From: a virus
Strand: one strand, 5' to 3'
Length of the DNA stretch: 64,000 bases
Virus record (IMG/VR): IMGVR_UViG_3300014208_000004
Coordinates: 1 to 64,000 of that record
The notes under the pieces are model-generated. The model did not search any database. It had not been told where the DNA came from and worked only from the letters and a program-made list of their open reading frames with translations. The first letter of the stretch is position 1; the number at the start of each line of letters is the position of its first letter. A program made the translations under genes and the position numbers. Of this stretch, positions 1-64,000 are shown in pieces.

Positions 1-1
1 A

Positions 2-334
2 AGCCCAGCAGGAGCAGTTGCAACAGCATTTGAAGTGTACCGCCGGGATTCTACATTGACCGCCGATACGGATTATCGTTATTTGTTCACTGCAGCAATC
101 GGAACAGCATCGGATGACGGTGCATGGTTACCAAACACCAGTTGTGCATTCCTTATTGAATGGGACACAGACCAGGTATGTGCATTGCATCAATTGATGG
201 ATGTAATGAGATTCCCGCTTGCAAACGTAGCTGATAGCGTACGTTGGTTACAACGAATGTATACTGCACTTTTGGTATACAATCCAAAACGAGTAGTTGT
301 TTACAAAAATATCGGTTCAACCCCTAACCCATAA
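2..334 (+). CDS. Major capsid protein, C-terminal fragment (starts before the window)
   Basis: Frame is open from base 2. LHQLMDVMRFPLANVADSVRWLQRMYTALLVYNPKRVVVYKNIG resembles the C-terminus of SPO1/Twort-like capsid proteins and lies upstream of the neck and tail genes. Confidence 0.8.
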   Translation, partial: SPAGAVATAFEVYRRDSTLTADTDYRYLFTAAIGTASDDGAWLPNTSCAFLIEWDTDQVCALHQLMDVMRFPLANVADSVRWLQRMYTALLVYNPKRVVVYKNIGSTPNP

Positions 335-354
335 GGTTAGGGCTTTACTTCTTT
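322..354 (+). terminator. Probable intrinsic terminator after the capsid gene
   Basis: CCCTAACC-cataa-GGTTAGGG hairpin followed by a T-rich tract. Confidence 0.55.
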
Positions 355-382
355 CAATCACAATCTACGAAGGAACACGAAA

Positions 383-934
383 ATGAAATTCACGAAAATT
401 TTATCGATCATTATATTTATGGTGTCATTGGTTGCTACATTGCCTGAGAGCGGAAACGCTCAATCGCAAACAGCACAATGGAATCAGAAATATACCGCAA
501 TGGCCATAGACTCAGCCCTTGCCGATGCAGGATCAAAAACAAGTCAACCAGTTGTTCTTTGGAACTATTCCCGGACGGGAGCGGCCGCATCTCAGGTAAA
601 TTATTTTACAAAAGCCTACGTTGCAGTTTCCGCAAAACAAACAAATGATTCCATACGCGCAAATGTTTTCTTATTGTATGGGAATAATATTGCAAGTGGA
701 ACTTTAGGGAAAGATTATTTCAAAGTTTGGGTAGACTCATTATATGCAGGAGTTGACAGTATTGGAACGCGACATGTCAATATTAAAATCGATGTATCAG
801 CATACACTACGTTTCCACAACTTGCCGTTATGGTTACAGGCAAATATTGGGGTAACGGATATGTGCCTACTTGGAGAGCATATTTTGGTGGAGTAGGAAC
901 CGACATGAAGTTAACTCCAAATACAACACCATAA
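383..934 (+). CDS. Signal-peptide protein, possible capsid decoration protein
   Basis: MKFTK, hydrophobic core, GNA|Q cleavage site. Beta-rich, with four D-S-(A/I/L) motifs. Directly follows the capsid gene; RBS GAAGGA. Confidence 0.6.
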   Translation: MKFTKILSIIIFMVSLVATLPESGNAQSQTAQWNQKYTAMAIDSALADAGSKTSQPVVLWNYSRTGAAASQVNYFTKAYVAVSAKQTNDSIRANVFLLYGNNIASGTLGKDYFKVWVDSLYAGVDSIGTRHVNIKIDVSAYTTFPQLAVMVTGKYWGNGYVPTWRAYFGGVGTDMKLTPNTTP

Positions 935-962
935 TTAAAATATTCATATTAACACCATCCAG

Positions 963-1000
963 AAGGTAGAAGGACAAAAACCCTTCTACCTTTTTTTATT
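963..1000 (+). terminator. Intrinsic terminator
   Basis: AAGGTAGAAGG / CCTTCTACCTT stem followed by a T run. Confidence 0.8.
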
Positions 1001-1027
1001 CAAACCATAAAGAGAAAAGGGAAAGTT

Positions 1028-1720
1028 ATGAAACATTATTTTCAGCACCCCAAAAGAACAGACGGATCATTGAACACATCAAAGGGAAAAATTGATTTTG
1101 TTACAGATGAATTTAATCGACCCGGAATATTTGCGATTCCGCATACCGAAGAAACACTTCCGGTAATTGAAGCACTACAGCAATTAAAATTGAAAGACAT
1201 CGGGGAGCCAACCACCGCCGAAAAAAAAGAAATTGAAAAAATCAATGCATCGCAAACAGGAACATTAACATTTTCATTGCCTAAAGGATTCAAATCCCCG
1301 GTTCACACATCAGCCGGAGATATCCCGTTTGTCAATGGACTTGCAACCGTTCATGGCAAACAAGCAGATATTCTCATAGCACTCAAATATCCAGTAGTTA
1401 ATGCAATCAAAGAAACCCCGCAAGATCAAAGCCCCAAAATTCTAATTGTCCCAACACGAGAAGAATATGCTATTGCTGGGTATGATCCTGAAAAATTCGA
1501 TACAGCCTTTCCTGGATTAAATCCCGGCGATAAATACACTGAAGAACAGTTGGACGAGAATAAAAAGAAAGCATCCGAAAAATTGCAGGATGAAAACAAA
1601 AAATTGACCTTCAAACAATTGAAACTCATTGCAAAAGAAAACGGCATCGAAACAAAAGACGTAACAGAGGAAGCATTGACCGCTACCTTGAAAGAAAAAA
1701 ATCTTTTACCAAACCAGTAA
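1028..1720 (+). CDS. Hypothetical protein with C-terminal Rho-N/HeH-like helical motif
   Basis: LTFKQLKLIAKENGIETKDVTEEALTATLKE; such genes commonly follow capsid genes. Confidence 0.55.
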   Translation: MKHYFQHPKRTDGSLNTSKGKIDFVTDEFNRPGIFAIPHTEETLPVIEALQQLKLKDIGEPTTAEKKEIEKINASQTGTLTFSLPKGFKSPVHTSAGDIPFVNGLATVHGKQADILIALKYPVVNAIKETPQDQSPKILIVPTREEYAIAGYDPEKFDTAFPGLNPGDKYTEEQLDENKKKASEKLQDENKKLTFKQLKLIAKENGIETKDVTEEALTATLKEKNLLPNQ

Positions 1721-1740
1721 TATTTAGAAGGAAAACTACA

Positions 1741-2187
1741 ATGAAAAATATAATCGTTTTATCTATCTTAGCAATTCAATTTTCTTTCTCCCAGGGATTA
1801 TCTATTAATACCAACGAGGGATTGAAAAAAGTTTCAGGTATGACTTACAACTATGAATCAATCATGCCCGATAGCGCAACGATATTTCTTAGTAAAGAAA
1901 ATGCATCAACAGCATACCTTGCTTTATCAAAAGTAAAAGCAGGACTTGATTCATTTGCAACAACCAACCTTACAAAGGAAATAACAGTTACAGGCGCAAT
2001 CGTTGGAGGTGCAGTTATAGTAACGCCGGCATACCCAGCATACTCAGCAACAGCAGATACGGGATTTCAATACTCTGGAGTTGTAAAAGCTGGAGGAGGA
2101 GCAATTACAATTACAAGGTCAGCATATCATGCAGGAGGAGTGCCAAAAAGCGCAGGCATCTTTAACTATCTGTACATTAAACCATAA
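1741..2187 (+). CDS. Signal-peptide protein, head decoration/spike-like
   Basis: MKNIIVLSILAIQFSFS|Q. The segment ITVTGAIVGGAVIVTP resembles small phage decoration proteins. All three Asp residues are followed by S or T. Confidence 0.55.
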   Translation: MKNIIVLSILAIQFSFSQGLSINTNEGLKKVSGMTYNYESIMPDSATIFLSKENASTAYLALSKVKAGLDSFATTNLTKEITVTGAIVGGAVIVTPAYPAYSATADTGFQYSGVVKAGGGAITITRSAYHAGGVPKSAGIFNYLYIKP

Positions 2188-2219
2188 TTATTTATTACAC
2201 AATCAAAAATGGAAATCAA

Positions 2220-2660
2220 ATGAAGATTGTTTTGTTTTTAATTGACTATGTGACATTATTTTTTCTATTGCAATTGCCAAGCCAGCAGTCTCAATCAATT
2301 GCCGACTTCCCTACTTTCCAAGGAGCCGTCTGGATATTGCTACTTGGATTAATTGCAACGGTAGTATGGTTCCTAAAAACAAATTCAAAAAAAACAGATC
2401 AGAAATTTTCCGATATGGAAACAAGAATAACGGAAAATGAAGATAAATACAATGACCGAGTAGAAAAACTTACAGAAAAATTGAATGGATTTGAAAAAAC
2501 CGTTATTAGTCAAAACGGTGATACTAAAGTACACTATCAAGACAAAATCCACGAAATGGAACGTAATATTTTGGAAGCTATAAACTCATTAAAAGAACAT
2601 TCTTATAAAGAGTTTGCAACCAAGGATGAAATGAAGGAAGTCCGAGAAAAAATAAAATAG
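2220..2660 (+). CDS. Membrane protein with C-terminal coiled coil (holin/antiholin-like)
   Basis: Hydrophobic N-terminus, TM segment GAVWILLLGLIATVVWFL, then a charged coiled coil. Confidence 0.55.
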   Translation: MKIVLFLIDYVTLFFLLQLPSQQSQSIADFPTFQGAVWILLLGLIATVVWFLKTNSKKTDQKFSDMETRITENEDKYNDRVEKLTEKLNGFEKTVISQNGDTKVHYQDKIHEMERNILEAINSLKEHSYKEFATKDEMKEVREKIK

Positions 2661-2669
2661 GATGGGATA

Positions 2670-3086
2670 ATGAGCGCGTACGATCAAGCAATAGCAAAAA
2701 TCAAACGCACATTAGGGGAACCAAGAAAAATACTGATAGTAGAGGACGAAGATTTAACAAGATCAGTCCTTAAAGGTTATTTTGAAGACAATGGATGTGC
2801 GGTTCTAGAGGGTGGAGATGGAATTAAAGCATTAACACTTTTTGAGAGCAATAGTGATATTGACCTTATTATCACTGATTTAAGAATGCCAAGGATGGAC
2901 GGCATTGAATTAATAAAAACAATCCGAGAAACAAATAAATCAATTCCAATTATCGTATTGACGGGTTTCCCAAACTACAACGACATACAAAGAATAGTTT
3001 CTAACGGATGGGTAGTTATGATAGGAAAGCCATTTAATATTGATGATATTGGAAGTATCTTTAAGTCATTTTTTGAAGGAGCATAA
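2670..3086 (+). CDS. Single-domain response regulator (CheY-like receiver)
   Basis: KILIVEDE acidic pocket, ITDLRMPRMDG phospho-Asp, IIVLTG and GKPF are all present. No output domain. Confidence 0.92.
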   Translation: MSAYDQAIAKIKRTLGEPRKILIVEDEDLTRSVLKGYFEDNGCAVLEGGDGIKALTLFESNSDIDLIITDLRMPRMDGIELIKTIRETNKSIPIIVLTGFPNYNDIQRIVSNGWVVMIGKPFNIDDIGSIFKSFFEGA

Positions 3087-3088
3087 TT

Positions 3089-3541
3089 ATGGAAAATCTT
3101 CATTTATTTTGGAATCAGTATTCAAACTATATTATTATTATTTTATCAATTTTTCTTTCGTTCTTAGCGGGGAAAAATAATGGAGTAATAAAGGCAATTG
3201 CAGATGTGTATGATGTTATAAAAACAGTTGTTGTATTTTTTGCAAAATCTCTTTCAGAGGAAGACGGCAACGGAGGGAAACCAAGTTTTAGTAGAATACT
3301 TGGAACGTACGCCTTGTTTGAGATAGTAGCAATGGCATGGGTGAAATTATATGCACCAACGACCTATTCTATTCCGGCAGAAATGATGACTCTATTTTAT
3401 TTTACAATCGGATATGCAATGTTAAGTAAGGTATTTTCAACAGCCAGTCCTTTACTTCAACAATTGATTGCTGCATATTTGCAGAAAGTTCAAAATTTAG
3501 CGTTACCACAAAACAAACCAGCCGATTCAACGAAAGCCTAA
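3089..3541 (+). CDS. Multi-pass membrane protein, putative holin
   Basis: Three to four hydrophobic helices; LSEEDGNGGKPSFSRILG loop of a kind seen in phage holin-like proteins. Confidence 0.5.
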   Translation: MENLHLFWNQYSNYIIIILSIFLSFLAGKNNGVIKAIADVYDVIKTVVVFFAKSLSEEDGNGGKPSFSRILGTYALFEIVAMAWVKLYAPTTYSIPAEMMTLFYFTIGYAMLSKVFSTASPLLQQLIAAYLQKVQNLALPQNKPADSTKA

Positions 3542-3543
3542 TA

Positions 3544-4641
3544 ATGAAACAAGTAATCCGGGAAAATACAAATCGAATTTATCTTGAAGATGCAAATTTT
3601 ATCGAAAATCTTTTTACGGTAACGGTAAGTATATTCGATGAAGCGGGAAACTTTGCAAAAGATTCTACAAACGCAGACATTCAAGATAAAACGGCAATAT
3701 TTGATACAACACTTAATCAATATTATATTGAAATATTATTCTTGCCAACACTTCCAATCGGATATTTAAGAGCATTTTGGGATGTAATAAAAATATCCGA
3801 TGGAGTAACTCAAAATGTTAATTCAGCATATACACCACAGGATTTAGAACTTGTATCATACGCAGGAGCAACAAGTCAAGAACCACAAATAGTGCCAATA
3901 TCTTTTTTCCTTGATAACTACGTAATGAAAAATGAAAAGTTAGATGCACAATACAAACAGGCCATTGATACGTATATTGCCTCCAATCGCAATGATATAT
4001 CACGTTGGCTTATGGCATCTCAGGGGAATTTAGAACTTACAACTAAACTCACATTTTTTACGAAACAAGAAACAATAAAATCGGATTATTATTCACAAAT
4101 ATTCCAAAATGAATATTGGTTACAACAGCCATACAACCGTCCGGTAATATCTTTAGAATCATTCAAACTTGTTTACGGAGCGCAGGAAGTGGATCTCATA
4201 ACAGAGATAAAGAATTTTATTATTGTAGATCAAAAGATGGGAACACTTCAATTCCTTCCAATTAGCACATCGGGAACTTTCTACCAGGTGTTGATGATGA
4301 ATATCAATGCATTAGCATTGACCGCAGCATTTAATACGGGGTCAGTAATACCAAGCCTATTTCATTATACATATACCTATGGATTAAATTTTATTACACT
4401 TGACCAATCAATGAAAGAAAGTATTCGGCAAGCAATAAGCCGAAATACACTTATTCGATTGTTACCAATTATCGATCCTTCGGTAAGAATAACAAGTTCA
4501 TCAAAATCTATGGATGGAGTAAGTAAAAGTCAAACCAGCGGTATTGCTGCAATGTTGAAAGAATTCAAAGAAGAAGAAAAACAATGGGTTGCTGATATAA
4601 AAATGAAATACGGAACTATGATTGACATGGCAATTGCCTAA
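3544..4641 (+). CDS. Head-tail connector/neck protein
   Basis: Position in the module; C-terminal ITSSSKSMDGVSKSQTS motif typical of SPO1-like adaptor proteins. Confidence 0.65.
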   Translation: MKQVIRENTNRIYLEDANFIENLFTVTVSIFDEAGNFAKDSTNADIQDKTAIFDTTLNQYYIEILFLPTLPIGYLRAFWDVIKISDGVTQNVNSAYTPQDLELVSYAGATSQEPQIVPISFFLDNYVMKNEKLDAQYKQAIDTYIASNRNDISRWLMASQGNLELTTKLTFFTKQETIKSDYYSQIFQNEYWLQQPYNRPVISLESFKLVYGAQEVDLITEIKNFIIVDQKMGTLQFLPISTSGTFYQVLMMNINALALTAAFNTGSVIPSLFHYTYTYGLNFITLDQSMKESIRQAISRNTLIRLLPIIDPSVRITSSSKSMDGVSKSQTSGIAAMLKEFKEEEKQWVADIKMKYGTMIDMAIA

Positions 4642-4652
4642 AGGAAACTACC

Positions 4653-5546
4653 ATGGGAATAATTTGGGATGAATACGATAACGAGGATATGTTTCAGGAA
4701 TTTTCAACGCCGTTCCTTTGGTTCCAGGCAAGACAAAGCCCCGCACTCCGAGAAGGATTGAATAAAACAAATACCGGAGCAATCTTTGGATATTACTACG
4801 AAGCGCAAGTAGCAGTTGACTTAGTAAGAACATCAATTAATTTATTTATAACCAATTCAGATAACGGACGGATATATAAAGGAGGATGCAAACTTCAAAT
4901 TCCACCAACAAAGTATGTCAATAGTGCATTTGTAAGACTTCCAATTTTTGATAATATTTTCAAAGGTGATGTTTTAGTAGCATTAAATAAACCAATCCGA
5001 GACTTTGACGTACTCACAAAAGGAATACGAGACAAAGTATTTGCATTTGATATAAAAACAATTCTTTCAGTTACAGCCGTTGATGCAAACAGCCAAGAAG
5101 TAACATATTATTATGGAACCGACTATGTTATAAAAATAGACGGAATAGAATATACGGTAATTGCAAACCAACTTTATCCAATTGGAGAAGGACAAGTTGG
5201 AGTTATACCAGCCGGAGGCCAGCCTTACCCAATTACATTTGCCGAAAACAATTCAAGCATTAATGTAAAATCAAATATTGAAATTATTTGGACGGTAGAT
5301 GGGAAACATCCAGCCGAAGGAGAAAAATACGGAATAGAATTTACTTGTTCGCCAAACTATGTAGTATGGGATAATGCTCCAAAGCCACGAGGAACAAGCG
5401 ACAATGATTTATCAAAAGTAGTATTATGTGTGAAACGAGCATTTTTCAATGACTCTCCAAACCCATTAGATAAGATTGATACAAATCAAAAAATAATGGG
5501 ACACAATCCAGTCTATGTTGACCAAGATTATGATGATAATGTGTAA
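4653..5546 (+). CDS. Head closure/neck protein
   Basis: Synteny; LWFQARQSP near the N-terminus and GEKYGIEFTCSPNYVV near the C-terminus. Confidence 0.5.
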   Translation: MGIIWDEYDNEDMFQEFSTPFLWFQARQSPALREGLNKTNTGAIFGYYYEAQVAVDLVRTSINLFITNSDNGRIYKGGCKLQIPPTKYVNSAFVRLPIFDNIFKGDVLVALNKPIRDFDVLTKGIRDKVFAFDIKTILSVTAVDANSQEVTYYYGTDYVIKIDGIEYTVIANQLYPIGEGQVGVIPAGGQPYPITFAENNSSINVKSNIEIIWTVDGKHPAEGEKYGIEFTCSPNYVVWDNAPKPRGTSDNDLSKVVLCVKRAFFNDSPNPLDKIDTNQKIMGHNPVYVDQDYDDNV

Positions 5547-5604
5547 TATTGATTTGTCAAATTAAAATGTGTAATTTAATCTCATAAAATTAACGGAGAA
5601 GTCA

Positions 5605-6213
5605 ATGGAAAGTTTATCCTTCAAAAAACCGCAACAGTCAAATCTTTCAGTCTTACTTAAAAATTATCTCTCTGAAAATCTTGGGGTCAAAGATAATAAA
5701 ATAATCAAAAGCCTAATTCAGCGAGCAGAAGATTTTAATTGCGAAATTATAAAATCTTTACCAAAGCATAATTTTGGATCACTGCATTTTAATTCACACC
5801 CGGCAATCCAAAAATCAAAACATAGTTATACCGGACAGAGCAACGAGGAATTGAATTATTTGCCGTCAATCATTGTAACCGAGTACGACAAAAAAGGGAA
5901 TTTTGTAGAAACAAAAATATGTACAGCTCCCATGATATTTGAAGAACCTTCAGCATACAATGATGAATGTTTTTGGTTACTCATATCCAATTTGTCAAAA
6001 AATAAATGGAGCAATACAGAAAAACGTTTAGACTTCATTGAAGATGCAGTAAAAGAATTGCAGAGCCGTGACAAAGAGCGAAAGAGAAAAGCAAAAGAAT
6101 ACGCAACCCTAAAAGAAAATGAACCCTTAAAAGCTGAATCATACGACTTAAAGGAAAAATTTTTTTGGGGAGCAAAAAGTTTTTACGGTGTTCCATTTAT
6201 TCCGTTTGAATAA
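5605..6213 (+). CDS. Hypothetical protein, possibly head-packaged (repeated IxKS motifs)
   Basis: RBS GGAG; motifs IIKS (twice), IQKS and LKA; possible own promoter TTGATT-17-TAATTT near 5549. Confidence 0.45.
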   Translation: MESLSFKKPQQSNLSVLLKNYLSENLGVKDNKIIKSLIQRAEDFNCEIIKSLPKHNFGSLHFNSHPAIQKSKHSYTGQSNEELNYLPSIIVTEYDKKGNFVETKICTAPMIFEEPSAYNDECFWLLISNLSKNKWSNTEKRLDFIEDAVKELQSRDKERKRKAKEYATLKENEPLKAESYDLKEKFFWGAKSFYGVPFIPFE

Positions 6214-6215
6214 AA

Positions 6216-7076
6216 ATGTTAATCCCAACATTCCGAATCAATACCGACTTATCAGTTTTGTCATTTCTTGAAAAAGGAAATGAACAATTCCAAGATCAAT
6301 TACAAATAGTAGTACGGCACTTTTCAGAAGTTGCGCTAAAGACATGGCACAATGAAGCAAATTTATCATTAAAAAATCCAACAAAATATATTGCCGGATT
6401 AGATAACACGCCACAATATCCATTCGATGGAAATCCGTTTCACGCAAGAATAGAAAACCAAGAAGATTTTGCATTTTACATAGAGTATGGAACAAAACCA
6501 TACGATATGAAGAAAATGTTATTGACTTCCAGTAAAGTAAAACAAGGCAAAAATGGGAAATATCTTATTATTCCATTTACTCATTCAAAAGAATCATTAA
6601 ATGCAGCAGGACTTGGCAAAGAAGTAGAATCATTAGCACCGTCCCGCAGACAAGTTCCAACGGCGATCGATCCCAGAAAATATAAATGGGGCGAACATAC
6701 TTCAGATATGGGAAACTACGGACGGGAAAGAAAAATATTTTCCGTTAATTATGATAAATTTGCACAAGAACGTCAAGGGCAAAAAGGAGTAATGACCTAT
6801 TATCGAGCCGGATCAGCATTCGCATCAGGAGTAAACTATAATTGGAAAGCATCAAAGTTTGAAGGAATAGTACGAATGGTAGATAATCAAGGCAAGACTA
6901 GCGAATATATTTCATTCAGAGTAATGAGTGAAAATAGTCCCGCTGATAGCTGGATACATCCAGGAATTAGGGCAAGCCACATCGCAGAAAATACCGCAAA
7001 CATAATAAAACCTCAGTTTCAAGAAGCAATTGCAAAGGTTATCAAAGATTCTTTTGGAAGAACAGGCATTTCTTAA
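6216..7076 (+). CDS. Neck/tail-completion protein
   Basis: AFYIEYGTKPYDMK, GKYLIIPF and FRVMSENSPADSWIHPG motifs; synteny. Confidence 0.65.
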   Translation: MLIPTFRINTDLSVLSFLEKGNEQFQDQLQIVVRHFSEVALKTWHNEANLSLKNPTKYIAGLDNTPQYPFDGNPFHARIENQEDFAFYIEYGTKPYDMKKMLLTSSKVKQGKNGKYLIIPFTHSKESLNAAGLGKEVESLAPSRRQVPTAIDPRKYKWGEHTSDMGNYGRERKIFSVNYDKFAQERQGQKGVMTYYRAGSAFASGVNYNWKASKFEGIVRMVDNQGKTSEYISFRVMSENSPADSWIHPGIRASHIAENTANIIKPQFQEAIAKVIKDSFGRTGIS

Positions 7077-7116
7077 AATAACAAAACTAACCTAATTTCT
7101 ACACTCCAAGAAAATT

Positions 7117-7157
7117 ATATTTGTTTGTCACAATTTGATGACAAACGATATTTTTTT
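7117..7157 (+). terminator. Hairpin plus T run (terminator or operator palindrome)
   Basis: GTTTGTCA-caatttga-TGACAAAC followed by a T run. Confidence 0.5.
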
Positions 7158-7184
7158 AATCCTACTTTTTAATTTCATACTTTT

Positions 7185-8105
7185 GTGGTTAATCCGATTA
7201 CATCATTTACCATAACAGCAGACCCCTTTGGAGGATCACTCATTTTAGAATGGGAATATCCTACGCCAATGCCAGCATCTTGGAAACTGTATATTTTCAA
7301 GAAAGCTAATTCTGCACCAGAAGACAGCGATATAGCAAAGTACTTTGCCGGCACTCTTACCAACGAGCAATTAAAACAATTAGGATTATTTGTATTTCAA
7401 GAAATTCCTCAAACGATAAATTATCGATCATTCTATGACTTAACTGTAAAAAATACTATTCCGTATTATTATAAAGCCGTTATTAAAAATTTGATAGACA
7501 ATGAATTATCAACAATCATTTCTGCAAGTGGAACTGCCAATCCAAACTTTGCAATCAATGTCATTGATGGGAAAAGCATCGTCTATAATGCAGTGAAAAA
7601 AGTGATTGATTCTTTGAATAGTTATGTGGGAACAAAACCAGAAGTACCGTTAAACATAAATATTCAAAGAAATTATTCACCGATGAAACCAGATGACACG
7701 GGATTTCAGATTGTTGTTTCACGCGGAGCCGGGCAATTAGCAAACCAAAGTTTTTCGCAGCGTTTTGGAACAGATGGACATGACTTAGTAAACGGAGTAA
7801 TTGATAAAGATGTTATTACAATTGAATGGATATGCACAGCCGATCCATTACGTAGGGATAATTTCACCAATATCATGAGAGTAATGAGACCAATCATGTT
7901 TCATTACATTATGAAGATGGGAAATAATAATATCCAATCGGTATCATTTATTATGGGGGGAGACGGACAAGCAATGCCAGAGAATGGAGCAAACCTACTT
8001 ACTGGAATGATGACTATAGCACTTGATATTCAGAATCAATTACAAATTGGGAATGCAATCACAAAACTTCCCCTTCAATCAATTACAACAACATACGAGG
8101 TATAA
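7185..8105 (+). CDS. Tail terminator-like virion protein (start uncertain)
   Basis: 306 aa ORF just upstream of the sheath gene; Ig/FN3-like N-terminus (LILEWEYP ... YYYKAV). Confidence 0.5.
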   Translation: MVNPITSFTITADPFGGSLILEWEYPTPMPASWKLYIFKKANSAPEDSDIAKYFAGTLTNEQLKQLGLFVFQEIPQTINYRSFYDLTVKNTIPYYYKAVIKNLIDNELSTIISASGTANPNFAINVIDGKSIVYNAVKKVIDSLNSYVGTKPEVPLNINIQRNYSPMKPDDTGFQIVVSRGAGQLANQSFSQRFGTDGHDLVNGVIDKDVITIEWICTADPLRRDNFTNIMRVMRPIMFHYIMKMGNNNIQSVSFIMGGDGQAMPENGANLLTGMMTIALDIQNQLQIGNAITKLPLQSITTTYEV

Positions 8106-8107
8106 TA

Positions 8108-8335
8108 ATGGAAGACGAAATTACTACAAATTCAAAAAAGAATTCTAAGATTATTCAGAAAGAAGAAGAACCAAAAATAAATCTTGGAACTTTTGTTGTC
8201 ATTAAAAAATTGACACCAGGACGGAAAGTAAGGGTTGAACAATTCTTACGCGAAGCAAAAGATACCGAAACAGAAAAAACAATAAATGCATGGGAAGATA
8301 TTTATAACCAATGCATGAGCCGAATAACAACTTAA
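8108..8335 (+). CDS. Small hypothetical protein before the sheath gene
   Basis: RBS GAGG; position. Confidence 0.6.
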   Translation: MEDEITTNSKKNSKIIQKEEEPKINLGTFVVIKKLTPGRKVRVEQFLREAKDTETEKTINAWEDIYNQCMSRITT

Positions 8336-8356
8336 TTATAATTATCATAAGGAGAC

Positions 8357-10075
8357 ATGATCATGTCATTAACATTAGGTGGAGTAGTTTATAATGTGCC
8401 CGGAGCCTTTGCAATAACCGAGGTAATAAATCAAGGAGGTAGCACAATCCCGATCTTCAACGTAGGTTGCATTATCGGTACAGGAATCTCAGGTATCCCG
8501 TATTTAAATGGCATCGGAACACCGCCAGCACTTACGGCAGATGAATTCATTTTACCATTCTCAGATACCGGAGCAGCAAAAGCATATTTTGGCGATGAAG
8601 GAGATTCAAACATCGTTACAGCTCTCAAATATGCAAAGAAAACTGGAGCCGGATCAGTGTACACAATCAACGTTAATCCATTGACAGCGATGTCAGGAGG
8701 AACGATTGCAAACGTAACACCAGTGACAGCGTTAACACTCAATACAACATTGAAACAATATGGAGTGAAAGCAAACGATACATCACTTACGATTGCAACA
8801 AGTATTCACACTATTATTCCAGTGAAGAACGTAACACTTCTTACGGCAAATAGTGGAACAGGAAAAACATTCTCGGTAGCAAGCGCAGATGTAATAGATC
8901 GATTGAATGTGGGAGATACAATTTACATTAACACCAATACATACGCAGCCCCAGTATCAAAAGTAATTGAAAGCAAAGATTCAGTTGCAAAAACAATTAC
9001 TGTTACGGTAGCAATTGCAGTGACAGCTTTGATTGCAGACTATGCACGTATCTATCAAGAAGATACGGACAATCAGGAAGTATCCGAAGCATTGACCACA
9101 CCGGCACTTGTTGAAGCATTTTACGCAACATCAAAATATGCAAGCGTAGTAGTTGCAGCAGGAGTTACGGTTATGCCAGTAACACTTGCAAAAACAAATT
9201 TCCAGAATATTACATCGGCGACAAAAGCAACCAGTCCGGCAGCAACAGCAAGCGATTGGGAAGCGATTACAGAAAACTTCCAACGATGGAATGAAGAATT
9301 TGCGCTTGTCAATAAAAAGTATATAAGAGTATTGAATCTCATTACAAGCGATGCAGCAAACCACGCATCATTTGCGACACTTGCAACTACAATGAGAGGT
9401 GTCAGTAAACCAATTGCCTTGATTGCAGGATGTGCATTGGGAGATTATCTATTGGCAACAAGCGATGCAGCAAGCCCAATAACAAGAGCAAAAGCATTAA
9501 ACAGTGATGCTATTCAACTTGCACAAGTTGGATTAGACGGCAATGCGGCATATCTATCAATGTCACCAGAAATATTTGGTATCAGAATCAGCAACGCAAT
9601 TACTCATAACCAGACCAATGATTTATTGGTAGCTACCACGGTAGAGAAAGCATATTATCAGGAAGATGCAGCACTTGATACATTATGCGTAAACGGAGTA
9701 ATGGCAATCAAGATGACACCAACAGGATTCAAACTTGCACAGGGACTTACTACCTATCAAGACCACGCAACAACATTCAACACCGATACAAAGATGACCT
9801 ATCTTGTAACACTTAGAGATTTGGCAGACTTTGATTTACGTTTGATGTTAGAATTACTGGATCAATTTGTTGGAGCCGATGGAGTAACAAGAGAAATACT
9901 TTCCAGTGCGATTGTTCAAGCAAGTGAGACCGAACAAAACCAGTTGCAATACATTACATCATATCAGATTCAAAGCATTACACGAACTGGAAACGCATGG
10001 ACAGTTGAACGAACAATCACATTGCCGGGAGTAACGGACTTTATCGGACTCATTAACACAATCATTGTTGATTAA
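8357..10075 (+). CDS. Contractile tail sheath protein
   Basis: N-terminal YNVPGAF and IIGTGISGIP; C-terminal NGVMAIK, AQGLTTYQ and LDQFVG; Ala/Thr-rich; RBS AGGAG. Confidence 0.85.
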   Translation: MIMSLTLGGVVYNVPGAFAITEVINQGGSTIPIFNVGCIIGTGISGIPYLNGIGTPPALTADEFILPFSDTGAAKAYFGDEGDSNIVTALKYAKKTGAGSVYTINVNPLTAMSGGTIANVTPVTALTLNTTLKQYGVKANDTSLTIATSIHTIIPVKNVTLLTANSGTGKTFSVASADVIDRLNVGDTIYINTNTYAAPVSKVIESKDSVAKTITVTVAIAVTALIADYARIYQEDTDNQEVSEALTTPALVEAFYATSKYASVVVAAGVTVMPVTLAKTNFQNITSATKATSPAATASDWEAITENFQRWNEEFALVNKKYIRVLNLITSDAANHASFATLATTMRGVSKPIALIAGCALGDYLLATSDAASPITRAKALNSDAIQLAQVGLDGNAAYLSMSPEIFGIRISNAITHNQTNDLLVATTVEKAYYQEDAALDTLCVNGVMAIKMTPTGFKLAQGLTTYQDHATTFNTDTKMTYLVTLRDLADFDLRLMLELLDQFVGADGVTREILSSAIVQASETEQNQLQYITSYQIQSITRTGNAWTVERTITLPGVTDFIGLINTIIVD

Positions 10076-10098
10076 TTAATCAAAAAGGAATTATTATC

Positions 10099-10650
10099 AT
10101 GAATAAAATCACAGTAAATAATCAAGCAACATATCAGGGCGGGTACAATGGTACTGCCCTGAAAGTTGTTTTCATCAAAGGATCGGTTGTCAACGGTAGT
10201 ACAGTTCAACCCGTAGACATTGCGGCACGGGGAAACAATTTCAATTACTCTGTAGCAACCCCGGTAACACAAGCCGATGAAATCAATAAAAGATTTGTTC
10301 AAGAAACAAACTACGGACGGCAGGAATTGGGATCGGGACGTATTGACGTAGTATTCAATCTCATGGCAAACGATCAACTCCCAACTGCCAAGACATTGGC
10401 AGAACAGCAAGAAATGACCATCCTTGAAATGACTGGAGATGACCATCCAATGACAACCATTGTCAACGGAGTGGCAACCCCAGTAGTTTTGAATGCATTT
10501 CTTGGAGTAAGAATTGTTAATCAGGGAAGCGGTGCAGCAGTCAACCAACAGAAAATGTTGAATGTTGATGTTATATTCCGCGAACACTTGAACGGAGAAC
10601 AATGGAAGATGTTGAACCAATCTGCAAATTATCCTGCAGACGTAGCATAA
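10099..10650 (+). CDS. Tail tube protein
   Basis: 183 aa beta-rich ORF immediately after the sheath gene. Confidence 0.7.
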   Translation: MNKITVNNQATYQGGYNGTALKVVFIKGSVVNGSTVQPVDIAARGNNFNYSVATPVTQADEINKRFVQETNYGRQELGSGRIDVVFNLMANDQLPTAKTLAEQQEMTILEMTGDDHPMTTIVNGVATPVVLNAFLGVRIVNQGSGAAVNQQKMLNVDVIFREHLNGEQWKMLNQSANYPADVA

Positions 10651-10664
10651 TAACAGATCATACG

Positions 10665-10714
10665 ATCCGTAGCCGTTGACCGATAAATACGGCACGGTTA
10701 CGGATTTATTTTTT
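10665..10714 (+). terminator. Intrinsic terminator after sheath/tube
   Basis: ATCCGTAGCCGT ... ACGGTTACGGAT stem followed by TTATTTTTT. Confidence 0.65.
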
Positions 10715-10738
10715 ACACATAAAAAAGGAATACAGACC

Positions 10739-11152
10739 ATGGAACCGAAAAAGACATTCACGTTTACAGTAGAAGGCATTGGAACATTTGAAGCACTTGG
10801 AGAATACCCGGCAACACAGTTGTTCAAACGCAGAGATGAACTTGCTAATGTTTGTGGAGGTATAGGACAACTAATTGACCTTGAAGCCCGAGTACGATCG
10901 TACGAAGGAAGCCAGAACCCAATCGAAAAAGATATTTTCTTGAATGCAAATCTTGAACTTATTTACCGACAGACATATGTTGAGATGAAAAAAACTCTCA
11001 CAAAAGCCCCGGATAAATTTGTGTTGGATCAATTAACAGATGATCAATTTGATAAACTTGTAGCAGAGTACCGGAAACAAAAGGAGTTCTTTCGTAATCC
11101 CCAAAAGGCAGAGGGAAGCGAAACTGTACCAAGTACTGAATCTAACAAGTGA
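10739..11152 (+). CDS. Tail assembly chaperone (ATG 10739 preferred over TTG 10676)
   Basis: Lies between tube and tape measure; RBS AAGGA; ends ...KEFFR plus a short tail. Confidence 0.7.
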   Translation: MEPKKTFTFTVEGIGTFEALGEYPATQLFKRRDELANVCGGIGQLIDLEARVRSYEGSQNPIEKDIFLNANLELIYRQTYVEMKKTLTKAPDKFVLDQLTDDQFDKLVAEYRKQKEFFRNPQKAEGSETVPSTESNK

Positions 11153-11459
11153 TAAAGAAAGAATTCTCTCTAAAGATTTTCAAGAAGAAGTTGAACGGAA
11201 CAAAACAATAATTTTTGTTTGGAAAAATTTTTACAACTACTCAGCAACCGATCCAAGATTTATCAATGCAACAATGGAAGAAATATTGCAGGACTTAGCT
11301 GATATTAAAGCCAGAGATTACATTGAGAAATTTGAAACTTTTGATAAGGCATCAAATGACCTTGCAAAAAAACTTGTTTTAGAGCCAGTAAAAACTGCAA
11401 CAGATGAACGTCAAAAATTAGCTGATGAAATCAATGCTATCCTTGGGACAAAAAAGTAA
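11091..11459 (+). CDS. Tail chaperone frameshift extension (gpGT-like, +1 frame)
   Basis: The +1 frame is open from 11064 to 11459. It encodes WKNFYNYSATDPRFINATMEEILQD, beginning upstream of the called ATG. Shift site TTC TTT CGT at 11087-11095. Confidence 0.65.
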   Translation, partial: FVIPKRQREAKLYQVLNLTSDKERILSKDFQEEVERNKTIIFVWKNFYNYSATDPRFINATMEEILQDLADIKARDYIEKFETFDKASNDLAKKLVLEPVKTATDERQKLADEINAILGTKK

Positions 11460-13711
11460 TGGAAAAAGTTGGAATTGACATACAGGCAAACTTTACTGAT
11501 AACGCCAGCCAAGGAATGGATAATCTTGCACAAAGATTACGGCAACGAGTACAACAGATGGAATCAGCTACCAGAGATTATGAATCATCGGTAGAACGAT
11601 TTGCGTTAACCAGAAAAAGTAATCTCAAAACACAATTACAATCCCAAGTTGAAGCAAAGTACGGACGTATTGAAAGTATTTCAGCCGAAATTGAAAAAGA
11701 AGGGTTAGCCGGAAGACCAGAAATTATTGCAGTAACAGATAGAGAGCGGTTAGAAAGAGCACGAGCAATATACAAAGCACAATCCGAGGGATTGATAAGC
11801 GGAAGAAAACCAAGAGCCGTTGACAATCCATTTTCATTTTCTGTAATGAATGTAGAATCATACGGAAGCACAGAACTTTTACGAGCAAATATTTCAGAAT
11901 TAAAAAAGGGGACACTTGGAACGGATGAAAAAGGAGCGTTTACATCCGTATCACAGGATTTACTTTCACGTATTCGATCACGATACAGTTCAGGATTGAC
12001 CAGAGGCTTATCAGAACTTGAAAGCGAAAAAGAACGAATTGGTAAACTTCCCGCCGAGCAACAGCAAGCAGCACTAGACGAACTTTCCAATAAACAAGAT
12101 CGATTAGTAAAAACATCGATTGCCAGTGCAAGATCAATTCAAGAATTTTCCGATTCACTTACAGAATTTTCAGAAAAATCAAAAAAAGCACAAGGGGGAC
12201 TCCCATCCTATTTCATGGCAGCAGTAGGAGCCGTATTGCAAGTTGCTCAATCAGCAGGGCAACTTTACCACCTTAATAGAACAAGTTTTAATTTAGACAG
12301 TCCCGCAGGAATGGCAAATGCTTTATACGGCAGAGAAATGGGACAGCGTTCAATATTAGGACAAGGAATAGGATCAGCACTTGGAGGAGGAATAGGACTT
12401 GCAGCATCATGGGCACTTGCACCAGCAACTGGGGGAATGTCATTATTAGCGGGAATGGGAGCAATGTATGCAGGAAGTCAAATTGGAGGAGGACTTGGAT
12501 CAACATGGGCATCTATTGCAAATACTGGAACCGAAGTAGAGCAAAAGAAATTTAATTCTGCATGGACAAAGACACAACAAAATGTTGCAATTGCAAATCA
12601 AGCACAGACTGCAAGTGCAAATTTACGAAGATTCAAAAATATCGGTGAAGCTGGATTTTTAGGACTTGATGAAAGTCAGATTCAACAAGCAATAGCACAA
12701 AATGAATTTGGAAGAATACGAGGGGGGAATGATATTGGAGCGTTTTCAGAAGCAAGAATATTAGCTGGACGTGATAGAATTCCATTTGCCGAAATAGCAC
12801 CAATTGCAGGACAATATAAATTTACAAAAAGAGATATTGGCATAAAAGGATTTGATGCAATTCGTTCACGTACGGGAATGGAGGGAGCCGGACGAGAATC
12901 AGAATTGGTAAAAGGGATTCTATCAATTCAACAAATGTCATCTAGTGCATTTTCCGATCCTGCAAGTATTGCAAAAAGTATGAACTATCTTGCAAACCTT
13001 CCAACAAATTTATTTGAAAATGAAAGTGAATTTGGGAAATTGGGAGAAGCCGGACTATCAAAAATAAATGCGTTATCGGGAATGGTAACATCGTCAAGTA
13101 ATGCACAGGAAGCACTATTATTCCGAGCAATAAAACAACAAAATCCGAATGCAACATTTAATGAAGTTCAATTGCAAATGAGAGAGGGACTTGCGAATCC
13201 TAAAAATATGCAAGCACTTCTTGATACTGGATATTTAAGGAATAAATCTGTTGCACAACAATATTTAATGAGCACAACAACATTGTCATCTCAAGATATT
13301 AAAAAATTTTCAGATGAAATGGAATCGGGATCGTTTAAGATAGCTTCAGGAAACGATGTAGATATTTTTGGGAGAACAACCAATACACAGAGAGATGAAG
13401 CACTTACAATGGGAAGACGAGCATTAACCGCTGGAGAAATAGGAGCACAAACAGTTGCTCAATCAAATATTGGGGCAGGAATGGGACAAGTTAAATGGGT
13501 AACAGATTTTAATGTAGAATTCCAACTTCTTGGAAATACTTTTGCGACAAACACAAAGACAATAACTATGATGAAAACAGAATTATCAGAAGCAATAAAC
13601 GAACTTCAAAAATTTATAAATCTTGCTATTGCTAAACCAGATATTATTAAAGATAGATGGGCAGGAGCAAGAGATGTTTCATTAATGAAACAATATGATA
13701 CAGGAAGATAA
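11459..13711 (+). CDS. Tape measure protein
   Basis: 750 aa helical protein with a Gly/Ala-rich hydrophobic middle (GSALGGGIGLAASWALAPATGGMSLLAG), following the chaperone. Confidence 0.85.
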   Translation: MEKVGIDIQANFTDNASQGMDNLAQRLRQRVQQMESATRDYESSVERFALTRKSNLKTQLQSQVEAKYGRIESISAEIEKEGLAGRPEIIAVTDRERLERARAIYKAQSEGLISGRKPRAVDNPFSFSVMNVESYGSTELLRANISELKKGTLGTDEKGAFTSVSQDLLSRIRSRYSSGLTRGLSELESEKERIGKLPAEQQQAALDELSNKQDRLVKTSIASARSIQEFSDSLTEFSEKSKKAQGGLPSYFMAAVGAVLQVAQSAGQLYHLNRTSFNLDSPAGMANALYGREMGQRSILGQGIGSALGGGIGLAASWALAPATGGMSLLAGMGAMYAGSQIGGGLGSTWASIANTGTEVEQKKFNSAWTKTQQNVAIANQAQTASANLRRFKNIGEAGFLGLDESQIQQAIAQNEFGRIRGGNDIGAFSEARILAGRDRIPFAEIAPIAGQYKFTKRDIGIKGFDAIRSRTGMEGAGRESELVKGILSIQQMSSSAFSDPASIAKSMNYLANLPTNLFENESEFGKLGEAGLSKINALSGMVTSSSNAQEALLFRAIKQQNPNATFNEVQLQMREGLANPKNMQALLDTGYLRNKSVAQQYLMSTTTLSSQDIKKFSDEMESGSFKIASGNDVDIFGRTTNTQRDEALTMGRRALTAGEIGAQTVAQSNIGAGMGQVKWVTDFNVEFQLLGNTFATNTKTITMMKTELSEAINELQKFINLAIAKPDIIKDRWAGARDVSLMKQYDTGR

Positions 13712-15459
13712 TGCCTGAAAACTTTGAACATAGGAAACCACAGCCATTATTCAAAAACTTGTCTGCAGTAGCAAACGAGCAAGACCTAAGTCAATACGTT
13801 TTATCCTTTAGCACAAGTAAACGAATTGACACTAGCGCAGGGACATTCTCTGTAAAACTTGTTCCCGCAGAAATCTTATCAAAACAAGGATCATTGGACG
13901 GAAAAGTTACGAAGGATAACTGGGAAAGTTTTATTTATAGATCAATACGTCCAATGGATAATGTAATAATTGGAATGAACAATCAAACAATTATGTACGG
14001 ATTTGTAGATAAGGTTTATAAATCACGAATAACCAATGGACAAAATGTAGGACGATCAATAGTAATAGAGGGACGAGATGCAACAAAACTATTTTTAGAA
14101 GACAGCATCGCCAACGCTCCAGAACTTTCCAGCAATCCAGAGGTATTAAAAATACTTGGAGAACAAGCAACAAATTTTTTAGGATGGACTCGCGGACTTA
14201 TTAACAATGACAAAGACAATATCTTTGCAGATAGTTATCCAGCGCAGGCAATATTTTGGATATTAAATAATATGCCATCGGCACAAATTCAAAATACGGT
14301 AGCGGGATTGCAAACATCGTCAGGTTTATTTTTGACAAATTTAGTAAATAGAAAAGAAGATAAATTATACGATAATACGCTTGCACAATACAGCGGAAAA
14401 ATACTTGCCTACATGTCACAATGTATTGACCCATCATTTTATGATTTATGGATTGATACAGTTCCCAAAAAATACAACACGAAAGGGAGTGATGCACCAT
14501 GTTTATTTTTACGGCCAAAGCCATTTGATAGAGATTATGAAATTGACAGCGAGGGTAATCCAATATCATTTGATGGATTAACACCAAGCAAAGACCAAAT
14601 ACGATTAAGAGAAAAATCATACTGGCTAAAGAATTCAGTTCCAATGCTTTCTGAAAAAATTACTTCTTGGGAAAATTTAACTTGCCCGGTAAAAGGAGTT
14701 ATAACAGAAATAAACGGGAAGGATATACTTCAATTTGATGTTGGCGTATCTGATTTAGATGTGATGACAATGTTTAAGAGTGTATCAGTAAATGATCCAG
14801 TAGCAGCTACACAAGCAGCGCGATATGGAGGATATTTTCCTTTGATTGACTCAGAAATGATACGGTTATTTGGACTCAGAGAACTTCAAAGCAATTCCCG
14901 GATGATACCACCATTCAAAGACTATTGGACAGAAACAGCAATGGATCAAATTCAAAGTAATCCATTCACGGACACAAGAAAAACAATATCCGAAGGATTA
15001 TTCTCAGATAAATTCCTCACAATAAAAAATCTTTTGCCATTGCCATTTGGAATTAAAAAATCAACAAGTAATAAATCGGAAATTGAAAAACAGGTTATTC
15101 AAAAACGTGATCGAATATGGAGATGGAGTAGATATGCTCACATATTAGAAAGCGGGATTGCAAGGGTAAAAGGAGATTTTATTTTTGTCGGGAGTAAGAT
15201 ACATTTACCAGATGAATGGTCAAGAGGTATGGTAACAAATTCAAATAGAGAGCGAACACCAAGTAAAGGAATGGACTATTACGTAAACGGAGTGCAACAA
15301 TCCTATCAATTTGGAGGACAGTGGACAACAACGCTTGCAATATCCAACGGACAGAACGAAGATGAAATAGGTACATATTACGTTTTACGAAACTTTAATA
15401 AAGCGGCAAATATAAAAGCAAACGCAATTTTTACAGCAAAATATGGACAGACAAGATGA
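13711..15459 (+). CDS. Baseplate hub protein
   Basis: SFSTSKRIDTSAGTFSVKL, IEGRDATKLF and YYVNGVQQSYQFGGQWTTTL, consistent with a gp27/gp44-like hub. Confidence 0.7.
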   Translation: MPENFEHRKPQPLFKNLSAVANEQDLSQYVLSFSTSKRIDTSAGTFSVKLVPAEILSKQGSLDGKVTKDNWESFIYRSIRPMDNVIIGMNNQTIMYGFVDKVYKSRITNGQNVGRSIVIEGRDATKLFLEDSIANAPELSSNPEVLKILGEQATNFLGWTRGLINNDKDNIFADSYPAQAIFWILNNMPSAQIQNTVAGLQTSSGLFLTNLVNRKEDKLYDNTLAQYSGKILAYMSQCIDPSFYDLWIDTVPKKYNTKGSDAPCLFLRPKPFDRDYEIDSEGNPISFDGLTPSKDQIRLREKSYWLKNSVPMLSEKITSWENLTCPVKGVITEINGKDILQFDVGVSDLDVMTMFKSVSVNDPVAATQAARYGGYFPLIDSEMIRLFGLRELQSNSRMIPPFKDYWTETAMDQIQSNPFTDTRKTISEGLFSDKFLTIKNLLPLPFGIKKSTSNKSEIEKQVIQKRDRIWRWSRYAHILESGIARVKGDFIFVGSKIHLPDEWSRGMVTNSNRERTPSKGMDYYVNGVQQSYQFGGQWTTTLAISNGQNEDEIGTYYVLRNFNKAANIKANAIFTAKYGQTR

Positions 15460-16469
15460 TACATAATCTTCCACCAATAGAACCCGGATATGTGTCACCA
15501 TTTATGCAATATCCAGCAAACGATCCGATACAATATGCATTTCCACGTACGGGGAATTTTATTATTCTACGAGATCCGACAACAAAAATATTGCAGCCGG
15601 AGACGTTAGTTTTATTTGACGATTACGCAAGGATACAGCATGCACCAGCAAACGTATCATTATCATTTTCAGTAAGTTCACCAAGAGAGGGCAAGAAAAA
15701 ATTTCCAAGACCGTTTGTTTATGAAAAAGTTACGCAAAATAACATTGAAACATTGAAACTAATAACCGTAGGGGAAAAATTAAAAATTACGTACATTAAT
15801 GGAAATATAAAACAACCATTGGTAGAAGGAGCCATAGACAGTTTAGCAATTATTAATCAGGAGAATTTTTTACGCATTGATGAAAATAATCTTGACCGCC
15901 AAGTAGAAAAATATGAAACCGATGATTATGTTTATGCCTATGAAAATAATGGAAAAGGAGAATTCAAACTTTTTATTACGGGACTTCCAAAAGATGATGA
16001 AAAGAAAAACACCGGAGGAACAGGTAATATAACTATTGATTTACTTGGGACAGACGGGAACGGGAATACAACCTTTGGATTTAATGGAAGTTTGACACTC
16101 AATCAAAAAAATGTTGACAATAAAATCATTCAATTTGTAAAAATAGATTCAGTCAATAAAACAATTTCACTCATTCAAAATAAAGATGATGGAAGCGAAA
16201 TAGATCAATCAATAGTGATGGATGAAACTGCAAAGACAATAAAAATATCTGATGCAAACAAAAACATCCTTGAATTAAGTTCTGAAGGTGTAAAAATAAA
16301 CGGTGAGTATGTAGTATTGAAACCGATGTTGGACTGGATTATAGACAACGCAACAATATTCAGTATGGGAAATCTTGGAGTGCCAGCACCGATACAACCA
16401 TCAATTGTAACACTTGCACAACAGGCAATAGCAAACAAAACAGGATTTATCTCAAATAATAATCAATAG
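15456..16469 (+). CDS. Baseplate central spike-like protein
   Basis: Follows the hub; C-terminal short beta repeats and GNLGVP. Confidence 0.55.
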   Translation: MIHNLPPIEPGYVSPFMQYPANDPIQYAFPRTGNFIILRDPTTKILQPETLVLFDDYARIQHAPANVSLSFSVSSPREGKKKFPRPFVYEKVTQNNIETLKLITVGEKLKITYINGNIKQPLVEGAIDSLAIINQENFLRIDENNLDRQVEKYETDDYVYAYENNGKGEFKLFITGLPKDDEKKNTGGTGNITIDLLGTDGNGNTTFGFNGSLTLNQKNVDNKIIQFVKIDSVNKTISLIQNKDDGSEIDQSIVMDETAKTIKISDANKNILELSSEGVKINGEYVVLKPMLDWIIDNATIFSMGNLGVPAPIQPSIVTLAQQAIANKTGFISNNNQ

Positions 16470-16477
16470 GATCAACA

Positions 16478-16810
16478 ATGGCATTAAATATTGAAACTAT
16501 TTCAACAAACGCAAACAATGATTATTACAACAGTTTTACAAAAGCAAAACTTAATATTGCGTTTCCTGATGGGATACCAGCAAGTGCAGAAGCAGAAGCA
16601 AAAGCCGGAAGCCTTGCAATGATACAGGCAATTACAAAGGCAATAGTTGATAATATACAAAGCGATGCAGAAACAAAAGTGACAACAGCAGTCAACGGAA
16701 TAATTACAGCTATTAAGGGTGCTGTAGTTGTCCCAATGGATGGAGGAGCAAGTCTCAAAGCAACAATAATAGCGGCACTCCCAACCACAGTTTCAAATAA
16801 GATAGATTAA
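16478..16810 (+). CDS. Small baseplate-associated protein
   Basis: Synteny; VVPMDGGASLKA motif. Confidence 0.45.
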   Translation: MALNIETISTNANNDYYNSFTKAKLNIAFPDGIPASAEAEAKAGSLAMIQAITKAIVDNIQSDAETKVTTAVNGIITAIKGAVVVPMDGGASLKATIIAALPTTVSNKID

Positions 16811-16814
16811 TATT

Positions 16815-17648
16815 ATGGCAATCTTACGAATACAAAAGTCTGATAACATTATATTTCAGTTGCTTCAAAAAAATTTAGATGCAACCGATACAGTATCACA
16901 GCAGTGGAAAGAAATAAAAGTATTTCCAATGACCGTGAAACCGGCAAATCTTATTTATTCCGAAGCAAGCCGAACAGCCATAACACAGACCACGCCAGAA
17001 GAAGGATTCATAGATAAGTACGGATCACAATTAATGCAAGTAAGAATGAGTGGAACATTTGGACTGCAACCACGCCGTCAGGGGATATTAGTAAAAGATG
17101 GATATACACGCTTGATTGAATTCCGGGACGAAGTATACAGAGCTTCAAACAGGGTAAGACAATTTGAAGGCGAAAGAAATATTCAATTTTTGCGAGAACA
17201 AAAAAACGGAAACTATATTTATGCTATCAACTATTATGATTTTATCAATGATGAACAGCATTGTATAAATTTCACTTCATTTGTGCGAACATTAAACGCA
17301 ATAAGAAACCCATTTGAAACAACATACGATCTTAATTTTACTACACTTGGAAAACCAATTCAAGTAACAAGCAAAGACCCATTACTTTTTCTTTTGACAA
17401 ATATAAGTAATTTTACAGACAATGCAACAGAAGTACTTGATAACGCAATTGGAATTCTTACACCAGCAATAGATGTTTTGAATTTTGCACAAGAGGGCTA
17501 TGATTTAGCAGTTGCGGCAAGTAGTAATATTACAACATTACTTGTCCAACTTGGAGGAGCAATTGCAGGCCAGGTGTCATCGGTTAATACTACTTTATCA
17601 ACTACTGCAACCACGGTAGAAGAAAAATGGGCACAGATAAAGGGTTAA
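16815..17648 (+). CDS. Tail tube initiator-like baseplate protein
   Basis: SRTAITQT, FIDKYG, MSGTFG and NPFETTYDLNFT motifs. Confidence 0.55.
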   Translation: MAILRIQKSDNIIFQLLQKNLDATDTVSQQWKEIKVFPMTVKPANLIYSEASRTAITQTTPEEGFIDKYGSQLMQVRMSGTFGLQPRRQGILVKDGYTRLIEFRDEVYRASNRVRQFEGERNIQFLREQKNGNYIYAINYYDFINDEQHCINFTSFVRTLNAIRNPFETTYDLNFTTLGKPIQVTSKDPLLFLLTNISNFTDNATEVLDNAIGILTPAIDVLNFAQEGYDLAVAASSNITTLLVQLGGAIAGQVSSVNTTLSTTATTVEEKWAQIKG

Positions 17649-17649
17649 T

Positions 17650-18492
17650 ATGTCAATTCAATTAACAGAATATTATAGTAAGGTTCAAAATGCACTATTT
17701 GTATTTCAGGGCATCTATGATTCTATTTATCAACAGAGCCAACAAATAACCGATCCAGACTTTGATGCTTCCATTGAATGGAATGATATTCTATGGAAGA
17801 TACAAAACAACATCAATAATTTACAGAAAGCATACACCATTGAACGATTTCAACGAGTATCAAAAGAACAAATGCAATCGCTTTTTTCTGCCTATATTAA
17901 CAATGAAAGTCCGGGAAAAATAATTGTAGGATTTGTTCATACCATACGAGAATTTGATACGCTCAGGTTATTAGAAATTCAATACGGCGTTCCATGGCAG
18001 AACATTTTATCGTTTAATAATATCACGGTATCAGAATTTGAAACACAAACGACAATAAATATCCCGGTTCCAATTGATTTGTCAATCCGAGCAAGTAATG
18101 ATATAGCAGTTTTTGGAGACCAAACAGGAGATTTAATCTTAGGAAAGGATTTTCCAAATGAAATTGCAGAGGATACCGATGGAGATTTCAAAGTATTAAC
18201 AACAAGCGAAACGATAAAACAGGGAGTGCAAAATTTATCCGTAGCGCAACAAGGAGATTTGCCATTTTATGAAAACTGGGGATTAAATCTTGAATTGTCC
18301 GAGGATGTGCCATTTGAAAGCGTAGAATCATTTATACAATTAAGGATATTGGAAGGATTTTCAATCGATCCTAGAATACAAGCGGTAGAAGTTTTAGAAA
18401 CCGTTAGAACTCAAAACGCAGTGAATGTAACAATAGAATTAAGACCAGTGCAGGGTGATAATTTTAATATTTCGGTTCCTTTACCAACCTAA
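17650..18492 (+). CDS. LysM plus gp25-like baseplate wedge protein
   Basis: LysM-like HTIREFDTLRLLEIQYGVPWQNILSFNNI; C-terminal QGDLPFYENWG and DPRIQAVE. Confidence 0.7.
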   Translation: MSIQLTEYYSKVQNALFVFQGIYDSIYQQSQQITDPDFDASIEWNDILWKIQNNINNLQKAYTIERFQRVSKEQMQSLFSAYINNESPGKIIVGFVHTIREFDTLRLLEIQYGVPWQNILSFNNITVSEFETQTTINIPVPIDLSIRASNDIAVFGDQTGDLILGKDFPNEIAEDTDGDFKVLTTSETIKQGVQNLSVAQQGDLPFYENWGLNLELSEDVPFESVESFIQLRILEGFSIDPRIQAVEVLETVRTQNAVNVTIELRPVQGDNFNISVPLPT

Positions 18493-18498
18493 AAAATT

Positions 18499-19872
18499 AT
18501 GAAACAACAGCGCGATATTGAGAAAGATTTAATTCAGATATTTGTTTCACTCCAAAGCAAAGTTACAAATTTTGTTATTGGAAGTACAGCCAGAGCGTTC
18601 TTTACTTCAGTTAGTGCTACTGTAGCGGAGGTATGGAATGACCTTATCACAATTCAGCGCAGTTTATTTTGGACAACAGCAAAAGGAACTGCATTAGATT
18701 ATCTTGGACAGGAAAGTGGTTTGACAAGATTAACAGCAACAGCCGCGCAAACACTTTTAGTATTTCTTGGAACATTTATTACAGGAACGAGTACAAGTGT
18801 AGCGGCAAATACTCTCAATGATACAACAAAAGCATGGACAGTAAATGATTTTATCAATGGGGTATGGATTCTTATTGATAGTGCAAACATAGAGTTTACA
18901 ATTACTGGAAACACAGCAACGAGCATAACGGTAGTTGGAAATCCCGCAGCGGGAACATATTATATACTCCCAAAAGTTCCAGCGGGAACAATAGTAAGGA
19001 ACTCAATTTCTAATATTGGATTTGTTACTCAATGGGATGTAATTGTAGGAAAAGATAATTTATCCCTTGGAGGACAATCAACTTCAACAGGGTTAGGATC
19101 AAGAACAATTGCAATTGCTCAAACGACAGGAAGCACGGGAGTATCACAGGCAAATACCATAACAGTTTTAAGTCCGGCAATTAATGGAATAACAAGTGTA
19201 ACAAACCCAGTCCCAACACAATCACGAACAGGATTAGATGCAGAAACAGACGATCAATTCAGAGATAGACATAAAAACATTATCAGTTCTTTGAATATTG
19301 ATACTCAGGCATTTTATGAAGCCCAATCAATATTAAGCGATGCAAATGTTTTAAGAACAATTGCAAAAAAAGATTTTACTACGGACGGGGTAAAAATATT
19401 AGTCAGGTCACGAAACGCGGTAGATTTTACAGCACCAGAATTAAGTGCTATTGGTGTAGATGTTGCTTTATACAGCCGTTCATTTGAGACTATTACAGTA
19501 GAGAATATGGATATGACTGATATAACAATTACATTCAGAGTAACATTAAAAACAGGAGCAACTTTAGAAAGCGTATATGTTCAGGCGGCAGATGTTATTG
19601 CAAATTATTTAGATTACGCAACGTGGAAAACAGATAAAATATTATACGATGCTGTTATTATTGAAGAACTATTGAAAATTAACGATATTCAAGATATAGA
19701 TTTAGTTACCTTTACATTAACGGCACAGAAAAACGCACAACCAGCGGGAAGTGGAACAATAACTTTTATAGAATCACTTCCACGATTAGCAAGACTATCA
19801 ATTACAAATGTAGCCGATAATACTATGATAGATTATACATTATCTCAAGCATCAATAATAGTAAACGCTTAA
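18499..19872 (+). CDS. Baseplate J-like protein
   Basis: TNFVIGSTARA, TAKGTALD, VTNP and GLDAETDDQFRDR motifs. Confidence 0.9.
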   Translation: MKQQRDIEKDLIQIFVSLQSKVTNFVIGSTARAFFTSVSATVAEVWNDLITIQRSLFWTTAKGTALDYLGQESGLTRLTATAAQTLLVFLGTFITGTSTSVAANTLNDTTKAWTVNDFINGVWILIDSANIEFTITGNTATSITVVGNPAAGTYYILPKVPAGTIVRNSISNIGFVTQWDVIVGKDNLSLGGQSTSTGLGSRTIAIAQTTGSTGVSQANTITVLSPAINGITSVTNPVPTQSRTGLDAETDDQFRDRHKNIISSLNIDTQAFYEAQSILSDANVLRTIAKKDFTTDGVKILVRSRNAVDFTAPELSAIGVDVALYSRSFETITVENMDMTDITITFRVTLKTGATLESVYVQAADVIANYLDYATWKTDKILYDAVIIEELLKINDIQDIDLVTFTLTAQKNAQPAGSGTITFIESLPRLARLSITNVADNTMIDYTLSQASIIVNA

Positions 19873-19891
19873 TTATTTAAGGACAACGATA

Positions 19892-20635
19892 ATGGCACTT
19901 ATAACAAGCATATCAAATTATTTGTCAAATCTACGAACGTACACATTAACACAAATTACAAATATTGTTGATGCACAGTTCAGGGGGGATACATTAGGAA
20001 CCAAAGCAAACAAAGAATATCACTATAATAACATTGCAGGATATTTACAGGCGTTAGGATGGGCAAGTTATTCTAAGAACACATTATTTGTAAAATTAGA
20101 TGCACCAGTTGATTTTAATGGATCGGATAGTATGATATTCCAAACTGCACAAAAAGCAGTTGATGCAATCCCAACAATAGGAGCATTAATGCCAACAGCA
20201 ATTAATCCCTATGTAATCATTGGTGATCCATTGGTAGATTTTTCTGCAGTTGACTGGACTGCACACATCGCAGCGGGGACATTCCCATTTATCACAACTA
20301 CAAAAAATATCCCGAATCCAACATACAGACGACTTGCTCTAACATCAATAACAACGTTAACGGATGCAATTCCTGCCGGAATGAGAATCACTTCAATAGT
20401 AATTTTTAATACAACCGCAAACGCCGTAACAGGAGGAATAAAAATTGGGACAACAGCCGGAGGAACCGAGGTGGTAGTAGCTGAAGCCGTTGGAGCAAAT
20501 GCACTTGTTGATGCAACACTAGTTAAAAAAATATTTTCCACAACAGCATTTACAACACTTTATATTGATGCAGTAACAGCATGGAACAATGCTTCACTAA
20601 ATATTTATATTATCCTTGCACCATTCAAATTATAA
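19892..20635 (+). CDS. Tail/virion structural protein
   Basis: Ala/Thr-rich with a C-terminal beta domain (IPAGMRITSIVIFNTTANAVTGGIKIGTTAGG). Confidence 0.55.
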   Translation: MALITSISNYLSNLRTYTLTQITNIVDAQFRGDTLGTKANKEYHYNNIAGYLQALGWASYSKNTLFVKLDAPVDFNGSDSMIFQTAQKAVDAIPTIGALMPTAINPYVIIGDPLVDFSAVDWTAHIAAGTFPFITTTKNIPNPTYRRLALTSITTLTDAIPAGMRITSIVIFNTTANAVTGGIKIGTTAGGTEVVVAEAVGANALVDATLVKKIFSTTAFTTLYIDAVTAWNNASLNIYIILAPFKL

Positions 20636-20646
20636 CAGGATAAAAA

Positions 20647-22017
20647 ATGTCAGTTGTATTTAATAAAGATACTGGAGGCACTCTTAATACTGGATTAGTA
20701 GCCTATTGGAGACTAAATGACCTAAATGATTCCGTAGGGACTAATCATTTAATTCAGGCAGGAAACAATGGAGTGCCAGCGGGAAATGATGTAACATTTC
20801 ATGCAGGAGGGAAGGGACTAGGATTTGCAAGATTTACAAGAACATCGGCAACTATATTTCAAGCATTAAGGGGAAACGCACCAGCTACAACAAGAGTAAC
20901 AGATTTTACTATTTGCGCATGGGTAAATATTCCAATCACGGAAACCGTTGGATGGATAATACATAACGGCGATGCTACCATTGCGAGTAATTTTGAAAAC
21001 AATGGATGGAGCCTTGGTTACGGAACAGCAGGTTCACCAACCACGTATGGAAAATTAAGAGCAGAAGCAAACGCAGTTAGCACGCCCGCCGAAAATGGTT
21101 TAATCAACTTAGGGACTTGGGTTTTTGTGCTAATGACAGTAACCGCAGGGAATTTATGGACGTTATATATTAACGGCGTATCCGTAGCTTCTGGGGCAGG
21201 AGGTGCAACACGAACACCAACAGCCAATATTGAATTTGGAATTTCTAGTTTATGGCCTGCCCTTTATGGAAGTCAAACTCCATTAAATGGAGATGTACAA
21301 GAATCTGGCGTATGGAATAAAGTTACATCAGCACAAGAAATTAGCGACTTATATAATAGTGGAATAGGTCAAACAAAAGTTACTCTTACCGCAAGCGCAG
21401 GAGCAAACGGAGCAATTTCTACACCGGGAAGCACTATCCTTGCTTATGGAGCAAATCAAACATTTACCATTACTCCAGATTCAGGATATATCGTTTCAAA
21501 TGTATTTGTTGATGGAATATCAGTAGGAGCCGTATCAAGTTATACCTTTACAAACATTATAAGCAATCATACTATTATAGCGACATTTGAAGCATTTGTT
21601 CCAATTATAACGGGCAGCCAAAATGGAAGTCAACTTATAATTTCTTGGGATGCAGTATCAAATGCAAAAAATTATCAACTTGAAAGAAAAACTCCAAGCG
21701 GTGACAATTATGAAGTTATCGCAACTATCTTTGATACAACATATACCGATAATCAAATATTTTCAAACACAACTTATAATTATAGATTAAAATCCATTGC
21801 CTTACCAGGATATACAAATAGTGGTTATTCTTATCTAAATATCAGAACAACAAATTTTGATGGACAACCTCAAGCATCATTGTTACAATCGCAGGAACAA
21901 CCTTTATCAAACAGTGTGAGATTTGGAGATCAACAGGCATTCAACGAATTCTATTTTGGACAACCAGAGGGATCATTCAAAACACTTGAAAAATATTTAC
22001 CGAGATTTATAAAATGA
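20647..22017 (+). CDS. LamG/ConA-like lectin, InlB-B-type repeat and FN3 domain virion protein
   Basis: GLVAYWRLND, FTICAWV and TLYING (LamG); TLTASAGANGAIS...TFTITPDSGY...VDG...NHTIIATF (bacterial repeat); ISWDAVSNAKNYQLER...YNYRLKS (FN3). Confidence 0.8.
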   Translation: MSVVFNKDTGGTLNTGLVAYWRLNDLNDSVGTNHLIQAGNNGVPAGNDVTFHAGGKGLGFARFTRTSATIFQALRGNAPATTRVTDFTICAWVNIPITETVGWIIHNGDATIASNFENNGWSLGYGTAGSPTTYGKLRAEANAVSTPAENGLINLGTWVFVLMTVTAGNLWTLYINGVSVASGAGGATRTPTANIEFGISSLWPALYGSQTPLNGDVQESGVWNKVTSAQEISDLYNSGIGQTKVTLTASAGANGAISTPGSTILAYGANQTFTITPDSGYIVSNVFVDGISVGAVSSYTFTNIISNHTIIATFEAFVPIITGSQNGSQLIISWDAVSNAKNYQLERKTPSGDNYEVIATIFDTTYTDNQIFSNTTYNYRLKSIALPGYTNSGYSYLNIRTTNFDGQPQASLLQSQEQPLSNSVRFGDQQAFNEFYFGQPEGSFKTLEKYLPRFIK

Positions 22018-22589
22018 CAATTCGAGATGCAATATTAGGTGCAATATCCGATACCATTGAAAAACTCAGAGATGGACTTGCAGATTTACTGTTAGCAAAA
22101 CGAGAGGGTAAAGGAGGATTTATATTTAATGATGAACAAAGCGTATTTATTTCTGGAAATGAAACGGGAATAGCACCAGACAGCATTATTACGATTGAAC
22201 AAAATAGTTTAACCATTCAAGCGCACAGAGGAACCAACGCTGGAATATACGATGACATTAAAAGATTATGTCATACGGATAACGTACAATTAACATTACA
22301 CGATCAATTAGAAAGCGGATGGATACTTGGAGTAACAAGTCCAGGATTTGATGAAACAGGAAACTATGCACCAGAACTTTCCCTCACTTATCTTAATCTA
22401 GATAATATGTTGGATATTATTACGGAGAACCAGAGTATCAGAACGGATGACGAAGTGAAAAATATAATTTCAAAATACTTTATTCCATTAAAATTCAATA
22501 AGAGATTTTTCGTTAATCCAATAGACGGCATTGGATACGGAGGAATAGGGGTCACGCCAGCCGGAGGAATTGGAGCAATAACGCCATGA
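22014..22589 (+). CDS. Baseplate wedge (gpI-like) protein or its C-terminal part
   Basis: HRGTNAGIYDDIKRL, GWILG and FIP motifs; ATGA overlap with the previous gene. Confidence 0.5.
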   Translation: MTIRDAILGAISDTIEKLRDGLADLLLAKREGKGGFIFNDEQSVFISGNETGIAPDSIITIEQNSLTIQAHRGTNAGIYDDIKRLCHTDNVQLTLHDQLESGWILGVTSPGFDETGNYAPELSLTYLNLDNMLDIITENQSIRTDDEVKNIISKYFIPLKFNKRFFVNPIDGIGYGGIGVTPAGGIGAITP

Positions 22590-23266
22590 GACAAATAATC
22601 TTGATTTTATTTACAATCTTTTTTGCAACGGCAGAAATGTATTCACAGGCCAATATCCAGTACACGACTAATTTCAATTTCAGGACTATCAAGCGAGGGT
22701 ATACAGGTGACTGGATAGGATCTCAAACTGATACAACAACTAATCAAGGGCTAAACTATAATGCGCTTAGAAGTGAAGGATTGTTTAGCAAAATATTTAC
22801 AGCAAGTTATTCTTTCCAACAGTCATTCAAAGATTCAATGAGAGCCGCCGATAGTGCAAGCGGAGCATTTGTAACAATAACGGGAACCCAAACAAATATT
22901 ACTGGACAAAAAAGATTCTCAAATGTAGCCAATGATTTTTTTGGAGATACGGCATCATTCACAGTTTTGCTTGGAAGCGGATCGGGAATAACTGGAGTAT
23001 TAAAACCATCCGATAGCACATTGCAACGGACATTCAGCAATCTCAGTTATCTTAAAAACGCAGATTCAACATCGCAAAGAAGTTTTTCAGATTTGAAATA
23101 TGCAATCAAATCAAGCGCAAATACATTTTTACTCCTTCAAACACTGGACTCATTAAAAGTTAATGGTACTATATACGGTATAGGATTGTCAACCGACTCT
23201 ACAACAGTTTCTACAGGAGGCTTTTATTACAGAGCAGACGATGGAATTATTAGACGAAAATATTAA
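22586..23266 (+). CDS. Signal-peptide protein in the tail-fibre region
   Basis: MRQIILILFTIFFATAEMYS|Q. Fibre-like segment VTITGTQTNITGQKRF. Eight D-(S/T)-(A/L/M/T) motifs. Confidence 0.65.
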   Translation: MRQIILILFTIFFATAEMYSQANIQYTTNFNFRTIKRGYTGDWIGSQTDTTTNQGLNYNALRSEGLFSKIFTASYSFQQSFKDSMRAADSASGAFVTITGTQTNITGQKRFSNVANDFFGDTASFTVLLGSGSGITGVLKPSDSTLQRTFSNLSYLKNADSTSQRSFSDLKYAIKSSANTFLLLQTLDSLKVNGTIYGIGLSTDSTTVSTGGFYYRADDGIIRRKY

Positions 23267-23278
23267 ATCGGAGCTTTT

Positions 23279-23710
23279 ATGCCAAAGAAAAAATATTTAG
23301 AAAATACAATTAAATTTGAAAGTCTTGGAGAGGCCGTAAATTATCAAGCGGCGATTGTTAAGTTTTTTGATGCACCCCCATACAAATGGTATTTTCGGTT
23401 ACTTCTTACAACAGTTCTAACAGGACTTACAATAGGAATAAGAACTTGCAGCATGCAAGAAAAAGTAAATATAAAAGAAATACTCCCAACAAGTGCTATT
23501 GAATATCCATTCTCACTAATTGCACAATCTAAACAACAAGAGTTGTTTAAGATTGATAAAGATGGGAATATGTTTGGATGGGGAAATTGGATAGGGAGAA
23601 ACGATCAGAATTTCCTTATTTATAAAATTGAAGGTAAAGAAGAAATAATTATTATAGATAAAAGAAAAAATAAAATTCATTTAATGGACACGCCTGAATC
23701 TATTCGATAG
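23279..23710 (+). CDS. Hypothetical membrane-anchored protein
   Basis: One hydrophobic segment (WYFRLLLTTVLTGLTIGI); RBS GGAG. Confidence 0.55.
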   Translation: MPKKKYLENTIKFESLGEAVNYQAAIVKFFDAPPYKWYFRLLLTTVLTGLTIGIRTCSMQEKVNIKEILPTSAIEYPFSLIAQSKQQELFKIDKDGNMFGWGNWIGRNDQNFLIYKIEGKEEIIIIDKRKNKIHLMDTPESIR

Positions 23711-23722
23711 AAAGAAATTATC

Positions 23723-25549
23723 ATGAGCCGTTCACTGTATACCCAAGGACAATTTATAACGCCAAAGAATTTATTTTTTGGCGAAACACTTCTCTATGAT
23801 TCATTCTCGGCACTTTTTGAAAGAATGATATCGCAGTTTGGCATTCTTTTAACAAGACAAGCCGGGGGGACATATAGCAATAACGCATTAGTCAGCGATA
23901 ATGCTGGGACATCAATTGACATTCAAGCATTTGAAGCAATTATAAAAGATGCAGATGGAATTGTCAAACAAGTAAAGGAAACAGGTATTGTAAATATTGA
24001 CATGAGCAACATTCTTACATACCCAAACAATACTTATAACATTCTATTGCAAAAGAAAACCATTTACACAGAAAGCGGAACAATAACATTTACATATGGA
24101 AGCAATCAAGTAGTAGGAGTAGGGACATTCTTTACAAAAAATCTTGATAAGTTTATGAATCTTATCATTGATTCTAGTATAAGTGGAAACAATAATAAAT
24201 ATGCAGTCTTATCAGTAGAAGATGATACCCACCTTACATTGCAACAAATATTTACAGGCACAACAGAAGGATCGTTACAATATGCTGTAGGAGGAAGATT
24301 TCCAGATGCAGCATACGTTCCAGCAACGATTGCTGATTATCGTATCTATCAATATGATTCTTACGAAATAGTTATTACAACCAATGCACCAGCGACAGGA
24401 CAATATCGAATTGCAACAGTAGTTAAAGCCGGGGGAGTGCTTACTACGGTTACAGATAAACGAACAGCAGATGGTAATTATGTAAAATTTTCACCTACAG
24501 ATATTTCAGGAGCACAAATCTCAAGTGGAACGGTTGAAGTAGCACGATTGCCAGTAGCTAACGGAGCGACCAGTGCTGGAATTGTATCAATAACAACGCA
24601 AATATTTTCAGGAGACAAACATTTTCTTGATCTTGTTACAACAGAAGTAGCTGGCGCAGTGGGAACAAGAGTGAGAGGTTTCGGAGTGCATGGCGATGGA
24701 TGGTACCCATTTTTTACAATAGGAGACCCAGTTGCAAACAAGATGTGGGATATAGGATACGATAATTCTTTCAAGTTATATTTTGCAACCAACAACGGCG
24801 CGGTTCAAACCGATCTTGTTATCTTTTCGGCAAGCGATGTTACTATTAAAAAACCGTTACACTTAGGAAGCCCATCGGCTGTAAACGGCGAAATTGTATT
24901 TTATAATGATACTAGTAATTATACAACGACATTATCTACCAGCGTAGCACCAAGCGACTTATCAATTGCGCTACCAGCTATATCGGGAACAATTGCACTT
25001 ATAGGTGCTAGTCAAGATTTTCTAGTAAACGACCTTGTAGCAACATCTGTAACTACAATAACGCTTGTAGCAACAAATTTTAATTTAGTGACGGTAAATG
25101 TAGGAGTTGCTTCAACAAATAATGGTTCGCTAGTAATTTTTAATAATCTCAATGCGTTTAAGACAACAATCGTTTCTTCAACAACTGTTTCCGATAAAGT
25201 AATAACCTTTCCAGATTTAACTGGCAATGTAGTGGTTTCTTTTTCATATTTTGGAGTGCAAGTAGCACGCAACCAATCTTTTCAGGGAACAGATTTATTG
25301 ATTGCGGGAATTGCTGGAAGTCTTACAGATGGCGAATTAGTAATGTATAAAGGTGGAGAAACAGTTCCAACCAACATTAAAACATCAGCAACAGGTTCAA
25401 ATAAAGTAATAACCTTTCCAAACCTGACTGGAACGGTAGTAGTAGCATCGGCAGTGAACGTAGTTTCTCCAACAGCACCTAATAGAACTCTTACTATTGA
25501 TATTGGGGGAACAGCTTATTATATTGCGGCCAAGACAACCAACGATTAA
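23723..25549 (+). CDS. Tail fibre protein
   Basis: GTITFTYGSNQVVGVGTFFT, AGIVSITTQIFSGDKHF and repeated KVITFP(D/N)LTG units. Confidence 0.75.
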   Translation: MSRSLYTQGQFITPKNLFFGETLLYDSFSALFERMISQFGILLTRQAGGTYSNNALVSDNAGTSIDIQAFEAIIKDADGIVKQVKETGIVNIDMSNILTYPNNTYNILLQKKTIYTESGTITFTYGSNQVVGVGTFFTKNLDKFMNLIIDSSISGNNNKYAVLSVEDDTHLTLQQIFTGTTEGSLQYAVGGRFPDAAYVPATIADYRIYQYDSYEIVITTNAPATGQYRIATVVKAGGVLTTVTDKRTADGNYVKFSPTDISGAQISSGTVEVARLPVANGATSAGIVSITTQIFSGDKHFLDLVTTEVAGAVGTRVRGFGVHGDGWYPFFTIGDPVANKMWDIGYDNSFKLYFATNNGAVQTDLVIFSASDVTIKKPLHLGSPSAVNGEIVFYNDTSNYTTTLSTSVAPSDLSIALPAISGTIALIGASQDFLVNDLVATSVTTITLVATNFNLVTVNVGVASTNNGSLVIFNNLNAFKTTIVSSTTVSDKVITFPDLTGNVVVSFSYFGVQVARNQSFQGTDLLIAGIAGSLTDGELVMYKGGETVPTNIKTSATGSNKVITFPNLTGTVVVASAVNVVSPTAPNRTLTIDIGGTAYYIAAKTTND

Positions 25550-25579
25550 TACAAATTCACAAACCATAGGAGCCACATC

Positions 25580-25921
25580 ATGCACACAATCACAGTTCCA
25601 GAGATAAAAACAAAGATAAGAACACTTGCAGAAGATGGAGTACCGATAGATACACCATTTTTTTACGCAACGCTAAAAATGATTCTTAATAAAGCGATGC
25701 AAAACATGAGGGGAACGGACGTAATAGATTTTGCTGAAGATATTTACAAGCCATTAAAACAAGTTTTTGAAACAGAGCCAGCAACTTTTACTATTGACAA
25801 AGATAAACACTTCAATGCAATTAAAAAACTTGTTGAAGAAAATCAACAATGGCACACAAACCAGCCAGGAGAAGATATACCTACATTTATCAATGCATTT
25901 AAAACCGCAGTGAGATCCTAA
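25580..25921 (+). CDS. Hypothetical protein (tail-fibre chaperone position)
   Basis: RBS AGGAG; follows the fibre gene. Confidence 0.5.
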   Translation: MHTITVPEIKTKIRTLAEDGVPIDTPFFYATLKMILNKAMQNMRGTDVIDFAEDIYKPLKQVFETEPATFTIDKDKHFNAIKKLVEENQQWHTNQPGEDIPTFINAFKTAVRS

Positions 25922-26676
25922 TGGAACCAAAACTAAAAGCCACATTTCAAAAATGTTTACTAATTACAGGAGCATTTGAAGGAGCACGATACGGAGGCAG
26001 TGTAGGGAATTTTGATGGAGCCGGGATGTCATTTGGTATCCTGCAGTGGAATTTAGCACAAGGAACATTGCAGCCATTATTTTCAGAGATGTATTCCAGT
26101 GATCCAACCCGATTTGATGAAATAGCAAAAGACAAGTCTGGGGAAATAATGACCATGGCATTAGCGTACGACCGGGAAACGATCCAAAACTTTGTGAATA
26201 AAGTTACCACGGGAAAAGAATTTATTCCATCAAAACCATCCAAGAAATTTTATTCCGGGAAAGTAAATATCCTTCCAGAGTGGAAAGAAGTATTTGCAAA
26301 CCTTGGGAATGGATTCAAAAACATACAGGATGATGCAACAGAACATTATTTTAATGATGCACTCAAAATATGCAAACTCTTTAATCTGAAAACAGAACGA
26401 TCAATAGCATTTGCATTTGACCAGTCAGTGCAGAGAGGCAGAGGGAGCATATCCGATGAGTATCAACAATATAAAGAACAGGCAAAAGAATTCATTACTG
26501 AAAAAGGAGTATTACAATTTATCCTTGACAACGACTTACCAGATTTTTCCGAGCGTTGGAGGGACGATGTTAGAAACCGCCGAGCAACAATTATCAACGG
26601 GACTGGAACGGTTCACGGAACCAGTTACGATTTAACAAAATTCTATGGATTATCAGATGCAATAATACTTACCTAA
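25921..26676 (+). CDS. Endolysin/peptidoglycan hydrolase (lysozyme-like fold)
   Basis: ITGAFEG, GNFDGAGMSFGILQWNLAQGTLQPL, ERSIAFAFDQSVQRG and GTGTVHG motifs. Confidence 0.75.
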   Translation: MEPKLKATFQKCLLITGAFEGARYGGSVGNFDGAGMSFGILQWNLAQGTLQPLFSEMYSSDPTRFDEIAKDKSGEIMTMALAYDRETIQNFVNKVTTGKEFIPSKPSKKFYSGKVNILPEWKEVFANLGNGFKNIQDDATEHYFNDALKICKLFNLKTERSIAFAFDQSVQRGRGSISDEYQQYKEQAKEFITEKGVLQFILDNDLPDFSERWRDDVRNRRATIINGTGTVHGTSYDLTKFYGLSDAIILT

Positions 26677-26705
26677 AATCCCCGAAATTTAATCCCGCCA
26701 CCGCC

Positions 26706-26739
26706 AATATGCGCCCTAACCAAGCGCATATTTTATTTC
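26706..26739 (+). terminator. Terminator closing the virion module
   Basis: AATATGCGC-cctaaccaa-GCGCATATT followed by TTATTT. Confidence 0.65.
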
Positions 26740-26793
26740 TAAAATAGGACTTGACAATAAATAAGATAATTGGCTATATTACTTCCAGACAGA
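26732..26793 (+). promoter_or_regulatory. Repeated sigma70-type promoter cassette, copy 1
   Basis: TTGACA (26751), 18 bp, TATATT (26775); 62 bp identical to 60962-61023. Confidence 0.85.
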
Positions 26794-26828
26794 AGCAATA
26801 TCTAACCACAAATAAACAGGAGAAGGTT

Positions 26829-26993
26829 ATGAGAAAAATACGATACACATTATCGTTTATCTTTGCAGTAACAGCAGTAGGATCAGCATACTTGCTATCT
26901 ATTAACGGACAAGCCGAGAATGCAATGGGGATGGGAATAATATTTGCATTTTTTTCAGTGATTGTAATCCCAGATTCAAAAGTGAAAGTATGA
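26829..26993 (+). CDS. Small two-TM membrane protein
   Basis: RBS AGGAG before ATG 26829; two hydrophobic helices. Confidence 0.6.
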   Translation: MRKIRYTLSFIFAVTAVGSAYLLSINGQAENAMGMGIIFAFFSVIVIPDSKVKV

Positions 26994-27181
26994 AATATTT
27001 GGTAGAATATTATGATGACCAAAGCCGTTTCAGAACAACAGAGATAGATGCAAAAAGTGAAGCACATATTCCTTTTGCATTAAAGAAAGCTGGACGGAAG
27101 ATAAACAAAGTATCCAAGACAGTATTGATAGGGGAAAGCGCATCGAAAACCCAGACAGAATTAACGCTTGCAACTAAGTAA
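26990..27181 (+). CDS. Hypothetical protein
   Basis: ATGA overlap with the previous gene. Confidence 0.55.
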   Translation: MKYLVEYYDDQSRFRTTEIDAKSEAHIPFALKKAGRKINKVSKTVLIGESASKTQTELTLATK

Positions 27182-27232
27182 AAAGTTTTGCAATATAGCC
27201 AAACACAACGACAGTATTTATAGGAAAATAGT

Positions 27233-27520
27233 ATGAAATCCCTCAAGAAAGTGTACGACTACCTTACAAACACAAATATCATTATCACATTTCATCCCAA
27301 AGCAAAAAAACCAGAACCGCCACAACTCGGACGGCAACAATCAAAAATTGAATTCCCATTAGCATTTAGATTGTATGATTTATTAGTACGATTGCAAAAC
27401 TATTGGGAAGTATTTAGAGAAAAACATATCTATACTACAGACCAATCCGTAATTTATAACTGGAAAAAAACTATCCAACAACAGAAGGGAGAATTTGAAA
27501 ACAATGTTAGAGATATTTGA
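27233..27520 (+). CDS. Hypothetical protein
   Basis: ORF with RBS AGGA. Confidence 0.5.
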   Translation: MKSLKKVYDYLTNTNIIITFHPKAKKPEPPQLGRQQSKIEFPLAFRLYDLLVRLQNYWEVFREKHIYTTDQSVIYNWKKTIQQQKGEFENNVRDI

Positions 27521-27677
27521 AAAAGAAATAAAAAAGGTAACCTATAAAAAAATTGAACACGGCAATTATGTTGTCACGGTAACATTTGTCGATGATACAA
27601 CACACACCGAACAGTTTACGGGATCAAAGAGCGCAAAACAATATTTCAAAGAACAAAAATCCAACATACACACATAA
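27495..27677 (+). CDS. Hypothetical protein
   Basis: RBS AAGGGAG before a TTG start. Confidence 0.5.
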   Translation: MKTMLEIFEKEIKKVTYKKIEHGNYVVTVTFVDDTTHTEQFTGSKSAKQYFKEQKSNIHT

Positions 27678-27693
27678 CAGAAGGAGACACACA

Positions 27694-28932
27694 ATGCCAG
27701 AGAACACCAGCGTAGTAGCAAGCCTTACCAGTCAATTCCCGCCCGACAAATACAATTTATTGTATCCGAGCGAAAGTCTTTTGGAAATTTCACCATTGCA
27801 AAAGATCAGTCACGAAATTGTAAGGATCGATCCAAACCCGGCAAACCAAGAAGTATTCAAAATTGGAAGCCTGAAAGTAGGAGCCAATTGGGTAGATAAA
27901 CTTTCACTTGCAAAACCAGCACTGCAAAAAATCAGCCATGCGGCAGGTATCCATCCAGATACCAATCCAAGTCAGACTGGAAAAGTTCAAACCAACGATC
28001 CGAATATTATTACATATCGATGGACGGGAGCACTTCAAAAACCAGACGGTTCATGGTTACTTGCAACCGATACATACACTCTGGACTTGGAAGCCCGAAA
28101 ACAGAAAAAACAATTTGATCTTGAGAACCTTGTCAAGTCTGGGAAAGCAACACGCAAAGAAGGGGACAATGATATTCCGTATGTATTTGGAACACCAGAG
28201 GCCACGGATTACATTTCATTTGAATTACGAAAGTATATGATTGAACTTTCTCAATTCAAAGAGAACCGAGCCGAAACCGGAGCGCAATTGCGAGGAGTAA
28301 GAGCATTGCTAGGGATTAAGCCTTGGTATCTTGCAGCCGAATTGAAAAAACCATTTGTATTGGTAAAAGTTTCATTGAAAATTGAATTTCTACTTTCCAA
28401 TGACAAAGTTAAAGAAGCATTGCTTCTCAATGCAGCACAGGGAGCGACCAGCGTATTTGGTCATGGAGGACGTTTCCTTGAAAGCAAACCACAGTCTCTA
28501 TTGGTAAGCACGCCCGTTGAAATTATTTCAACAACAAAACCAGGAGAGGAAAGCGAGCGAATATTATCCGAAGAAGAAATAAAGAACGCACAAAAAGATG
28601 AAGAAGACCGGATAAAAATTGAAACACAGCAACCAGAACAAATCCAATCACAACAGGAAACAAAAAAAGTAGAACGTTCAGCAGAATCAATTGCGGCCGA
28701 GCAAACGGAATTCATTGCTTCATGGGCAAAGCAACCCACAGAGGAAAGACTTGCCCGGATTAAGACGTTGATTGCAAAGAAAAAATTTGTTCCAAAAGAA
28801 TTTAATGCTCAGGGACAAAAAGTTGCAACGCCAGAACAAATGACACCGGATCAGCAATCTCTATATATATGGAGATTAACCGAACTTCCAGACCCGGTAG
28901 AAGAAACAACTTTTGCAATGCCAATGGAATAA
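27694..28932 (+). CDS. Conserved phage protein, putative single-strand annealing/recombination protein
   Basis: RBS AAGGAG at ATG 27694. YNLLYP, LAKPALQKISHAAGI and AETGAQLRGVRALLGIKPWYLAAELKKPF motifs. Lies upstream of sbcD/sbcC. Confidence 0.45.
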   Translation: MPENTSVVASLTSQFPPDKYNLLYPSESLLEISPLQKISHEIVRIDPNPANQEVFKIGSLKVGANWVDKLSLAKPALQKISHAAGIHPDTNPSQTGKVQTNDPNIITYRWTGALQKPDGSWLLATDTYTLDLEARKQKKQFDLENLVKSGKATRKEGDNDIPYVFGTPEATDYISFELRKYMIELSQFKENRAETGAQLRGVRALLGIKPWYLAAELKKPFVLVKVSLKIEFLLSNDKVKEALLLNAAQGATSVFGHGGRFLESKPQSLLVSTPVEIISTTKPGEESERILSEEEIKNAQKDEEDRIKIETQQPEQIQSQQETKKVERSAESIAAEQTEFIASWAKQPTEERLARIKTLIAKKKFVPKEFNAQGQKVATPEQMTPDQQSLYIWRLTELPDPVEETTFAMPME

Positions 28933-28963
28933 TAACTTCACAATCACTAACAAAAGGAACGAC

Positions 28964-29257
28964 ATGATGAAAAGAATAGCAGTAGCTTTAGTTATCGCAT
29001 TATCTTTGTTATTTGCGGGAGATAAAGATAAGGACAAAAAAGAAAAACCCGCACAGGTATGGATCAAAAAGGCAGACAAGAAAAAGGAATTTGAATCACA
29101 GGCAAAAGAAGTCCAAGCAAAAAAACAAGAGGCACTTGATTTCGTAAAAAAAATGGACGATGCTATGTTAATCTTGCAGGGGAAATATTCTGTATATGAT
29201 GACCCATTAATGCCAGATTCTATTCCAGCAAAACCCGATACTACAATAAAAAAATAA
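28964..29257 (+). CDS. Small secreted coiled-coil protein
   Basis: Signal peptide MMKRIAVALVIALSLLFA; C-terminal DSI and DTT motifs. Confidence 0.6.
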   Translation: MMKRIAVALVIALSLLFAGDKDKDKKEKPAQVWIKKADKKKEFESQAKEVQAKKQEALDFVKKMDDAMLILQGKYSVYDDPLMPDSIPAKPDTTIKK

Positions 29258-29259
29258 AT

Positions 29260-29726
29260 TCCGGGATTGCACCCGGCCAGATCGAAAGACCCGCAATAAT
29301 ACGGGGATGTTCGAAGGGACACTCAAATACCCTTTCAACATCAAAATATCTAAAGAAATCGCTTACAGCCCAGAAAGGAGAGTAACAGCAGGTACGCATC
29401 ACGGGTAAAGTCAAAACGGCTAATAGATAAGACTTGCTATCTTATCCAATGTTACTGCGAGTGTAACAGGCTTATCCAAATAGATGCAATGGTTCAAATA
29501 TAAAATCTTAGTCAGTGCGACTTTAAGAAAGTAATAAGCGAATCAACGAGGAGAACCGAAGGTAACGGACAACTCCAAACCTAAACTAAACTATTACAAA
29601 GAATAAAAGAAGATCGGTAACTGAAGAATTCGTATTAGCACTATTAATTCAAACTTGCGTATTATGTGAATGATTAACGGTAAAAAAATAAAGGGGAGTG
29701 TTTGCCGTGCTCCCCACGCAAGGTTT
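29260..29726 (+). ncRNA. Large structured ncRNA candidate, ROOL-like
   Basis: ~470 nt gap with no long + strand ORF and many local and long-range helices; ends 3 nt before a tRNA. Confidence 0.6.
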
Positions 29727-29729
29727 AAT

Positions 29730-29800
29730 AGTCACATAGCACAACGGTAATGCAATCCCCTTTGGAGGGATTTATTCAGGTTCGATTCCTGATGTGACTG
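29730..29800 (+). tRNA. tRNA-Gln(UUG), CCA not encoded
   Basis: Acceptor AGTCACA/TGTGACT; anticodon arm ATCCC-CTTTGGA-GGGAT; T arm TCAGG-TTCGATT-CCTGA. Confidence 0.92.
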
Positions 29801-29833
29801 CAAATCCACACACAGAAAACAGGAGAAAACACA

Positions 29834-30100
29834 ATGCTAACCATCCACAAATACCCGATTATAATTCAAGACTGCCAACAACTTCACTTACCAGATAAAT
29901 CAAAAGTTTTAACAGTTCAAATGCAAAACGGAAATCCATTCATTTGGATACTTTGCGATCCAGAGCAACCGACCAAGCCAAGAACATTTTTAATTTACGG
30001 CACAGGACATCCGATACATCACATTGCAGATAAGCATTACATCGGAACATTTCAAACAATGGATGGAAATTCAAATCATCTTTTTGAAGAAATTATTTGA
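29834..30100 (+). CDS. Conserved small phage protein (IHKYP...VLTVQMQ...YGTGHP family)
   Basis: Recognisable phage motif; RBS AGGAG. Confidence 0.7.
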   Translation: MLTIHKYPIIIQDCQQLHLPDKSKVLTVQMQNGNPFIWILCDPEQPTKPRTFLIYGTGHPIHHIADKHYIGTFQTMDGNSNHLFEEII

Positions 30101-30140
30101 CAATGTATAATATTTTATTCATTTTACATCCGTAAACAAT

Positions 30141-30240
30141 GCTGAATACGATCAAAACAAAACTTTCCTTTATTCATCTTCTCCGAGAGGAGAAAACCCT
30201 TTGATCGGGGTTCAGCGATGAGTAAAGGAATTTTTATTTT
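30141..30240 (+). promoter_or_regulatory. Leader with alternative terminator/antiterminator pairings (c4 antisense target-like)
   Basis: Interleaved inverted repeats, a GAGA tetraloop hairpin and a T run; TTGACA at 30097 upstream. Confidence 0.55.
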
Positions 30241-30251
30241 ACGGGGTAGTT

Positions 30252-30731
30252 ATGAAAAAGATTGCGCTTGGAGGAAAGAACGGTGAAGGAAAGTTTGCAT
30301 TAGTTGACGATGAAGACTTTGAAGAACTCAATAAATACAAATGGTATTGCGATGCACATGGTTATGCCAGACGAGATATATGGATCAGTAAAAAAGGAAA
30401 CAAGCCAGTTTTAATGCACAAGTATTTATTAAATGTAGAAAAAGGTTATCAAGTGGATCATAAAAATACTATTCGCCTTGACAATCAAAAATCAAATCTT
30501 AGGAAAGCAACCCTTCAACAGAACAGAAGAAATAAAACAGTACAAAAGAATTCAAAGACACAACTCAAGGGAGTTACCCTTTTTCAAAATGGAAAATTTA
30601 GAGCATATATTAATATCAATTCAAAACAAATACACTTAGGATATTTTATTGAATCAATTGATGCAGCACACGCATATAACGAAGCAGCAATAAACCATCA
30701 TGGTGAATTCGCTAATATAAATAAATTATAG
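30252..30731 (+). CDS. HNH endonuclease with C-terminal AP2 domain
   Basis: ALVDDEDF, VDHKNTIRLDNQKSNLR, KGV, HLGYF and AAHAYNEAA...HGEFA motifs. Confidence 0.9.
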   Translation: MKKIALGGKNGEGKFALVDDEDFEELNKYKWYCDAHGYARRDIWISKKGNKPVLMHKYLLNVEKGYQVDHKNTIRLDNQKSNLRKATLQQNRRNKTVQKNSKTQLKGVTLFQNGKFRAYININSKQIHLGYFIESIDAAHAYNEAAINHHGEFANINKL

Positions 30732-30739
30732 GAGTTAAA

Positions 30740-31942
30740 ATGTTTACCCTTATTCATAGTGCCGATTGGCATTGCGATCCAGAAAAATACGAGGATGTAA
30801 AGACGGCAACTGATGCAATCATTAAATCACTTCAAGAAAAGAAACCAAACGCACACGTTATAGCCGGAGACATTTGGAATAAACGCCAAGTCTTAAATCA
30901 AGATTCAGCAGTCAAACAAGCCAGAGACGCATTTATCGCATGTGCAAACGAAGCACCAACAATTCTTATAAAAGGGAATAACCACCACGACAATGATGGA
31001 TCGTTAGAAGTATTCCGAAATCTTGATACAAAATTCCCAACGTTTGTAACGGAAACGATTGATAGCATTATTCTTACCAAGAGGATAATGACTGATGAAT
31101 TATCCTTTGTTCCAGCAACAGCACAATATGATGGACTGTATGATCCCCAAGCAATTTTTCATTTGCTTTCATATCCCGAAAAAGGATGGTTTCTGAAAGA
31201 CAAAGAAGGACTTTCCACCGATGAAACAAACTCATTGATATTAGATGAACTCAAAAAAATCTTTATCGGATTTGCAGCAATCAACACCGGACTAAACATT
31301 CCAAAGATATTAGTATTTCACGGGAATGTTGCAGGATCAAAATTGTCAAACGGTCAACTGTTATTTGGACAAGAAGTTTTCATTCCGAAAGAATTTATTG
31401 AACTTGCTCAATGTGATTATGTTGCAGGAGGACATATCCATAAATCCCAAGAATATTATTCAGGATCAATCTTCCACGTCAATCATGGGGAGACAGAGAA
31501 AAAACAAATTAACTACGTTGAAATTGATAACGGTAAAACAACAATGCAACCGATTTACCTTCCCTCAATTCCGTTATCACAACATAACGCATTATACGAC
31601 CAAGTATCAGGAGAAATCTTTGACGCAGACGGTCAGGGAGAACTATTCGACACCGAACCAGACTGGATAGGAGCAAAGTTACGAGTAAGGATCTCATTAA
31701 CCGCCGAGCAAAGCCTAGTAGTATCCGATGAAATGATACAGGCAAAGTATCCAGGAGCATTTGAATATAAAATAGAACGGATCATTGAGACTACGGATGA
31801 AGTCCGATCCGAAGCAATTATCACAGCAACAAAATTGCGAGACAAAGTAGAAATCTGGGGGGAAGCAAAGTCAGTTGAAACCAATGAAGAAATACTTCTA
31901 TTGGCAGACGAAGTTGAACAGGCAGTAGTAACAGAGGGATAA
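30740..31942 (+). CDS. sbcD: SbcD/Mre11-like metallophosphoesterase nuclease
   Basis: HSADWH, IAGD, KGNNHHD, FHG and GGHIHK motifs; adjacent to sbcC. Confidence 0.85.
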   Translation: MFTLIHSADWHCDPEKYEDVKTATDAIIKSLQEKKPNAHVIAGDIWNKRQVLNQDSAVKQARDAFIACANEAPTILIKGNNHHDNDGSLEVFRNLDTKFPTFVTETIDSIILTKRIMTDELSFVPATAQYDGLYDPQAIFHLLSYPEKGWFLKDKEGLSTDETNSLILDELKKIFIGFAAINTGLNIPKILVFHGNVAGSKLSNGQLLFGQEVFIPKEFIELAQCDYVAGGHIHKSQEYYSGSIFHVNHGETEKKQINYVEIDNGKTTMQPIYLPSIPLSQHNALYDQVSGEIFDADGQGELFDTEPDWIGAKLRVRISLTAEQSLVVSDEMIQAKYPGAFEYKIERIIETTDEVRSEAIITATKLRDKVEIWGEAKSVETNEEILLLADEVEQAVVTEG

Positions 31943-31946
31943 ATCA

Positions 31947-32108
31947 ATGACTACTATTACAATAACAGTCAAAACGGAACAAGGCGGAGCATCGATTGAA
32001 CGGACAATATCAACAACTCAAAACGTTGATATGAATGAAGTACGTCTCAATGAAGCAATTCAAAATCTTTTTGCACAATTAAAAGTTGCAAGGGATAAAC
32101 AAAAATAA
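31947..32108 (+). CDS. Small hypothetical protein (53 aa, below the ORF-track cutoff)
   Basis: ATG after GAGGGA; fills the gap between sbcD and sbcC. Confidence 0.45.
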   Translation: MTTITITVKTEQGGASIERTISTTQNVDMNEVRLNEAIQNLFAQLKVARDKQK

Positions 32109-32144
32109 TTATATTCAACTACACAGAAAACAGGAGCCAAACAC

Positions 32145-35057
32145 ATGATACCGCAAAGTCTTAAACTTGTAGGAAGCGTACACATCAAATCAGGACTAAA
32201 CGTTGATACCCTCACAATTGATTTTACAAAATTCCAACCCGGATTAATCGCATTTATCGGGGACAATGGAGCCGGTAAGACCACAATCATTGAACACGCA
32301 ACACCATTCCCGCAAATGGCAAGTTATCAAAGCCGTAAATACTCGGATCATTTCTTCCTAAAGAATAGTGAAAAAGATTTTCGATGGATATATAATGGCA
32401 TTCATTATCGATCATACTTTCAGATTGATGGAGTAACCGGGAAAGCAAAATATTTTCTTTACAAGGAAGATATTCCAGTAAATCAGGATGGGGGATTATC
32501 TAGTTATGTTGAACAGGTAGAAAAAATAATCGGGAGCGCAGACTTATTTTTTAAGTCTCAATTCACAGCACAGAAAGCTACAAACATAGGTTCATTGGAA
32601 CCATCGGAAAGAAAACAAATATTTATGGAAATATTATCCATAGATAAATATGAAAAATATCACAAATACATAAAAGAGAAAACAGATGGAATTGAAAAAG
32701 ACCTTGAAAAATCCCGCAATGAATTAGCATTATATTCCGATGAGTTATCTAATCTCGAAACACTGAAAACAGAACTGCAAACAGTTACGCAAGAATTAAA
32801 CAAACTGCAGTTATCCCAAGGCTTAGATGAAGCATCGTTAAGGGTAAAAGAGAAAGAAAAGATTGAACTGGAATTCAAACTTGCAGAACTCAATACAAAT
32901 CTTGAATTGCTGAAAAAGGAGGAGGCAAAACTATTTGAGAAGGAAACCAACACTCTTTTGCCGTTACGGGGGAAACACCGATCAAAAATTGCATCACTGC
33001 AGACACAGCAAGAGGAACTTGAAAAGACAAAAGCCGAACACAATCTTATCCTTGCCCGGAAAGATGAACTATTGCTTCAAATAAAAAACAGAACCACGGA
33101 AATAAACAACCTTCAGCTGGCTATTACTGGGCAAGACAATATCATTGCAGATCGTTCATTACTGGAAAAAGAAATTGCCGACCTTACCACCAAGCAAATT
33201 GATACAAAGAACCGCTATGAAGCGGAAATCCAACGATTGACTACTAAATTATCGGAGATTAATCCAAAACTTGACCGGACACAGAAGATCATTGACAATA
33301 AAGAGGAGATTAATACCACCAAAGCGAAATTAGATGGACTCAGGGATCAGGAGAAGGTTCATTCAGAGAACAAGGACTTGTTCTATCAAAAGTCAAACCT
33401 TGTCCAAAAAGCAACGGAGAAGTACAATAGCGAATTGAACATTTGGACAAAAAAGCAAAACGAAATTGAAACGCGGTTAATATCATTCCGGCACGATTAT
33501 ATTTCTTTCAACGATAGAATTCAAAATGAGCGTAACTCGTTAAAGAAAGAAATTGAACTATACACAGCATCGGCATCATTAATAGATCAAAAACCTGAGA
33601 ACGATCCACCAGAGATGTATTCAATCTGCAAACTTTTGACATCGGCATTGGATGCAAAAAAGAAAGTTGATGAATTAGAAATAAAACTTTCTGCATTGAT
33701 GGACACAGAACATCCATCATTAAAAACATTATCGGATGTTCAAAAAAGAATTGACGAAACTACACAGAGCCTTGTAATTCATAATGATGCAAAGCCATCC
33801 CGTGAAACAATCACAGCACTTGAAACTGAAACCCAGAACATTGGATATGATATGATTGTACACAAACGAGTGCAATCAGAAATAACAGCACTGGAAACCG
33901 CGCAATGGGAAAAACTCTTTAATGAATTGACGGCAACCGAAGAAACACACAAAACATTGACCGCCGATAAAAAGGAATGTGATCAGTTATTGGAAGCGCA
34001 GAAATCCGAACTCTCCAAAGAACAGCAATGGTACACCACAGCAATTGCAGAACGGCAAACTAAACTCAATGGCATTCCAGAGGCAGAGAGTGCCGATCAA
34101 ATCCGGGAAAAGATTGCACAAAAAGAATCAGATAACCAACGGGATAACAATGCAATCGTTACCGCCGAGACCACAATCAAAAATATCGATCCTCAGTTGA
34201 TACAAATATCGAAAGACCGAGGGATAGAGTTATTGCATTTTACGGAGGAAGAAAGTAAATTACTCCACGAAATAGAAACGATTAAATCAGAAATAGAAAT
34301 CCTTACTGCATCCAAGCAAGATATTATCACTATTGATACAAAAATCAATACTTGCACGAAAGAAATTGAACGCATCACAGCATTAGTTGCAGATCAAAAG
34401 ACACAGATTGACCGATTGACAGAGACCAAAACACTCACAAACAGTAAAATAATATCTGCAGAACAAATGAAACAGAAGTCAGATACAATCCAGGCATTGA
34501 TTGATACCAATCTCAAAAAACTATCCAACTGGAATATCTTAAAGGATGCATGTAGTAACAACGGCATCCCACAGATCGAAATTGACGCAGCCGCCCCCGG
34601 AGTATCACAAATTGTAAACCAAGAATTATCGGAAACATTTGGGAATGAATTCAAAGTCAGATTCATAACCTTGGAGCCATACGCCGATGAAAAAAAAGGA
34701 ATGAAAGAAGTCTTTGAAATAATGATCCAGCAAAATGGAATGGAAGAACGAAAGATAAAAGACTTCTCAGGAGGACAGGCAGTTTGGATCAACAGAAGCA
34801 TTGCTGATGCACTTGCTATTTATGCAATGCGAAAAGAAGGGAAGCATAGTCAAACGAATTTCTTAGACGAAAGTGATGGAGCACTAGACCCAGAAAACAA
34901 GCAACGTTATTTTCAAATGCTTCATAATGCATTTAAGAATGGGAACCGTTACTACACTATTCTTATAACGCACGATCAAAATATCCAGTCTCAGATTCAG
35001 CAAAGAATAAAATTCAACAAGGGAAATTCCACAACACCAATAGAATATCATTTATAG
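32145..35057 (+). CDS. sbcC: SbcC/Rad50-like SMC ATPase
   Basis: Walker A GDNGAGKTT, long coiled coil, signature FSGGQ, Walker B FLDESDGALD, H-loop ITHD. Confidence 0.9.
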   Translation: MIPQSLKLVGSVHIKSGLNVDTLTIDFTKFQPGLIAFIGDNGAGKTTIIEHATPFPQMASYQSRKYSDHFFLKNSEKDFRWIYNGIHYRSYFQIDGVTGKAKYFLYKEDIPVNQDGGLSSYVEQVEKIIGSADLFFKSQFTAQKATNIGSLEPSERKQIFMEILSIDKYEKYHKYIKEKTDGIEKDLEKSRNELALYSDELSNLETLKTELQTVTQELNKLQLSQGLDEASLRVKEKEKIELEFKLAELNTNLELLKKEEAKLFEKETNTLLPLRGKHRSKIASLQTQQEELEKTKAEHNLILARKDELLLQIKNRTTEINNLQLAITGQDNIIADRSLLEKEIADLTTKQIDTKNRYEAEIQRLTTKLSEINPKLDRTQKIIDNKEEINTTKAKLDGLRDQEKVHSENKDLFYQKSNLVQKATEKYNSELNIWTKKQNEIETRLISFRHDYISFNDRIQNERNSLKKEIELYTASASLIDQKPENDPPEMYSICKLLTSALDAKKKVDELEIKLSALMDTEHPSLKTLSDVQKRIDETTQSLVIHNDAKPSRETITALETETQNIGYDMIVHKRVQSEITALETAQWEKLFNELTATEETHKTLTADKKECDQLLEAQKSELSKEQQWYTTAIAERQTKLNGIPEAESADQIREKIAQKESDNQRDNNAIVTAETTIKNIDPQLIQISKDRGIELLHFTEEESKLLHEIETIKSEIEILTASKQDIITIDTKINTCTKEIERITALVADQKTQIDRLTETKTLTNSKIISAEQMKQKSDTIQALIDTNLKKLSNWNILKDACSNNGIPQIEIDAAAPGVSQIVNQELSETFGNEFKVRFITLEPYADEKKGMKEVFEIMIQQNGMEERKIKDFSGGQAVWINRSIADALAIYAMRKEGKHSQTNFLDESDGALDPENKQRYFQMLHNAFKNGNRYYTILITHDQNIQSQIQQRIKFNKGNSTTPIEYHL

Positions 35058-35064
35058 GAGAAAT

Positions 35065-35400
35065 ATGTCAATACCAAACACTAAAAATATGGATAAAGCA
35101 AAAGAACAACTTGACTCCATGATTGATGCATCAAAACAAACAATTGAAAAACTTGAAAAAGAACTTAAAGACCAATACGATGAATGGGGGCACATTGCAA
35201 TAAACCCGGTAGCTACACCAGCGGGAAAACAAAGGTTATGGATAAAGCTCACAGACACCCGATTAAATATTTTGGAAGCCAAGGAACGATTAAGCCAACA
35301 GATTAATGCAGCAACATTCCTTGTTCTACAGGAGCACGGAGTAGCAATCCATAATCTTACATCAATTCTTTTGAATGCAAACACAAAAATTGAACACTGA
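35065..35400 (+). CDS. Hypothetical protein
   Basis: RBS AGGAG. Confidence 0.55.
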   Translation: MSIPNTKNMDKAKEQLDSMIDASKQTIEKLEKELKDQYDEWGHIAINPVATPAGKQRLWIKLTDTRLNILEAKERLSQQINAATFLVLQEHGVAIHNLTSILLNANTKIEH

Positions 35401-35840
35401 TGCAGATCATTGGAAACGTAAATGATAAAGGTGAAATCGTTTTATCTCGGAAGCGATTGCAGGAAGCCGGATTAATATTCAAGGGCAAAAAGATCCTTGT
35501 CGATATAGATATATTCCAGCCAAAGAAAACAAAAGCGCAATTGGGATATTTTCACAAAGGTATTATAGGGACACTTCATGACGTAACCGGTATAGCAAAG
35601 AATAAACTAAGGAACTATTTTAATATGAAATTTCTTCCCGAGGAGGCAGTCAATCCGAAGACTGGAGAATTTACAACAGTTCCAGGATCAACAGCAAGAT
35701 TAAAGAAACTTGAATACTCAGAATTTATTAGCAATGTATATCTTGATTGTTTAGAGATGGGATTCCATCAAATTAAAACCCCAGAAGAATATTGGGATAG
35801 CATCGAAACAAAACCAGAGGAACCAACAGGCACACTATGA
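35400..35840 (+). CDS. ninB: NinB-like recombination accessory protein
   Basis: KTKAQLGYF, GSTARLKKLEYSEFISNV pattern. Confidence 0.6.
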   Translation: MQIIGNVNDKGEIVLSRKRLQEAGLIFKGKKILVDIDIFQPKKTKAQLGYFHKGIIGTLHDVTGIAKNKLRNYFNMKFLPEEAVNPKTGEFTTVPGSTARLKKLEYSEFISNVYLDCLEMGFHQIKTPEEYWDSIETKPEEPTGTL

Positions 35841-37612
35841 AAGCACAACATCCCATAACAATGGAAATTCTCAATCAACATTTAGTTGCATTGGGAAAAA
35901 CAGGATCAGGCAAGTCATCCGTGATGAGAGTAATCATTGAACAACTCTTAGATGCAAAGAAAAGAGTGTGCATTATAGATATTAAAGGAGACTGGTACGG
36001 ATTAAAGTTAGGAGCTGATGGGAAAAGTCCCGGTTATGAAATAATCACCTTTGGAGATTTCAAAAATCCAGATGCAACCGACATCCATATCAACGAGAAC
36101 CATGGAGCCGAGATTGCAAAACTTATTGTCAACGGGAACCGACCTTGTATTATCGGATTCCGGGGATGGATGCCAAGCAAGGTTCATAAGTTTTGGATTG
36201 ACTTCATATCAACACTTTACAACGGGAATAAATCCCCGTTATGGTTAGGCATTGATGAAGTGCATAACTATACCCCAAAAGGGAAAGTGCTCAGTCCAGA
36301 AATAGGTAATAGCATTTATTGGACAAATAAACTTGCCACAGAGGGACGAGGGATAGGATTACGCTTGATTTCAGCAAGTCAGAGGCCACAAAAAGTTCAC
36401 AATGATTTTTTAGCAAATTGCGAAACACTTGTAGCAATGAGAGTAACACATCCATCAGATAAAGAAGCATTTCACGAATGGTTAAAAGAATACTCCGATG
36501 ATAACGCCAGGGGGAACTTAGTTTTAGATTCAGTATCTAAAATGAAAACTGGGGAGGCATTTGTCTGGAGCCCAGAGGCAGGACTATTTGAAAGATTAAA
36601 ATTCCCAATGTTCAAAACGTATGATTCATTTGCTTCACCAAAAGAGGGCAAACAGCGATCATTAAAAGGATGGGCTTCAGTAAACCTTGAAGAAGTCCAA
36701 GCATCACTATCCAAGGTCATTGAAGAAAGCAAGGAGAACGATCCGAAGGAACTTAAAAAGAGAATTCGAGAACTTGAACTCTCTATCAAAAAAATTCAAC
36801 AAGATAAAATTCCTACTCACAATTTTGATGAGAGTAAAAAACAAGATGAGTATTTTCAGAAAAAAGTTGCTGAAATTACATATCACTACGAACAGCAATA
36901 CAATAAATTCAGTAAGGAAGTATCTTTAATTAAAAATGCAATCTTAAAAAACACCGGAAGCATTAAACAAGCGGTGCAGGCACTTGAGGAAATAAATATT
37001 CCAAACGGATCGTTGCAAGACGAATTCAAAGATTATGGAAAGAACTTTATTCAAATTAACAAACGACCAGCATTAGCACCAACACCACAACAACCAGTTA
37101 TAAGATTAGAACAGCATCAAGCAACCATTGATACCTCAGATGATAAACTTGTAGCCGGAGCATTACGAATGTTGTCAGCAGTTACAACAATTCAAACTGG
37201 ATTAACAATGCACCAGGTAAAGGTATTGGGAAATATATCCGATCCCAGCACATTTAGTCGTTACAAATCAATACTTGGAATAAAAGGATATTGGAGAGAA
37301 GACAATAGAAAATTCTATCCAACCAACAAAGGATTATTATATATTTCAAGTTGTGGAATGGAAGAAACACCAATTGACACCAGTAAAATTGTAGAGTTAT
37401 GGATGGGAAACCTTGTTGATGGAGCGCGGAGAATGTTGAAAGTATTAATCAGTTATGAAGGTAGTTTCATTAGCGCAGAAAAATTAATGCAAGAAGCAAA
37501 TATCAACGATCCGAGTACATACAGCCGGTATAAATCAATGCTCACTACTACACATCTTGCAATAGTCAATGGTAGAGAGATTGCAGCAAACAAAGAAACT
37601 CTATTTTTATGA
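35837..37612 (+). CDS. HerA/DUF87-like P-loop ATPase with tandem C-terminal winged-helix-like repeats
   Basis: GKTGSGKS, IIDIKGDW, GIDEVHNY and SQRP; repeated GAxRML...DPST(F/Y)SRYKS unit. Confidence 0.8.
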   Translation: MKAQHPITMEILNQHLVALGKTGSGKSSVMRVIIEQLLDAKKRVCIIDIKGDWYGLKLGADGKSPGYEIITFGDFKNPDATDIHINENHGAEIAKLIVNGNRPCIIGFRGWMPSKVHKFWIDFISTLYNGNKSPLWLGIDEVHNYTPKGKVLSPEIGNSIYWTNKLATEGRGIGLRLISASQRPQKVHNDFLANCETLVAMRVTHPSDKEAFHEWLKEYSDDNARGNLVLDSVSKMKTGEAFVWSPEAGLFERLKFPMFKTYDSFASPKEGKQRSLKGWASVNLEEVQASLSKVIEESKENDPKELKKRIRELELSIKKIQQDKIPTHNFDESKKQDEYFQKKVAEITYHYEQQYNKFSKEVSLIKNAILKNTGSIKQAVQALEEINIPNGSLQDEFKDYGKNFIQINKRPALAPTPQQPVIRLEQHQATIDTSDDKLVAGALRMLSAVTTIQTGLTMHQVKVLGNISDPSTFSRYKSILGIKGYWREDNRKFYPTNKGLLYISSCGMEETPIDTSKIVELWMGNLVDGARRMLKVLISYEGSFISAEKLMQEANINDPSTYSRYKSMLTTTHLAIVNGREIAANKETLFL

Positions 37613-38415
37613 ATTATTGTGATCATATAAATCTTACAAAGCAATCAGGAATTTATAAAATAATCTGTTTGGTGAATGGGAAAATATACATTGGCAGTGC
37701 CAAAAATATAAAAGAGCGATTCAAACTCCATTTAATATACTTGAACAAAAACAAACATAAAAATTCTCATCTTCAGTATGCTTTTAATCTTTACGGAGAG
37801 AAAAATTTCATCTTTACTATAATTGAATTTGTAAATATTGAGAACTTAATTGAACGAGAACAATATTGGTTAGATGCTACAAAATGTTATGATCGAACCA
37901 TAGGATTCAATATTTGTTTGAAAGCTAATAGTAGTTTAGGAGTAAAAAGAACACCAGAGTTTAAAGAGAAAATTAGACTTCAAAATCTTAATAGAGATAA
38001 GGAAACAAAGGAACGAACTATTGCCGCCGTCAAAAAAGCGAACACGGGAAGAAAAGGATGGAACCGGGGAATAAAAATGTGGGAAACAAGAACCCATCCA
38101 AGAGGAGGATTAGGGAAGAAATATCCGAATAGAATTTTGACACCCGAAGGTTATAAAAAAAGATGTATTGCTAATAGACGTGACAGAGGTGAAAAATATA
38201 AAGAACTTAGAAGATTAATTAAATCAAAAACGCACTATTTCATAACTCCTGATGGTAAAGAGATAGTAATATTCAATCTTAAATTATTTTGTGCCGAGAA
38301 TAACCTTAATCAAGGACATATGAATCAAGTATCAATCGGAAACGAACCTATTCATAAAGGATGGACAAAAAATAAAAATTATGCGCTTTCTCCACCATTA
38401 TTAAAACAAGCGTAA
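37609..38415 (+). CDS. GIY-YIG homing endonuclease
   Basis: SGIYKIICLVNGKIYIGSA, EREQYW and GFN motifs; NUMOD-like C-terminus. Confidence 0.9.
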   Translation: MNYCDHINLTKQSGIYKIICLVNGKIYIGSAKNIKERFKLHLIYLNKNKHKNSHLQYAFNLYGEKNFIFTIIEFVNIENLIEREQYWLDATKCYDRTIGFNICLKANSSLGVKRTPEFKEKIRLQNLNRDKETKERTIAAVKKANTGRKGWNRGIKMWETRTHPRGGLGKKYPNRILTPEGYKKRCIANRRDRGEKYKELRRLIKSKTHYFITPDGKEIVIFNLKLFCAENNLNQGHMNQVSIGNEPIHKGWTKNKNYALSPPLLKQA

Positions 38416-38460
38416 TTTATAGGTACAATCAATCAAATTTAAGCCACGTTGAACAAAACT

Positions 38461-39327
38461 ATGGAAATTGATAATCAACACACAGAAAACCAACGAATAA
38501 ACGTTTTTAACCTATTTGTAGGATCATTTTTACCAAATTGGTTGCAACGGCGCAAAGAAATTAGTGATGTATCAAAAATTTTATACTCTCGATTATGTCA
38601 ATATGCCGGAGTAGATGGAGAATGTTTTCCACAACAGGAAACCCTTGCAGACGATATAGGAACGAGTGTTAGAACAATTAAATTAAGGATACAGGAATTA
38701 GTAAAATTAAGGCTTATTGAGGTTAAGCAAAACGGATTAAATAAGCCAAATAATTACTATTTTTTGAAACACGAATGGATGTTTGAAAATCCAAAAGATA
38801 CAAAAATAAAAAATTCGGAAGTGCTAAAAATGGCACTTCCAGAAGTGCTAAATAATGTAACTGATAATACTAAAAGTGGCACTTCTAAGAGTGCTAAAAA
38901 TGGCACTTCCCTCAATAAAGAGAATCAATTAAGAGAATCAATTAAGAAAGTCTTTGCAGACGATTCTTTAGAAATTAGAATTAGTAAATATTTATTTAAG
39001 AATATTCAGGTGAATTATCCAAAAGCCAGAGAACCGGATTTCCAAAAATGGGCAGAACATGTTGACTACATGCTCAGGCTTGATAAAATAACCGAAAAAG
39101 AAATAGCCGATGTAATCCAATGGATACAAATCTACAGGGGAGGGAATGGGTTTACCTGGAAAGCAAATATATTATCGACAAAAACACTGAGAGAAAAATT
39201 TCCAACAATGAAAATACAGATGGAGACAAAAGGAAATGGGAAATCAAATAATACTAAAGCCGGAGGATCAACTACAATTGGAGACCTTCAAGAAACGTTT
39301 AGACAAACTCCAATCCGTCAGTCCTGA
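38461..39327 (+). CDS. Phage replication initiator (N-terminal HTH)
   Basis: KILYSRLCQYAG, CFPQQETLADDIGTSVRTI and NNYY; C-terminal WKANILSTKTLREKF. Confidence 0.8.
   Translation: MEIDNQHTENQRINVFNLFVGSFLPNWLQRRKEISDVSKILYSRLCQYAGVDGECFPQQETLADDIGTSVRTIKLRIQELVKLRLIEVKQNGLNKPNNYYFLKHEWMFENPKDTKIKNSEVLKMALPEVLNNVTDNTKSGTSKSAKNGTSLNKENQLRESIKKVFADDSLEIRISKYLFKNIQVNYPKAREPDFQKWAEHVDYMLRLDKITEKEIADVIQWIQIYRGGNGFTWKANILSTKTLREKFPTMKIQMETKGNGKSNNTKAGGSTTIGDLQETFRQTPIRQS
38817..38946. repeat. Iterons inside the initiator gene (probable replication origin)
   Basis: GTGCTAAAAATGGCACTTCC at 38821 and 38891 plus partial copies; AAGAGAATCAATT twice at 38918-38943. Confidence 0.7.
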
Positions 39328-39922
39328 AGATACATTCCGGTATGCAGCGATCCTTGAAATTGTAAAGCACGTTGAAAACAAAAAGCAAATACATCTTTCA
39401 AACGATGAAAGAATAGCATTAGCAATATCACTTCTTAACGAGCCGGAGACGTTAGATCAAATAACAGACCGAGCAGAAATTCTCATTCGATCAACAGATT
39501 ATTCACGGATACCATTTGACGTATGGCTTAACACGAAACGGATGTATACCGAAGAAGAACTAAATTTAAAAGTATACCAAACCATTGAGAACCACAAAAA
39601 ACGAATTCAAGAAGCAAAGACCGCGAACATCAATGAACACATCCTTAATGAAGAATTACTCATATCCGAACAACATATTTACGGACAGCGCATCGATAAT
39701 ATTAAGGAACGAGCAAGAGTAAAGCTCAGGGAACGGTTAAAGAAAGCCGAGCGATTTATAAAGACTGCACCAGACGAAGTACAAGAGCAATTGCTAAAAA
39801 TACTTGCGGAAAGGAATTTACTCACGAATGAAGACCCGCATTGGAAAACAATCATTCGATTATTTGTACCGCATATTTTGATTGAAACTGAAAAAATAAT
39901 GAAAGAAAACAATGTCAAATAA
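39236..39922 (+). CDS. Hypothetical protein (helicase-loader position)
   Basis: Overlaps the 3' end of the initiator; helical. Confidence 0.5.
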   Translation: MGNQIILKPEDQLQLETFKKRLDKLQSVSPEDTFRYAAILEIVKHVENKKQIHLSNDERIALAISLLNEPETLDQITDRAEILIRSTDYSRIPFDVWLNTKRMYTEEELNLKVYQTIENHKKRIQEAKTANINEHILNEELLISEQHIYGQRIDNIKERARVKLRERLKKAERFIKTAPDEVQEQLLKILAERNLLTNEDPHWKTIIRLFVPHILIETEKIMKENNVK

Positions 39923-40415
39923 ATTCAAAGACCCAATCCAACAACTACTTTGGAACTTATTGGAAGAAAAAGTAGAGGTGTATGGAAAATCAAAGATACA
40001 CACGGTTCTAAAAGAGTTTCTTAAAAAAGATAAAGCCGATCGTACACCGAAGATTGAACATGAAGACCTTTCAGCACTAGAGAAGGAAGCCGACAGCGTA
40101 TTTGCAAAAAAGATAATTAAAAGGGACAAGGTTTGTGTAACTTGCAAGACCGATAAGAAATTGACATGCTCCCATTTCTTCAAACGCGGACGGCAGTTGA
40201 TACGATTCGATGAGCAGAATTGTAATTGCCAGTGTGAAAGTTGTAATAGTCTTCACAATGATAATAAAGAACCATATACAACTTGGATGCGATTAACTTA
40301 CGGACAGGAAGTTATAGACGATCTTGAAATGAAGTCCAGACAATTAAAATCTTGGACTGCAGATGAATATAGGGCAATCATTGCAAAGTATAGCATATCA
40401 AAAACAAGACTATGA
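39912..40415 (+). CDS. ninG: NinG/Rap-like recombination endonuclease
   Basis: RDKVCVTC, CSHFFKRG, RFDEQNCNCQCESCN and YG motifs. Confidence 0.8.
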   Translation: MSNKFKDPIQQLLWNLLEEKVEVYGKSKIHTVLKEFLKKDKADRTPKIEHEDLSALEKEADSVFAKKIIKRDKVCVTCKTDKKLTCSHFFKRGRQLIRFDEQNCNCQCESCNSLHNDNKEPYTTWMRLTYGQEVIDDLEMKSRQLKSWTADEYRAIIAKYSISKTRL

Positions 40416-40771
40416 CTAAATCTAAAAATAAAAGAACCAACTTTCGATTAACAGAAAAAACGTTTATATTCTTGCAGTTATTTAATGGAAACGATTCATT
40501 GTTAATGGACAATATTCCAGATCGTCACAACAAAATAGTAATGATGCAGTGGTTACGGAGAGACGGAATAATAACCGTAGAAAGAGCAAACAATCTTTCA
40601 CCAAACAGCAAAATAACAAAAGTATTTTTGACTAATAAAGGTAAAGAACAATTTTTAGAATATTTTGAAAGGAAAGCCCGTGAGCAAAACTCAGTTAGAA
40701 GAAATCGAAAATCTAAAGATAAGACTCAAAGAGGCCGAAACAGTTATCCAGAAAATCAGTCAAATCTATGA
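40412..40771 (+). CDS. Hypothetical protein (wHTH-like)
   Basis: LRRDGII and VFLTNKGKE motifs. Confidence 0.45.
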   Translation: MTKSKNKRTNFRLTEKTFIFLQLFNGNDSLLMDNIPDRHNKIVMMQWLRRDGIITVERANNLSPNSKITKVFLTNKGKEQFLEYFERKAREQNSVRRNRKSKDKTQRGRNSYPENQSNL

Positions 40772-40895
40772 AGTCAATAAAACCTTATCCGAAGACCAAC
40801 CGGAGACACCAGAAGGAAACGCATTACTCCATGTTGTAACATTATCAAGAAAATATCTTAATCCAGCCCCGATACAAAATTTGAAAAATGAATAA
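40665..40895 (+). CDS. Hypothetical protein
   Basis: Short coiled-coil ORF; start uncertain. Confidence 0.35.
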   Translation: MKGKPVSKTQLEEIENLKIRLKEAETVIQKISQIYEVNKTLSEDQPETPEGNALLHVVTLSRKYLNPAPIQNLKNE

Positions 40896-40943
40896 AATTG
40901 CGTAATTTTGAACAATAGAAATACAATTAAAAAGGAAAATATA

Positions 40944-41228
40944 ATGGAAACGCAAACCCCGGTTCAAAAAGAAAAAAAAGCGAAAGAAACAGTAGAAGCC
41001 ACAATCCGAAATATAGTTTCATTACTTGTCGATAAAGAATTCCAGATATTTTCCCGTGATAACCATGAGAACAACGGAATTGTATTGACAGTGAAAGCAG
41101 AAAAAAAAGACTACGGTAAAGTTGTGGGTAAAGAAGGACATACCGCAAACTCAATCCGTAATATTCTTTCAAGCGTAGGAGCAAAACACGGATTCCGCAT
41201 CCAATTAGAAGTGCAAGAAAAAGAATAA
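40944..41228 (+). CDS. khpA: KH-domain RNA-binding protein, KhpA/UPF0109 family
   Basis: IVSLLVD and DYGKVVGKEGHTANSIRNIL...RIQLEV with a GxxG loop; upstream TTGCGT-18-TACAAT. Confidence 0.85.
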   Translation: METQTPVQKEKKAKETVEATIRNIVSLLVDKEFQIFSRDNHENNGIVLTVKAEKKDYGKVVGKEGHTANSIRNILSSVGAKHGFRIQLEVQEKE

Positions 41229-41245
41229 TCGGATTGCAAAATACA

Positions 41246-41989
41246 ATGACAGAACAAACAGAAAAAATACCAGCCCGTCACAGAAGCCTTGACCAAAATC
41301 AAAAAATTCAATTCCGTAAAATGGTAGAGGCTGGGAAGCCTGAAACAACCATTGCAAAATACTTTCAAATAACAGTAAGGAACGTTCAGAAGCGAATTAA
41401 GGCTATGGGATTGACCCCAAAGGTGAACGAGGAGATAAAGAAAGATATTGTCTCAAAGGTAAAAGAACTGAAGGCAGCCGAGGCATTTTCAAAAGCAAGC
41501 AAGATAACTCAAGATAATTATGACCTAGTACAAAACTTATTTAATAATCTTGCTACTCTTAATGGATTAATAGAATTAAATAAAAACAGAATTATCCTTG
41601 CAGAGAAAATGCGAGGAAAGAATAAAGATGATAGAAAACATCAGGAATTTTTACTCAAAACAATATCTGAAATTAATAAGACCGCAGAAACCTTAGTTGA
41701 CCTTAGAAAGCAATTGTTGAGTGATGAAGAAATAAGGATATTCAAAGATGCAGTCATGTTATGGATAGAGAATAAAAATCCCGAATTCAAAAAAGAGTTA
41801 ATCAATGCAATCAACAGTATTCGATTTAGCAGACAACTTAACGGAATCAATAGCCGCAACTATTCCACAGGACAACCAGAGCTCTCAGCCCACCCAGCCA
41901 ATCCTACTTCTAGACAAGGAATCACAGTTTTGGAAGAAGAAGGAGTTTTGGAAGGACGGGAACCCAGTGGACATTATAGAATTTTGTGA
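41246..41989 (+). CDS. Terminase small subunit (putative)
   Basis: N-terminal HTH (IAKYFQITVRNVQKRIK); overlaps the large subunit. Confidence 0.55.
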   Translation: MTEQTEKIPARHRSLDQNQKIQFRKMVEAGKPETTIAKYFQITVRNVQKRIKAMGLTPKVNEEIKKDIVSKVKELKAAEAFSKASKITQDNYDLVQNLFNNLATLNGLIELNKNRIILAEKMRGKNKDDRKHQEFLLKTISEINKTAETLVDLRKQLLSDEEIRIFKDAVMLWIENKNPEFKKELINAINSIRFSRQLNGINSRNYSTGQPELSAHPANPTSRQGITVLEEEGVLEGREPSGHYRIL

Positions 41990-43832
41990 AATCAAAATTG
42001 GTATATTCCCTTCCCCAGTTCAAAAAGAAATACTTTACAAACTTGCCGGACGAGATCCATACGAATGGGATACTGAGTATCAACAGTATATCATTGCGGT
42101 AGGACAAGGAGGAGGGAAAAATAAATATATCATTGCACCGTTCACCGCATACACAGCCTACAAGATAGCCAATATGAAAGACCCTTGGATGTATTTTTCA
42201 AGGTTCACCAACGAGAAGATTGACCGATCAACAAAATTTGAAATTACAAACAGTTCCCTAGTCAACGCGGATCAAGCAGAGACGGTTCACTTTGACAATA
42301 TGAAGTCATTACTCAGGAGAGTAAAAGACCCGGACGGCCAGAATTGGTTTGAGAAATATGCAGGGATGAATATGAATGATAGTTTTGGAGATATTAAAAC
42401 CGGAACGATTAGTATTCCCACACATATAGGATGTGGAGATATTATCATGTATTCATTCGATAGCACACCAACAGCCCCAGAAGGTAAAAGTATTATTCTA
42501 GGAATAGTTGACGAGCCAAGCCGAGCCGAGACCAAGGCCACATTCAAAAAAGCAAAACAATTATGGAATGTTATTTCAGGAAACCTAAACACACGGTTTG
42601 GAAGAAATGTAGGAAAGCAAATTGCACTTTCATATCTCAATAATTCCGAATATGATTTAACATATCATTTATTGCAGCAAGCCGAGGAGGAAGATAAATT
42701 ATTCAAAGGCACTGCAAATAAATCTATAATGTATGCAGTAAACTATTCCACGTTTGACGTAAATCCAAATGCATCTAAAACCGATCCAGCAGTTGCAAAG
42801 ATGTATAGAAACGATTTATCAGATGCACAAGCAAGATACGAAGGAGTAAAAGGAACGGCCAAAGAAGGATTTTTCCAACCATATCCCCAAAAGATCAGAG
42901 AATGTTATTTTGACATTGAAAGTCCGGTAAAATATAAATATGGAGTTACAGCCCGACAAGTTACCAATCCAAGAACAGAACAAGTACAAATAAATAAATT
43001 TGTAAAAATAGATTTTGAATCTATCAAAGGAGATAATAAAATCCGTGGATGGGCATACGATCCAGCCGAAAAGTACGATGGATTTGTTCTTAAAGGTGGA
43101 TACATTGAAACAATGGATGAAATGAAAGATGAACTCTTTATCGGCAACCGGGAAGAACTTATTGTTATTAACCAACGCCCAATAATTGACATTACTATCA
43201 TTTGGCAGCCACAGAACGGATTAACAGTTGACTTTGAAAATGTTGGAGAAGTACTTGGGATACTCATTAAGAAATTCCCAAACAGTAGATTTGCTTACTC
43301 TGATAAATGGAACAGTATAAGTTTTAGCCAACAATTCCAGAGCAAAGGAATTTTTAGTGAAACATTTGGATTTGGAAACGCCCAGCAATTAAAATATTAT
43401 TCCAAAGTACGATGGATGATGTTTAATAATATTCCGCAATTCGCAAAAAATAATATGTTGCTGAAGAAAAACGGAGTAGAAAAAACAATAGGAGACTGGG
43501 AAATATCTGAATTTGAAAGATTGTTAAAAGAAAATAATCGGGTCGATCATCCAGTTGGAGGCAGCAAGGATCTCTCGGATAGCAATGTAATTCTTATCAA
43601 CGGACTCATTGAACTGCAAGGAGCCGGCACGGTAATGAGTGGAGCAAGTTCATTGACCGATGTAAAGATAACAGCCCTAGTAGACAGATTTATGGTAGAA
43701 CGACAGAAATTACGAAATTTGAAAGTAAACCCCAGTTTATTCTTAAAACTCATTGCGGCCGAGTTAGAGATGAATATGAAAGACATCCAGACCCTTGCAG
43801 ACCACGTAAATCAATACTTCCCAAATACTTGA
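41805..43832 (+). CDS. terL: Terminase large subunit
   Basis: VGQGGGKN Walker A, GIVDEPSR Walker B, nuclease motifs AYDPAEKYDGF and VDHPVGGSKDLSD. Confidence 0.85.
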   Translation: MQSTVFDLADNLTESIAATIPQDNQSSQPTQPILLLDKESQFWKKKEFWKDGNPVDIIEFCEIKIGIFPSPVQKEILYKLAGRDPYEWDTEYQQYIIAVGQGGGKNKYIIAPFTAYTAYKIANMKDPWMYFSRFTNEKIDRSTKFEITNSSLVNADQAETVHFDNMKSLLRRVKDPDGQNWFEKYAGMNMNDSFGDIKTGTISIPTHIGCGDIIMYSFDSTPTAPEGKSIILGIVDEPSRAETKATFKKAKQLWNVISGNLNTRFGRNVGKQIALSYLNNSEYDLTYHLLQQAEEEDKLFKGTANKSIMYAVNYSTFDVNPNASKTDPAVAKMYRNDLSDAQARYEGVKGTAKEGFFQPYPQKIRECYFDIESPVKYKYGVTARQVTNPRTEQVQINKFVKIDFESIKGDNKIRGWAYDPAEKYDGFVLKGGYIETMDEMKDELFIGNREELIVINQRPIIDITIIWQPQNGLTVDFENVGEVLGILIKKFPNSRFAYSDKWNSISFSQQFQSKGIFSETFGFGNAQQLKYYSKVRWMMFNNIPQFAKNNMLLKKNGVEKTIGDWEISEFERLLKENNRVDHPVGGSKDLSDSNVILINGLIELQGAGTVMSGASSLTDVKITALVDRFMVERQKLRNLKVNPSLFLKLIAAELEMNMKDIQTLADHVNQYFPNT

Positions 43833-43842
43833 AAATTAACAC

Positions 43843-43872
43843 TTGACAGTATATAAGATATTTAGGTATATT
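43843..43872 (+). promoter_or_regulatory. Repeated promoter family, divergent copy
   Basis: TTGACA-gtatATAAGATAtttagg-TATATT (18 bp spacer). Confidence 0.75.
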
Positions 43873-43908
43873 CCAGTAGATAGAAATCACAACGATAGAG
43901 AATAGCTA

Positions 43909-44091
43909 ATGGCAAGATCAACAAAAATTCAATACCTTCAAAACGAATACAAACGGGAAATTACTCTTTGTCAAATAAGAATTGATGAAGAAAAAAGTAA
44001 TGGAATAATGATTTTAACAGAAGTTGAAAAAGCAAAAATAGAACTTTATCAACAACTGATTAAAGACATTGACAAACTCAAAACACAATAA
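43909..44091 (+). CDS. Hypothetical protein
   Basis: First ORF after the promoter. Confidence 0.5.
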   Translation: MARSTKIQYLQNEYKREITLCQIRIDEEKSNGIMILTEVEKAKIELYQQLIKDIDKLKTQ

Positions 44092-44105
44092 CAGGAGACA
44101 TACAG

Positions 44106-44510
44106 ATGACAGACAGAGGATCACAATCAGCATTCCCCTCAGATGGAAGCGGAATAACAATCCGAGAGTATTTTGCGGCACAAGCACCCAAAGTTCCTGA
44201 TTTTTTTGTTCCAAAAGTTTCACCTTGTCCACCAACCGGAGAAACTATTTATCAATATGTAGCCAAAAATAGACTGTCGGAATATACTGCTAAGTATTAT
44301 AGTTGGGAAGATGATGAATGGCATGATGATAAAAACGAAGTTCCAGAGAAGGTAAAGCAAAATATAAAAAATGTTCAAGAGGCTTTCAAATTAAGGAAAG
44401 CTGAAATTGAAAAATGGAACATGATGTATGAAATGCAAAAAGTTGTTCAGTGGGCATATTTTTACGCCGATCAAATGATATTAGCCGGACAAAAACCAGT
44501 GCAGGAATAA
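44106..44510 (+). CDS. Conserved phage protein (AFP...GITIREYFAAQA...AYFYADQM family)
   Basis: Recognisable motif; RBS AGGAG. Confidence 0.75.
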   Translation: MTDRGSQSAFPSDGSGITIREYFAAQAPKVPDFFVPKVSPCPPTGETIYQYVAKNRLSEYTAKYYSWEDDEWHDDKNEVPEKVKQNIKNVQEAFKLRKAEIEKWNMMYEMQKVVQWAYFYADQMILAGQKPVQE

Positions 44511-44512
44511 AA

Positions 44513-44887
44513 ATGTCACTCCCAGATAAAACAATCATTCAACAACTCTTAAAAGCATACCCGGAATCACGAGACGATGAACACAGACTCTATGAATTAT
44601 ACGTTTCAGCAAAAGGGATGGACGTAGAGAAAGTAAAATTTGCAGTAGTAATATTCAAAATGAAAAAAGGCAAACTATGTTCATTTGAAAGCATTGCGCG
44701 AATGAGAAGAATGATACAGATGAAAGAACCTGCCTTGCGAGGGGAAAATTACGGACACCGGAAAGAGATGGAAAAGAAAGTCAAACGCCAGATGATTGAA
44801 GAAAAACCGATTAACACAGCAATTGTAAATTCAAACATTGACAATAGTATCCGTAGACAAGATACTCCATTATCATTATTCCCATGA
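44513..44887 (+). CDS. Hypothetical protein
   Basis: YPESRDD and ESIARMRRMIQ motifs; ATG 44513 after AGGA. Confidence 0.55.
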   Translation: MSLPDKTIIQQLLKAYPESRDDEHRLYELYVSAKGMDVEKVKFAVVIFKMKKGKLCSFESIARMRRMIQMKEPALRGENYGHRKEMEKKVKRQMIEEKPINTAIVNSNIDNSIRRQDTPLSLFP

Positions 44888-45120
44888 GCAACCTTCTCAC
44901 ATACAAAACAAAATCCGGGAACAAGCGTAATTGTAATAAGCGATGTTACGACAGCAAGAGCAATCATGCTAATTGTAAATGTATCTGCCATGGACACAAT
45001 CATGGACGAGGATTAGATCAAGCAAAAATATTAACCAAAAAATACAAAGATCGATGGATTAAGGCAGAACAAACAAAAGAGGACACTGTCCAGACATCGT
45101 TATTGGATGAATTAAAATAA
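44884..45120 (+). CDS. Small Cys/His-rich putative metal-binding protein
   Basis: CNKRCYDSKSNHANCKCICHGHNHG. Confidence 0.6.
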   Translation: MSNLLTYKTKSGNKRNCNKRCYDSKSNHANCKCICHGHNHGRGLDQAKILTKKYKDRWIKAEQTKEDTVQTSLLDELK

Positions 45121-45121
45121 T

Positions 45122-45466
45122 ATGAAAAAAATAAACAAACCAACGCTTCATGTGGGAGACAAAATAGCTGTTTGTGAACGGGAGATAAAGTTGCCAAATC
45201 TTTTAATGATGGAGGGAATGGAACAATCTGTCTATGAATTATACGCAGAAGAAAACAATCTTAAATTTTGTCAAATATGCAGGACAATATTGTTTACTGG
45301 GAAATTTTCTTTTCTCAATCGGATGGATGCACATACAAGCGTAGTAATTCCAGCAGAATTTGAGCGATCACTCAGCACAACAATCAGTGCAAAGAAAAAA
45401 AAATCTAACAAAATATTTGAAATAGAAAAAGAAGGAGATAATTACAGGGTATGGAGAAGAAAGTAA
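45122..45466 (+). CDS. Hypothetical protein
   Basis: ORF ending YRVWRRK. Confidence 0.5.
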   Translation: MKKINKPTLHVGDKIAVCEREIKLPNLLMMEGMEQSVYELYAEENNLKFCQICRTILFTGKFSFLNRMDAHTSVVIPAEFERSLSTTISAKKKKSNKIFEIEKEGDNYRVWRRK

Positions 45467-45681
45467 GATTTTTTGAAATAGACAAAACAACAGTTCCAAC
45501 CAAGAAATTGCCAATGGTAGAGAATGTTCAATTTCTTGTACCAAAGGGATACAAGAAACTATTCCTTAAATTATGCAAGGAACAAAAAACAAACCCCACA
45601 GACAAGCTCAGGAATTATTATATTGAAGAACTTCAAATGGCAGGGAAACTCAAAACCAACAAAAAAAATAATAAGGAATAA
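45451..45681 (+). CDS. Hypothetical protein (RHH-like)
   Basis: VQFLVPKGYKKLFLKLCKEQKTNPTDKLRNY. Confidence 0.4.
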   Translation: MEKKVRFFEIDKTTVPTKKLPMVENVQFLVPKGYKKLFLKLCKEQKTNPTDKLRNYYIEELQMAGKLKTNKKNNKE

Positions 45682-45687
45682 AGTTTT

Positions 45688-45993
45688 ATGAAAACAACAG
45701 TATTGGGTAATCGCATCATTGTAGAAAAAGAAGAAGGATACAAACCAACCGCCGGAGGATTGCTCTTGAAGACCGATTCCGTATGGAATAAATTTGCAAT
45801 CGGAGAAGTAAAACTTGCAGGAGAAGGAGTATACGATCAGGCCGGATATTTCCGGGAGAACAAAGTAAAAGCGGGGGACATTATTTTATACGATCAATCG
45901 GCAAGGAAACAAATATCAATTGAAGGTAAAGAATATTTTCATATCTTTGAAGGTGATGTTGTGGCAATAGTTGACCCTTTGGATGAAAATTGA
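45688..45993 (+). CDS. groES: Co-chaperonin GroES
   Basis: LGNRIIVE, TAGGLLL, GEVKLAGEG, VKAGDIILY and EGDVVAIV motifs. Confidence 0.9.
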   Translation: MKTTVLGNRIIVEKEEGYKPTAGGLLLKTDSVWNKFAIGEVKLAGEGVYDQAGYFRENKVKAGDIILYDQSARKQISIEGKEYFHIFEGDVVAIVDPLDEN

Positions 45994-46089
45994 CTTTACG
46001 ACCGCTAACTATGCGCGGGTTAAAACGTGCTGACAAAAAACGCTTTAGGGCGTTGGACAATTAACTGAAAATAATTTTATGACTGAAAA

Positions 46090-46203
46090 CAATTTAGGGC
46101 AGGAAAGTTTTTTGGAAGCGAAATAAGTAAAGAGTATTGCGAGATTGCCGAAAAGCGATTAGCACCATACCGAGCGCAGGGAGCGTTGGCGTTGACAACA
46201 TAA
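46090..46203 (+). pseudogene. 3' remnant of an N6/N4 DNA methyltransferase
   Basis: KFFGSEISKEYCEIAEKRL with no upstream coding region. Confidence 0.7.
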
Positions 46204-46328
46204 CGTCTTGTTAATCTGAATTAAGTTTTTACACAATAAAATCAATACGAGAATTATATGATTTCTAAAACTTGGCAAGAACTCTTTAACAGAGAATTGA
46301 AATTTATTGAAACAAAAAGAGCCGCATA

Positions 46329-46619
46329 ATGTCAATTGACCCAAGTAAGGACATATTCGATACACCCGAAAGCATTATTGACTATTGCCAGCGTTATCTT
46401 AGTTTAGTTGAAAAACTTAATCAAGAGAAACTCAAAGATGCAACCCGAACTCCAACGCCCGGACTTATTTGCAAAGAACTTGAGATAACTATGGAACAAT
46501 ATTTGGATCTCAAAGACTTTGCAGAGAACGATTTTGGAGAATGGCACGCTACTCATATTATGATGCAGCCCCATACAAAACTTGGATGGGACGGTAAAGA
46601 AATAAAACCATTAGAGTGA
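46329..46619 (+). CDS. Hypothetical protein
   Basis: ORF with a possible HTH (TPGLICKELEITMEQY). Confidence 0.5.
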   Translation: MSIDPSKDIFDTPESIIDYCQRYLSLVEKLNQEKLKDATRTPTPGLICKELEITMEQYLDLKDFAENDFGEWHATHIMMQPHTKLGWDGKEIKPLE

Positions 46620-46918
46620 TGAACTTACTTGAACATCTTATAAAAAATCCCCAGACGGCAATAGTGCCGAACAATGCGTTAATAGGGAGCCAAGTAGCAT
46701 GGACAATTCAAGAACTTATCCATGTAAGCCCGGCAATGTACGAACTATTAAACGATACCGGGATGGACAATCAAGAATTGTATTTCATTGCCCAGAACAT
46801 TGAAGTAACATTTCCACCAAAGACAACTCTTGTTACACAATTAATAATCTCAAGCATCAATAAGGAACTTCAACAACGATTCAAAAAAATACACGGAGAA
46901 CAGCATGTCACACGGTAA
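46616..46918 (+). CDS. Hypothetical protein
   Basis: Coupled ORF. Confidence 0.5.
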   Translation: MMNLLEHLIKNPQTAIVPNNALIGSQVAWTIQELIHVSPAMYELLNDTGMDNQELYFIAQNIEVTFPPKTTLVTQLIISSINKELQQRFKKIHGEQHVTR

Positions 46919-47465
46919 AGAAGTAATCACAAAAATGAAACAAAAATACTCAGAACAAAAAGCGAAACAGGAGGCACTTGTAAATTTTGCACAGGAAGCC
47001 GTAAGATTTTGGTACCGAGCGAACGAGAGGGTAAAGAAAATTCACAAGAAAACACTCTTTGATATAGTATTTCAACAAACAACGGATGTTTTTCTTGGAA
47101 GAACATCGGTAATCCAATGGCTTTCTATCTCCCCGATTAAAAAATTGCGAAAAATTGCTGTTTGGATATTAAAACGCATGGGTCAGAAAACTATTAATGA
47201 TATCCGGTACGAAAATATTTGTACGTATTTACATGAATTTAACAAATGGCAAATTGAGGCAATCATGGGAGGACAGGTAAAACTTTCCCCGGCACAGATT
47301 GCAGTTGTCATCGGCATCAAAGAAGATGAAGTCAGAAGTATGGTTCAAGAACTTGCAAAAGAGATTGAAGAATTTGAAAAGAAATCCAGCGATGAATTAA
47401 TTGCCAGAGAAAAGGCACGATCAAACCAGCATTCACTTGACAGAACAGTCAATACCCAAAAATAA
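46905..47465 (+). CDS. Hypothetical protein (C-terminal HTH-like)
   Basis: LSPAQIAVVIGIKEDEVRSM; RBS GGAG. Confidence 0.5.
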   Translation: MSHGKEVITKMKQKYSEQKAKQEALVNFAQEAVRFWYRANERVKKIHKKTLFDIVFQQTTDVFLGRTSVIQWLSISPIKKLRKIAVWILKRMGQKTINDIRYENICTYLHEFNKWQIEAIMGGQVKLSPAQIAVVIGIKEDEVRSMVQELAKEIEEFEKKSSDELIAREKARSNQHSLDRTVNTQK

Positions 47466-47471
47466 TCATTT

Positions 47472-47744
47472 ATGCCATCCCCAGAAAGACTTGCTCATTT
47501 ACGGAAACGGGATCAATACTATATGGATCAATACCAGCAAGAACACCCGCAAATAACAAGGTTTAAGTTAAGAGTACAAGCATCCGAAAAAGCACGAGCA
47601 ATACTGAAGAAATGTAAACCCCCAGAACCAACACTGGGGGAAATAGCAAAATTATTTTTCTTTGCCTTAATCAAAAAAATAGGTTACTTTTGTATAAAGA
47701 AACCAACAAAAAGGGTAAAGAAAAATGCCAATAGAAATGGATGA
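47472..47744 (+). CDS. Hypothetical protein
   Basis: Basic ORF before the portal gene. Confidence 0.4.
   Translation: MPSPERLAHLRKRDQYYMDQYQQEHPQITRFKLRVQASEKARAILKKCKPPEPTLGEIAKLFFFALIKKIGYFCIKKPTKRVKKNANRNG
47661..47692 (+). promoter_or_regulatory. Bacteroidota-type primary-sigma promoter upstream of the portal gene
   Basis: TTTG-20 bp-TACTTTTG matches TTTG(N19-21)TAnnTTTG. Confidence 0.45.
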
Positions 47745-49500
47745 AATTCCCGCCGTTACACCGAACAATATCCCGATGGATTATCTTAATAAGATTATCA
47801 AAGCAAACGAACAGCAATCAGCAAAAATTGATGAACTTCTAAAGACCAATCCAAAACTATCAAAAGACTACGAAGAATTTTCCAATAAACAGGCAGCAAA
47901 AAACGCCGAGCAAACCCGCCAAGAACAAAATGACCTAGTATCCATGATATTTGATTCTATTTATGCACCAGGGACAACCTTGGATGATAAAGGATTCAAG
48001 TGGATTGATAACGCAATCGGTAGACGAGTACCATACGGATATTTACGCAAAGCCGGACGAACAGAAGTTCCAAGGATGATAAAAAATCTAAGAAGGTATC
48101 AACTCACAGAGTACGGAGAACTTGCAGCCCGGAAACAATATGGTAAAGAAGTAGGATTTTGCCTAGAATGGATAGACCCGCAATTCAAACCAACCAAGGA
48201 TCAGGAAAAACGCAGAATATTTTTTGAAAAAGAAATTCACTCAAATTTTTTCTATCCGGCCAACGCCAGCATTCCGAGCTTTATACAATTCCTTGGACAA
48301 GCATACGAAGATTATTTTGACTACGATGATATCACTTTCAAAATAATTCGGGATGGAATGAACAACCCCATTGCCTTACAGCTAGAAGACCCGACCATTT
48401 ATAAAGCCACAGTGCCAAAAGTAAAAAATTATTTACGTTATGACCGAGCGTTTCTGCAGGACGTAACGGAAAAGCTTCCATTAGAATCAGAGCCGTTAGA
48501 GTATGATTATATTTTACGATTTGACGGCCAGACCAAACAAGCATTCACACGAGACAATCTTTATAAATCTCATTTTTTTGTCCAGACCGATTCAGCCATG
48601 TATAAAACAGGCTTTTCGATCATGGAACAAGCAATCAATACTCTTTCCATAATCTTAAATGCAACTGCATTCAATGCAAGCAATTTTTCAAACAACAGAA
48701 CACCTACTGGACTACTTGCAATTACAGGAGGAGTAACAAACCAATTGCAAATTGAGAAGTTAAAAAAACTTTTCTGGGCACAAATGACAGGAGCAAGTAG
48801 CCAGCATAAAATTCCAATAGTAGGACTTCCAGAAAAAGGAGATGCAAAATGGGTATCAGTCCATGGCACTGCAAAGGAGATGGAATTCTATGTAGGACTT
48901 ACTTTATTCTATTCAATCGTATACGCATTATCCGGGACAGACCCGAATGAATCAAGCCTTGCAAACTTTCACGATACTCAGAAGACAGGAGGATTGACCG
49001 AGGAGAACAAGGATGGAATATATCGAAAATCAAAAGATACAGGGCTAGTAACATTCACGGCCTATGTAAAAGGAATGCTAAATATTCCAATGACAGATGG
49101 ATCAACAATTTGGGAACAAGCAACCGGACTCCCGGTAAGAATTGGTATCAAAGGTATTGCTGAAGAAAACATGGATGCAAAGATGAAAGTCAATGCACAG
49201 CGATTGAAAGTTGATGCAAGCTACAACGAAATCCGAAAAGAGAATGGCCAGCCAGAAGAAGAATATCTTGTTGAAACACCAAACGGAAAAATAAATATTT
49301 ATGATGTTGTAGGATTAGTAGACCAATCAATAAATAGCTTTATTAAAGCAGATGTTCAAGCCGTTCAACAAGAAAAACAGCAACAACAAGCAATGGAGCA
49401 ACAGCAACTTGCAGCAGAGCAACAGGCAAACGCAGAACAAGAACAATATTCCGCAGAAGACGAATCTCTCATTCAACAATATGGGTCACCACAAGAATAG
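47725..49500 (+). CDS. Portal protein (SPO1/Twort-like)
   Basis: DYFDYDDITF, DPTI, GFSIMEQA, FNASNFSNNRTPTGLL, HKIPIV, KEMEF and SKDTGL motifs. Confidence 0.85.
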   Translation: MPIEMDEIPAVTPNNIPMDYLNKIIKANEQQSAKIDELLKTNPKLSKDYEEFSNKQAAKNAEQTRQEQNDLVSMIFDSIYAPGTTLDDKGFKWIDNAIGRRVPYGYLRKAGRTEVPRMIKNLRRYQLTEYGELAARKQYGKEVGFCLEWIDPQFKPTKDQEKRRIFFEKEIHSNFFYPANASIPSFIQFLGQAYEDYFDYDDITFKIIRDGMNNPIALQLEDPTIYKATVPKVKNYLRYDRAFLQDVTEKLPLESEPLEYDYILRFDGQTKQAFTRDNLYKSHFFVQTDSAMYKTGFSIMEQAINTLSIILNATAFNASNFSNNRTPTGLLAITGGVTNQLQIEKLKKLFWAQMTGASSQHKIPIVGLPEKGDAKWVSVHGTAKEMEFYVGLTLFYSIVYALSGTDPNESSLANFHDTQKTGGLTEENKDGIYRKSKDTGLVTFTAYVKGMLNIPMTDGSTIWEQATGLPVRIGIKGIAEENMDAKMKVNAQRLKVDASYNEIRKENGQPEEEYLVETPNGKINIYDVVGLVDQSINSFIKADVQAVQQEKQQQQAMEQQQLAAEQQANAEQEQYSAEDESLIQQYGSPQE

Positions 49501-49502
49501 CC

Positions 49503-49595
49503 ATGGAAATAATAATTAGTGTGATAGCCTTACTTACAATTTTATGCATTAAAATATTTCACATTATTTATAACTATCCAAAAATTGACGAATAA
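49503..49595 (+). CDS. 30-aa single-TM peptide
   Basis: MEIIISVIALLTILCIKIFHIIYNYPKIDE; below the ORF-track cutoff. Confidence 0.35.
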   Translation: MEIIISVIALLTILCIKIFHIIYNYPKIDE

Positions 49596-49626
49596 TATTT
49601 AATAATTAATAAAAAAGGATAACACA

Positions 49627-50043
49627 ATGAAAAAGATTTTATTTTTAGTAATACTAACCATAGGGATATTATCGGCGCAAGACATAGAAGTATTCAACAA
49701 TAAAACATTGATAAACAGTCAAAGCGATACAAGCGCAGTTATTATAGACGTACCAACCTTCAAACAAATTTCAGGATTTTTTTCCAGCAATGATAGCACC
49801 AATGGTATACTTTATACTGATTATCGATTAAAAGACGGACAAAAATTTGCGGTGGCAACCGCAGAAACCATTACGGTAGCCAGCTCCACGGGAGCAGGAT
49901 ACGGAACAGCTATTCGCAGTCATTGGAATGACAAAGTTCCAGGATCACATCAGTTGCGATTCAGATTTGTTACCTTGTCCAGCGGTAATAATACTCAGGC
50001 AACCATAAAAAGATATAATTTTAATTTAAGTATAGAAAAATAA
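49627..50043 (+). CDS. Signal-peptide beta-rich protein after the portal gene
   Basis: MKKILFLVILTIGILSA|Q; DTS and DST motifs; C-terminal QLRFRF strand. Confidence 0.65.
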   Translation: MKKILFLVILTIGILSAQDIEVFNNKTLINSQSDTSAVIIDVPTFKQISGFFSSNDSTNGILYTDYRLKDGQKFAVATAETITVASSTGAGYGTAIRSHWNDKVPGSHQLRFRFVTLSSGNNTQATIKRYNFNLSIEK

Positions 50044-50068
50044 CCAATCCAACAGAGCGCAATACCCG

Positions 50069-50103
50069 AAGCCCTACCCTAAAAAGTAGGGCTTATTTAT
50101 TTC
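50069..50103 (+). terminator. Intrinsic terminator
   Basis: AAGCCCTAC / GTAGGGCTT stem followed by ATTTATTT. Confidence 0.75.
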
Positions 50104-50156
50104 TAAAATAGGGCTTGACAATAAATAAGATAAAGATGTATATTACAGCAGACAGA
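50096..50156 (+). promoter_or_regulatory. Repeated promoter cassette, copy 2
   Basis: TTTATTTCTAAAATAGGGC-TTGACA-ataaATAAGATAaagatg-TATATT. Confidence 0.85.
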
Positions 50157-50192
50157 AAAACAACCCATACACATAATAGACAGGAGATAATC

Positions 50193-50555
50193 ATGGATAT
50201 CACAAAAAAAATTGCTCAAGAAATATCTGCAGAAGCTGTAAAAGCCCTTCAAGAAGTAGCCAAGAAATTTAATCTGGAAGTAACAGCAAACGGGGGAATA
50301 ATTGATCCGAATACTTTTACTGCAAAGTTCAAATTTTCCACGCCGTTGAAAGTAAACCCCGATGCAAATCTAACAGAAGAATATCTACGATTTGGATTAG
50401 CCCCACGAGGAACACCAGTTATATGCAGTAAAGGAGAACGGGGAATAATTGTAGAGGCAAGACGTAGTAAGTATGTTGTAGAAATAAAAGGGAAACAATA
50501 TACAACACCATTCACGGGAGTAAAATTAGTACCAAAAGAAACGGCGAAATCATAA
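50193..50555 (+). CDS. Hypothetical protein
   Basis: RBS AGGAG before ATG 50193. Confidence 0.6.
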   Translation: MDITKKIAQEISAEAVKALQEVAKKFNLEVTANGGIIDPNTFTAKFKFSTPLKVNPDANLTEEYLRFGLAPRGTPVICSKGERGIIVEARRSKYVVEIKGKQYTTPFTGVKLVPKETAKS

Positions 50556-50556
50556 T

Positions 50557-52041
50557 ATGATAACAGCCGAAGAATTTTATCCAACGCCCAAGGCAATCAT
50601 TAGAAAAATGATAGAGCCGTATAAAAAATTATCCGACCTTACCATATTAGACCCATCGGCAGGACGAGGAGGGATACTTGATTTTATCCGAACACGGCAA
50701 GGAGAACATTACTTGCCAAACTTCTATTGTTGTGAAATTGATAAAGATTTACAATTCCAACTGAGAGAAAAAAAATATAAACTCATTGCAGAAGACTTCC
50801 TAGAGTATAGGGGAGATTACTACTTTGACTTGATATTGATGAACCCGCCGTTCAGCAACGGGGATGAACACCTACTCCACGCATGGGATATTCTCATTGA
50901 GGGGGATATATGTTGCTTATTGAATGCAGAGACACTTCTCAATCCCTATTCCGAGAAAAGAAAACTTTTAGCCAAGATCATTGAAGACAACCAAGGAACT
51001 GTTGAAGACCTTGGAGATTGCTTCTTTACCGCCGAGCGCAGAACATCCGTTCAGGTATCAATGGTAAGACTAAAGAAAAAAGCCAAGGATGATAAATTAC
51101 GATTTAATTTTGAACCAACTTCAACAGAAGCACATCCTGAATTAACCGAAGACACTCTAAAGAATGAAATAGCAACCAGGGACGTAATTCAAAATATGGT
51201 TATCCAGTATGAAGCATTAAAAATTCAATTTGTATCCCACATTAAAGGAATAGAGGGACTACAATATTATTCCCAAGGACTTCTTACAGACAACGAAAGT
51301 ATTATGGGAATAGTAGAGAACTCACTAAACGGGATGAGTAAATGTACACCCCACGACAAATACAATTCATTTTGCGATAATGTAAAACAAGAACTATGGA
51401 AGACCGTCATTAATAAGATGGGGATGGATCGATACATGACGGCAAACGTCAGGGAGAATTTTTCCCAGTTTATTGAACAACAGGGAGCGATGGACTTCAC
51501 AAAAGAAAATGTTTTGAATATCGTAAAGACATTACTATTAAACGGAAGCACGATCCTTGATAAAGCCGTTGTAGATGTATTCGATATATTTACAAAATAC
51601 TATGATGAGAATCGATCCTATCCAGAGGGATGGAAAACAAACGATAGTTGGAAAGTAAACCGCCGAGTAATACTTCCACGATTTGTAGAAAATGGATGGG
51701 GAGACAACTTCACAACATCGGGACGATACAACGAATATAGCGACATTGACCGGGTAATGTGTTATTTGACAGGCAAACACTATGAAGACTTTACCACACC
51801 CGTGAAAGATTATCCATACGGCACAAAAGATATTGACAAAGAATTCAAAATAATGAGCCTAGAACAAGCAGTAAAACGTACACGATGTGGAGACTCTAGC
51901 AGGAAGGAATCAGAATTCTTTTTCCTACGTTGTTACAAAAAAGGAACACTCCACATTGAATTCAAAGATAAAGACCTTTGGGATCGTTTCAATATTAAAG
52001 CAGTAGAAGGGAAAAAATGGCTTCCCGACTCCACAGAATAA
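50557..52041 (+). CDS. Adenine DNA methyltransferase with DUF4942-like C-terminus
   Basis: EFYPTP, ILDPSAGRG and MNPPF; C-terminal GWKTND and FFFLRCYKKGTLHIEF. Confidence 0.85.
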   Translation: MITAEEFYPTPKAIIRKMIEPYKKLSDLTILDPSAGRGGILDFIRTRQGEHYLPNFYCCEIDKDLQFQLREKKYKLIAEDFLEYRGDYYFDLILMNPPFSNGDEHLLHAWDILIEGDICCLLNAETLLNPYSEKRKLLAKIIEDNQGTVEDLGDCFFTAERRTSVQVSMVRLKKKAKDDKLRFNFEPTSTEAHPELTEDTLKNEIATRDVIQNMVIQYEALKIQFVSHIKGIEGLQYYSQGLLTDNESIMGIVENSLNGMSKCTPHDKYNSFCDNVKQELWKTVINKMGMDRYMTANVRENFSQFIEQQGAMDFTKENVLNIVKTLLLNGSTILDKAVVDVFDIFTKYYDENRSYPEGWKTNDSWKVNRRVILPRFVENGWGDNFTTSGRYNEYSDIDRVMCYLTGKHYEDFTTPVKDYPYGTKDIDKEFKIMSLEQAVKRTRCGDSSRKESEFFFLRCYKKGTLHIEFKDKDLWDRFNIKAVEGKKWLPDSTE

Positions 52042-52121
52042 AATAAAACTTGAATTAGCAATATAATTTATCCGTATATTTATTTCAGATATATTCAATA
52101 CCAACAATAGGAATAGAGACC

Positions 52122-52334
52122 ATGACCGAAGCAGCAGAAAGTCTTATCAACGCAATTAACGAACCGGCATTAAAACGAAAACATATTGCATTAGGATATA
52201 GAAGATTAATTCTTTCAAAGGAGAATGACCAAGAAGTAATATCAAAAATTAACCAAGCGATCATAAAACGATGGAGTAATTCCGCATTGCTTTTCATTAA
52301 AAATTTAGCATGGAGTGGTAAACCAATAAAGTAA
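52122..52334 (+). CDS. Hypothetical protein
   Basis: INQAIIKRWS and IKNLAW motifs. Confidence 0.55.
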   Translation: MTEAAESLINAINEPALKRKHIALGYRRLILSKENDQEVISKINQAIIKRWSNSALLFIKNLAWSGKPIK

Positions 52335-52339
52335 AAATC

Positions 52340-52570
52340 ATGTCAGATTTATTCAATCAGCCAGAACATATTCCAGTTAAGACCAAGGGACGAAAGAAAA
52401 ACGAAGACCAACTCATTGAGACAGTCAAAAAAATTGGATGCAATTGCCCTTTGATTGAATCAGAAACAATGATTAAGAATAAAGACATACTCGGAAATCC
52501 AAGTATTAATTATAATGGAAAATTAATGTGGTATTGTAAAATTCATAAATGTGAAAGGGCATCAAAATGA
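52340..52570 (+). CDS. Hypothetical protein
   Basis: Short ORF with Cys pairs. Confidence 0.5.
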   Translation: MSDLFNQPEHIPVKTKGRKKNEDQLIETVKKIGCNCPLIESETMIKNKDILGNPSINYNGKLMWYCKIHKCERASK

Positions 52571-53340
52571 AGATCGATAAAACAAAAGTAATTGAACAAG
52601 CAAAATCATTGTTTAATCCAACAACATTGATATTAATTATAACTGTAATTGGAGTAACATATTTTGTCCTGCCATCAAAAGAAACAATTAGTTATCAGGA
52701 TCATGTTATTGTCAAACCAGACGAAGCACAAATAGCCAGAATTACAGCCGAGTACGAAAGAAAACTTGTTGAAAAACAATCACTGATTGATAAATTAACA
52801 GGCCAGAATAAACCATCCCACCCGCCGACAGGCACAATCGGAAAACCAGATAAACCACCGATTGATGAAGACGTACTTCCACCAATAGGAGTAACACCGC
52901 TCCCTAAAGATACATTAATATATGATACATTAACAGTTCCAATGGAATCAAGTAAAATGGAAAAAGAATATGCTTACGATTTTCCATTATCAATAATCAC
53001 AGATCGAAATGAAATCCGTATCCTTACATTCAATCCATATTTATTTGCACTCGGAAAAAATTACGTAAAGTCATATACATTCCAAAGAGACAATGAAGAT
53101 TTTTTCATTATAGCAAGGCATACAAATAATGAAAACACTTTAGATGGAATAACAATGACTTTCAGTGAAAGATTTTTTACATTTGACGGAGTATGGATCG
53201 GAGGAGGAAGTGGATTCCCTAAACAATGGTATTTATCTTTAGATGCAGAATTTACAATTTATCAGCGATTAAAAGTAATTCCAAAACTCACTTCAACGCC
53301 ATTTATTGGCATTGATGTACGATACAGATTATTCAAATAG
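52567..53340 (+). CDS. Membrane-anchored protein, possibly spanin-like
   Basis: N-terminal TM, coiled coil, Pro-rich linker, C-terminal amphipathic beta strands ending IGIDVRYRLFK. Confidence 0.45.
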   Translation: MKIDKTKVIEQAKSLFNPTTLILIITVIGVTYFVLPSKETISYQDHVIVKPDEAQIARITAEYERKLVEKQSLIDKLTGQNKPSHPPTGTIGKPDKPPIDEDVLPPIGVTPLPKDTLIYDTLTVPMESSKMEKEYAYDFPLSIITDRNEIRILTFNPYLFALGKNYVKSYTFQRDNEDFFIIARHTNNENTLDGITMTFSERFFTFDGVWIGGGSGFPKQWYLSLDAEFTIYQRLKVIPKLTSTPFIGIDVRYRLFK

Positions 53341-53350
53341 GAGAACAATT

Positions 53351-53470
53351 ATGGAAATTATAATTGGATCAGTAATCTATCTAATAGTAATAGCGTTATT
53401 TATTGCATTTGGTAAATTTTTGAAAGAATGCGATGAAGGAACCAGTCAAATGCATGTAGGTAAAAAATGA
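53351..53470 (+). CDS. 39-aa single-TM peptide
   Basis: RBS AGGAG; MEIIIGSVIYLIVIALFIAFGK; ATGA overlap with the next gene. Confidence 0.5.
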   Translation: MEIIIGSVIYLIVIALFIAFGKFLKECDEGTSQMHVGKK

Positions 53471-53826
53471 AAATAAAACTCTTTATCGGAAAAGAAACTG
53501 GGATTGCATTAGAGCGAACCCCAGAAGAATATAAACTGATGGAACAGGATCAGTTATTCAAACAGCAATTAAAATTATCAAAAGTTCCAATGCCAAAAGG
53601 AACAGGAGATACATATACAAATTGCACAATAACACATCGGGAACCAGTTATCGTTCCACAGCCCATGATGATGATGCAAAAGCCACAAACCACGGTAGCC
53701 ATAAATCCAGAGTTTATTGAAAAAGCAACCGATTACACGGCAATGCACACGGGACAAAATACAGACGTTGTATCTAAGGTCATTGATTCACTACTACAAT
53801 ATTTTAGAGACAGGGGAATAATATAA
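53467..53826 (+). CDS. Hypothetical protein
   Basis: Coupled ORF. Confidence 0.5.
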   Translation: MKIKLFIGKETGIALERTPEEYKLMEQDQLFKQQLKLSKVPMPKGTGDTYTNCTITHREPVIVPQPMMMMQKPQTTVAINPEFIEKATDYTAMHTGQNTDVVSKVIDSLLQYFRDRGII

Positions 53827-54947
53827 TGATACACGAACATGAAATAGTAAAGGGTATCAGGGCAGACGTAGGAAAGATAGGACACATGAAAGAACTGCAA
53901 CAACTTGAAATCCTATTCTACAACTCCATGGATATTCCGGGACTTCTTTTAAGACTCAATGAGTATCTTAACAAGAACGTTGACCTTGACAAGCCCTTGC
54001 AGTTGAAAGACCTTCAGGGAGTGGACTCATTTGTAAAATCATTTTTTGTGAAAAAGATCATTACAGAAAATGAGTTATGGATAGTCAGAGGATTTGTTAT
54101 TGGTAAAGTTCTGGAAGCACAAGAAAAAATGCCAACGATATACCAGCCGATGATTGACATCAACAAACTTCCAAAAACCGTAAAGGATGCAGCAAAGGAT
54201 TACAATCTCACATTGCGGGAAACAAAAGCATTGGAGTATACCGTCAGTGAAGGAATGAAGAACCTTACCAACGCAACACTAGATACGATTCGAAGATCAA
54301 ACGCAATCCTATTTGACAATATTAAGAACCGCCGAGGAACCAAAGAGCTCAGGGATGCACTGCAGAACGAATTTCTATTGGATGAAGGAGAAGTCAACAG
54401 GAATTGGAAGAAAGTTGCAATCAGTGAGACCAACAACGCATTCAATCAGGGATTTATATCACAAGTAAAACAAGGTGAATGGGTATACGGACTCTCTCTA
54501 AAGGATCGATGTGAACATTGCGGGGCACTCATTGATGGGAAGTTCTATCCAGTGATACGCATCCCGTCAGAGGATCTCAATTACAGCAACCTTAATCCGA
54601 AAAGCAATGAATATAAACGTCTATCCTGGATATGGCAGAACGGAATTTGGGCAGGGAAAGACAATCTTGGTAGAAGCGGATCAAAGAAGAAGCGCATCGA
54701 TAGCGATACAGGCAACAAAAAAGAAAACCTTATTGACCGTGAAGACCATGAGATATACACCCCGGTAATTCCAATGCATCCATACTGCAGATGTAGATGG
54801 ATACATTTCTATCCAGACAAACAATACCTTGACTCCAATGGAAATATCAAATTGCGATTGATGGACGAGGGAGCATGGCAAAAGTTTTACGATAAACACA
54901 TCCAGCCAATAATTCACGAATTTGCAAAGAGAAATATTAAGTTATGA
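53826..54947 (+). CDS. Minor head morphogenesis protein (Mu gpF/SPP1 gp7-like)
   Basis: NRNWKKVAISETNNAFNQG, CEHC and PMHPYCRCRW motifs. Confidence 0.8.
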   Translation: MIHEHEIVKGIRADVGKIGHMKELQQLEILFYNSMDIPGLLLRLNEYLNKNVDLDKPLQLKDLQGVDSFVKSFFVKKIITENELWIVRGFVIGKVLEAQEKMPTIYQPMIDINKLPKTVKDAAKDYNLTLRETKALEYTVSEGMKNLTNATLDTIRRSNAILFDNIKNRRGTKELRDALQNEFLLDEGEVNRNWKKVAISETNNAFNQGFISQVKQGEWVYGLSLKDRCEHCGALIDGKFYPVIRIPSEDLNYSNLNPKSNEYKRLSWIWQNGIWAGKDNLGRSGSKKKRIDSDTGNKKENLIDREDHEIYTPVIPMHPYCRCRWIHFYPDKQYLDSNGNIKLRLMDEGAWQKFYDKHIQPIIHEFAKRNIKL

Positions 54948-55195
54948 TCGGTAAATTAAGGCCATTAACAGTCCAGAGACAGGAGATAGCAGAACTTGCC
55001 AAGGCACGGGATGAATTTGATGAACACTTCCCACAGACACCGGCACAAGAAAAGTTTTGCAACAGCGTTGATGAATTAATAGAGAAGTTGAAAGATTTGA
55101 CGGCGTTTGAAAAAATAACTTACAATGATACAGATTGGTTAAATTCACTCATTGAACACCAACAAATAAAATTGTATGAGTTACAAAATAATTAA
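54944..55195 (+). CDS. Hypothetical protein
   Basis: Coupled ORF. Confidence 0.5.
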   Translation: MIGKLRPLTVQRQEIAELAKARDEFDEHFPQTPAQEKFCNSVDELIEKLKDLTAFEKITYNDTDWLNSLIEHQQIKLYELQNN

Positions 55196-55370
55196 TACCG
55201 AAGGCAAAATATTTGTTCAGCCACCAGAACTAGTAGGTATATATCCAGAAAATTATCCAGTGCAAGTTGGAGTATGGATAGATGAAGAAAAAGAAGAAGT
55301 AGAATTCAACTACATTTACACACCAGCGGGAATGATTTGCAACGGATATACAATTAAAGAAAAACAGTGA
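55176..55370 (+). CDS. Hypothetical protein
   Basis: Coupled ORF. Confidence 0.45.
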   Translation: MSYKIINTEGKIFVQPPELVGIYPENYPVQVGVWIDEEKEEVEFNYIYTPAGMICNGYTIKEKQ

Positions 55371-55945
55371 TTATCACAGCAGAGCACATCCAGGCAAACG
55401 TAAAATATTTAGGGCAGACAACTTTCAGTAAGGAGATATTGAAAGATAGTCTAGAACTTGCCCAGAAACGGATAGAAGCCAGCAAGCAATACATGCAAGA
55501 CCACGAGCGAACAGACCGAGGATGGAACAACGAACACATAGCACGGATAGGAACGCTTGCAGAAATGATTGCTATAAAATATCTAACCGACAATAAAATC
55601 CCGCATCACAACTTTGCAGCAACCACGGAAGGAATAAACACCAATCCAGATATCATTGTAGGAGAACACAACTACGATGTTAAAGGGATAGATGTTGTTA
55701 TCAAAGAATTCCGGGTAAACTTCAATGCACATTGGAGAAAAGAAAAGCGAGTAACAGACTATTGGTTCATAAAAATAACCGGGACAGCCCACGCCGATCA
55801 TTATCTTTGCAATAAAAACTTCATAACTCAATGGCAGATCAATGATAAAAGTTACTCAAAATTTTATTTCTTGCCTGAGAGCGATATTATTTCAGCACAA
55901 CTTCCAATCGTTTCCATTCCACAACTAGCAATGCCATTTGAATAA
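55367..55945 (+). CDS. PD-(D/E)xK nuclease-like protein
   Basis: GTLAEMIA, PDII and YDVKG. Confidence 0.55.
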   Translation: MIITAEHIQANVKYLGQTTFSKEILKDSLELAQKRIEASKQYMQDHERTDRGWNNEHIARIGTLAEMIAIKYLTDNKIPHHNFAATTEGINTNPDIIVGEHNYDVKGIDVVIKEFRVNFNAHWRKEKRVTDYWFIKITGTAHADHYLCNKNFITQWQINDKSYSKFYFLPESDIISAQLPIVSIPQLAMPFE

Positions 55946-55966
55946 TAGGAAAGACAGGATAGCCAG

Positions 55967-56215
55967 ATGACAATCAGATTAATAGAGTACGATACAGTCC
56001 AGCTTTACATTGACCAAGTGCCAAGCCTTGAACACGAAACAATCATTGTAGAAGTCCCGCAACAAGAAATTGATAAATCACTTCAATACAACGATAGCAA
56101 AGAAGCATTGAGAATATTTCTTGTAGGTTACGCTCAGTCAAAAATCAACGACTTATTGACTTCATTGAAAAACAAACCCTCAGTATATCGTTACCGCCCA
56201 CCAATGGCACTATAA
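55967..56215 (+). CDS. Hypothetical protein
   Basis: RBS AGGA. Confidence 0.5.
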   Translation: MTIRLIEYDTVQLYIDQVPSLEHETIIVEVPQQEIDKSLQYNDSKEALRIFLVGYAQSKINDLLTSLKNKPSVYRYRPPMAL

Positions 56216-56297
56216 ATAGTAATTGCATCGTTTCCGATAAACATATATATTAATACACAGTTACCGACAAAATAAATAGATTAATAGCCAACCCAAA

Positions 56298-57434
56298 ATG
56301 AATAAACCCAAAATACTCCAATGGTATAATTGCTACGATGATTCCAATAAAAAATGGATTACATCGGAGAGTATGACCCACCCAGCGAAAATGTCAGTAG
56401 GACTCTGTAAACGAATCTATAAATTCTTAGAAGAAATTCAGGCAATAAAAAAAGGAGACTTGATTATCGATCCATTTGGAGGGATTGCAATGACTGGACT
56501 CATTGGATCTCATTCGGGATATAAAGTTATCACGGTAGAATTAGAGCCAAAATTCGTAAAACTTGGTAATGAAAATATTGACAAACATATTATTAATTTA
56601 TCTCGAATGGTTTTACCATTCCCAGAACACATCCAAGGAGACAGCCGCAATCTTGTAGAGATAATAAAACGAAAATGTAGTAGTATAATATCCAGCCCAC
56701 CTTATGCAGACACAGCAATACAAAAATCTGCAAAAGGAGTAAACCTAGAAAAACAATATAAAAGTTATCAGGCATCGGGAGGAGGACAAACTTTTGAACA
56801 GTTCAAAACAACACAATTAAAGCATTCTCTAGGATATGGATATTCCGAAGGACAAATAGGAGCACTTAAATCAGGGAACGCCGATGGAATTATTTCTTCA
56901 CCACCATACGAGGGCATTAGTACTGGACAGGGAGGGCTTAATACAAAACCATCGAAGAACGGGAAAGGACAGACGGGAAGAAATCCAAAACTTGCATCAC
57001 AAAACACCGATCAAAAATATGGTATCAGCCCTGGACAAATATCCAGATTAAAAGGAGGAGCAATAAACTCTATCATTGAAAAGAAAGAGGAGAAAAAAGA
57101 AACATATTGGGAAGCAATGTATAAAGTATATTCCCAGTGTTATGAAATTCTAAAGGATGATGGATCAATTGCTATAGTAGTAAAAGATTTTGTCAGGAAG
57201 GGGAAAATTATTCCATTGGGGGATGACACCGTAAAACTTTTAGAACATATTGGATTCAAAACCGAATATCGAATTCACGCAATGGTAATACAAGACCTTG
57301 GATCAACAGATATGTTTACAGGAAACCACGGAAGAAAGTCCCGGAAAAGTTTTTTCCGAAGACTACAGGAACAAAAAGGAAGCCCGGAAATTAACTGGGA
57401 AGAAGTTATCATTGCACGAAAACAAAGCCGATGA
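56298..57434 (+). CDS. N4-C/N6-A DNA methyltransferase with duplicated SPPY motif
   Basis: HPAKMS, DPFGGI, VELE, QGDSR and two ISSPPY units. Confidence 0.8.
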   Translation: MNKPKILQWYNCYDDSNKKWITSESMTHPAKMSVGLCKRIYKFLEEIQAIKKGDLIIDPFGGIAMTGLIGSHSGYKVITVELEPKFVKLGNENIDKHIINLSRMVLPFPEHIQGDSRNLVEIIKRKCSSIISSPPYADTAIQKSAKGVNLEKQYKSYQASGGGQTFEQFKTTQLKHSLGYGYSEGQIGALKSGNADGIISSPPYEGISTGQGGLNTKPSKNGKGQTGRNPKLASQNTDQKYGISPGQISRLKGGAINSIIEKKEEKKETYWEAMYKVYSQCYEILKDDGSIAIVVKDFVRKGKIIPLGDDTVKLLEHIGFKTEYRIHAMVIQDLGSTDMFTGNHGRKSRKSFFRRLQEQKGSPEINWEEVIIARKQSR

Positions 57435-58915
57435 AATTAAACCACGTATACACTGGACACAATCTTGAGATATTAAAGTCTTATCCAGACAATAGTATTG
57501 ACTCAGTAGTAACAGACAGTCCCTATGGACTCAGTAAAGAACCCAACCCAACAGCATTAATCCAAGCATGGATTGACCACGGATATTTAGAGCAAACTGG
57601 AAAAGGATTTATGAACAAGGCATGGGATGCATTCGTACCACAGCCAATATTTTGGAAAGAAGTATTCCGAGTATTGAAACCGGGAGGATATTGCCTATCA
57701 TTTTTTGGAACCCGTACATACGACTGGGGAGTATTGGCAATGAGACTTGCAGGATTTGAAGTAAGAGATTCAATCCTTTGGATATATGGAAGCGGATTCC
57801 CAAAAAGCTTAGACATATCAAAAGCTATTGATGATAAATTAGGATGGGAAAGAAAAATTAAAGGACAGTATCAGCATCCAGACGGTGGAAAAAGAAAGTA
57901 TGAAAAACACAACACTTCAAAAGGTGAGATACCTTATGGACATAATAAAGGAAAGAAAAGAGATATCACAGAACCATCTACACCAGAAGCAATTAAGTGG
58001 AACGGATGGGGAACAAATCTAAAGCCAGCAGTTGAGCCAATAGTAGTATGTAGAAAGCCAATCAGTGAAAGCACCATAGCAGATAATGTTTTGAAATGGG
58101 GAACCGGAGGGATTAACATTGATGCAACGAGAATTGGAATTGAAGAAAGAACTTATAAAGGAAGTGGAAAACAAAAACAAAAATTATCAAATCACGAAAA
58201 AGGAGATACCGGAATTGGATACATGGATGGAAATGGAAAAGATATTGAATTTACTGTTAATGGACGTTTTCCTTCTAACATAATTCTAAACGAAGAATCA
58301 GCAAAAATTCTTGACCAACAATCAGGGATATTAAAATCAGGAAAGATGGATCAAAACATCACAGGTAAGACCGGCAACATCTATGGTAAACAATACGACA
58401 GGAGAGTAACAGGGATAGGAGATACAGGCTACGCCAGCAGATTTTTTTACATTGCAAAGCCATCACAGTATGAAAGAAACCTTGGATGTGAGAACATAGA
58501 AGCAAAGACCCACGGACACAACCTAACAGACAGATGTAAAAAATGTGGAGGAAGAATACACCAGAACCCAGACCTTCCATCGGCATGTAAATGTGAAGAA
58601 CCAGAAAGGGAGCATTTATCAGCAAAAGGAAATTCCCACCCAACGGTAAAACCAGTCAGATTAATGCAACACCTTGTAAAACTTGTCACTCCCAAGGGAG
58701 GAACAATCCTTGACCCATTCCTTGGAAGCGGAACAACAGCCATTGCAGCAAAGATTGAAGGATTCAATTTCATCGGGATAGAGCAAGATGAACATTCAGT
58801 TTTGATTGCCAACGCCCGGATAAAGAATTGGAAGAAATATATTTTCCTTGACAGTAAAGACAGACCCGATCCAGTACCAGAAAATCAAACAGACCTATTC
58901 ACGGAGACAGAATAA
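57431..58915 (+). CDS. Site-specific DNA methyltransferase (N6/N4, beta class)
   Basis: VTDSPYG, WIYGSGFPKS, HPTVKP and LDPFLGSGTT motifs. Confidence 0.9.
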   Translation: MKLNHVYTGHNLEILKSYPDNSIDSVVTDSPYGLSKEPNPTALIQAWIDHGYLEQTGKGFMNKAWDAFVPQPIFWKEVFRVLKPGGYCLSFFGTRTYDWGVLAMRLAGFEVRDSILWIYGSGFPKSLDISKAIDDKLGWERKIKGQYQHPDGGKRKYEKHNTSKGEIPYGHNKGKKRDITEPSTPEAIKWNGWGTNLKPAVEPIVVCRKPISESTIADNVLKWGTGGINIDATRIGIEERTYKGSGKQKQKLSNHEKGDTGIGYMDGNGKDIEFTVNGRFPSNIILNEESAKILDQQSGILKSGKMDQNITGKTGNIYGKQYDRRVTGIGDTGYASRFFYIAKPSQYERNLGCENIEAKTHGHNLTDRCKKCGGRIHQNPDLPSACKCEEPEREHLSAKGNSHPTVKPVRLMQHLVKLVTPKGGTILDPFLGSGTTAIAAKIEGFNFIGIEQDEHSVLIANARIKNWKKYIFLDSKDRPDPVPENQTDLFTETE

Positions 58916-58916
58916 A

Positions 58917-59633
58917 ATGCCAACACTGAAGACATTTACAAAACTTACAATCGGCATTGAAGTAAACAACGCAAAAATGGAGTATGGTAGTTATAAATTC
59001 TACCTAAGAGTGCCGGATGAAATAAGACTTATATCCCGCCGTCAATCATTCACGCAATATACTACTAGCATTCATATTCACGGGATAGAAAATCTTGTTC
59101 AGGTAGTATGTGGAGAGACCGAACATGAGTTATGGGATAATCTTGAAAAGTTCAATACCCAATACCGCAAAGAAACAACCACGGTAAGAAAAGTTATCCT
59201 ATTTAAGACAAACTACAGTTCATTTAACAATTGCGAAGATTACGAGCGCACAAAATTAATGTACGCTACCATGCCGGCAAAACTAAAATTTGAATATCAC
59301 ATCGCAGACGAGATAGACGAGGGTAAACATTATTCCTACGAAGACTCAAAAACAAAAATTAATATTGCAAGGAAAAGAAAAAATGAAGAAGGAGAATGGG
59401 AAATAATCCCATGGACAACCGAGGCAGAGGAATTCTTTATTTCTATCTATGATGGGATGGAAATGCTGATGAAAAAAATGAAAAAATTTATCGGAACGGG
59501 TAAGAGAGCTCAAAAGTCAATAGCCACAAAACAAAAACTACTAGGGAATAACAATGAGACAACCAAAAAACGAAATGTTGTACAACAGGAAGAAATTAAA
59601 AAAACGGATATTCAGTCTAGTCAAAAATCTTGA
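58917..59633 (+). CDS. Hypothetical protein
   Basis: ATG 58917 immediately after the methyltransferase stop; IIPWTTEAEEFF motif. Confidence 0.55.
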   Translation: MPTLKTFTKLTIGIEVNNAKMEYGSYKFYLRVPDEIRLISRRQSFTQYTTSIHIHGIENLVQVVCGETEHELWDNLEKFNTQYRKETTTVRKVILFKTNYSSFNNCEDYERTKLMYATMPAKLKFEYHIADEIDEGKHYSYEDSKTKINIARKRKNEEGEWEIIPWTTEAEEFFISIYDGMEMLMKKMKKFIGTGKRAQKSIATKQKLLGNNNETTKKRNVVQQEEIKKTDIQSSQKS

Positions 59634-59693
59634 AAACCATAAAGCATTAATTAAAAGAACAATTGCAAAACAACAATTCCGATCAGTAAAATA

Positions 59694-60737
59694 ATGGACA
59701 CACAATTAAAATATTTTTCAATGTTCACCGGCATAGAAGGATTTGGTTATGGCATCGAACAAGCATTTAGCGATCAACAGGATGCAACGCTCAGGGAAGG
59801 GAAAGGGAGGAAAGGGAACGTTGACCAAGACGGACGGGGAAATGTTCACAGTGGATCATTTACCCCATTATGTGTCGGATATTCCGAAATCGATCAATAC
59901 GCAATCGGAATTACAACCTACAACTATCCAAAACACAAAAACTATGGTAACGCAAGAAGAATTATTCCCGAACAACTCCCAGACTTTGACCTACTCATTG
60001 GAGGCTTTCCTTGTCAAAGTTTTAGCATTGCTGGAAAGCGGGGAGGACTTGAAGATATCCGAGGGACTTTATTCTTTGAAATCGCTAGAATCTTACGGAC
60101 TAAAAGACCCAAAACTTTTATCCTTGAAAACGTCAGAGGATTATTTTCGGCTGGCATCACAGATGAGGAAGGGAACCTTATCAAAGGAACATCGGGTTTT
60201 GTTTTTAAGATCATTATTGCAACGCTTAGAGACCTGGGGTACGACATCGAATGGCAATGTATTAACAGCAAAGATCATGGAGTACCACAGAACAGAGAAC
60301 GAGTATTCATTATCGGACATCTTGCAGGATCAGGTACACGAAAAATATTTCCTTTCCCCAACAGCGACCAAAAGATTATTCAAGAGGGGAATGAGCGAAT
60401 TGTATCAGGAACAATCTCAACAAAAAATCAAAGTGGGCAAGTTCAATTTGATGGATCAACAACCTTAATAATTCCAAAAGAACTTAATCCAAAATTATCT
60501 TACCCAATAACCAGGAGTTATCAAAAAGGACAATACGAGAAAAGCCGGGGAACAGTTGTAACGACAAGTCAGGCAGTAGAAATAATTGATAGGAAGGGGA
60601 ATAAAAAAAACAAAAATATTGCTTCAACTGAAAGACACCTTCCAGAGCTTGAACAGTACGAGCGGAACAAACTCCAACACCAGCGATTTAGTTTTAAATA
60701 CCACACGCATAAGAAGATTGACTCCAATAGAATGTGA
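59694..60737 (+). CDS. dcm: C5-cytosine DNA methyltransferase, motifs I-VIII (lacks IX-X)
   Basis: SMFTGIEG, GGFPCQSFS, ENVRG and QNRERVFIIG; the frame ends without motif X. Confidence 0.85.
   Translation: MDTQLKYFSMFTGIEGFGYGIEQAFSDQQDATLREGKGRKGNVDQDGRGNVHSGSFTPLCVGYSEIDQYAIGITTYNYPKHKNYGNARRIIPEQLPDFDLLIGGFPCQSFSIAGKRGGLEDIRGTLFFEIARILRTKRPKTFILENVRGLFSAGITDEEGNLIKGTSGFVFKIIIATLRDLGYDIEWQCINSKDHGVPQNRERVFIIGHLAGSGTRKIFPFPNSDQKIIQEGNERIVSGTISTKNQSGQVQFDGSTTLIIPKELNPKLSYPITRSYQKGQYEKSRGTVVTTSQAVEIIDRKGNKKNKNIASTERHLPELEQYERNKLQHQRFSFKYHTHKKIDSNRM
59743..60468 (+). CDS. Alternative-frame polypeptide inside the C5 methyltransferase (M.EcoHK31I beta-like); start may be ATG 59944
   Basis: 241 codons open in the +1 frame, containing SLSDILQDQVHEKYFLSPTATKRL. 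Confidence 0.55.
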   Translation: MVMASNKHLAINRMQRSGKGKGGKGTLTKTDGEMFTVDHLPHYVSDIPKSINTQSELQPTTIQNTKTMVTQEELFPNNSQTLTYSLEAFLVKVLALLESGEDLKISEGLYSLKSLESYGLKDPKLLSLKTSEDYFRLASQMRKGTLSKEHRVLFLRSLLQRLETWGTTSNGNVLTAKIMEYHRTENEYSLSDILQDQVHEKYFLSPTATKRLFKRGMSELYQEQSQQKIKVGKFNLMDQQP

Positions 60738-60972
60738 GAGACTTCAGGGATTCCCCGATTGCTGGACTCAATACGGAATATTCCATGGCAAACTAAAAAA
60801 GAAAGACATAAAATTCCGGGACAAACATCCAGACCTATGGAAAGAGTGCCAGAAGATACACGGGGAAGACATGATACTCAGGGAAATTAGCGATTCCCAG
60901 CGTTATAAAGTATGTGGAAACGCCGTAACGACCAATGTAATCAGGGACATAATAACGGCACTTTATTTCTAA
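60586..60972 (+). CDS. C5 methyltransferase C-terminal part (motifs IX-X)
   Basis: IRRLTPIECERLQGFPDCWT and DSQRYKVCGNAVT, in a different frame from 59694. Confidence 0.8.
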   Translation: MIGRGIKKTKILLQLKDTFQSLNSTSGTNSNTSDLVLNTTRIRRLTPIECERLQGFPDCWTQYGIFHGKLKKKDIKFRDKHPDLWKECQKIHGEDMILREISDSQRYKVCGNAVTTNVIRDIITALYF

Positions 60973-61023
60973 AATAGGACTTGACAATAAATAAGATAAT
61001 TGGCTATATTACTTCCAGACAGA
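60962..61023 (+). promoter_or_regulatory. Repeated promoter cassette, copy 3
   Basis: 62 bp identical to 26732-26793. Confidence 0.85.
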
Positions 61024-61061
61024 GGGACAATCCCAAACACACATATATAGGAGATATAGCC

Positions 61062-61613
61062 ATGAAAACCGATACAGATTTTATCCTCGGAATAATAGGA
61101 ACAGAAAAGATTTACATCGCCAATCCAACAAAGACAATAAACCCAACCCATACAACAAACCATTCAGCAGATGCAAAAATATTTTACAGTGGACAGCACA
61201 ACGCAAAAGAAGAACTATCCTTCTGGATAAGACGATCTGGATATAAAAATCTTGAAGTAATTCCAATCCCAACACGTGACGATGCATTTGAAGAAGAAGT
61301 AGCAAAACACCTTGGACAAGAACTTGACAACCTTGGAGGAGGAATAAAAGGATTCTCATTTGAGAATGAAGATGGAGAAGACCTTACATTTGGATGGGCA
61401 TCATACTACCTCGGATATAGTTACTCGGATAAAGACGGAATAAATATTGCAAATGTTTACACACACAGCATTATCATGACCGCCGAGGAAGAAGCCAACT
61501 GGATAAAGAATGTTTTGGAACAACTTCAATTTGTGAAAGAAAATTATTTTGCGCCAGAAACAGACGATCAGGACAGTGCAGACCTTAATGCACAATATGG
61601 AGATAGAGGATAA
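61062..61613 (+). CDS. Hypothetical acidic protein
   Basis: RBS AGGAG before ATG 61062. Confidence 0.6.
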   Translation: MKTDTDFILGIIGTEKIYIANPTKTINPTHTTNHSADAKIFYSGQHNAKEELSFWIRRSGYKNLEVIPIPTRDDAFEEEVAKHLGQELDNLGGGIKGFSFENEDGEDLTFGWASYYLGYSYSDKDGINIANVYTHSIIMTAEEEANWIKNVLEQLQFVKENYFAPETDDQDSADLNAQYGDRG

Positions 61614-61617
61614 TACT

Positions 61618-61866
61618 ATGAAAACAAAACATAAAGTAAAATCCCGCCCAGTGTATAAATCTTTGATAAAAGCATTTGGAGAAGAAAGCAGAAGCCGATG
61701 GGCAATTCATTTCAGTACTATTGTGGCCGATGCAGTCAACAATGCAAAAGGAACAAAAGAACAAAAAAGGGATGCACTTAGAACGCATTTGTTAGTTGAT
61801 GCTTCAGTTGGAAGAAGCGCAACAACAAAATTTATTAATCAATTGAAAAAGGACGGCATCATTTAA
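61618..61866 (+). CDS. Hypothetical protein
   Basis: RBS GAGG before ATG 61618. Confidence 0.55.
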   Translation: MKTKHKVKSRPVYKSLIKAFGEESRSRWAIHFSTIVADAVNNAKGTKEQKRDALRTHLLVDASVGRSATTKFINQLKKDGII

Positions 61867-61879
61867 TAACAGGAGCAAT

Positions 61880-62041
61880 ATGGAAACGCCAACGATCAAA
61901 AAAGAATTTGACGATGTAGAAAAGTTATTAGAAACACAAAAATTTAATTCAGCAGATAAGGCATACTTGGAAGCAGTCCAAAGAACACTTGGATGGATTC
62001 TCGGTATTTACGACAGCCCAATTGATGACTATAAACGATAA
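61880..62041 (+). CDS. Small hypothetical protein (53 aa)
   Basis: RBS AGGAG; TAATG coupling to the next gene. Confidence 0.55.
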   Translation: METPTIKKEFDDVEKLLETQKFNSADKAYLEAVQRTLGWILGIYDSPIDDYKR

Positions 62042-62406
62042 TGCCAGCATCAGCCGACATAATAAATAAATATCGTTCAAAACTTGCATGGAGAAAGAAC
62101 TTTCGTAACCAGACAGCCGAATGTTTGACCCGTGAAGAAATAGGACAGATGTTATCAGAACTATTTACAGATCAAATCAAAGTTGAAATGATACCCAATA
62201 ACTTTGAGATATTTGTATTCCAGCCCTATCCAGAAAAGAAACCAGACGAGCAGACAACAATGCAGGATGAATTCCTAGTCAAAGCCGAAACAATGTTAGA
62301 GAAGATTGTCACGTATACCACGGCATCATGGACGGGTACGGAATTTATCGGAGTAGAGAACAGTCTCATAATATCATTTGCAAAACTACCAGCGGGGAAG
62401 CAATGA
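62041..62406 (+). CDS. Hypothetical protein
   Basis: Coupled ORF. Confidence 0.55.
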   Translation: MPASADIINKYRSKLAWRKNFRNQTAECLTREEIGQMLSELFTDQIKVEMIPNNFEIFVFQPYPEKKPDEQTTMQDEFLVKAETMLEKIVTYTTASWTGTEFIGVENSLIISFAKLPAGKQ

Positions 62407-63026
62407 CAGCCATAGAACATTTACAACGAAAACTTTATAAGATTGCTATCAAACTTGAAACCGAAGCAATATCCTATTCCGTAGTATCAGCAAAACGAGA
62501 CGGCAGATATGATGAAGATGGATCATGCGAGGAATATTGTGGCAAGTGTATTGATGCAGCAGTAAAAAAAGCACGAAACAAATATCGCATTGAAAGAGAA
62601 AAAGGATTAGCGCAGATTGAAGAACTTAGAACAAACGGCTTTATTAAAGAAGGACGTAAAAAACAATATCCCGAAAAAGATTTTGATTTTAAGAAATGGG
62701 AACGACAACATCGAAAAAGATATTGCAAGCGCACATTCAAAAGCGAAGGGACTCATATTTCAGGAAGCGAGACAGACTCTTTTAGAAGTTGTAACACTTG
62801 CAATAAAATGTTTGAATATTCCATACTTCCAAACGATCAAGAATTAGAATATTGGGAAAGCCTAACAAAGAAAAATTATCTTGAATGTTTCAAAGAGCCA
62901 AGAAATGCCTATGAACTTAATAAGATACTTGACGGAGTTTGGGATGATGAATACAAAGAGAGGATTGAAGCATTAGCACATAAAATAAAAAAATACCTTT
63001 CTACAGTTCCAAAGGAAAGGAAATAG
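62403..63026 (+). CDS. Hypothetical protein with two CxxC pairs
   Basis: YCGKC and SCNTC; ATG 62403. Confidence 0.55.
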   Translation: MTAIEHLQRKLYKIAIKLETEAISYSVVSAKRDGRYDEDGSCEEYCGKCIDAAVKKARNKYRIEREKGLAQIEELRTNGFIKEGRKKQYPEKDFDFKKWERQHRKRYCKRTFKSEGTHISGSETDSFRSCNTCNKMFEYSILPNDQELEYWESLTKKNYLECFKEPRNAYELNKILDGVWDDEYKERIEALAHKIKKYLSTVPKERK

Positions 63027-63028
63027 CC

Positions 63029-63544
63029 ATGGGATTTCAACACAACAAAAACCGACCAAAAACCGACAAACCATTATCGTTTGAAAAATTTTGCATTAAA
63101 AAACTTGGAATGCCACGATGGGAAGTTCCAACAAAAAAAGATATTGTAGAAGCAATTCACCATCTCGGAATAAATCACGCTCAGAGAACATCGGCATTGG
63201 TAGAATCAATTGCGATTCATCAGCCAGTATGGGAAGAAATGCCATCGGGAATGATAGGATCGATCTATCCCGCAGCGGATCATGCGGATGCAACAATATT
63301 TCTTATAGGAGCATTCAATGCGGGACGGGCATTATTTTTTGATGAACACTTTCAAAAAATAAAGGATAAAGGTGAGATAGTAATCATTGATAACGAACCA
63401 ACATTTTTATTCAAAAAAATAATAGAAGACCAAATAAAAGTTTTATCAACACCAAAAGAACACTATGTAGCCAATCCGAAACCAAAATTCAAATTTCAAA
63501 AACAACTTACCAGAGGAAAACATAATGGACAATACAATCGTTAA
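63029..63544 (+). CDS. Hypothetical protein
   Basis: RBS AAGGA. Confidence 0.5.
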   Translation: MGFQHNKNRPKTDKPLSFEKFCIKKLGMPRWEVPTKKDIVEAIHHLGINHAQRTSALVESIAIHQPVWEEMPSGMIGSIYPAADHADATIFLIGAFNAGRALFFDEHFQKIKDKGEIVIIDNEPTFLFKKIIEDQIKVLSTPKEHYVANPKPKFKFQKQLTRGKHNGQYNR

Positions 63545-64000
63545 TATTATCAAACAAAGATTCATTGATGAACTCCATATATTTACTGCATTCCGAGACC
63601 TACCAACGGAGACATCCCAGTTGATAATTGGAGCAATTGACCAAACAGAGATTGCAGACCTTATCCCAGGAAAGAAAGAAGTTCCAAATCTATCCTTGGA
63701 TATGGATAACAAGATACTATTTGCTCAAGAGGCAGACGTACAATCCGATGGAGCAATTGGACAAGCACCGCCCAAGGCAATGAGTGAAGAATGTTTTATC
63801 CGAGTGATGAAAGTCTATCAAGACCGTGACAATGCAATGAAAGAAGAAATAGCAACATTGCAACGCCAGCACAATTGCGAAAGACAACCAGGAGAGCAAT
63901 GCAAACTCGGAACCGGGGACGGACGATGTTCTATCTGTAAATTGGTAGATGGAGAAGAACAAATTGCTGCATTAAAAATGTTGCTGGATTCCAAGATTGA
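63525..64000 (+). CDS. Hypothetical protein, runs off the window end
   Basis: ATG 63525 after GAGGA; frame open to the end. Confidence 0.5.
   Translation, partial: MDNTIVNIIKQRFIDELHIFTAFRDLPTETSQLIIGAIDQTEIADLIPGKKEVPNLSLDMDNKILFAQEADVQSDGAIGQAPPKAMSEECFIRVMKVYQDRDNAMKEEIATLQRQHNCERQPGEQCKLGTGDGRCSICKLVDGEEQIAALKMLLDSKI

Follow-up and report, generated by a model that had tools for sequence, protein, structure and literature searches.

Leader-bearing late proteins rich in O-glycosylation motifs in the genome of an uncultured tailed phage

The heads and tails of tailed phages assemble in the cytoplasm, so that parts matured in the periplasm could join a particle only at or after lysis, and to our knowledge no route for periplasm-matured virion parts has been described for tailed phages. 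Genes with signal peptides occur in the late or tail regions of coliphages, as with T5 Llp (beside the receptor-binding gene), lambda Lom and Bor, and phi80 and N15 Cor. Their products act at the host envelope, in receptor blocking or serum resistance, and are small lipoproteins or outer-membrane barrels, neither fibre-like nor glycosylated, that often have their own promoter. Mycobacteriophage virions carry glycans on outer proteins, which phage-encoded glycosyltransferases add in the cytoplasm to leaderless capsid and tail proteins. In Cellulophaga phage phi18:3 (NC_021794, Pachyviridae; host Cellulophaga baltica) three consecutive late genes, gp085, gp086 and gp087, have products that the record, on the basis of MS/MS, names virion structural or tail proteins, and their starts show a leader followed by Gln (YS/QV, SA/QT and NA/QT, the slash marking the cut). 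We found no paper commenting on these leaders.

Prophages of Porphyromonas gingivalis encode proteins of unknown function with Q-rule leaders and a predicted N-terminal Gln, which were read as an adaptation to the Bacteroidota secretion pathway (Matrishin 2023, PMC10367356). Those phages are temperate, the genes are discussed for effects on host physiology and virulence, and the account covers Q-rule leaders only, with no mention of glycosylation or fibre-like architecture (PMC10367356). Gln at +1 is a signature of signal peptidase I (SPase-I) substrates in Bacteroidetes, at about 71% on average compared with <9% in most Chlorobi (PMC5837995). In the general O-glycosylation of Bacteroidota, nearly every motif site of a non-cytoplasmic protein carries a glycan, engineered or foreign motifs are also glycosylated, and the motif alone suffices (review 2025, PMC12871550). 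The substrates, for which glycoproteomes are available (PMC8550257, PMC8729774), are cellular proteins, and phages are unmentioned in the review (PMC12871550). Lastly, the mosaic adhesive trimer (MAT) proteins of Bdellovibrio are phage-like trimeric fibres that have export signals and are displayed outside the cytoplasm (PMC10769870). A literature search found no paper describing a pattern of exported, sequon-rich late proteins in a phage.

The window, i.e. the whole stretch of 64,000 nucleotides analysed here, belongs to a larger genome (G000, 94,259 bp) of an uncultured tailed phage. No relative of this phage was found in the GTDB genomes or in IMG/VR. Its host is, by inference, almost certainly of the Bacteroidota type that follows the Q-rule. 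Two observations count against this: the nearest cultured relatives of the portal and terminase (23-24% identity) have Gram-positive hosts, and a repeated element, TTGACA-N18-TATATT with AGGAG, is nearer to a classical sigma-70/SD signal than to a textbook Bacteroides promoter.

Leaders were called from a hydrophobicity scan of all 115 plus-strand ORFs of the genome, the -3/-1 rule applied by eye, and conservation. The scan singled out the N-termini of ORF383 (383..934, plus strand, 183 aa), ORF1741 (1741..2187, plus strand, 148 aa), ORF22586 (22586..23266, plus strand, 226 aa), ORF49627 (49627..50043, plus strand, 138 aa) and a fifth protein outside the window, P0006 (G000 83229-85109, plus strand). 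An earlier note had described the first four as carrying a classical signal peptide and a mature protein that begins with Gln; the translations, the scan and homologue conservation agree, but the list was short by P0006, the largest member. All five leaders are 17-26 residues long, start with MK or MR, have an n-h-c layout and end in A or S at -1, with predicted cuts at GNA/Q27 (ORF383), FSFS/Q18 (ORF1741), MYS/Q21 (ORF22586), LSA/Q18 (ORF49627) and SFS/Q18 (P0006). A leader with Gln directly after it is found in 5/5 proteins and in 17/17 homologues recovered; Gln at +1 is thus invariant in 22/22 sequences from five unrelated families. A lipobox is missing from all five, which contain zero Cys, unlike the coliphage lipoproteins. 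Searches of Pfam and NCBIfam gave no type IX secretion (T9SS) C-terminal sorting domain in any of them, and domain searches gave no beta-barrel signature.

It seems unlikely that these hydrophobic N-termini are not cleaved leaders, but anchors for assembly intermediates or propeptides for a phage protease, leaving the proteins cytoplasmic and unglycosylated, or that the host is one without O-glycosylation. The leader calls are heuristic, the host was read from sequence alone, one homologue of ORF22586 (from contig L004) has Pro at -1, and a prohead protease has been suggested to remove some predicted capsid-protein leaders (Matrishin 2023, PMC10367356). However, the n-h-c layout, the small residues at -1 and -3 and the Gln at +1 in every sequence have the look of SPase-I cleavage under the Q-rule. 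The sequence statistics and conservation support the export reading well, and we regard the five late proteins as likely Sec/SPase-I substrates exported by the host.

Sequons were scored with the strict motif D-[ST]-[AILVMT], and composition-preserving shuffles gave the expectation for each protein. Of the 60 Asp in the five proteins, 27 open a sequon, whereas 81 of about 1511 do so in the other proteins of the genome (OR 14, p 2e-17); the remaining genome is at chance (81 observed vs 72 expected, ratio 1.12). The earlier note had proposed a comparison with the cytoplasmic proteins of the phage, and the one made here, with the rest of the genome, came out in favour of enrichment. The top three proteins genome-wide are ORF22586 (8 sequons vs 1.25 expected, p<0.0005), P0006 (13 vs 2.6, p<0.0005) and ORF383 (4 vs 0.6, p 0.0035), in which enrichment is strong and conserved; ORF49627 shows it marginally and ORF1741 not at all, these two having one strict site each (not significant). 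A recount reproduced the D-[ST] figures given before (8/13 Asp in ORF22586, 4/8 in ORF383, 3/3 in ORF1741 and 2/7 in ORF49627), although the richness claimed from them holds by shuffles for ORF22586 and ORF383 and not for the other two. Pooled by family, 78 sequons are observed vs 17.5 expected, and individual sites are unchanged among homologues at 60% identity. Measured against chance, the motif density is raised about 5 times, seemingly an unusually high value.

These proteins contain 18-25% Ser+Thr, and a short internal repeat of ORF22586 accounts for two of its sites, so the excess might simply follow from a fibre composition rich in Ser/Thr or from internal repeats, with no link to glycosylation. 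We consider this very improbable. The shuffles keep composition, and p is still <0.0005 in ORF22586 and P0006 and about 0.003 in ORF383; for 40-60% of Asp in these proteins, S/T and then a permitted residue follow; density is 2.0-3.5 sites per 100 aa, compared with 0-0.8 in equally S/T-rich leaderless fibre and cellular homologues; and the sites are invariant across homologues. The same data speak against uncleaved, cytoplasmic N-termini, since the motif is meaningful only outside the cytoplasm and is 5-fold enriched in the exported set alone, and since the leaderless P0006-repeat proteins of cultured phages have ordinary motif density. From the sequon statistics and conservation, the reading that ORF22586, P0006 and ORF383 are built for dense host O-glycosylation is well supported by inference and, given export, glycosylation by the host is very likely. 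In contrast to the cytoplasmic phage enzymes of mycobacteriophages, a host periplasmic system would here glycosylate exported proteins. Phage phi18:3 resembles the present phage in being tailed, in having a Bacteroidota host and in its leader-Gln late proteins, but it is a podovirus, and its gp085-087 have no sequence similarity to the five proteins and are sequon-poor (1 vs about 3 expected), so leader and sequon load can be uncoupled.

The major capsid gene, a 494-codon open frame, runs across the circular junction from about 93009 of G000 to 334, and its C-terminal part occupies 2..334 of the plus strand (phrog_752 major head protein, E 4e-13), which places ORF383 and ORF1741 after the capsid, as had been noted. 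An 8-bp hairpin with a weak T tail from the terminator-like scan lies over the capsid stop codon (322..342, plus strand) and is possibly an attenuator or RNA-stabilising hairpin. AAGGA stands upstream of the ORF383 ATG at 383. Just 3′ of ORF383, the terminator scan found a strong intrinsic-terminator-like hairpin (961..994, plus strand; 13-bp stem and T run) that, from its sequence, closes the capsid-ORF383 transcription unit; ORF383 is the end of this unit, directly before the terminator, and has no evident promoter of its own. The protein is predicted to be exported and beta-rich, with a leader at residues 1-26 and sequons DSA43, DSI89, DSL118 and DSI125; its three homologues (60-77% identity) keep the leader, Gln27 and the sequons at 89, 118 and 125. 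Two AlphaFold models had pLDDT of 46 (ORF383) and 33 and no usable fold. No known decoration fold or family match emerged for ORF383 from its model or from family searches, and the AlphaFold models gave no fold support for a 'decoration' or 'fibre' role of ORF383, ORF1741 or ORF49627. The earlier label of a phage 'coat' goes too far: ORF383 alone is linked to the capsid gene, through their transcription unit, and the best-characterised members look fibre-like.

ORF1741 has a leader at residues 1-17 and its one strict sequon; about 80 C-terminal residues are conserved, the N-terminal part is variable, and two homologues keep the leader and Gln18. ORF49627 also has a leader at residues 1-17, and in four homologues (64-78% identity) the leader and Gln18 are kept and DST56 is invariant. 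Its position after the portal stands, the portal protein being at 47725..49500 (plus strand; phrog_11117, phrog_12, Pfam Phage_portal; about 24% identical to its counterparts in SPO1-like phages), but it is the final gene of the portal transcription unit, the last before a terminator and non-structural genes, with no evident own promoter. The hairpin in question (50069..50094, plus strand; terminator scan) is followed by a promoter-like copy of a repeated element at 50096. ORF28964 (28964..29257, plus strand, 97 aa), earlier called secreted, does end with DSI and DTT (2 sequons vs 0.3 expected, p 0.04), but no Gln follows its N-terminal hydrophobic segment, which is perhaps a membrane anchor and not a cleaved leader; the middle of the protein is highly charged. 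It appears to be exported or membrane-anchored, and its membership in the set is uncertain.

ORF22586, with its leader at residues 1-20 and eight sequons, lies among fibre genes as described, its neighbours being baseplate wedge, lectin-domain and fibre genes. Its start overlaps (ATGA) the stop of a leaderless 191-aa gene, ORF22014 (22014..22589, plus strand), and the pair is kept with a 4-nt overlap in the related contig L004, from metagenomic data. Judged from this arrangement, ORF22586 is translationally coupled to ORF22014; among the five proteins, co-translation within the tail module holds for this one only. No promoter or terminator flanks it. In the mature protein, conservation covers the N-domain, up to about residue 135, and the C-domain after it is variable. 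In five homologues the leader and Gln are always present, DTT49 and DS[MVI]83 are invariant and the C-domains diverge; one homologue, P0003, ends in a Pfam K1-lyase_C tailspike domain (E 1e-17). ORF22586 itself and the other three ORFs with leaders in the window gave zero matches in Pfam, PHROG, NCBIfam and PDB. Two DST sites were seen inside the short internal repeat of ORF22586.

In cultured phages, the repeat of P0006 has matches (29-38% identity) among genes annotated as tail fibre, spike and appendage, whose products are leaderless, and it weakly matches phrog_6002 and phrog_4636. Among its best 149 homologues, 83 have a leader, 69 of those with Gln near the cut, and the close relatives are mostly cellular secreted proteins. 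Two of the three P0006 homologues scanned (P0012 and P0084) gave a weak NCBIfam Bdello_MAT_N match, below cut-off; P0006 itself gave no such match in NCBIfam. Cellular MAT and P0006-repeat proteins are 500-5000 aa long and, unlike P0006, carry sequons at an ordinary rate (median about 0.3 per 100 aa). ORF22586 and P0006 are, by these similarities and their architecture, probably fibre-like.

It is possible, though we hold it with some doubt, that the proteins are exported and glycosylated yet never join the virion, and act in the envelope of the infected cell or outside it; the earlier note had offered action at the host envelope as its alternative. Possible roles are receptor masking or blocking (in superinfection exclusion, or to spare progeny from debris), help in lysis, or surface change. 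The coliphage precedents, T5 Llp, lambda Lom and Bor and phi80 and N15 Cor, are exported proteins encoded among tail genes, and a module of the receptor-binding type would, once in the periplasm, be able to block a receptor. Moreover, ORF383 and ORF49627 each end a transcription unit, as add-on genes often do, ORF1741 adjoins two membrane-protein genes, P0006 is coupled to a following 37-codon lipoprotein ORF (lipobox-like LCSC), and the close relatives of its repeat are mostly cellular, secreted proteins with leader and Gln. Q-rule phage proteins have also been read as modifiers of the host outer membrane (Matrishin 2023, PMC10367356). Against this, the five proteins, with no lipobox, beta-barrel signature or T9SS domain, have no evident means of reaching the outer membrane or cell surface. 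ORF22586 lacks its own promoter and terminator, and in two phages its start lies across the stop codon of a tail-module gene. Virion fibres follow the scheme of a conserved anchor domain joined to distal domains that vary, and phi18:3 indicates, from its MS/MS-derived annotation, that leader-bearing proteins can occur in virions. The GC and GC3 of all five genes are also genome-typical, within 1.3 sd of the genome mean. Recent acquisition of the five genes as morons was considered and rejected on this base composition, on the lack of signals flanking ORF22586 and on the lack of evident own promoters for ORF383 and ORF49627.

Virion association, with binding to particles at lysis as the earlier note proposed, is plausible given the operon embedding, the modular fibre-like architecture, the fibre and tailspike homology and the phi18:3 precedent, and we would put it at about an even chance. 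The host Sec translocon would export the five chains unfolded, signal peptidase I would cut before Gln, and host glutaminyl cyclase would convert the exposed Gln to pyroglutamate. The general O-glycosylation system of the host would then add glycans at D-(S/T)-(A/I/L/V/M/T), on as many as 8 sites in ORF22586, 13 in P0006 and 4 in ORF383. The proteins would fold in the periplasm, ORF22586 and P0006 probably into fibres, and cell lysis would free them. Most likely they would then attach to completed particles as accessory fibres or decoration, by way of conserved domains: the N-domain for the ORF22586 family, the C-domain for that of ORF1741. This whole course, from export through glycosylation to accessory parts on the particle, strikes us as evenly balanced between true and false. 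If true, the particle would gain outer parts that are coated with glycans and protected from exopeptidase.

The earlier note had described four putatively exported proteins whose predicted mature forms begin with Gln, each ORF being named by its start position. Leaders were called by a hydrophobicity scan over all 115 ORFs of the + strand, and both the translations and the leaders were reproduced: the predicted leaders comprise residues 1-26 of ORF383 (GNA/Q, the slash marking the cut), 1-17 of ORF1741 (FSFS/Q), 1-20 of ORF22586 (MYS/Q) and 1-17 of ORF49627 (LSA/Q). The observation holds and reaches further than noted, as a fifth such protein, P0006 (626 aa, leader at residues 1-17, SFS/Q), is encoded outside the window at positions 83229-85109 of the whole record. 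ORF28964 has a hydrophobic N-terminal segment with no Gln after it, which may be a membrane anchor, and ORFs 2220, 3089 and 26829 encode multi-TM membrane proteins with no leader. Also outside the window, at 65839-66126 of the record, a 95-aa ORF that contains Cys has a hydrophobic N-terminus with no positive n-region and a possible cut at ISQTWTS/QT; it carries 2 copies of the O-glycosylation sequon D[ST][AILVMT] where 0.4 are expected (p = 0.06), and is a candidate for a sixth exported product. In the deposited annotation ORF383 is called from the internal Met13 (P0007, 171 aa), so that its leader is lost. Homologues of ORF383 have Ala at position 13 and share an upstream MK start, and AAGGA lies ahead of the ATG at 383. 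Automatic gene calls can therefore hide such leaders. The absence of a signal peptide has served as a criterion of phage origin (PMC6199706).

It had also been claimed that these proteins are rich in Bacteroidota O-glycosylation sites. When compared with the phage's other proteins, the five are strongly enriched in the strict motif, which falls on 27 of their 60 Asp and on 81 of the ~1511 Asp elsewhere in the genome (Fisher test, OR 14, p = 2e-17). Expected counts were taken from shuffles preserving the composition of each protein. On this basis ORF22586 (8 sequons, 1.25 expected), P0006 (13, 2.6 expected) and ORF383 (4, 0.6 expected) are the top three sequon-enriched proteins genome-wide, and the other 27,305 residues of the genome are at chance level (81 against 72 expected). 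Of the proteins named in the earlier note, the richness was borne out for ORF22586 and ORF383, but not for ORF1741 and ORF49627, which have one strict site each and no significant excess; the '3 of 3' and '2' reported for them were counts of D-S/T-x, not of the strict motif. A 2025 review states that Ser at the third position is commonly accepted too (PMC12871550). Across the families of homologues 78 sequons were found against 17.5 expected, and the excess is significant for each member of the ORF22586 and ORF383 families.

For all four window families a few homologues were found in metagenomes, none of them named. ORF22586 is matched by four proteins and one contig ORF, all of which have a leader followed by Gln. 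In this family DTT49 and DS[MVI]83 are invariant and the mature N-domain is conserved, with C-domains that are unrelated and differ in length; one homologue ends in the Pfam K1-lyase_C domain, a phage tailspike C-domain (E = 1e-17). Three homologues of ORF383 (60-77% identity) keep the leader, Gln27 and the sequons at 89, 118 and 125. ORF1741 and ORF49627 were searched together as a mixed two-family query (alignment A3), the matches being split afterwards by family alignment: four homologues of ORF49627 (64-78% identity) have invariant Gln18 and DST56, and in the two of ORF1741 Gln18 is invariant and the C-terminal ~80 aa are conserved, the front part being variable. Pfam, PHROGs, NCBIfam and PDB sequences gave no match to any of the four window proteins, and profile searches of PDB sequences with the four families and P0006 returned nothing below E 0.2. 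The ESM Atlas gave no match for ORF383 and only weak fibre- and adhesin-type matches for P0006. AlphaFold2 produced no usable fold for ORF383 (4-sequence alignment, pLDDT 46) or ORF22586 (6 sequences, pLDDT 33).

The central repeat of P0006 (approximately residues 230-470) has >12,600 representative homologues. Among the best 149 of these, 83 have a leader, with Gln near the cut in 69 of the 83, and the leader-bearing relatives are large secreted proteins of fibre type and cellular origin. Two of three scanned homologues (P0012 and P0084) had a weak NCBIfam match, below the cut-off, to the N-domain of Bdellovibrio mosaic adhesive trimer fibres. Cultured phages carry the repeat too: in those of Achromobacter and Flavobacterium it lies in genes annotated as tail fibre, spike or appendage, and in a Synechococcus phage in a protein that has no annotation. 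These cultured-phage versions are leaderless and contain 0-0.8 sequons per 100 aa, as against 2.0 in P0006, and cellular homologues have an ordinary sequon density (median ~0.3). Leader and sequon load together are therefore peculiar to the copy in this phage and are not a trait of the repeat family.

Several other readings of the five proteins were considered and rejected. The five proteins contain neither Cys nor a lipobox, and without Cys they cannot be read as lipoproteins or spanins, nor can disulfide-dependent folding be the cause of their export. They have no T9SS C-terminal domain, which removes T9SS cargo as a reading, and no paralogy with any other phage gene, on which ground the idea of decoys derived from fibres of the phage itself was rejected. 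All five genes have genome-typical GC and GC3, which marks them as long-resident, and recent acquisition as morons was rejected on the same grounds. A lipoprotein-type leader (MKKLFYTILLASTLCS/C) was found on a 37-codon ORF outside the window (85109-85222 of the record, L002:10810-10923), which leaves just ~20 aa for the mature peptide. The start of this ORF overlaps the end of the P0006 gene, and at its stop it overlaps the beginning of a gene for a leaderless 352-aa protein rich in Ser/Thr; its product could be a miniature lipoprotein similar to Llp, Cor or an o-spanin.

The IMG/VR virus record (94,259 bp, GC ~36%), of which the window covers bases 1-64000, carries a 123-bp terminal repeat and has a completeness rating of 100%, and its + strand holds essentially all real genes. 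The major capsid gene runs across the circular junction to its end at 334; it is followed by a hairpin, ORF383 and a terminator with a 13-bp stem at 961-994. The genes directly after ORF1741 encode a protein that has two hydrophobic segments and ends in a coiled-coil tail (2220), a free-standing protein resembling a receiver domain (2670, matching phrog_731) and a multi-TM protein (3089), and this cluster at 2220-3541 may serve lysis or the membrane from within the head-tail region. Tail, baseplate and fibre genes occupy ~3.5 to 25.5 kb, including a tail-fibre-like gene (3544), a tail lysin (13711), a baseplate protein (17650), a wedge subunit (18499) and a fibre (23723). Within this module the start of ORF22586 overlaps the stop of ORF22014 (ATGA), the same pair with the same overlap occurring on a related metagenomic contig (L004), and nothing like a promoter or terminator specific to ORF22586 was seen in its flanks. 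Two genes upstream of it, at 20647-22017, is a protein with Laminin_G_3 (ConA-like lectin) and InlB B-repeat-like domains, which is likely to be a leaderless carbohydrate-binding receptor-recognition protein. The large terminase (41805-43832) and portal (47725-49500) genes follow, and ORF49627 is the last gene of the portal unit, succeeded by a terminator (50069-50094) and a promoter-like element of ~90 nt. Three copies of this element are present on the + strand (26732-26830, 50096-50195 and 60962-61065; zero expected by chance), comprising TTGACA-N18-TATATT, a conserved leader and AGGAG 5-7 nt ahead of an ATG. It looks like a reiterated strong, perhaps early, promoter with a ribosome-binding site.

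The only relatives found for the portal and large terminase belong to large myoviruses that infect Gram-positive bacteria (Bacillus, Listeria, Brevibacillus, Streptomyces); identity is 21-25%, with 23-24% for the nearest cultured ones, and DNA-level comparison revealed no close cultured phage. No relatives emerged from IMG/VR when ORF22586, ORF383, the portal and a family alignment served as queries; a metagenome scan matched a single contig of 1.5 kb, and the homologues P0004 and P0009 sit on contigs of 38-39 kb. The lineage is remote from every cultured phage, while the exported proteins indicate a Bacteroidota host. GTDB genome scans (with alignment A1 and P0006) gave no match, and no host genome or CRISPR link was found. 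Judged from sequence features, the host very probably belongs to the Bacteroidota in the broad (GTDB) sense, with the caveat that the three-copy TTGACA-N18-TATATT and AGGAG are nearer to classical sigma-70 and Shine-Dalgarno signals than to the Bacteroides consensus. This placement draws on the Gln at +1 in 22/22 sequences, the sequon excess, the presence of Gln after the leaders of P0006 relatives and the weak use of Shine-Dalgarno sites (12% with 5-mers, 36% with 4-mers). Gln at +1 is a hallmark of Bacteroidetes (mean 71%) that a few FCB relatives share, Ignavibacterium (77%) among them (PMC5837995), and a sequon excess is a signature known chiefly from Bacteroidota (PMC12871550).

If the leaders are taken as genuine, Sec export, a cut before Gln, cyclisation and O-glycosylation would be expected from established host pathways; according to a review, occupancy of motif sites outside the cytoplasm is almost complete, and motifs that are engineered or foreign receive glycans too (PMC12871550). 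The mature proteins may then be accessory fibres or decoration that associate with the virion, joining it at lysis, as the earlier note had proposed. A precedent is found in Cellulophaga phage phi18:3 (NC_021794, 2892-8584), where gp085, gp086 and gp087 each begin with a leader followed by Gln and carry the annotation of structural or tail protein 'based on experimental MS/MS'. However, these three virion proteins have 1 sequon each against ~3 expected, below chance, so that leader and glycan load are separable traits and exported phage virion proteins are not always sequon-rich. The main rival is that the exported proteins act at the host envelope, in receptor masking, exclusion or help with lysis; action at the envelope, for example in superinfection exclusion, was also the alternative given in the earlier note. 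Phage proteins that work there include T5 Llp, lambda Lom/Bor and Cor. The Q-rule proteins (Gln at +1 after signal peptidase I cleavage) of Porphyromonas phages, the one such report in our literature search, were interpreted as envelope-acting (PMC10367356). We favour virion-associated accessory fibres or decoration, given the coupling to the tail operon, the architecture of conserved anchor and variable tip, the fibre and tailspike homologies and the phi18:3 precedent. The full proposal is more tentative: tailed phages of Bacteroidota might, though we consider this rather doubtful as yet, send outer virion parts (fibres, perhaps decoration) through the host Sec system to be capped with pyroglutamate and coated with host O-glycans in the periplasm, and to join cytoplasm-built particles only at lysis.

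Phage-encoded Sec substrates and Bacteroidota O-glycoproteins are both known kinds. In our literature search no paper connected exported proteins of phages with the Bacteroidota O-glycosylation motif, and none described leader-bearing tail fibres. Virion parts maturing in the periplasm would, if shown, be categorically new. A leader followed by Gln, together with a sequon excess, offers a cheap host-phylum marker for uncultured phages. If the proposal is true, a tailed phage would owe part of its host-recognition gear to the secretion and glycosylation apparatus of the bacterium and not to the cytoplasm. This would be a split-compartment assembly route with a host-glycan cloak that is undescribed for any tailed phage, and a step in the periplasm or after lysis would have to be added to models of how tailed phages assemble. 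The host genes for O-glycosylation and glutaminyl cyclase would become phage-dependency factors, and mutants in either should give defective or altered particles. Such phages would, moreover, wear the species-specific glycan of their host, which would bear on immune recognition and on the stability of gut and environmental Bacteroidota phages.
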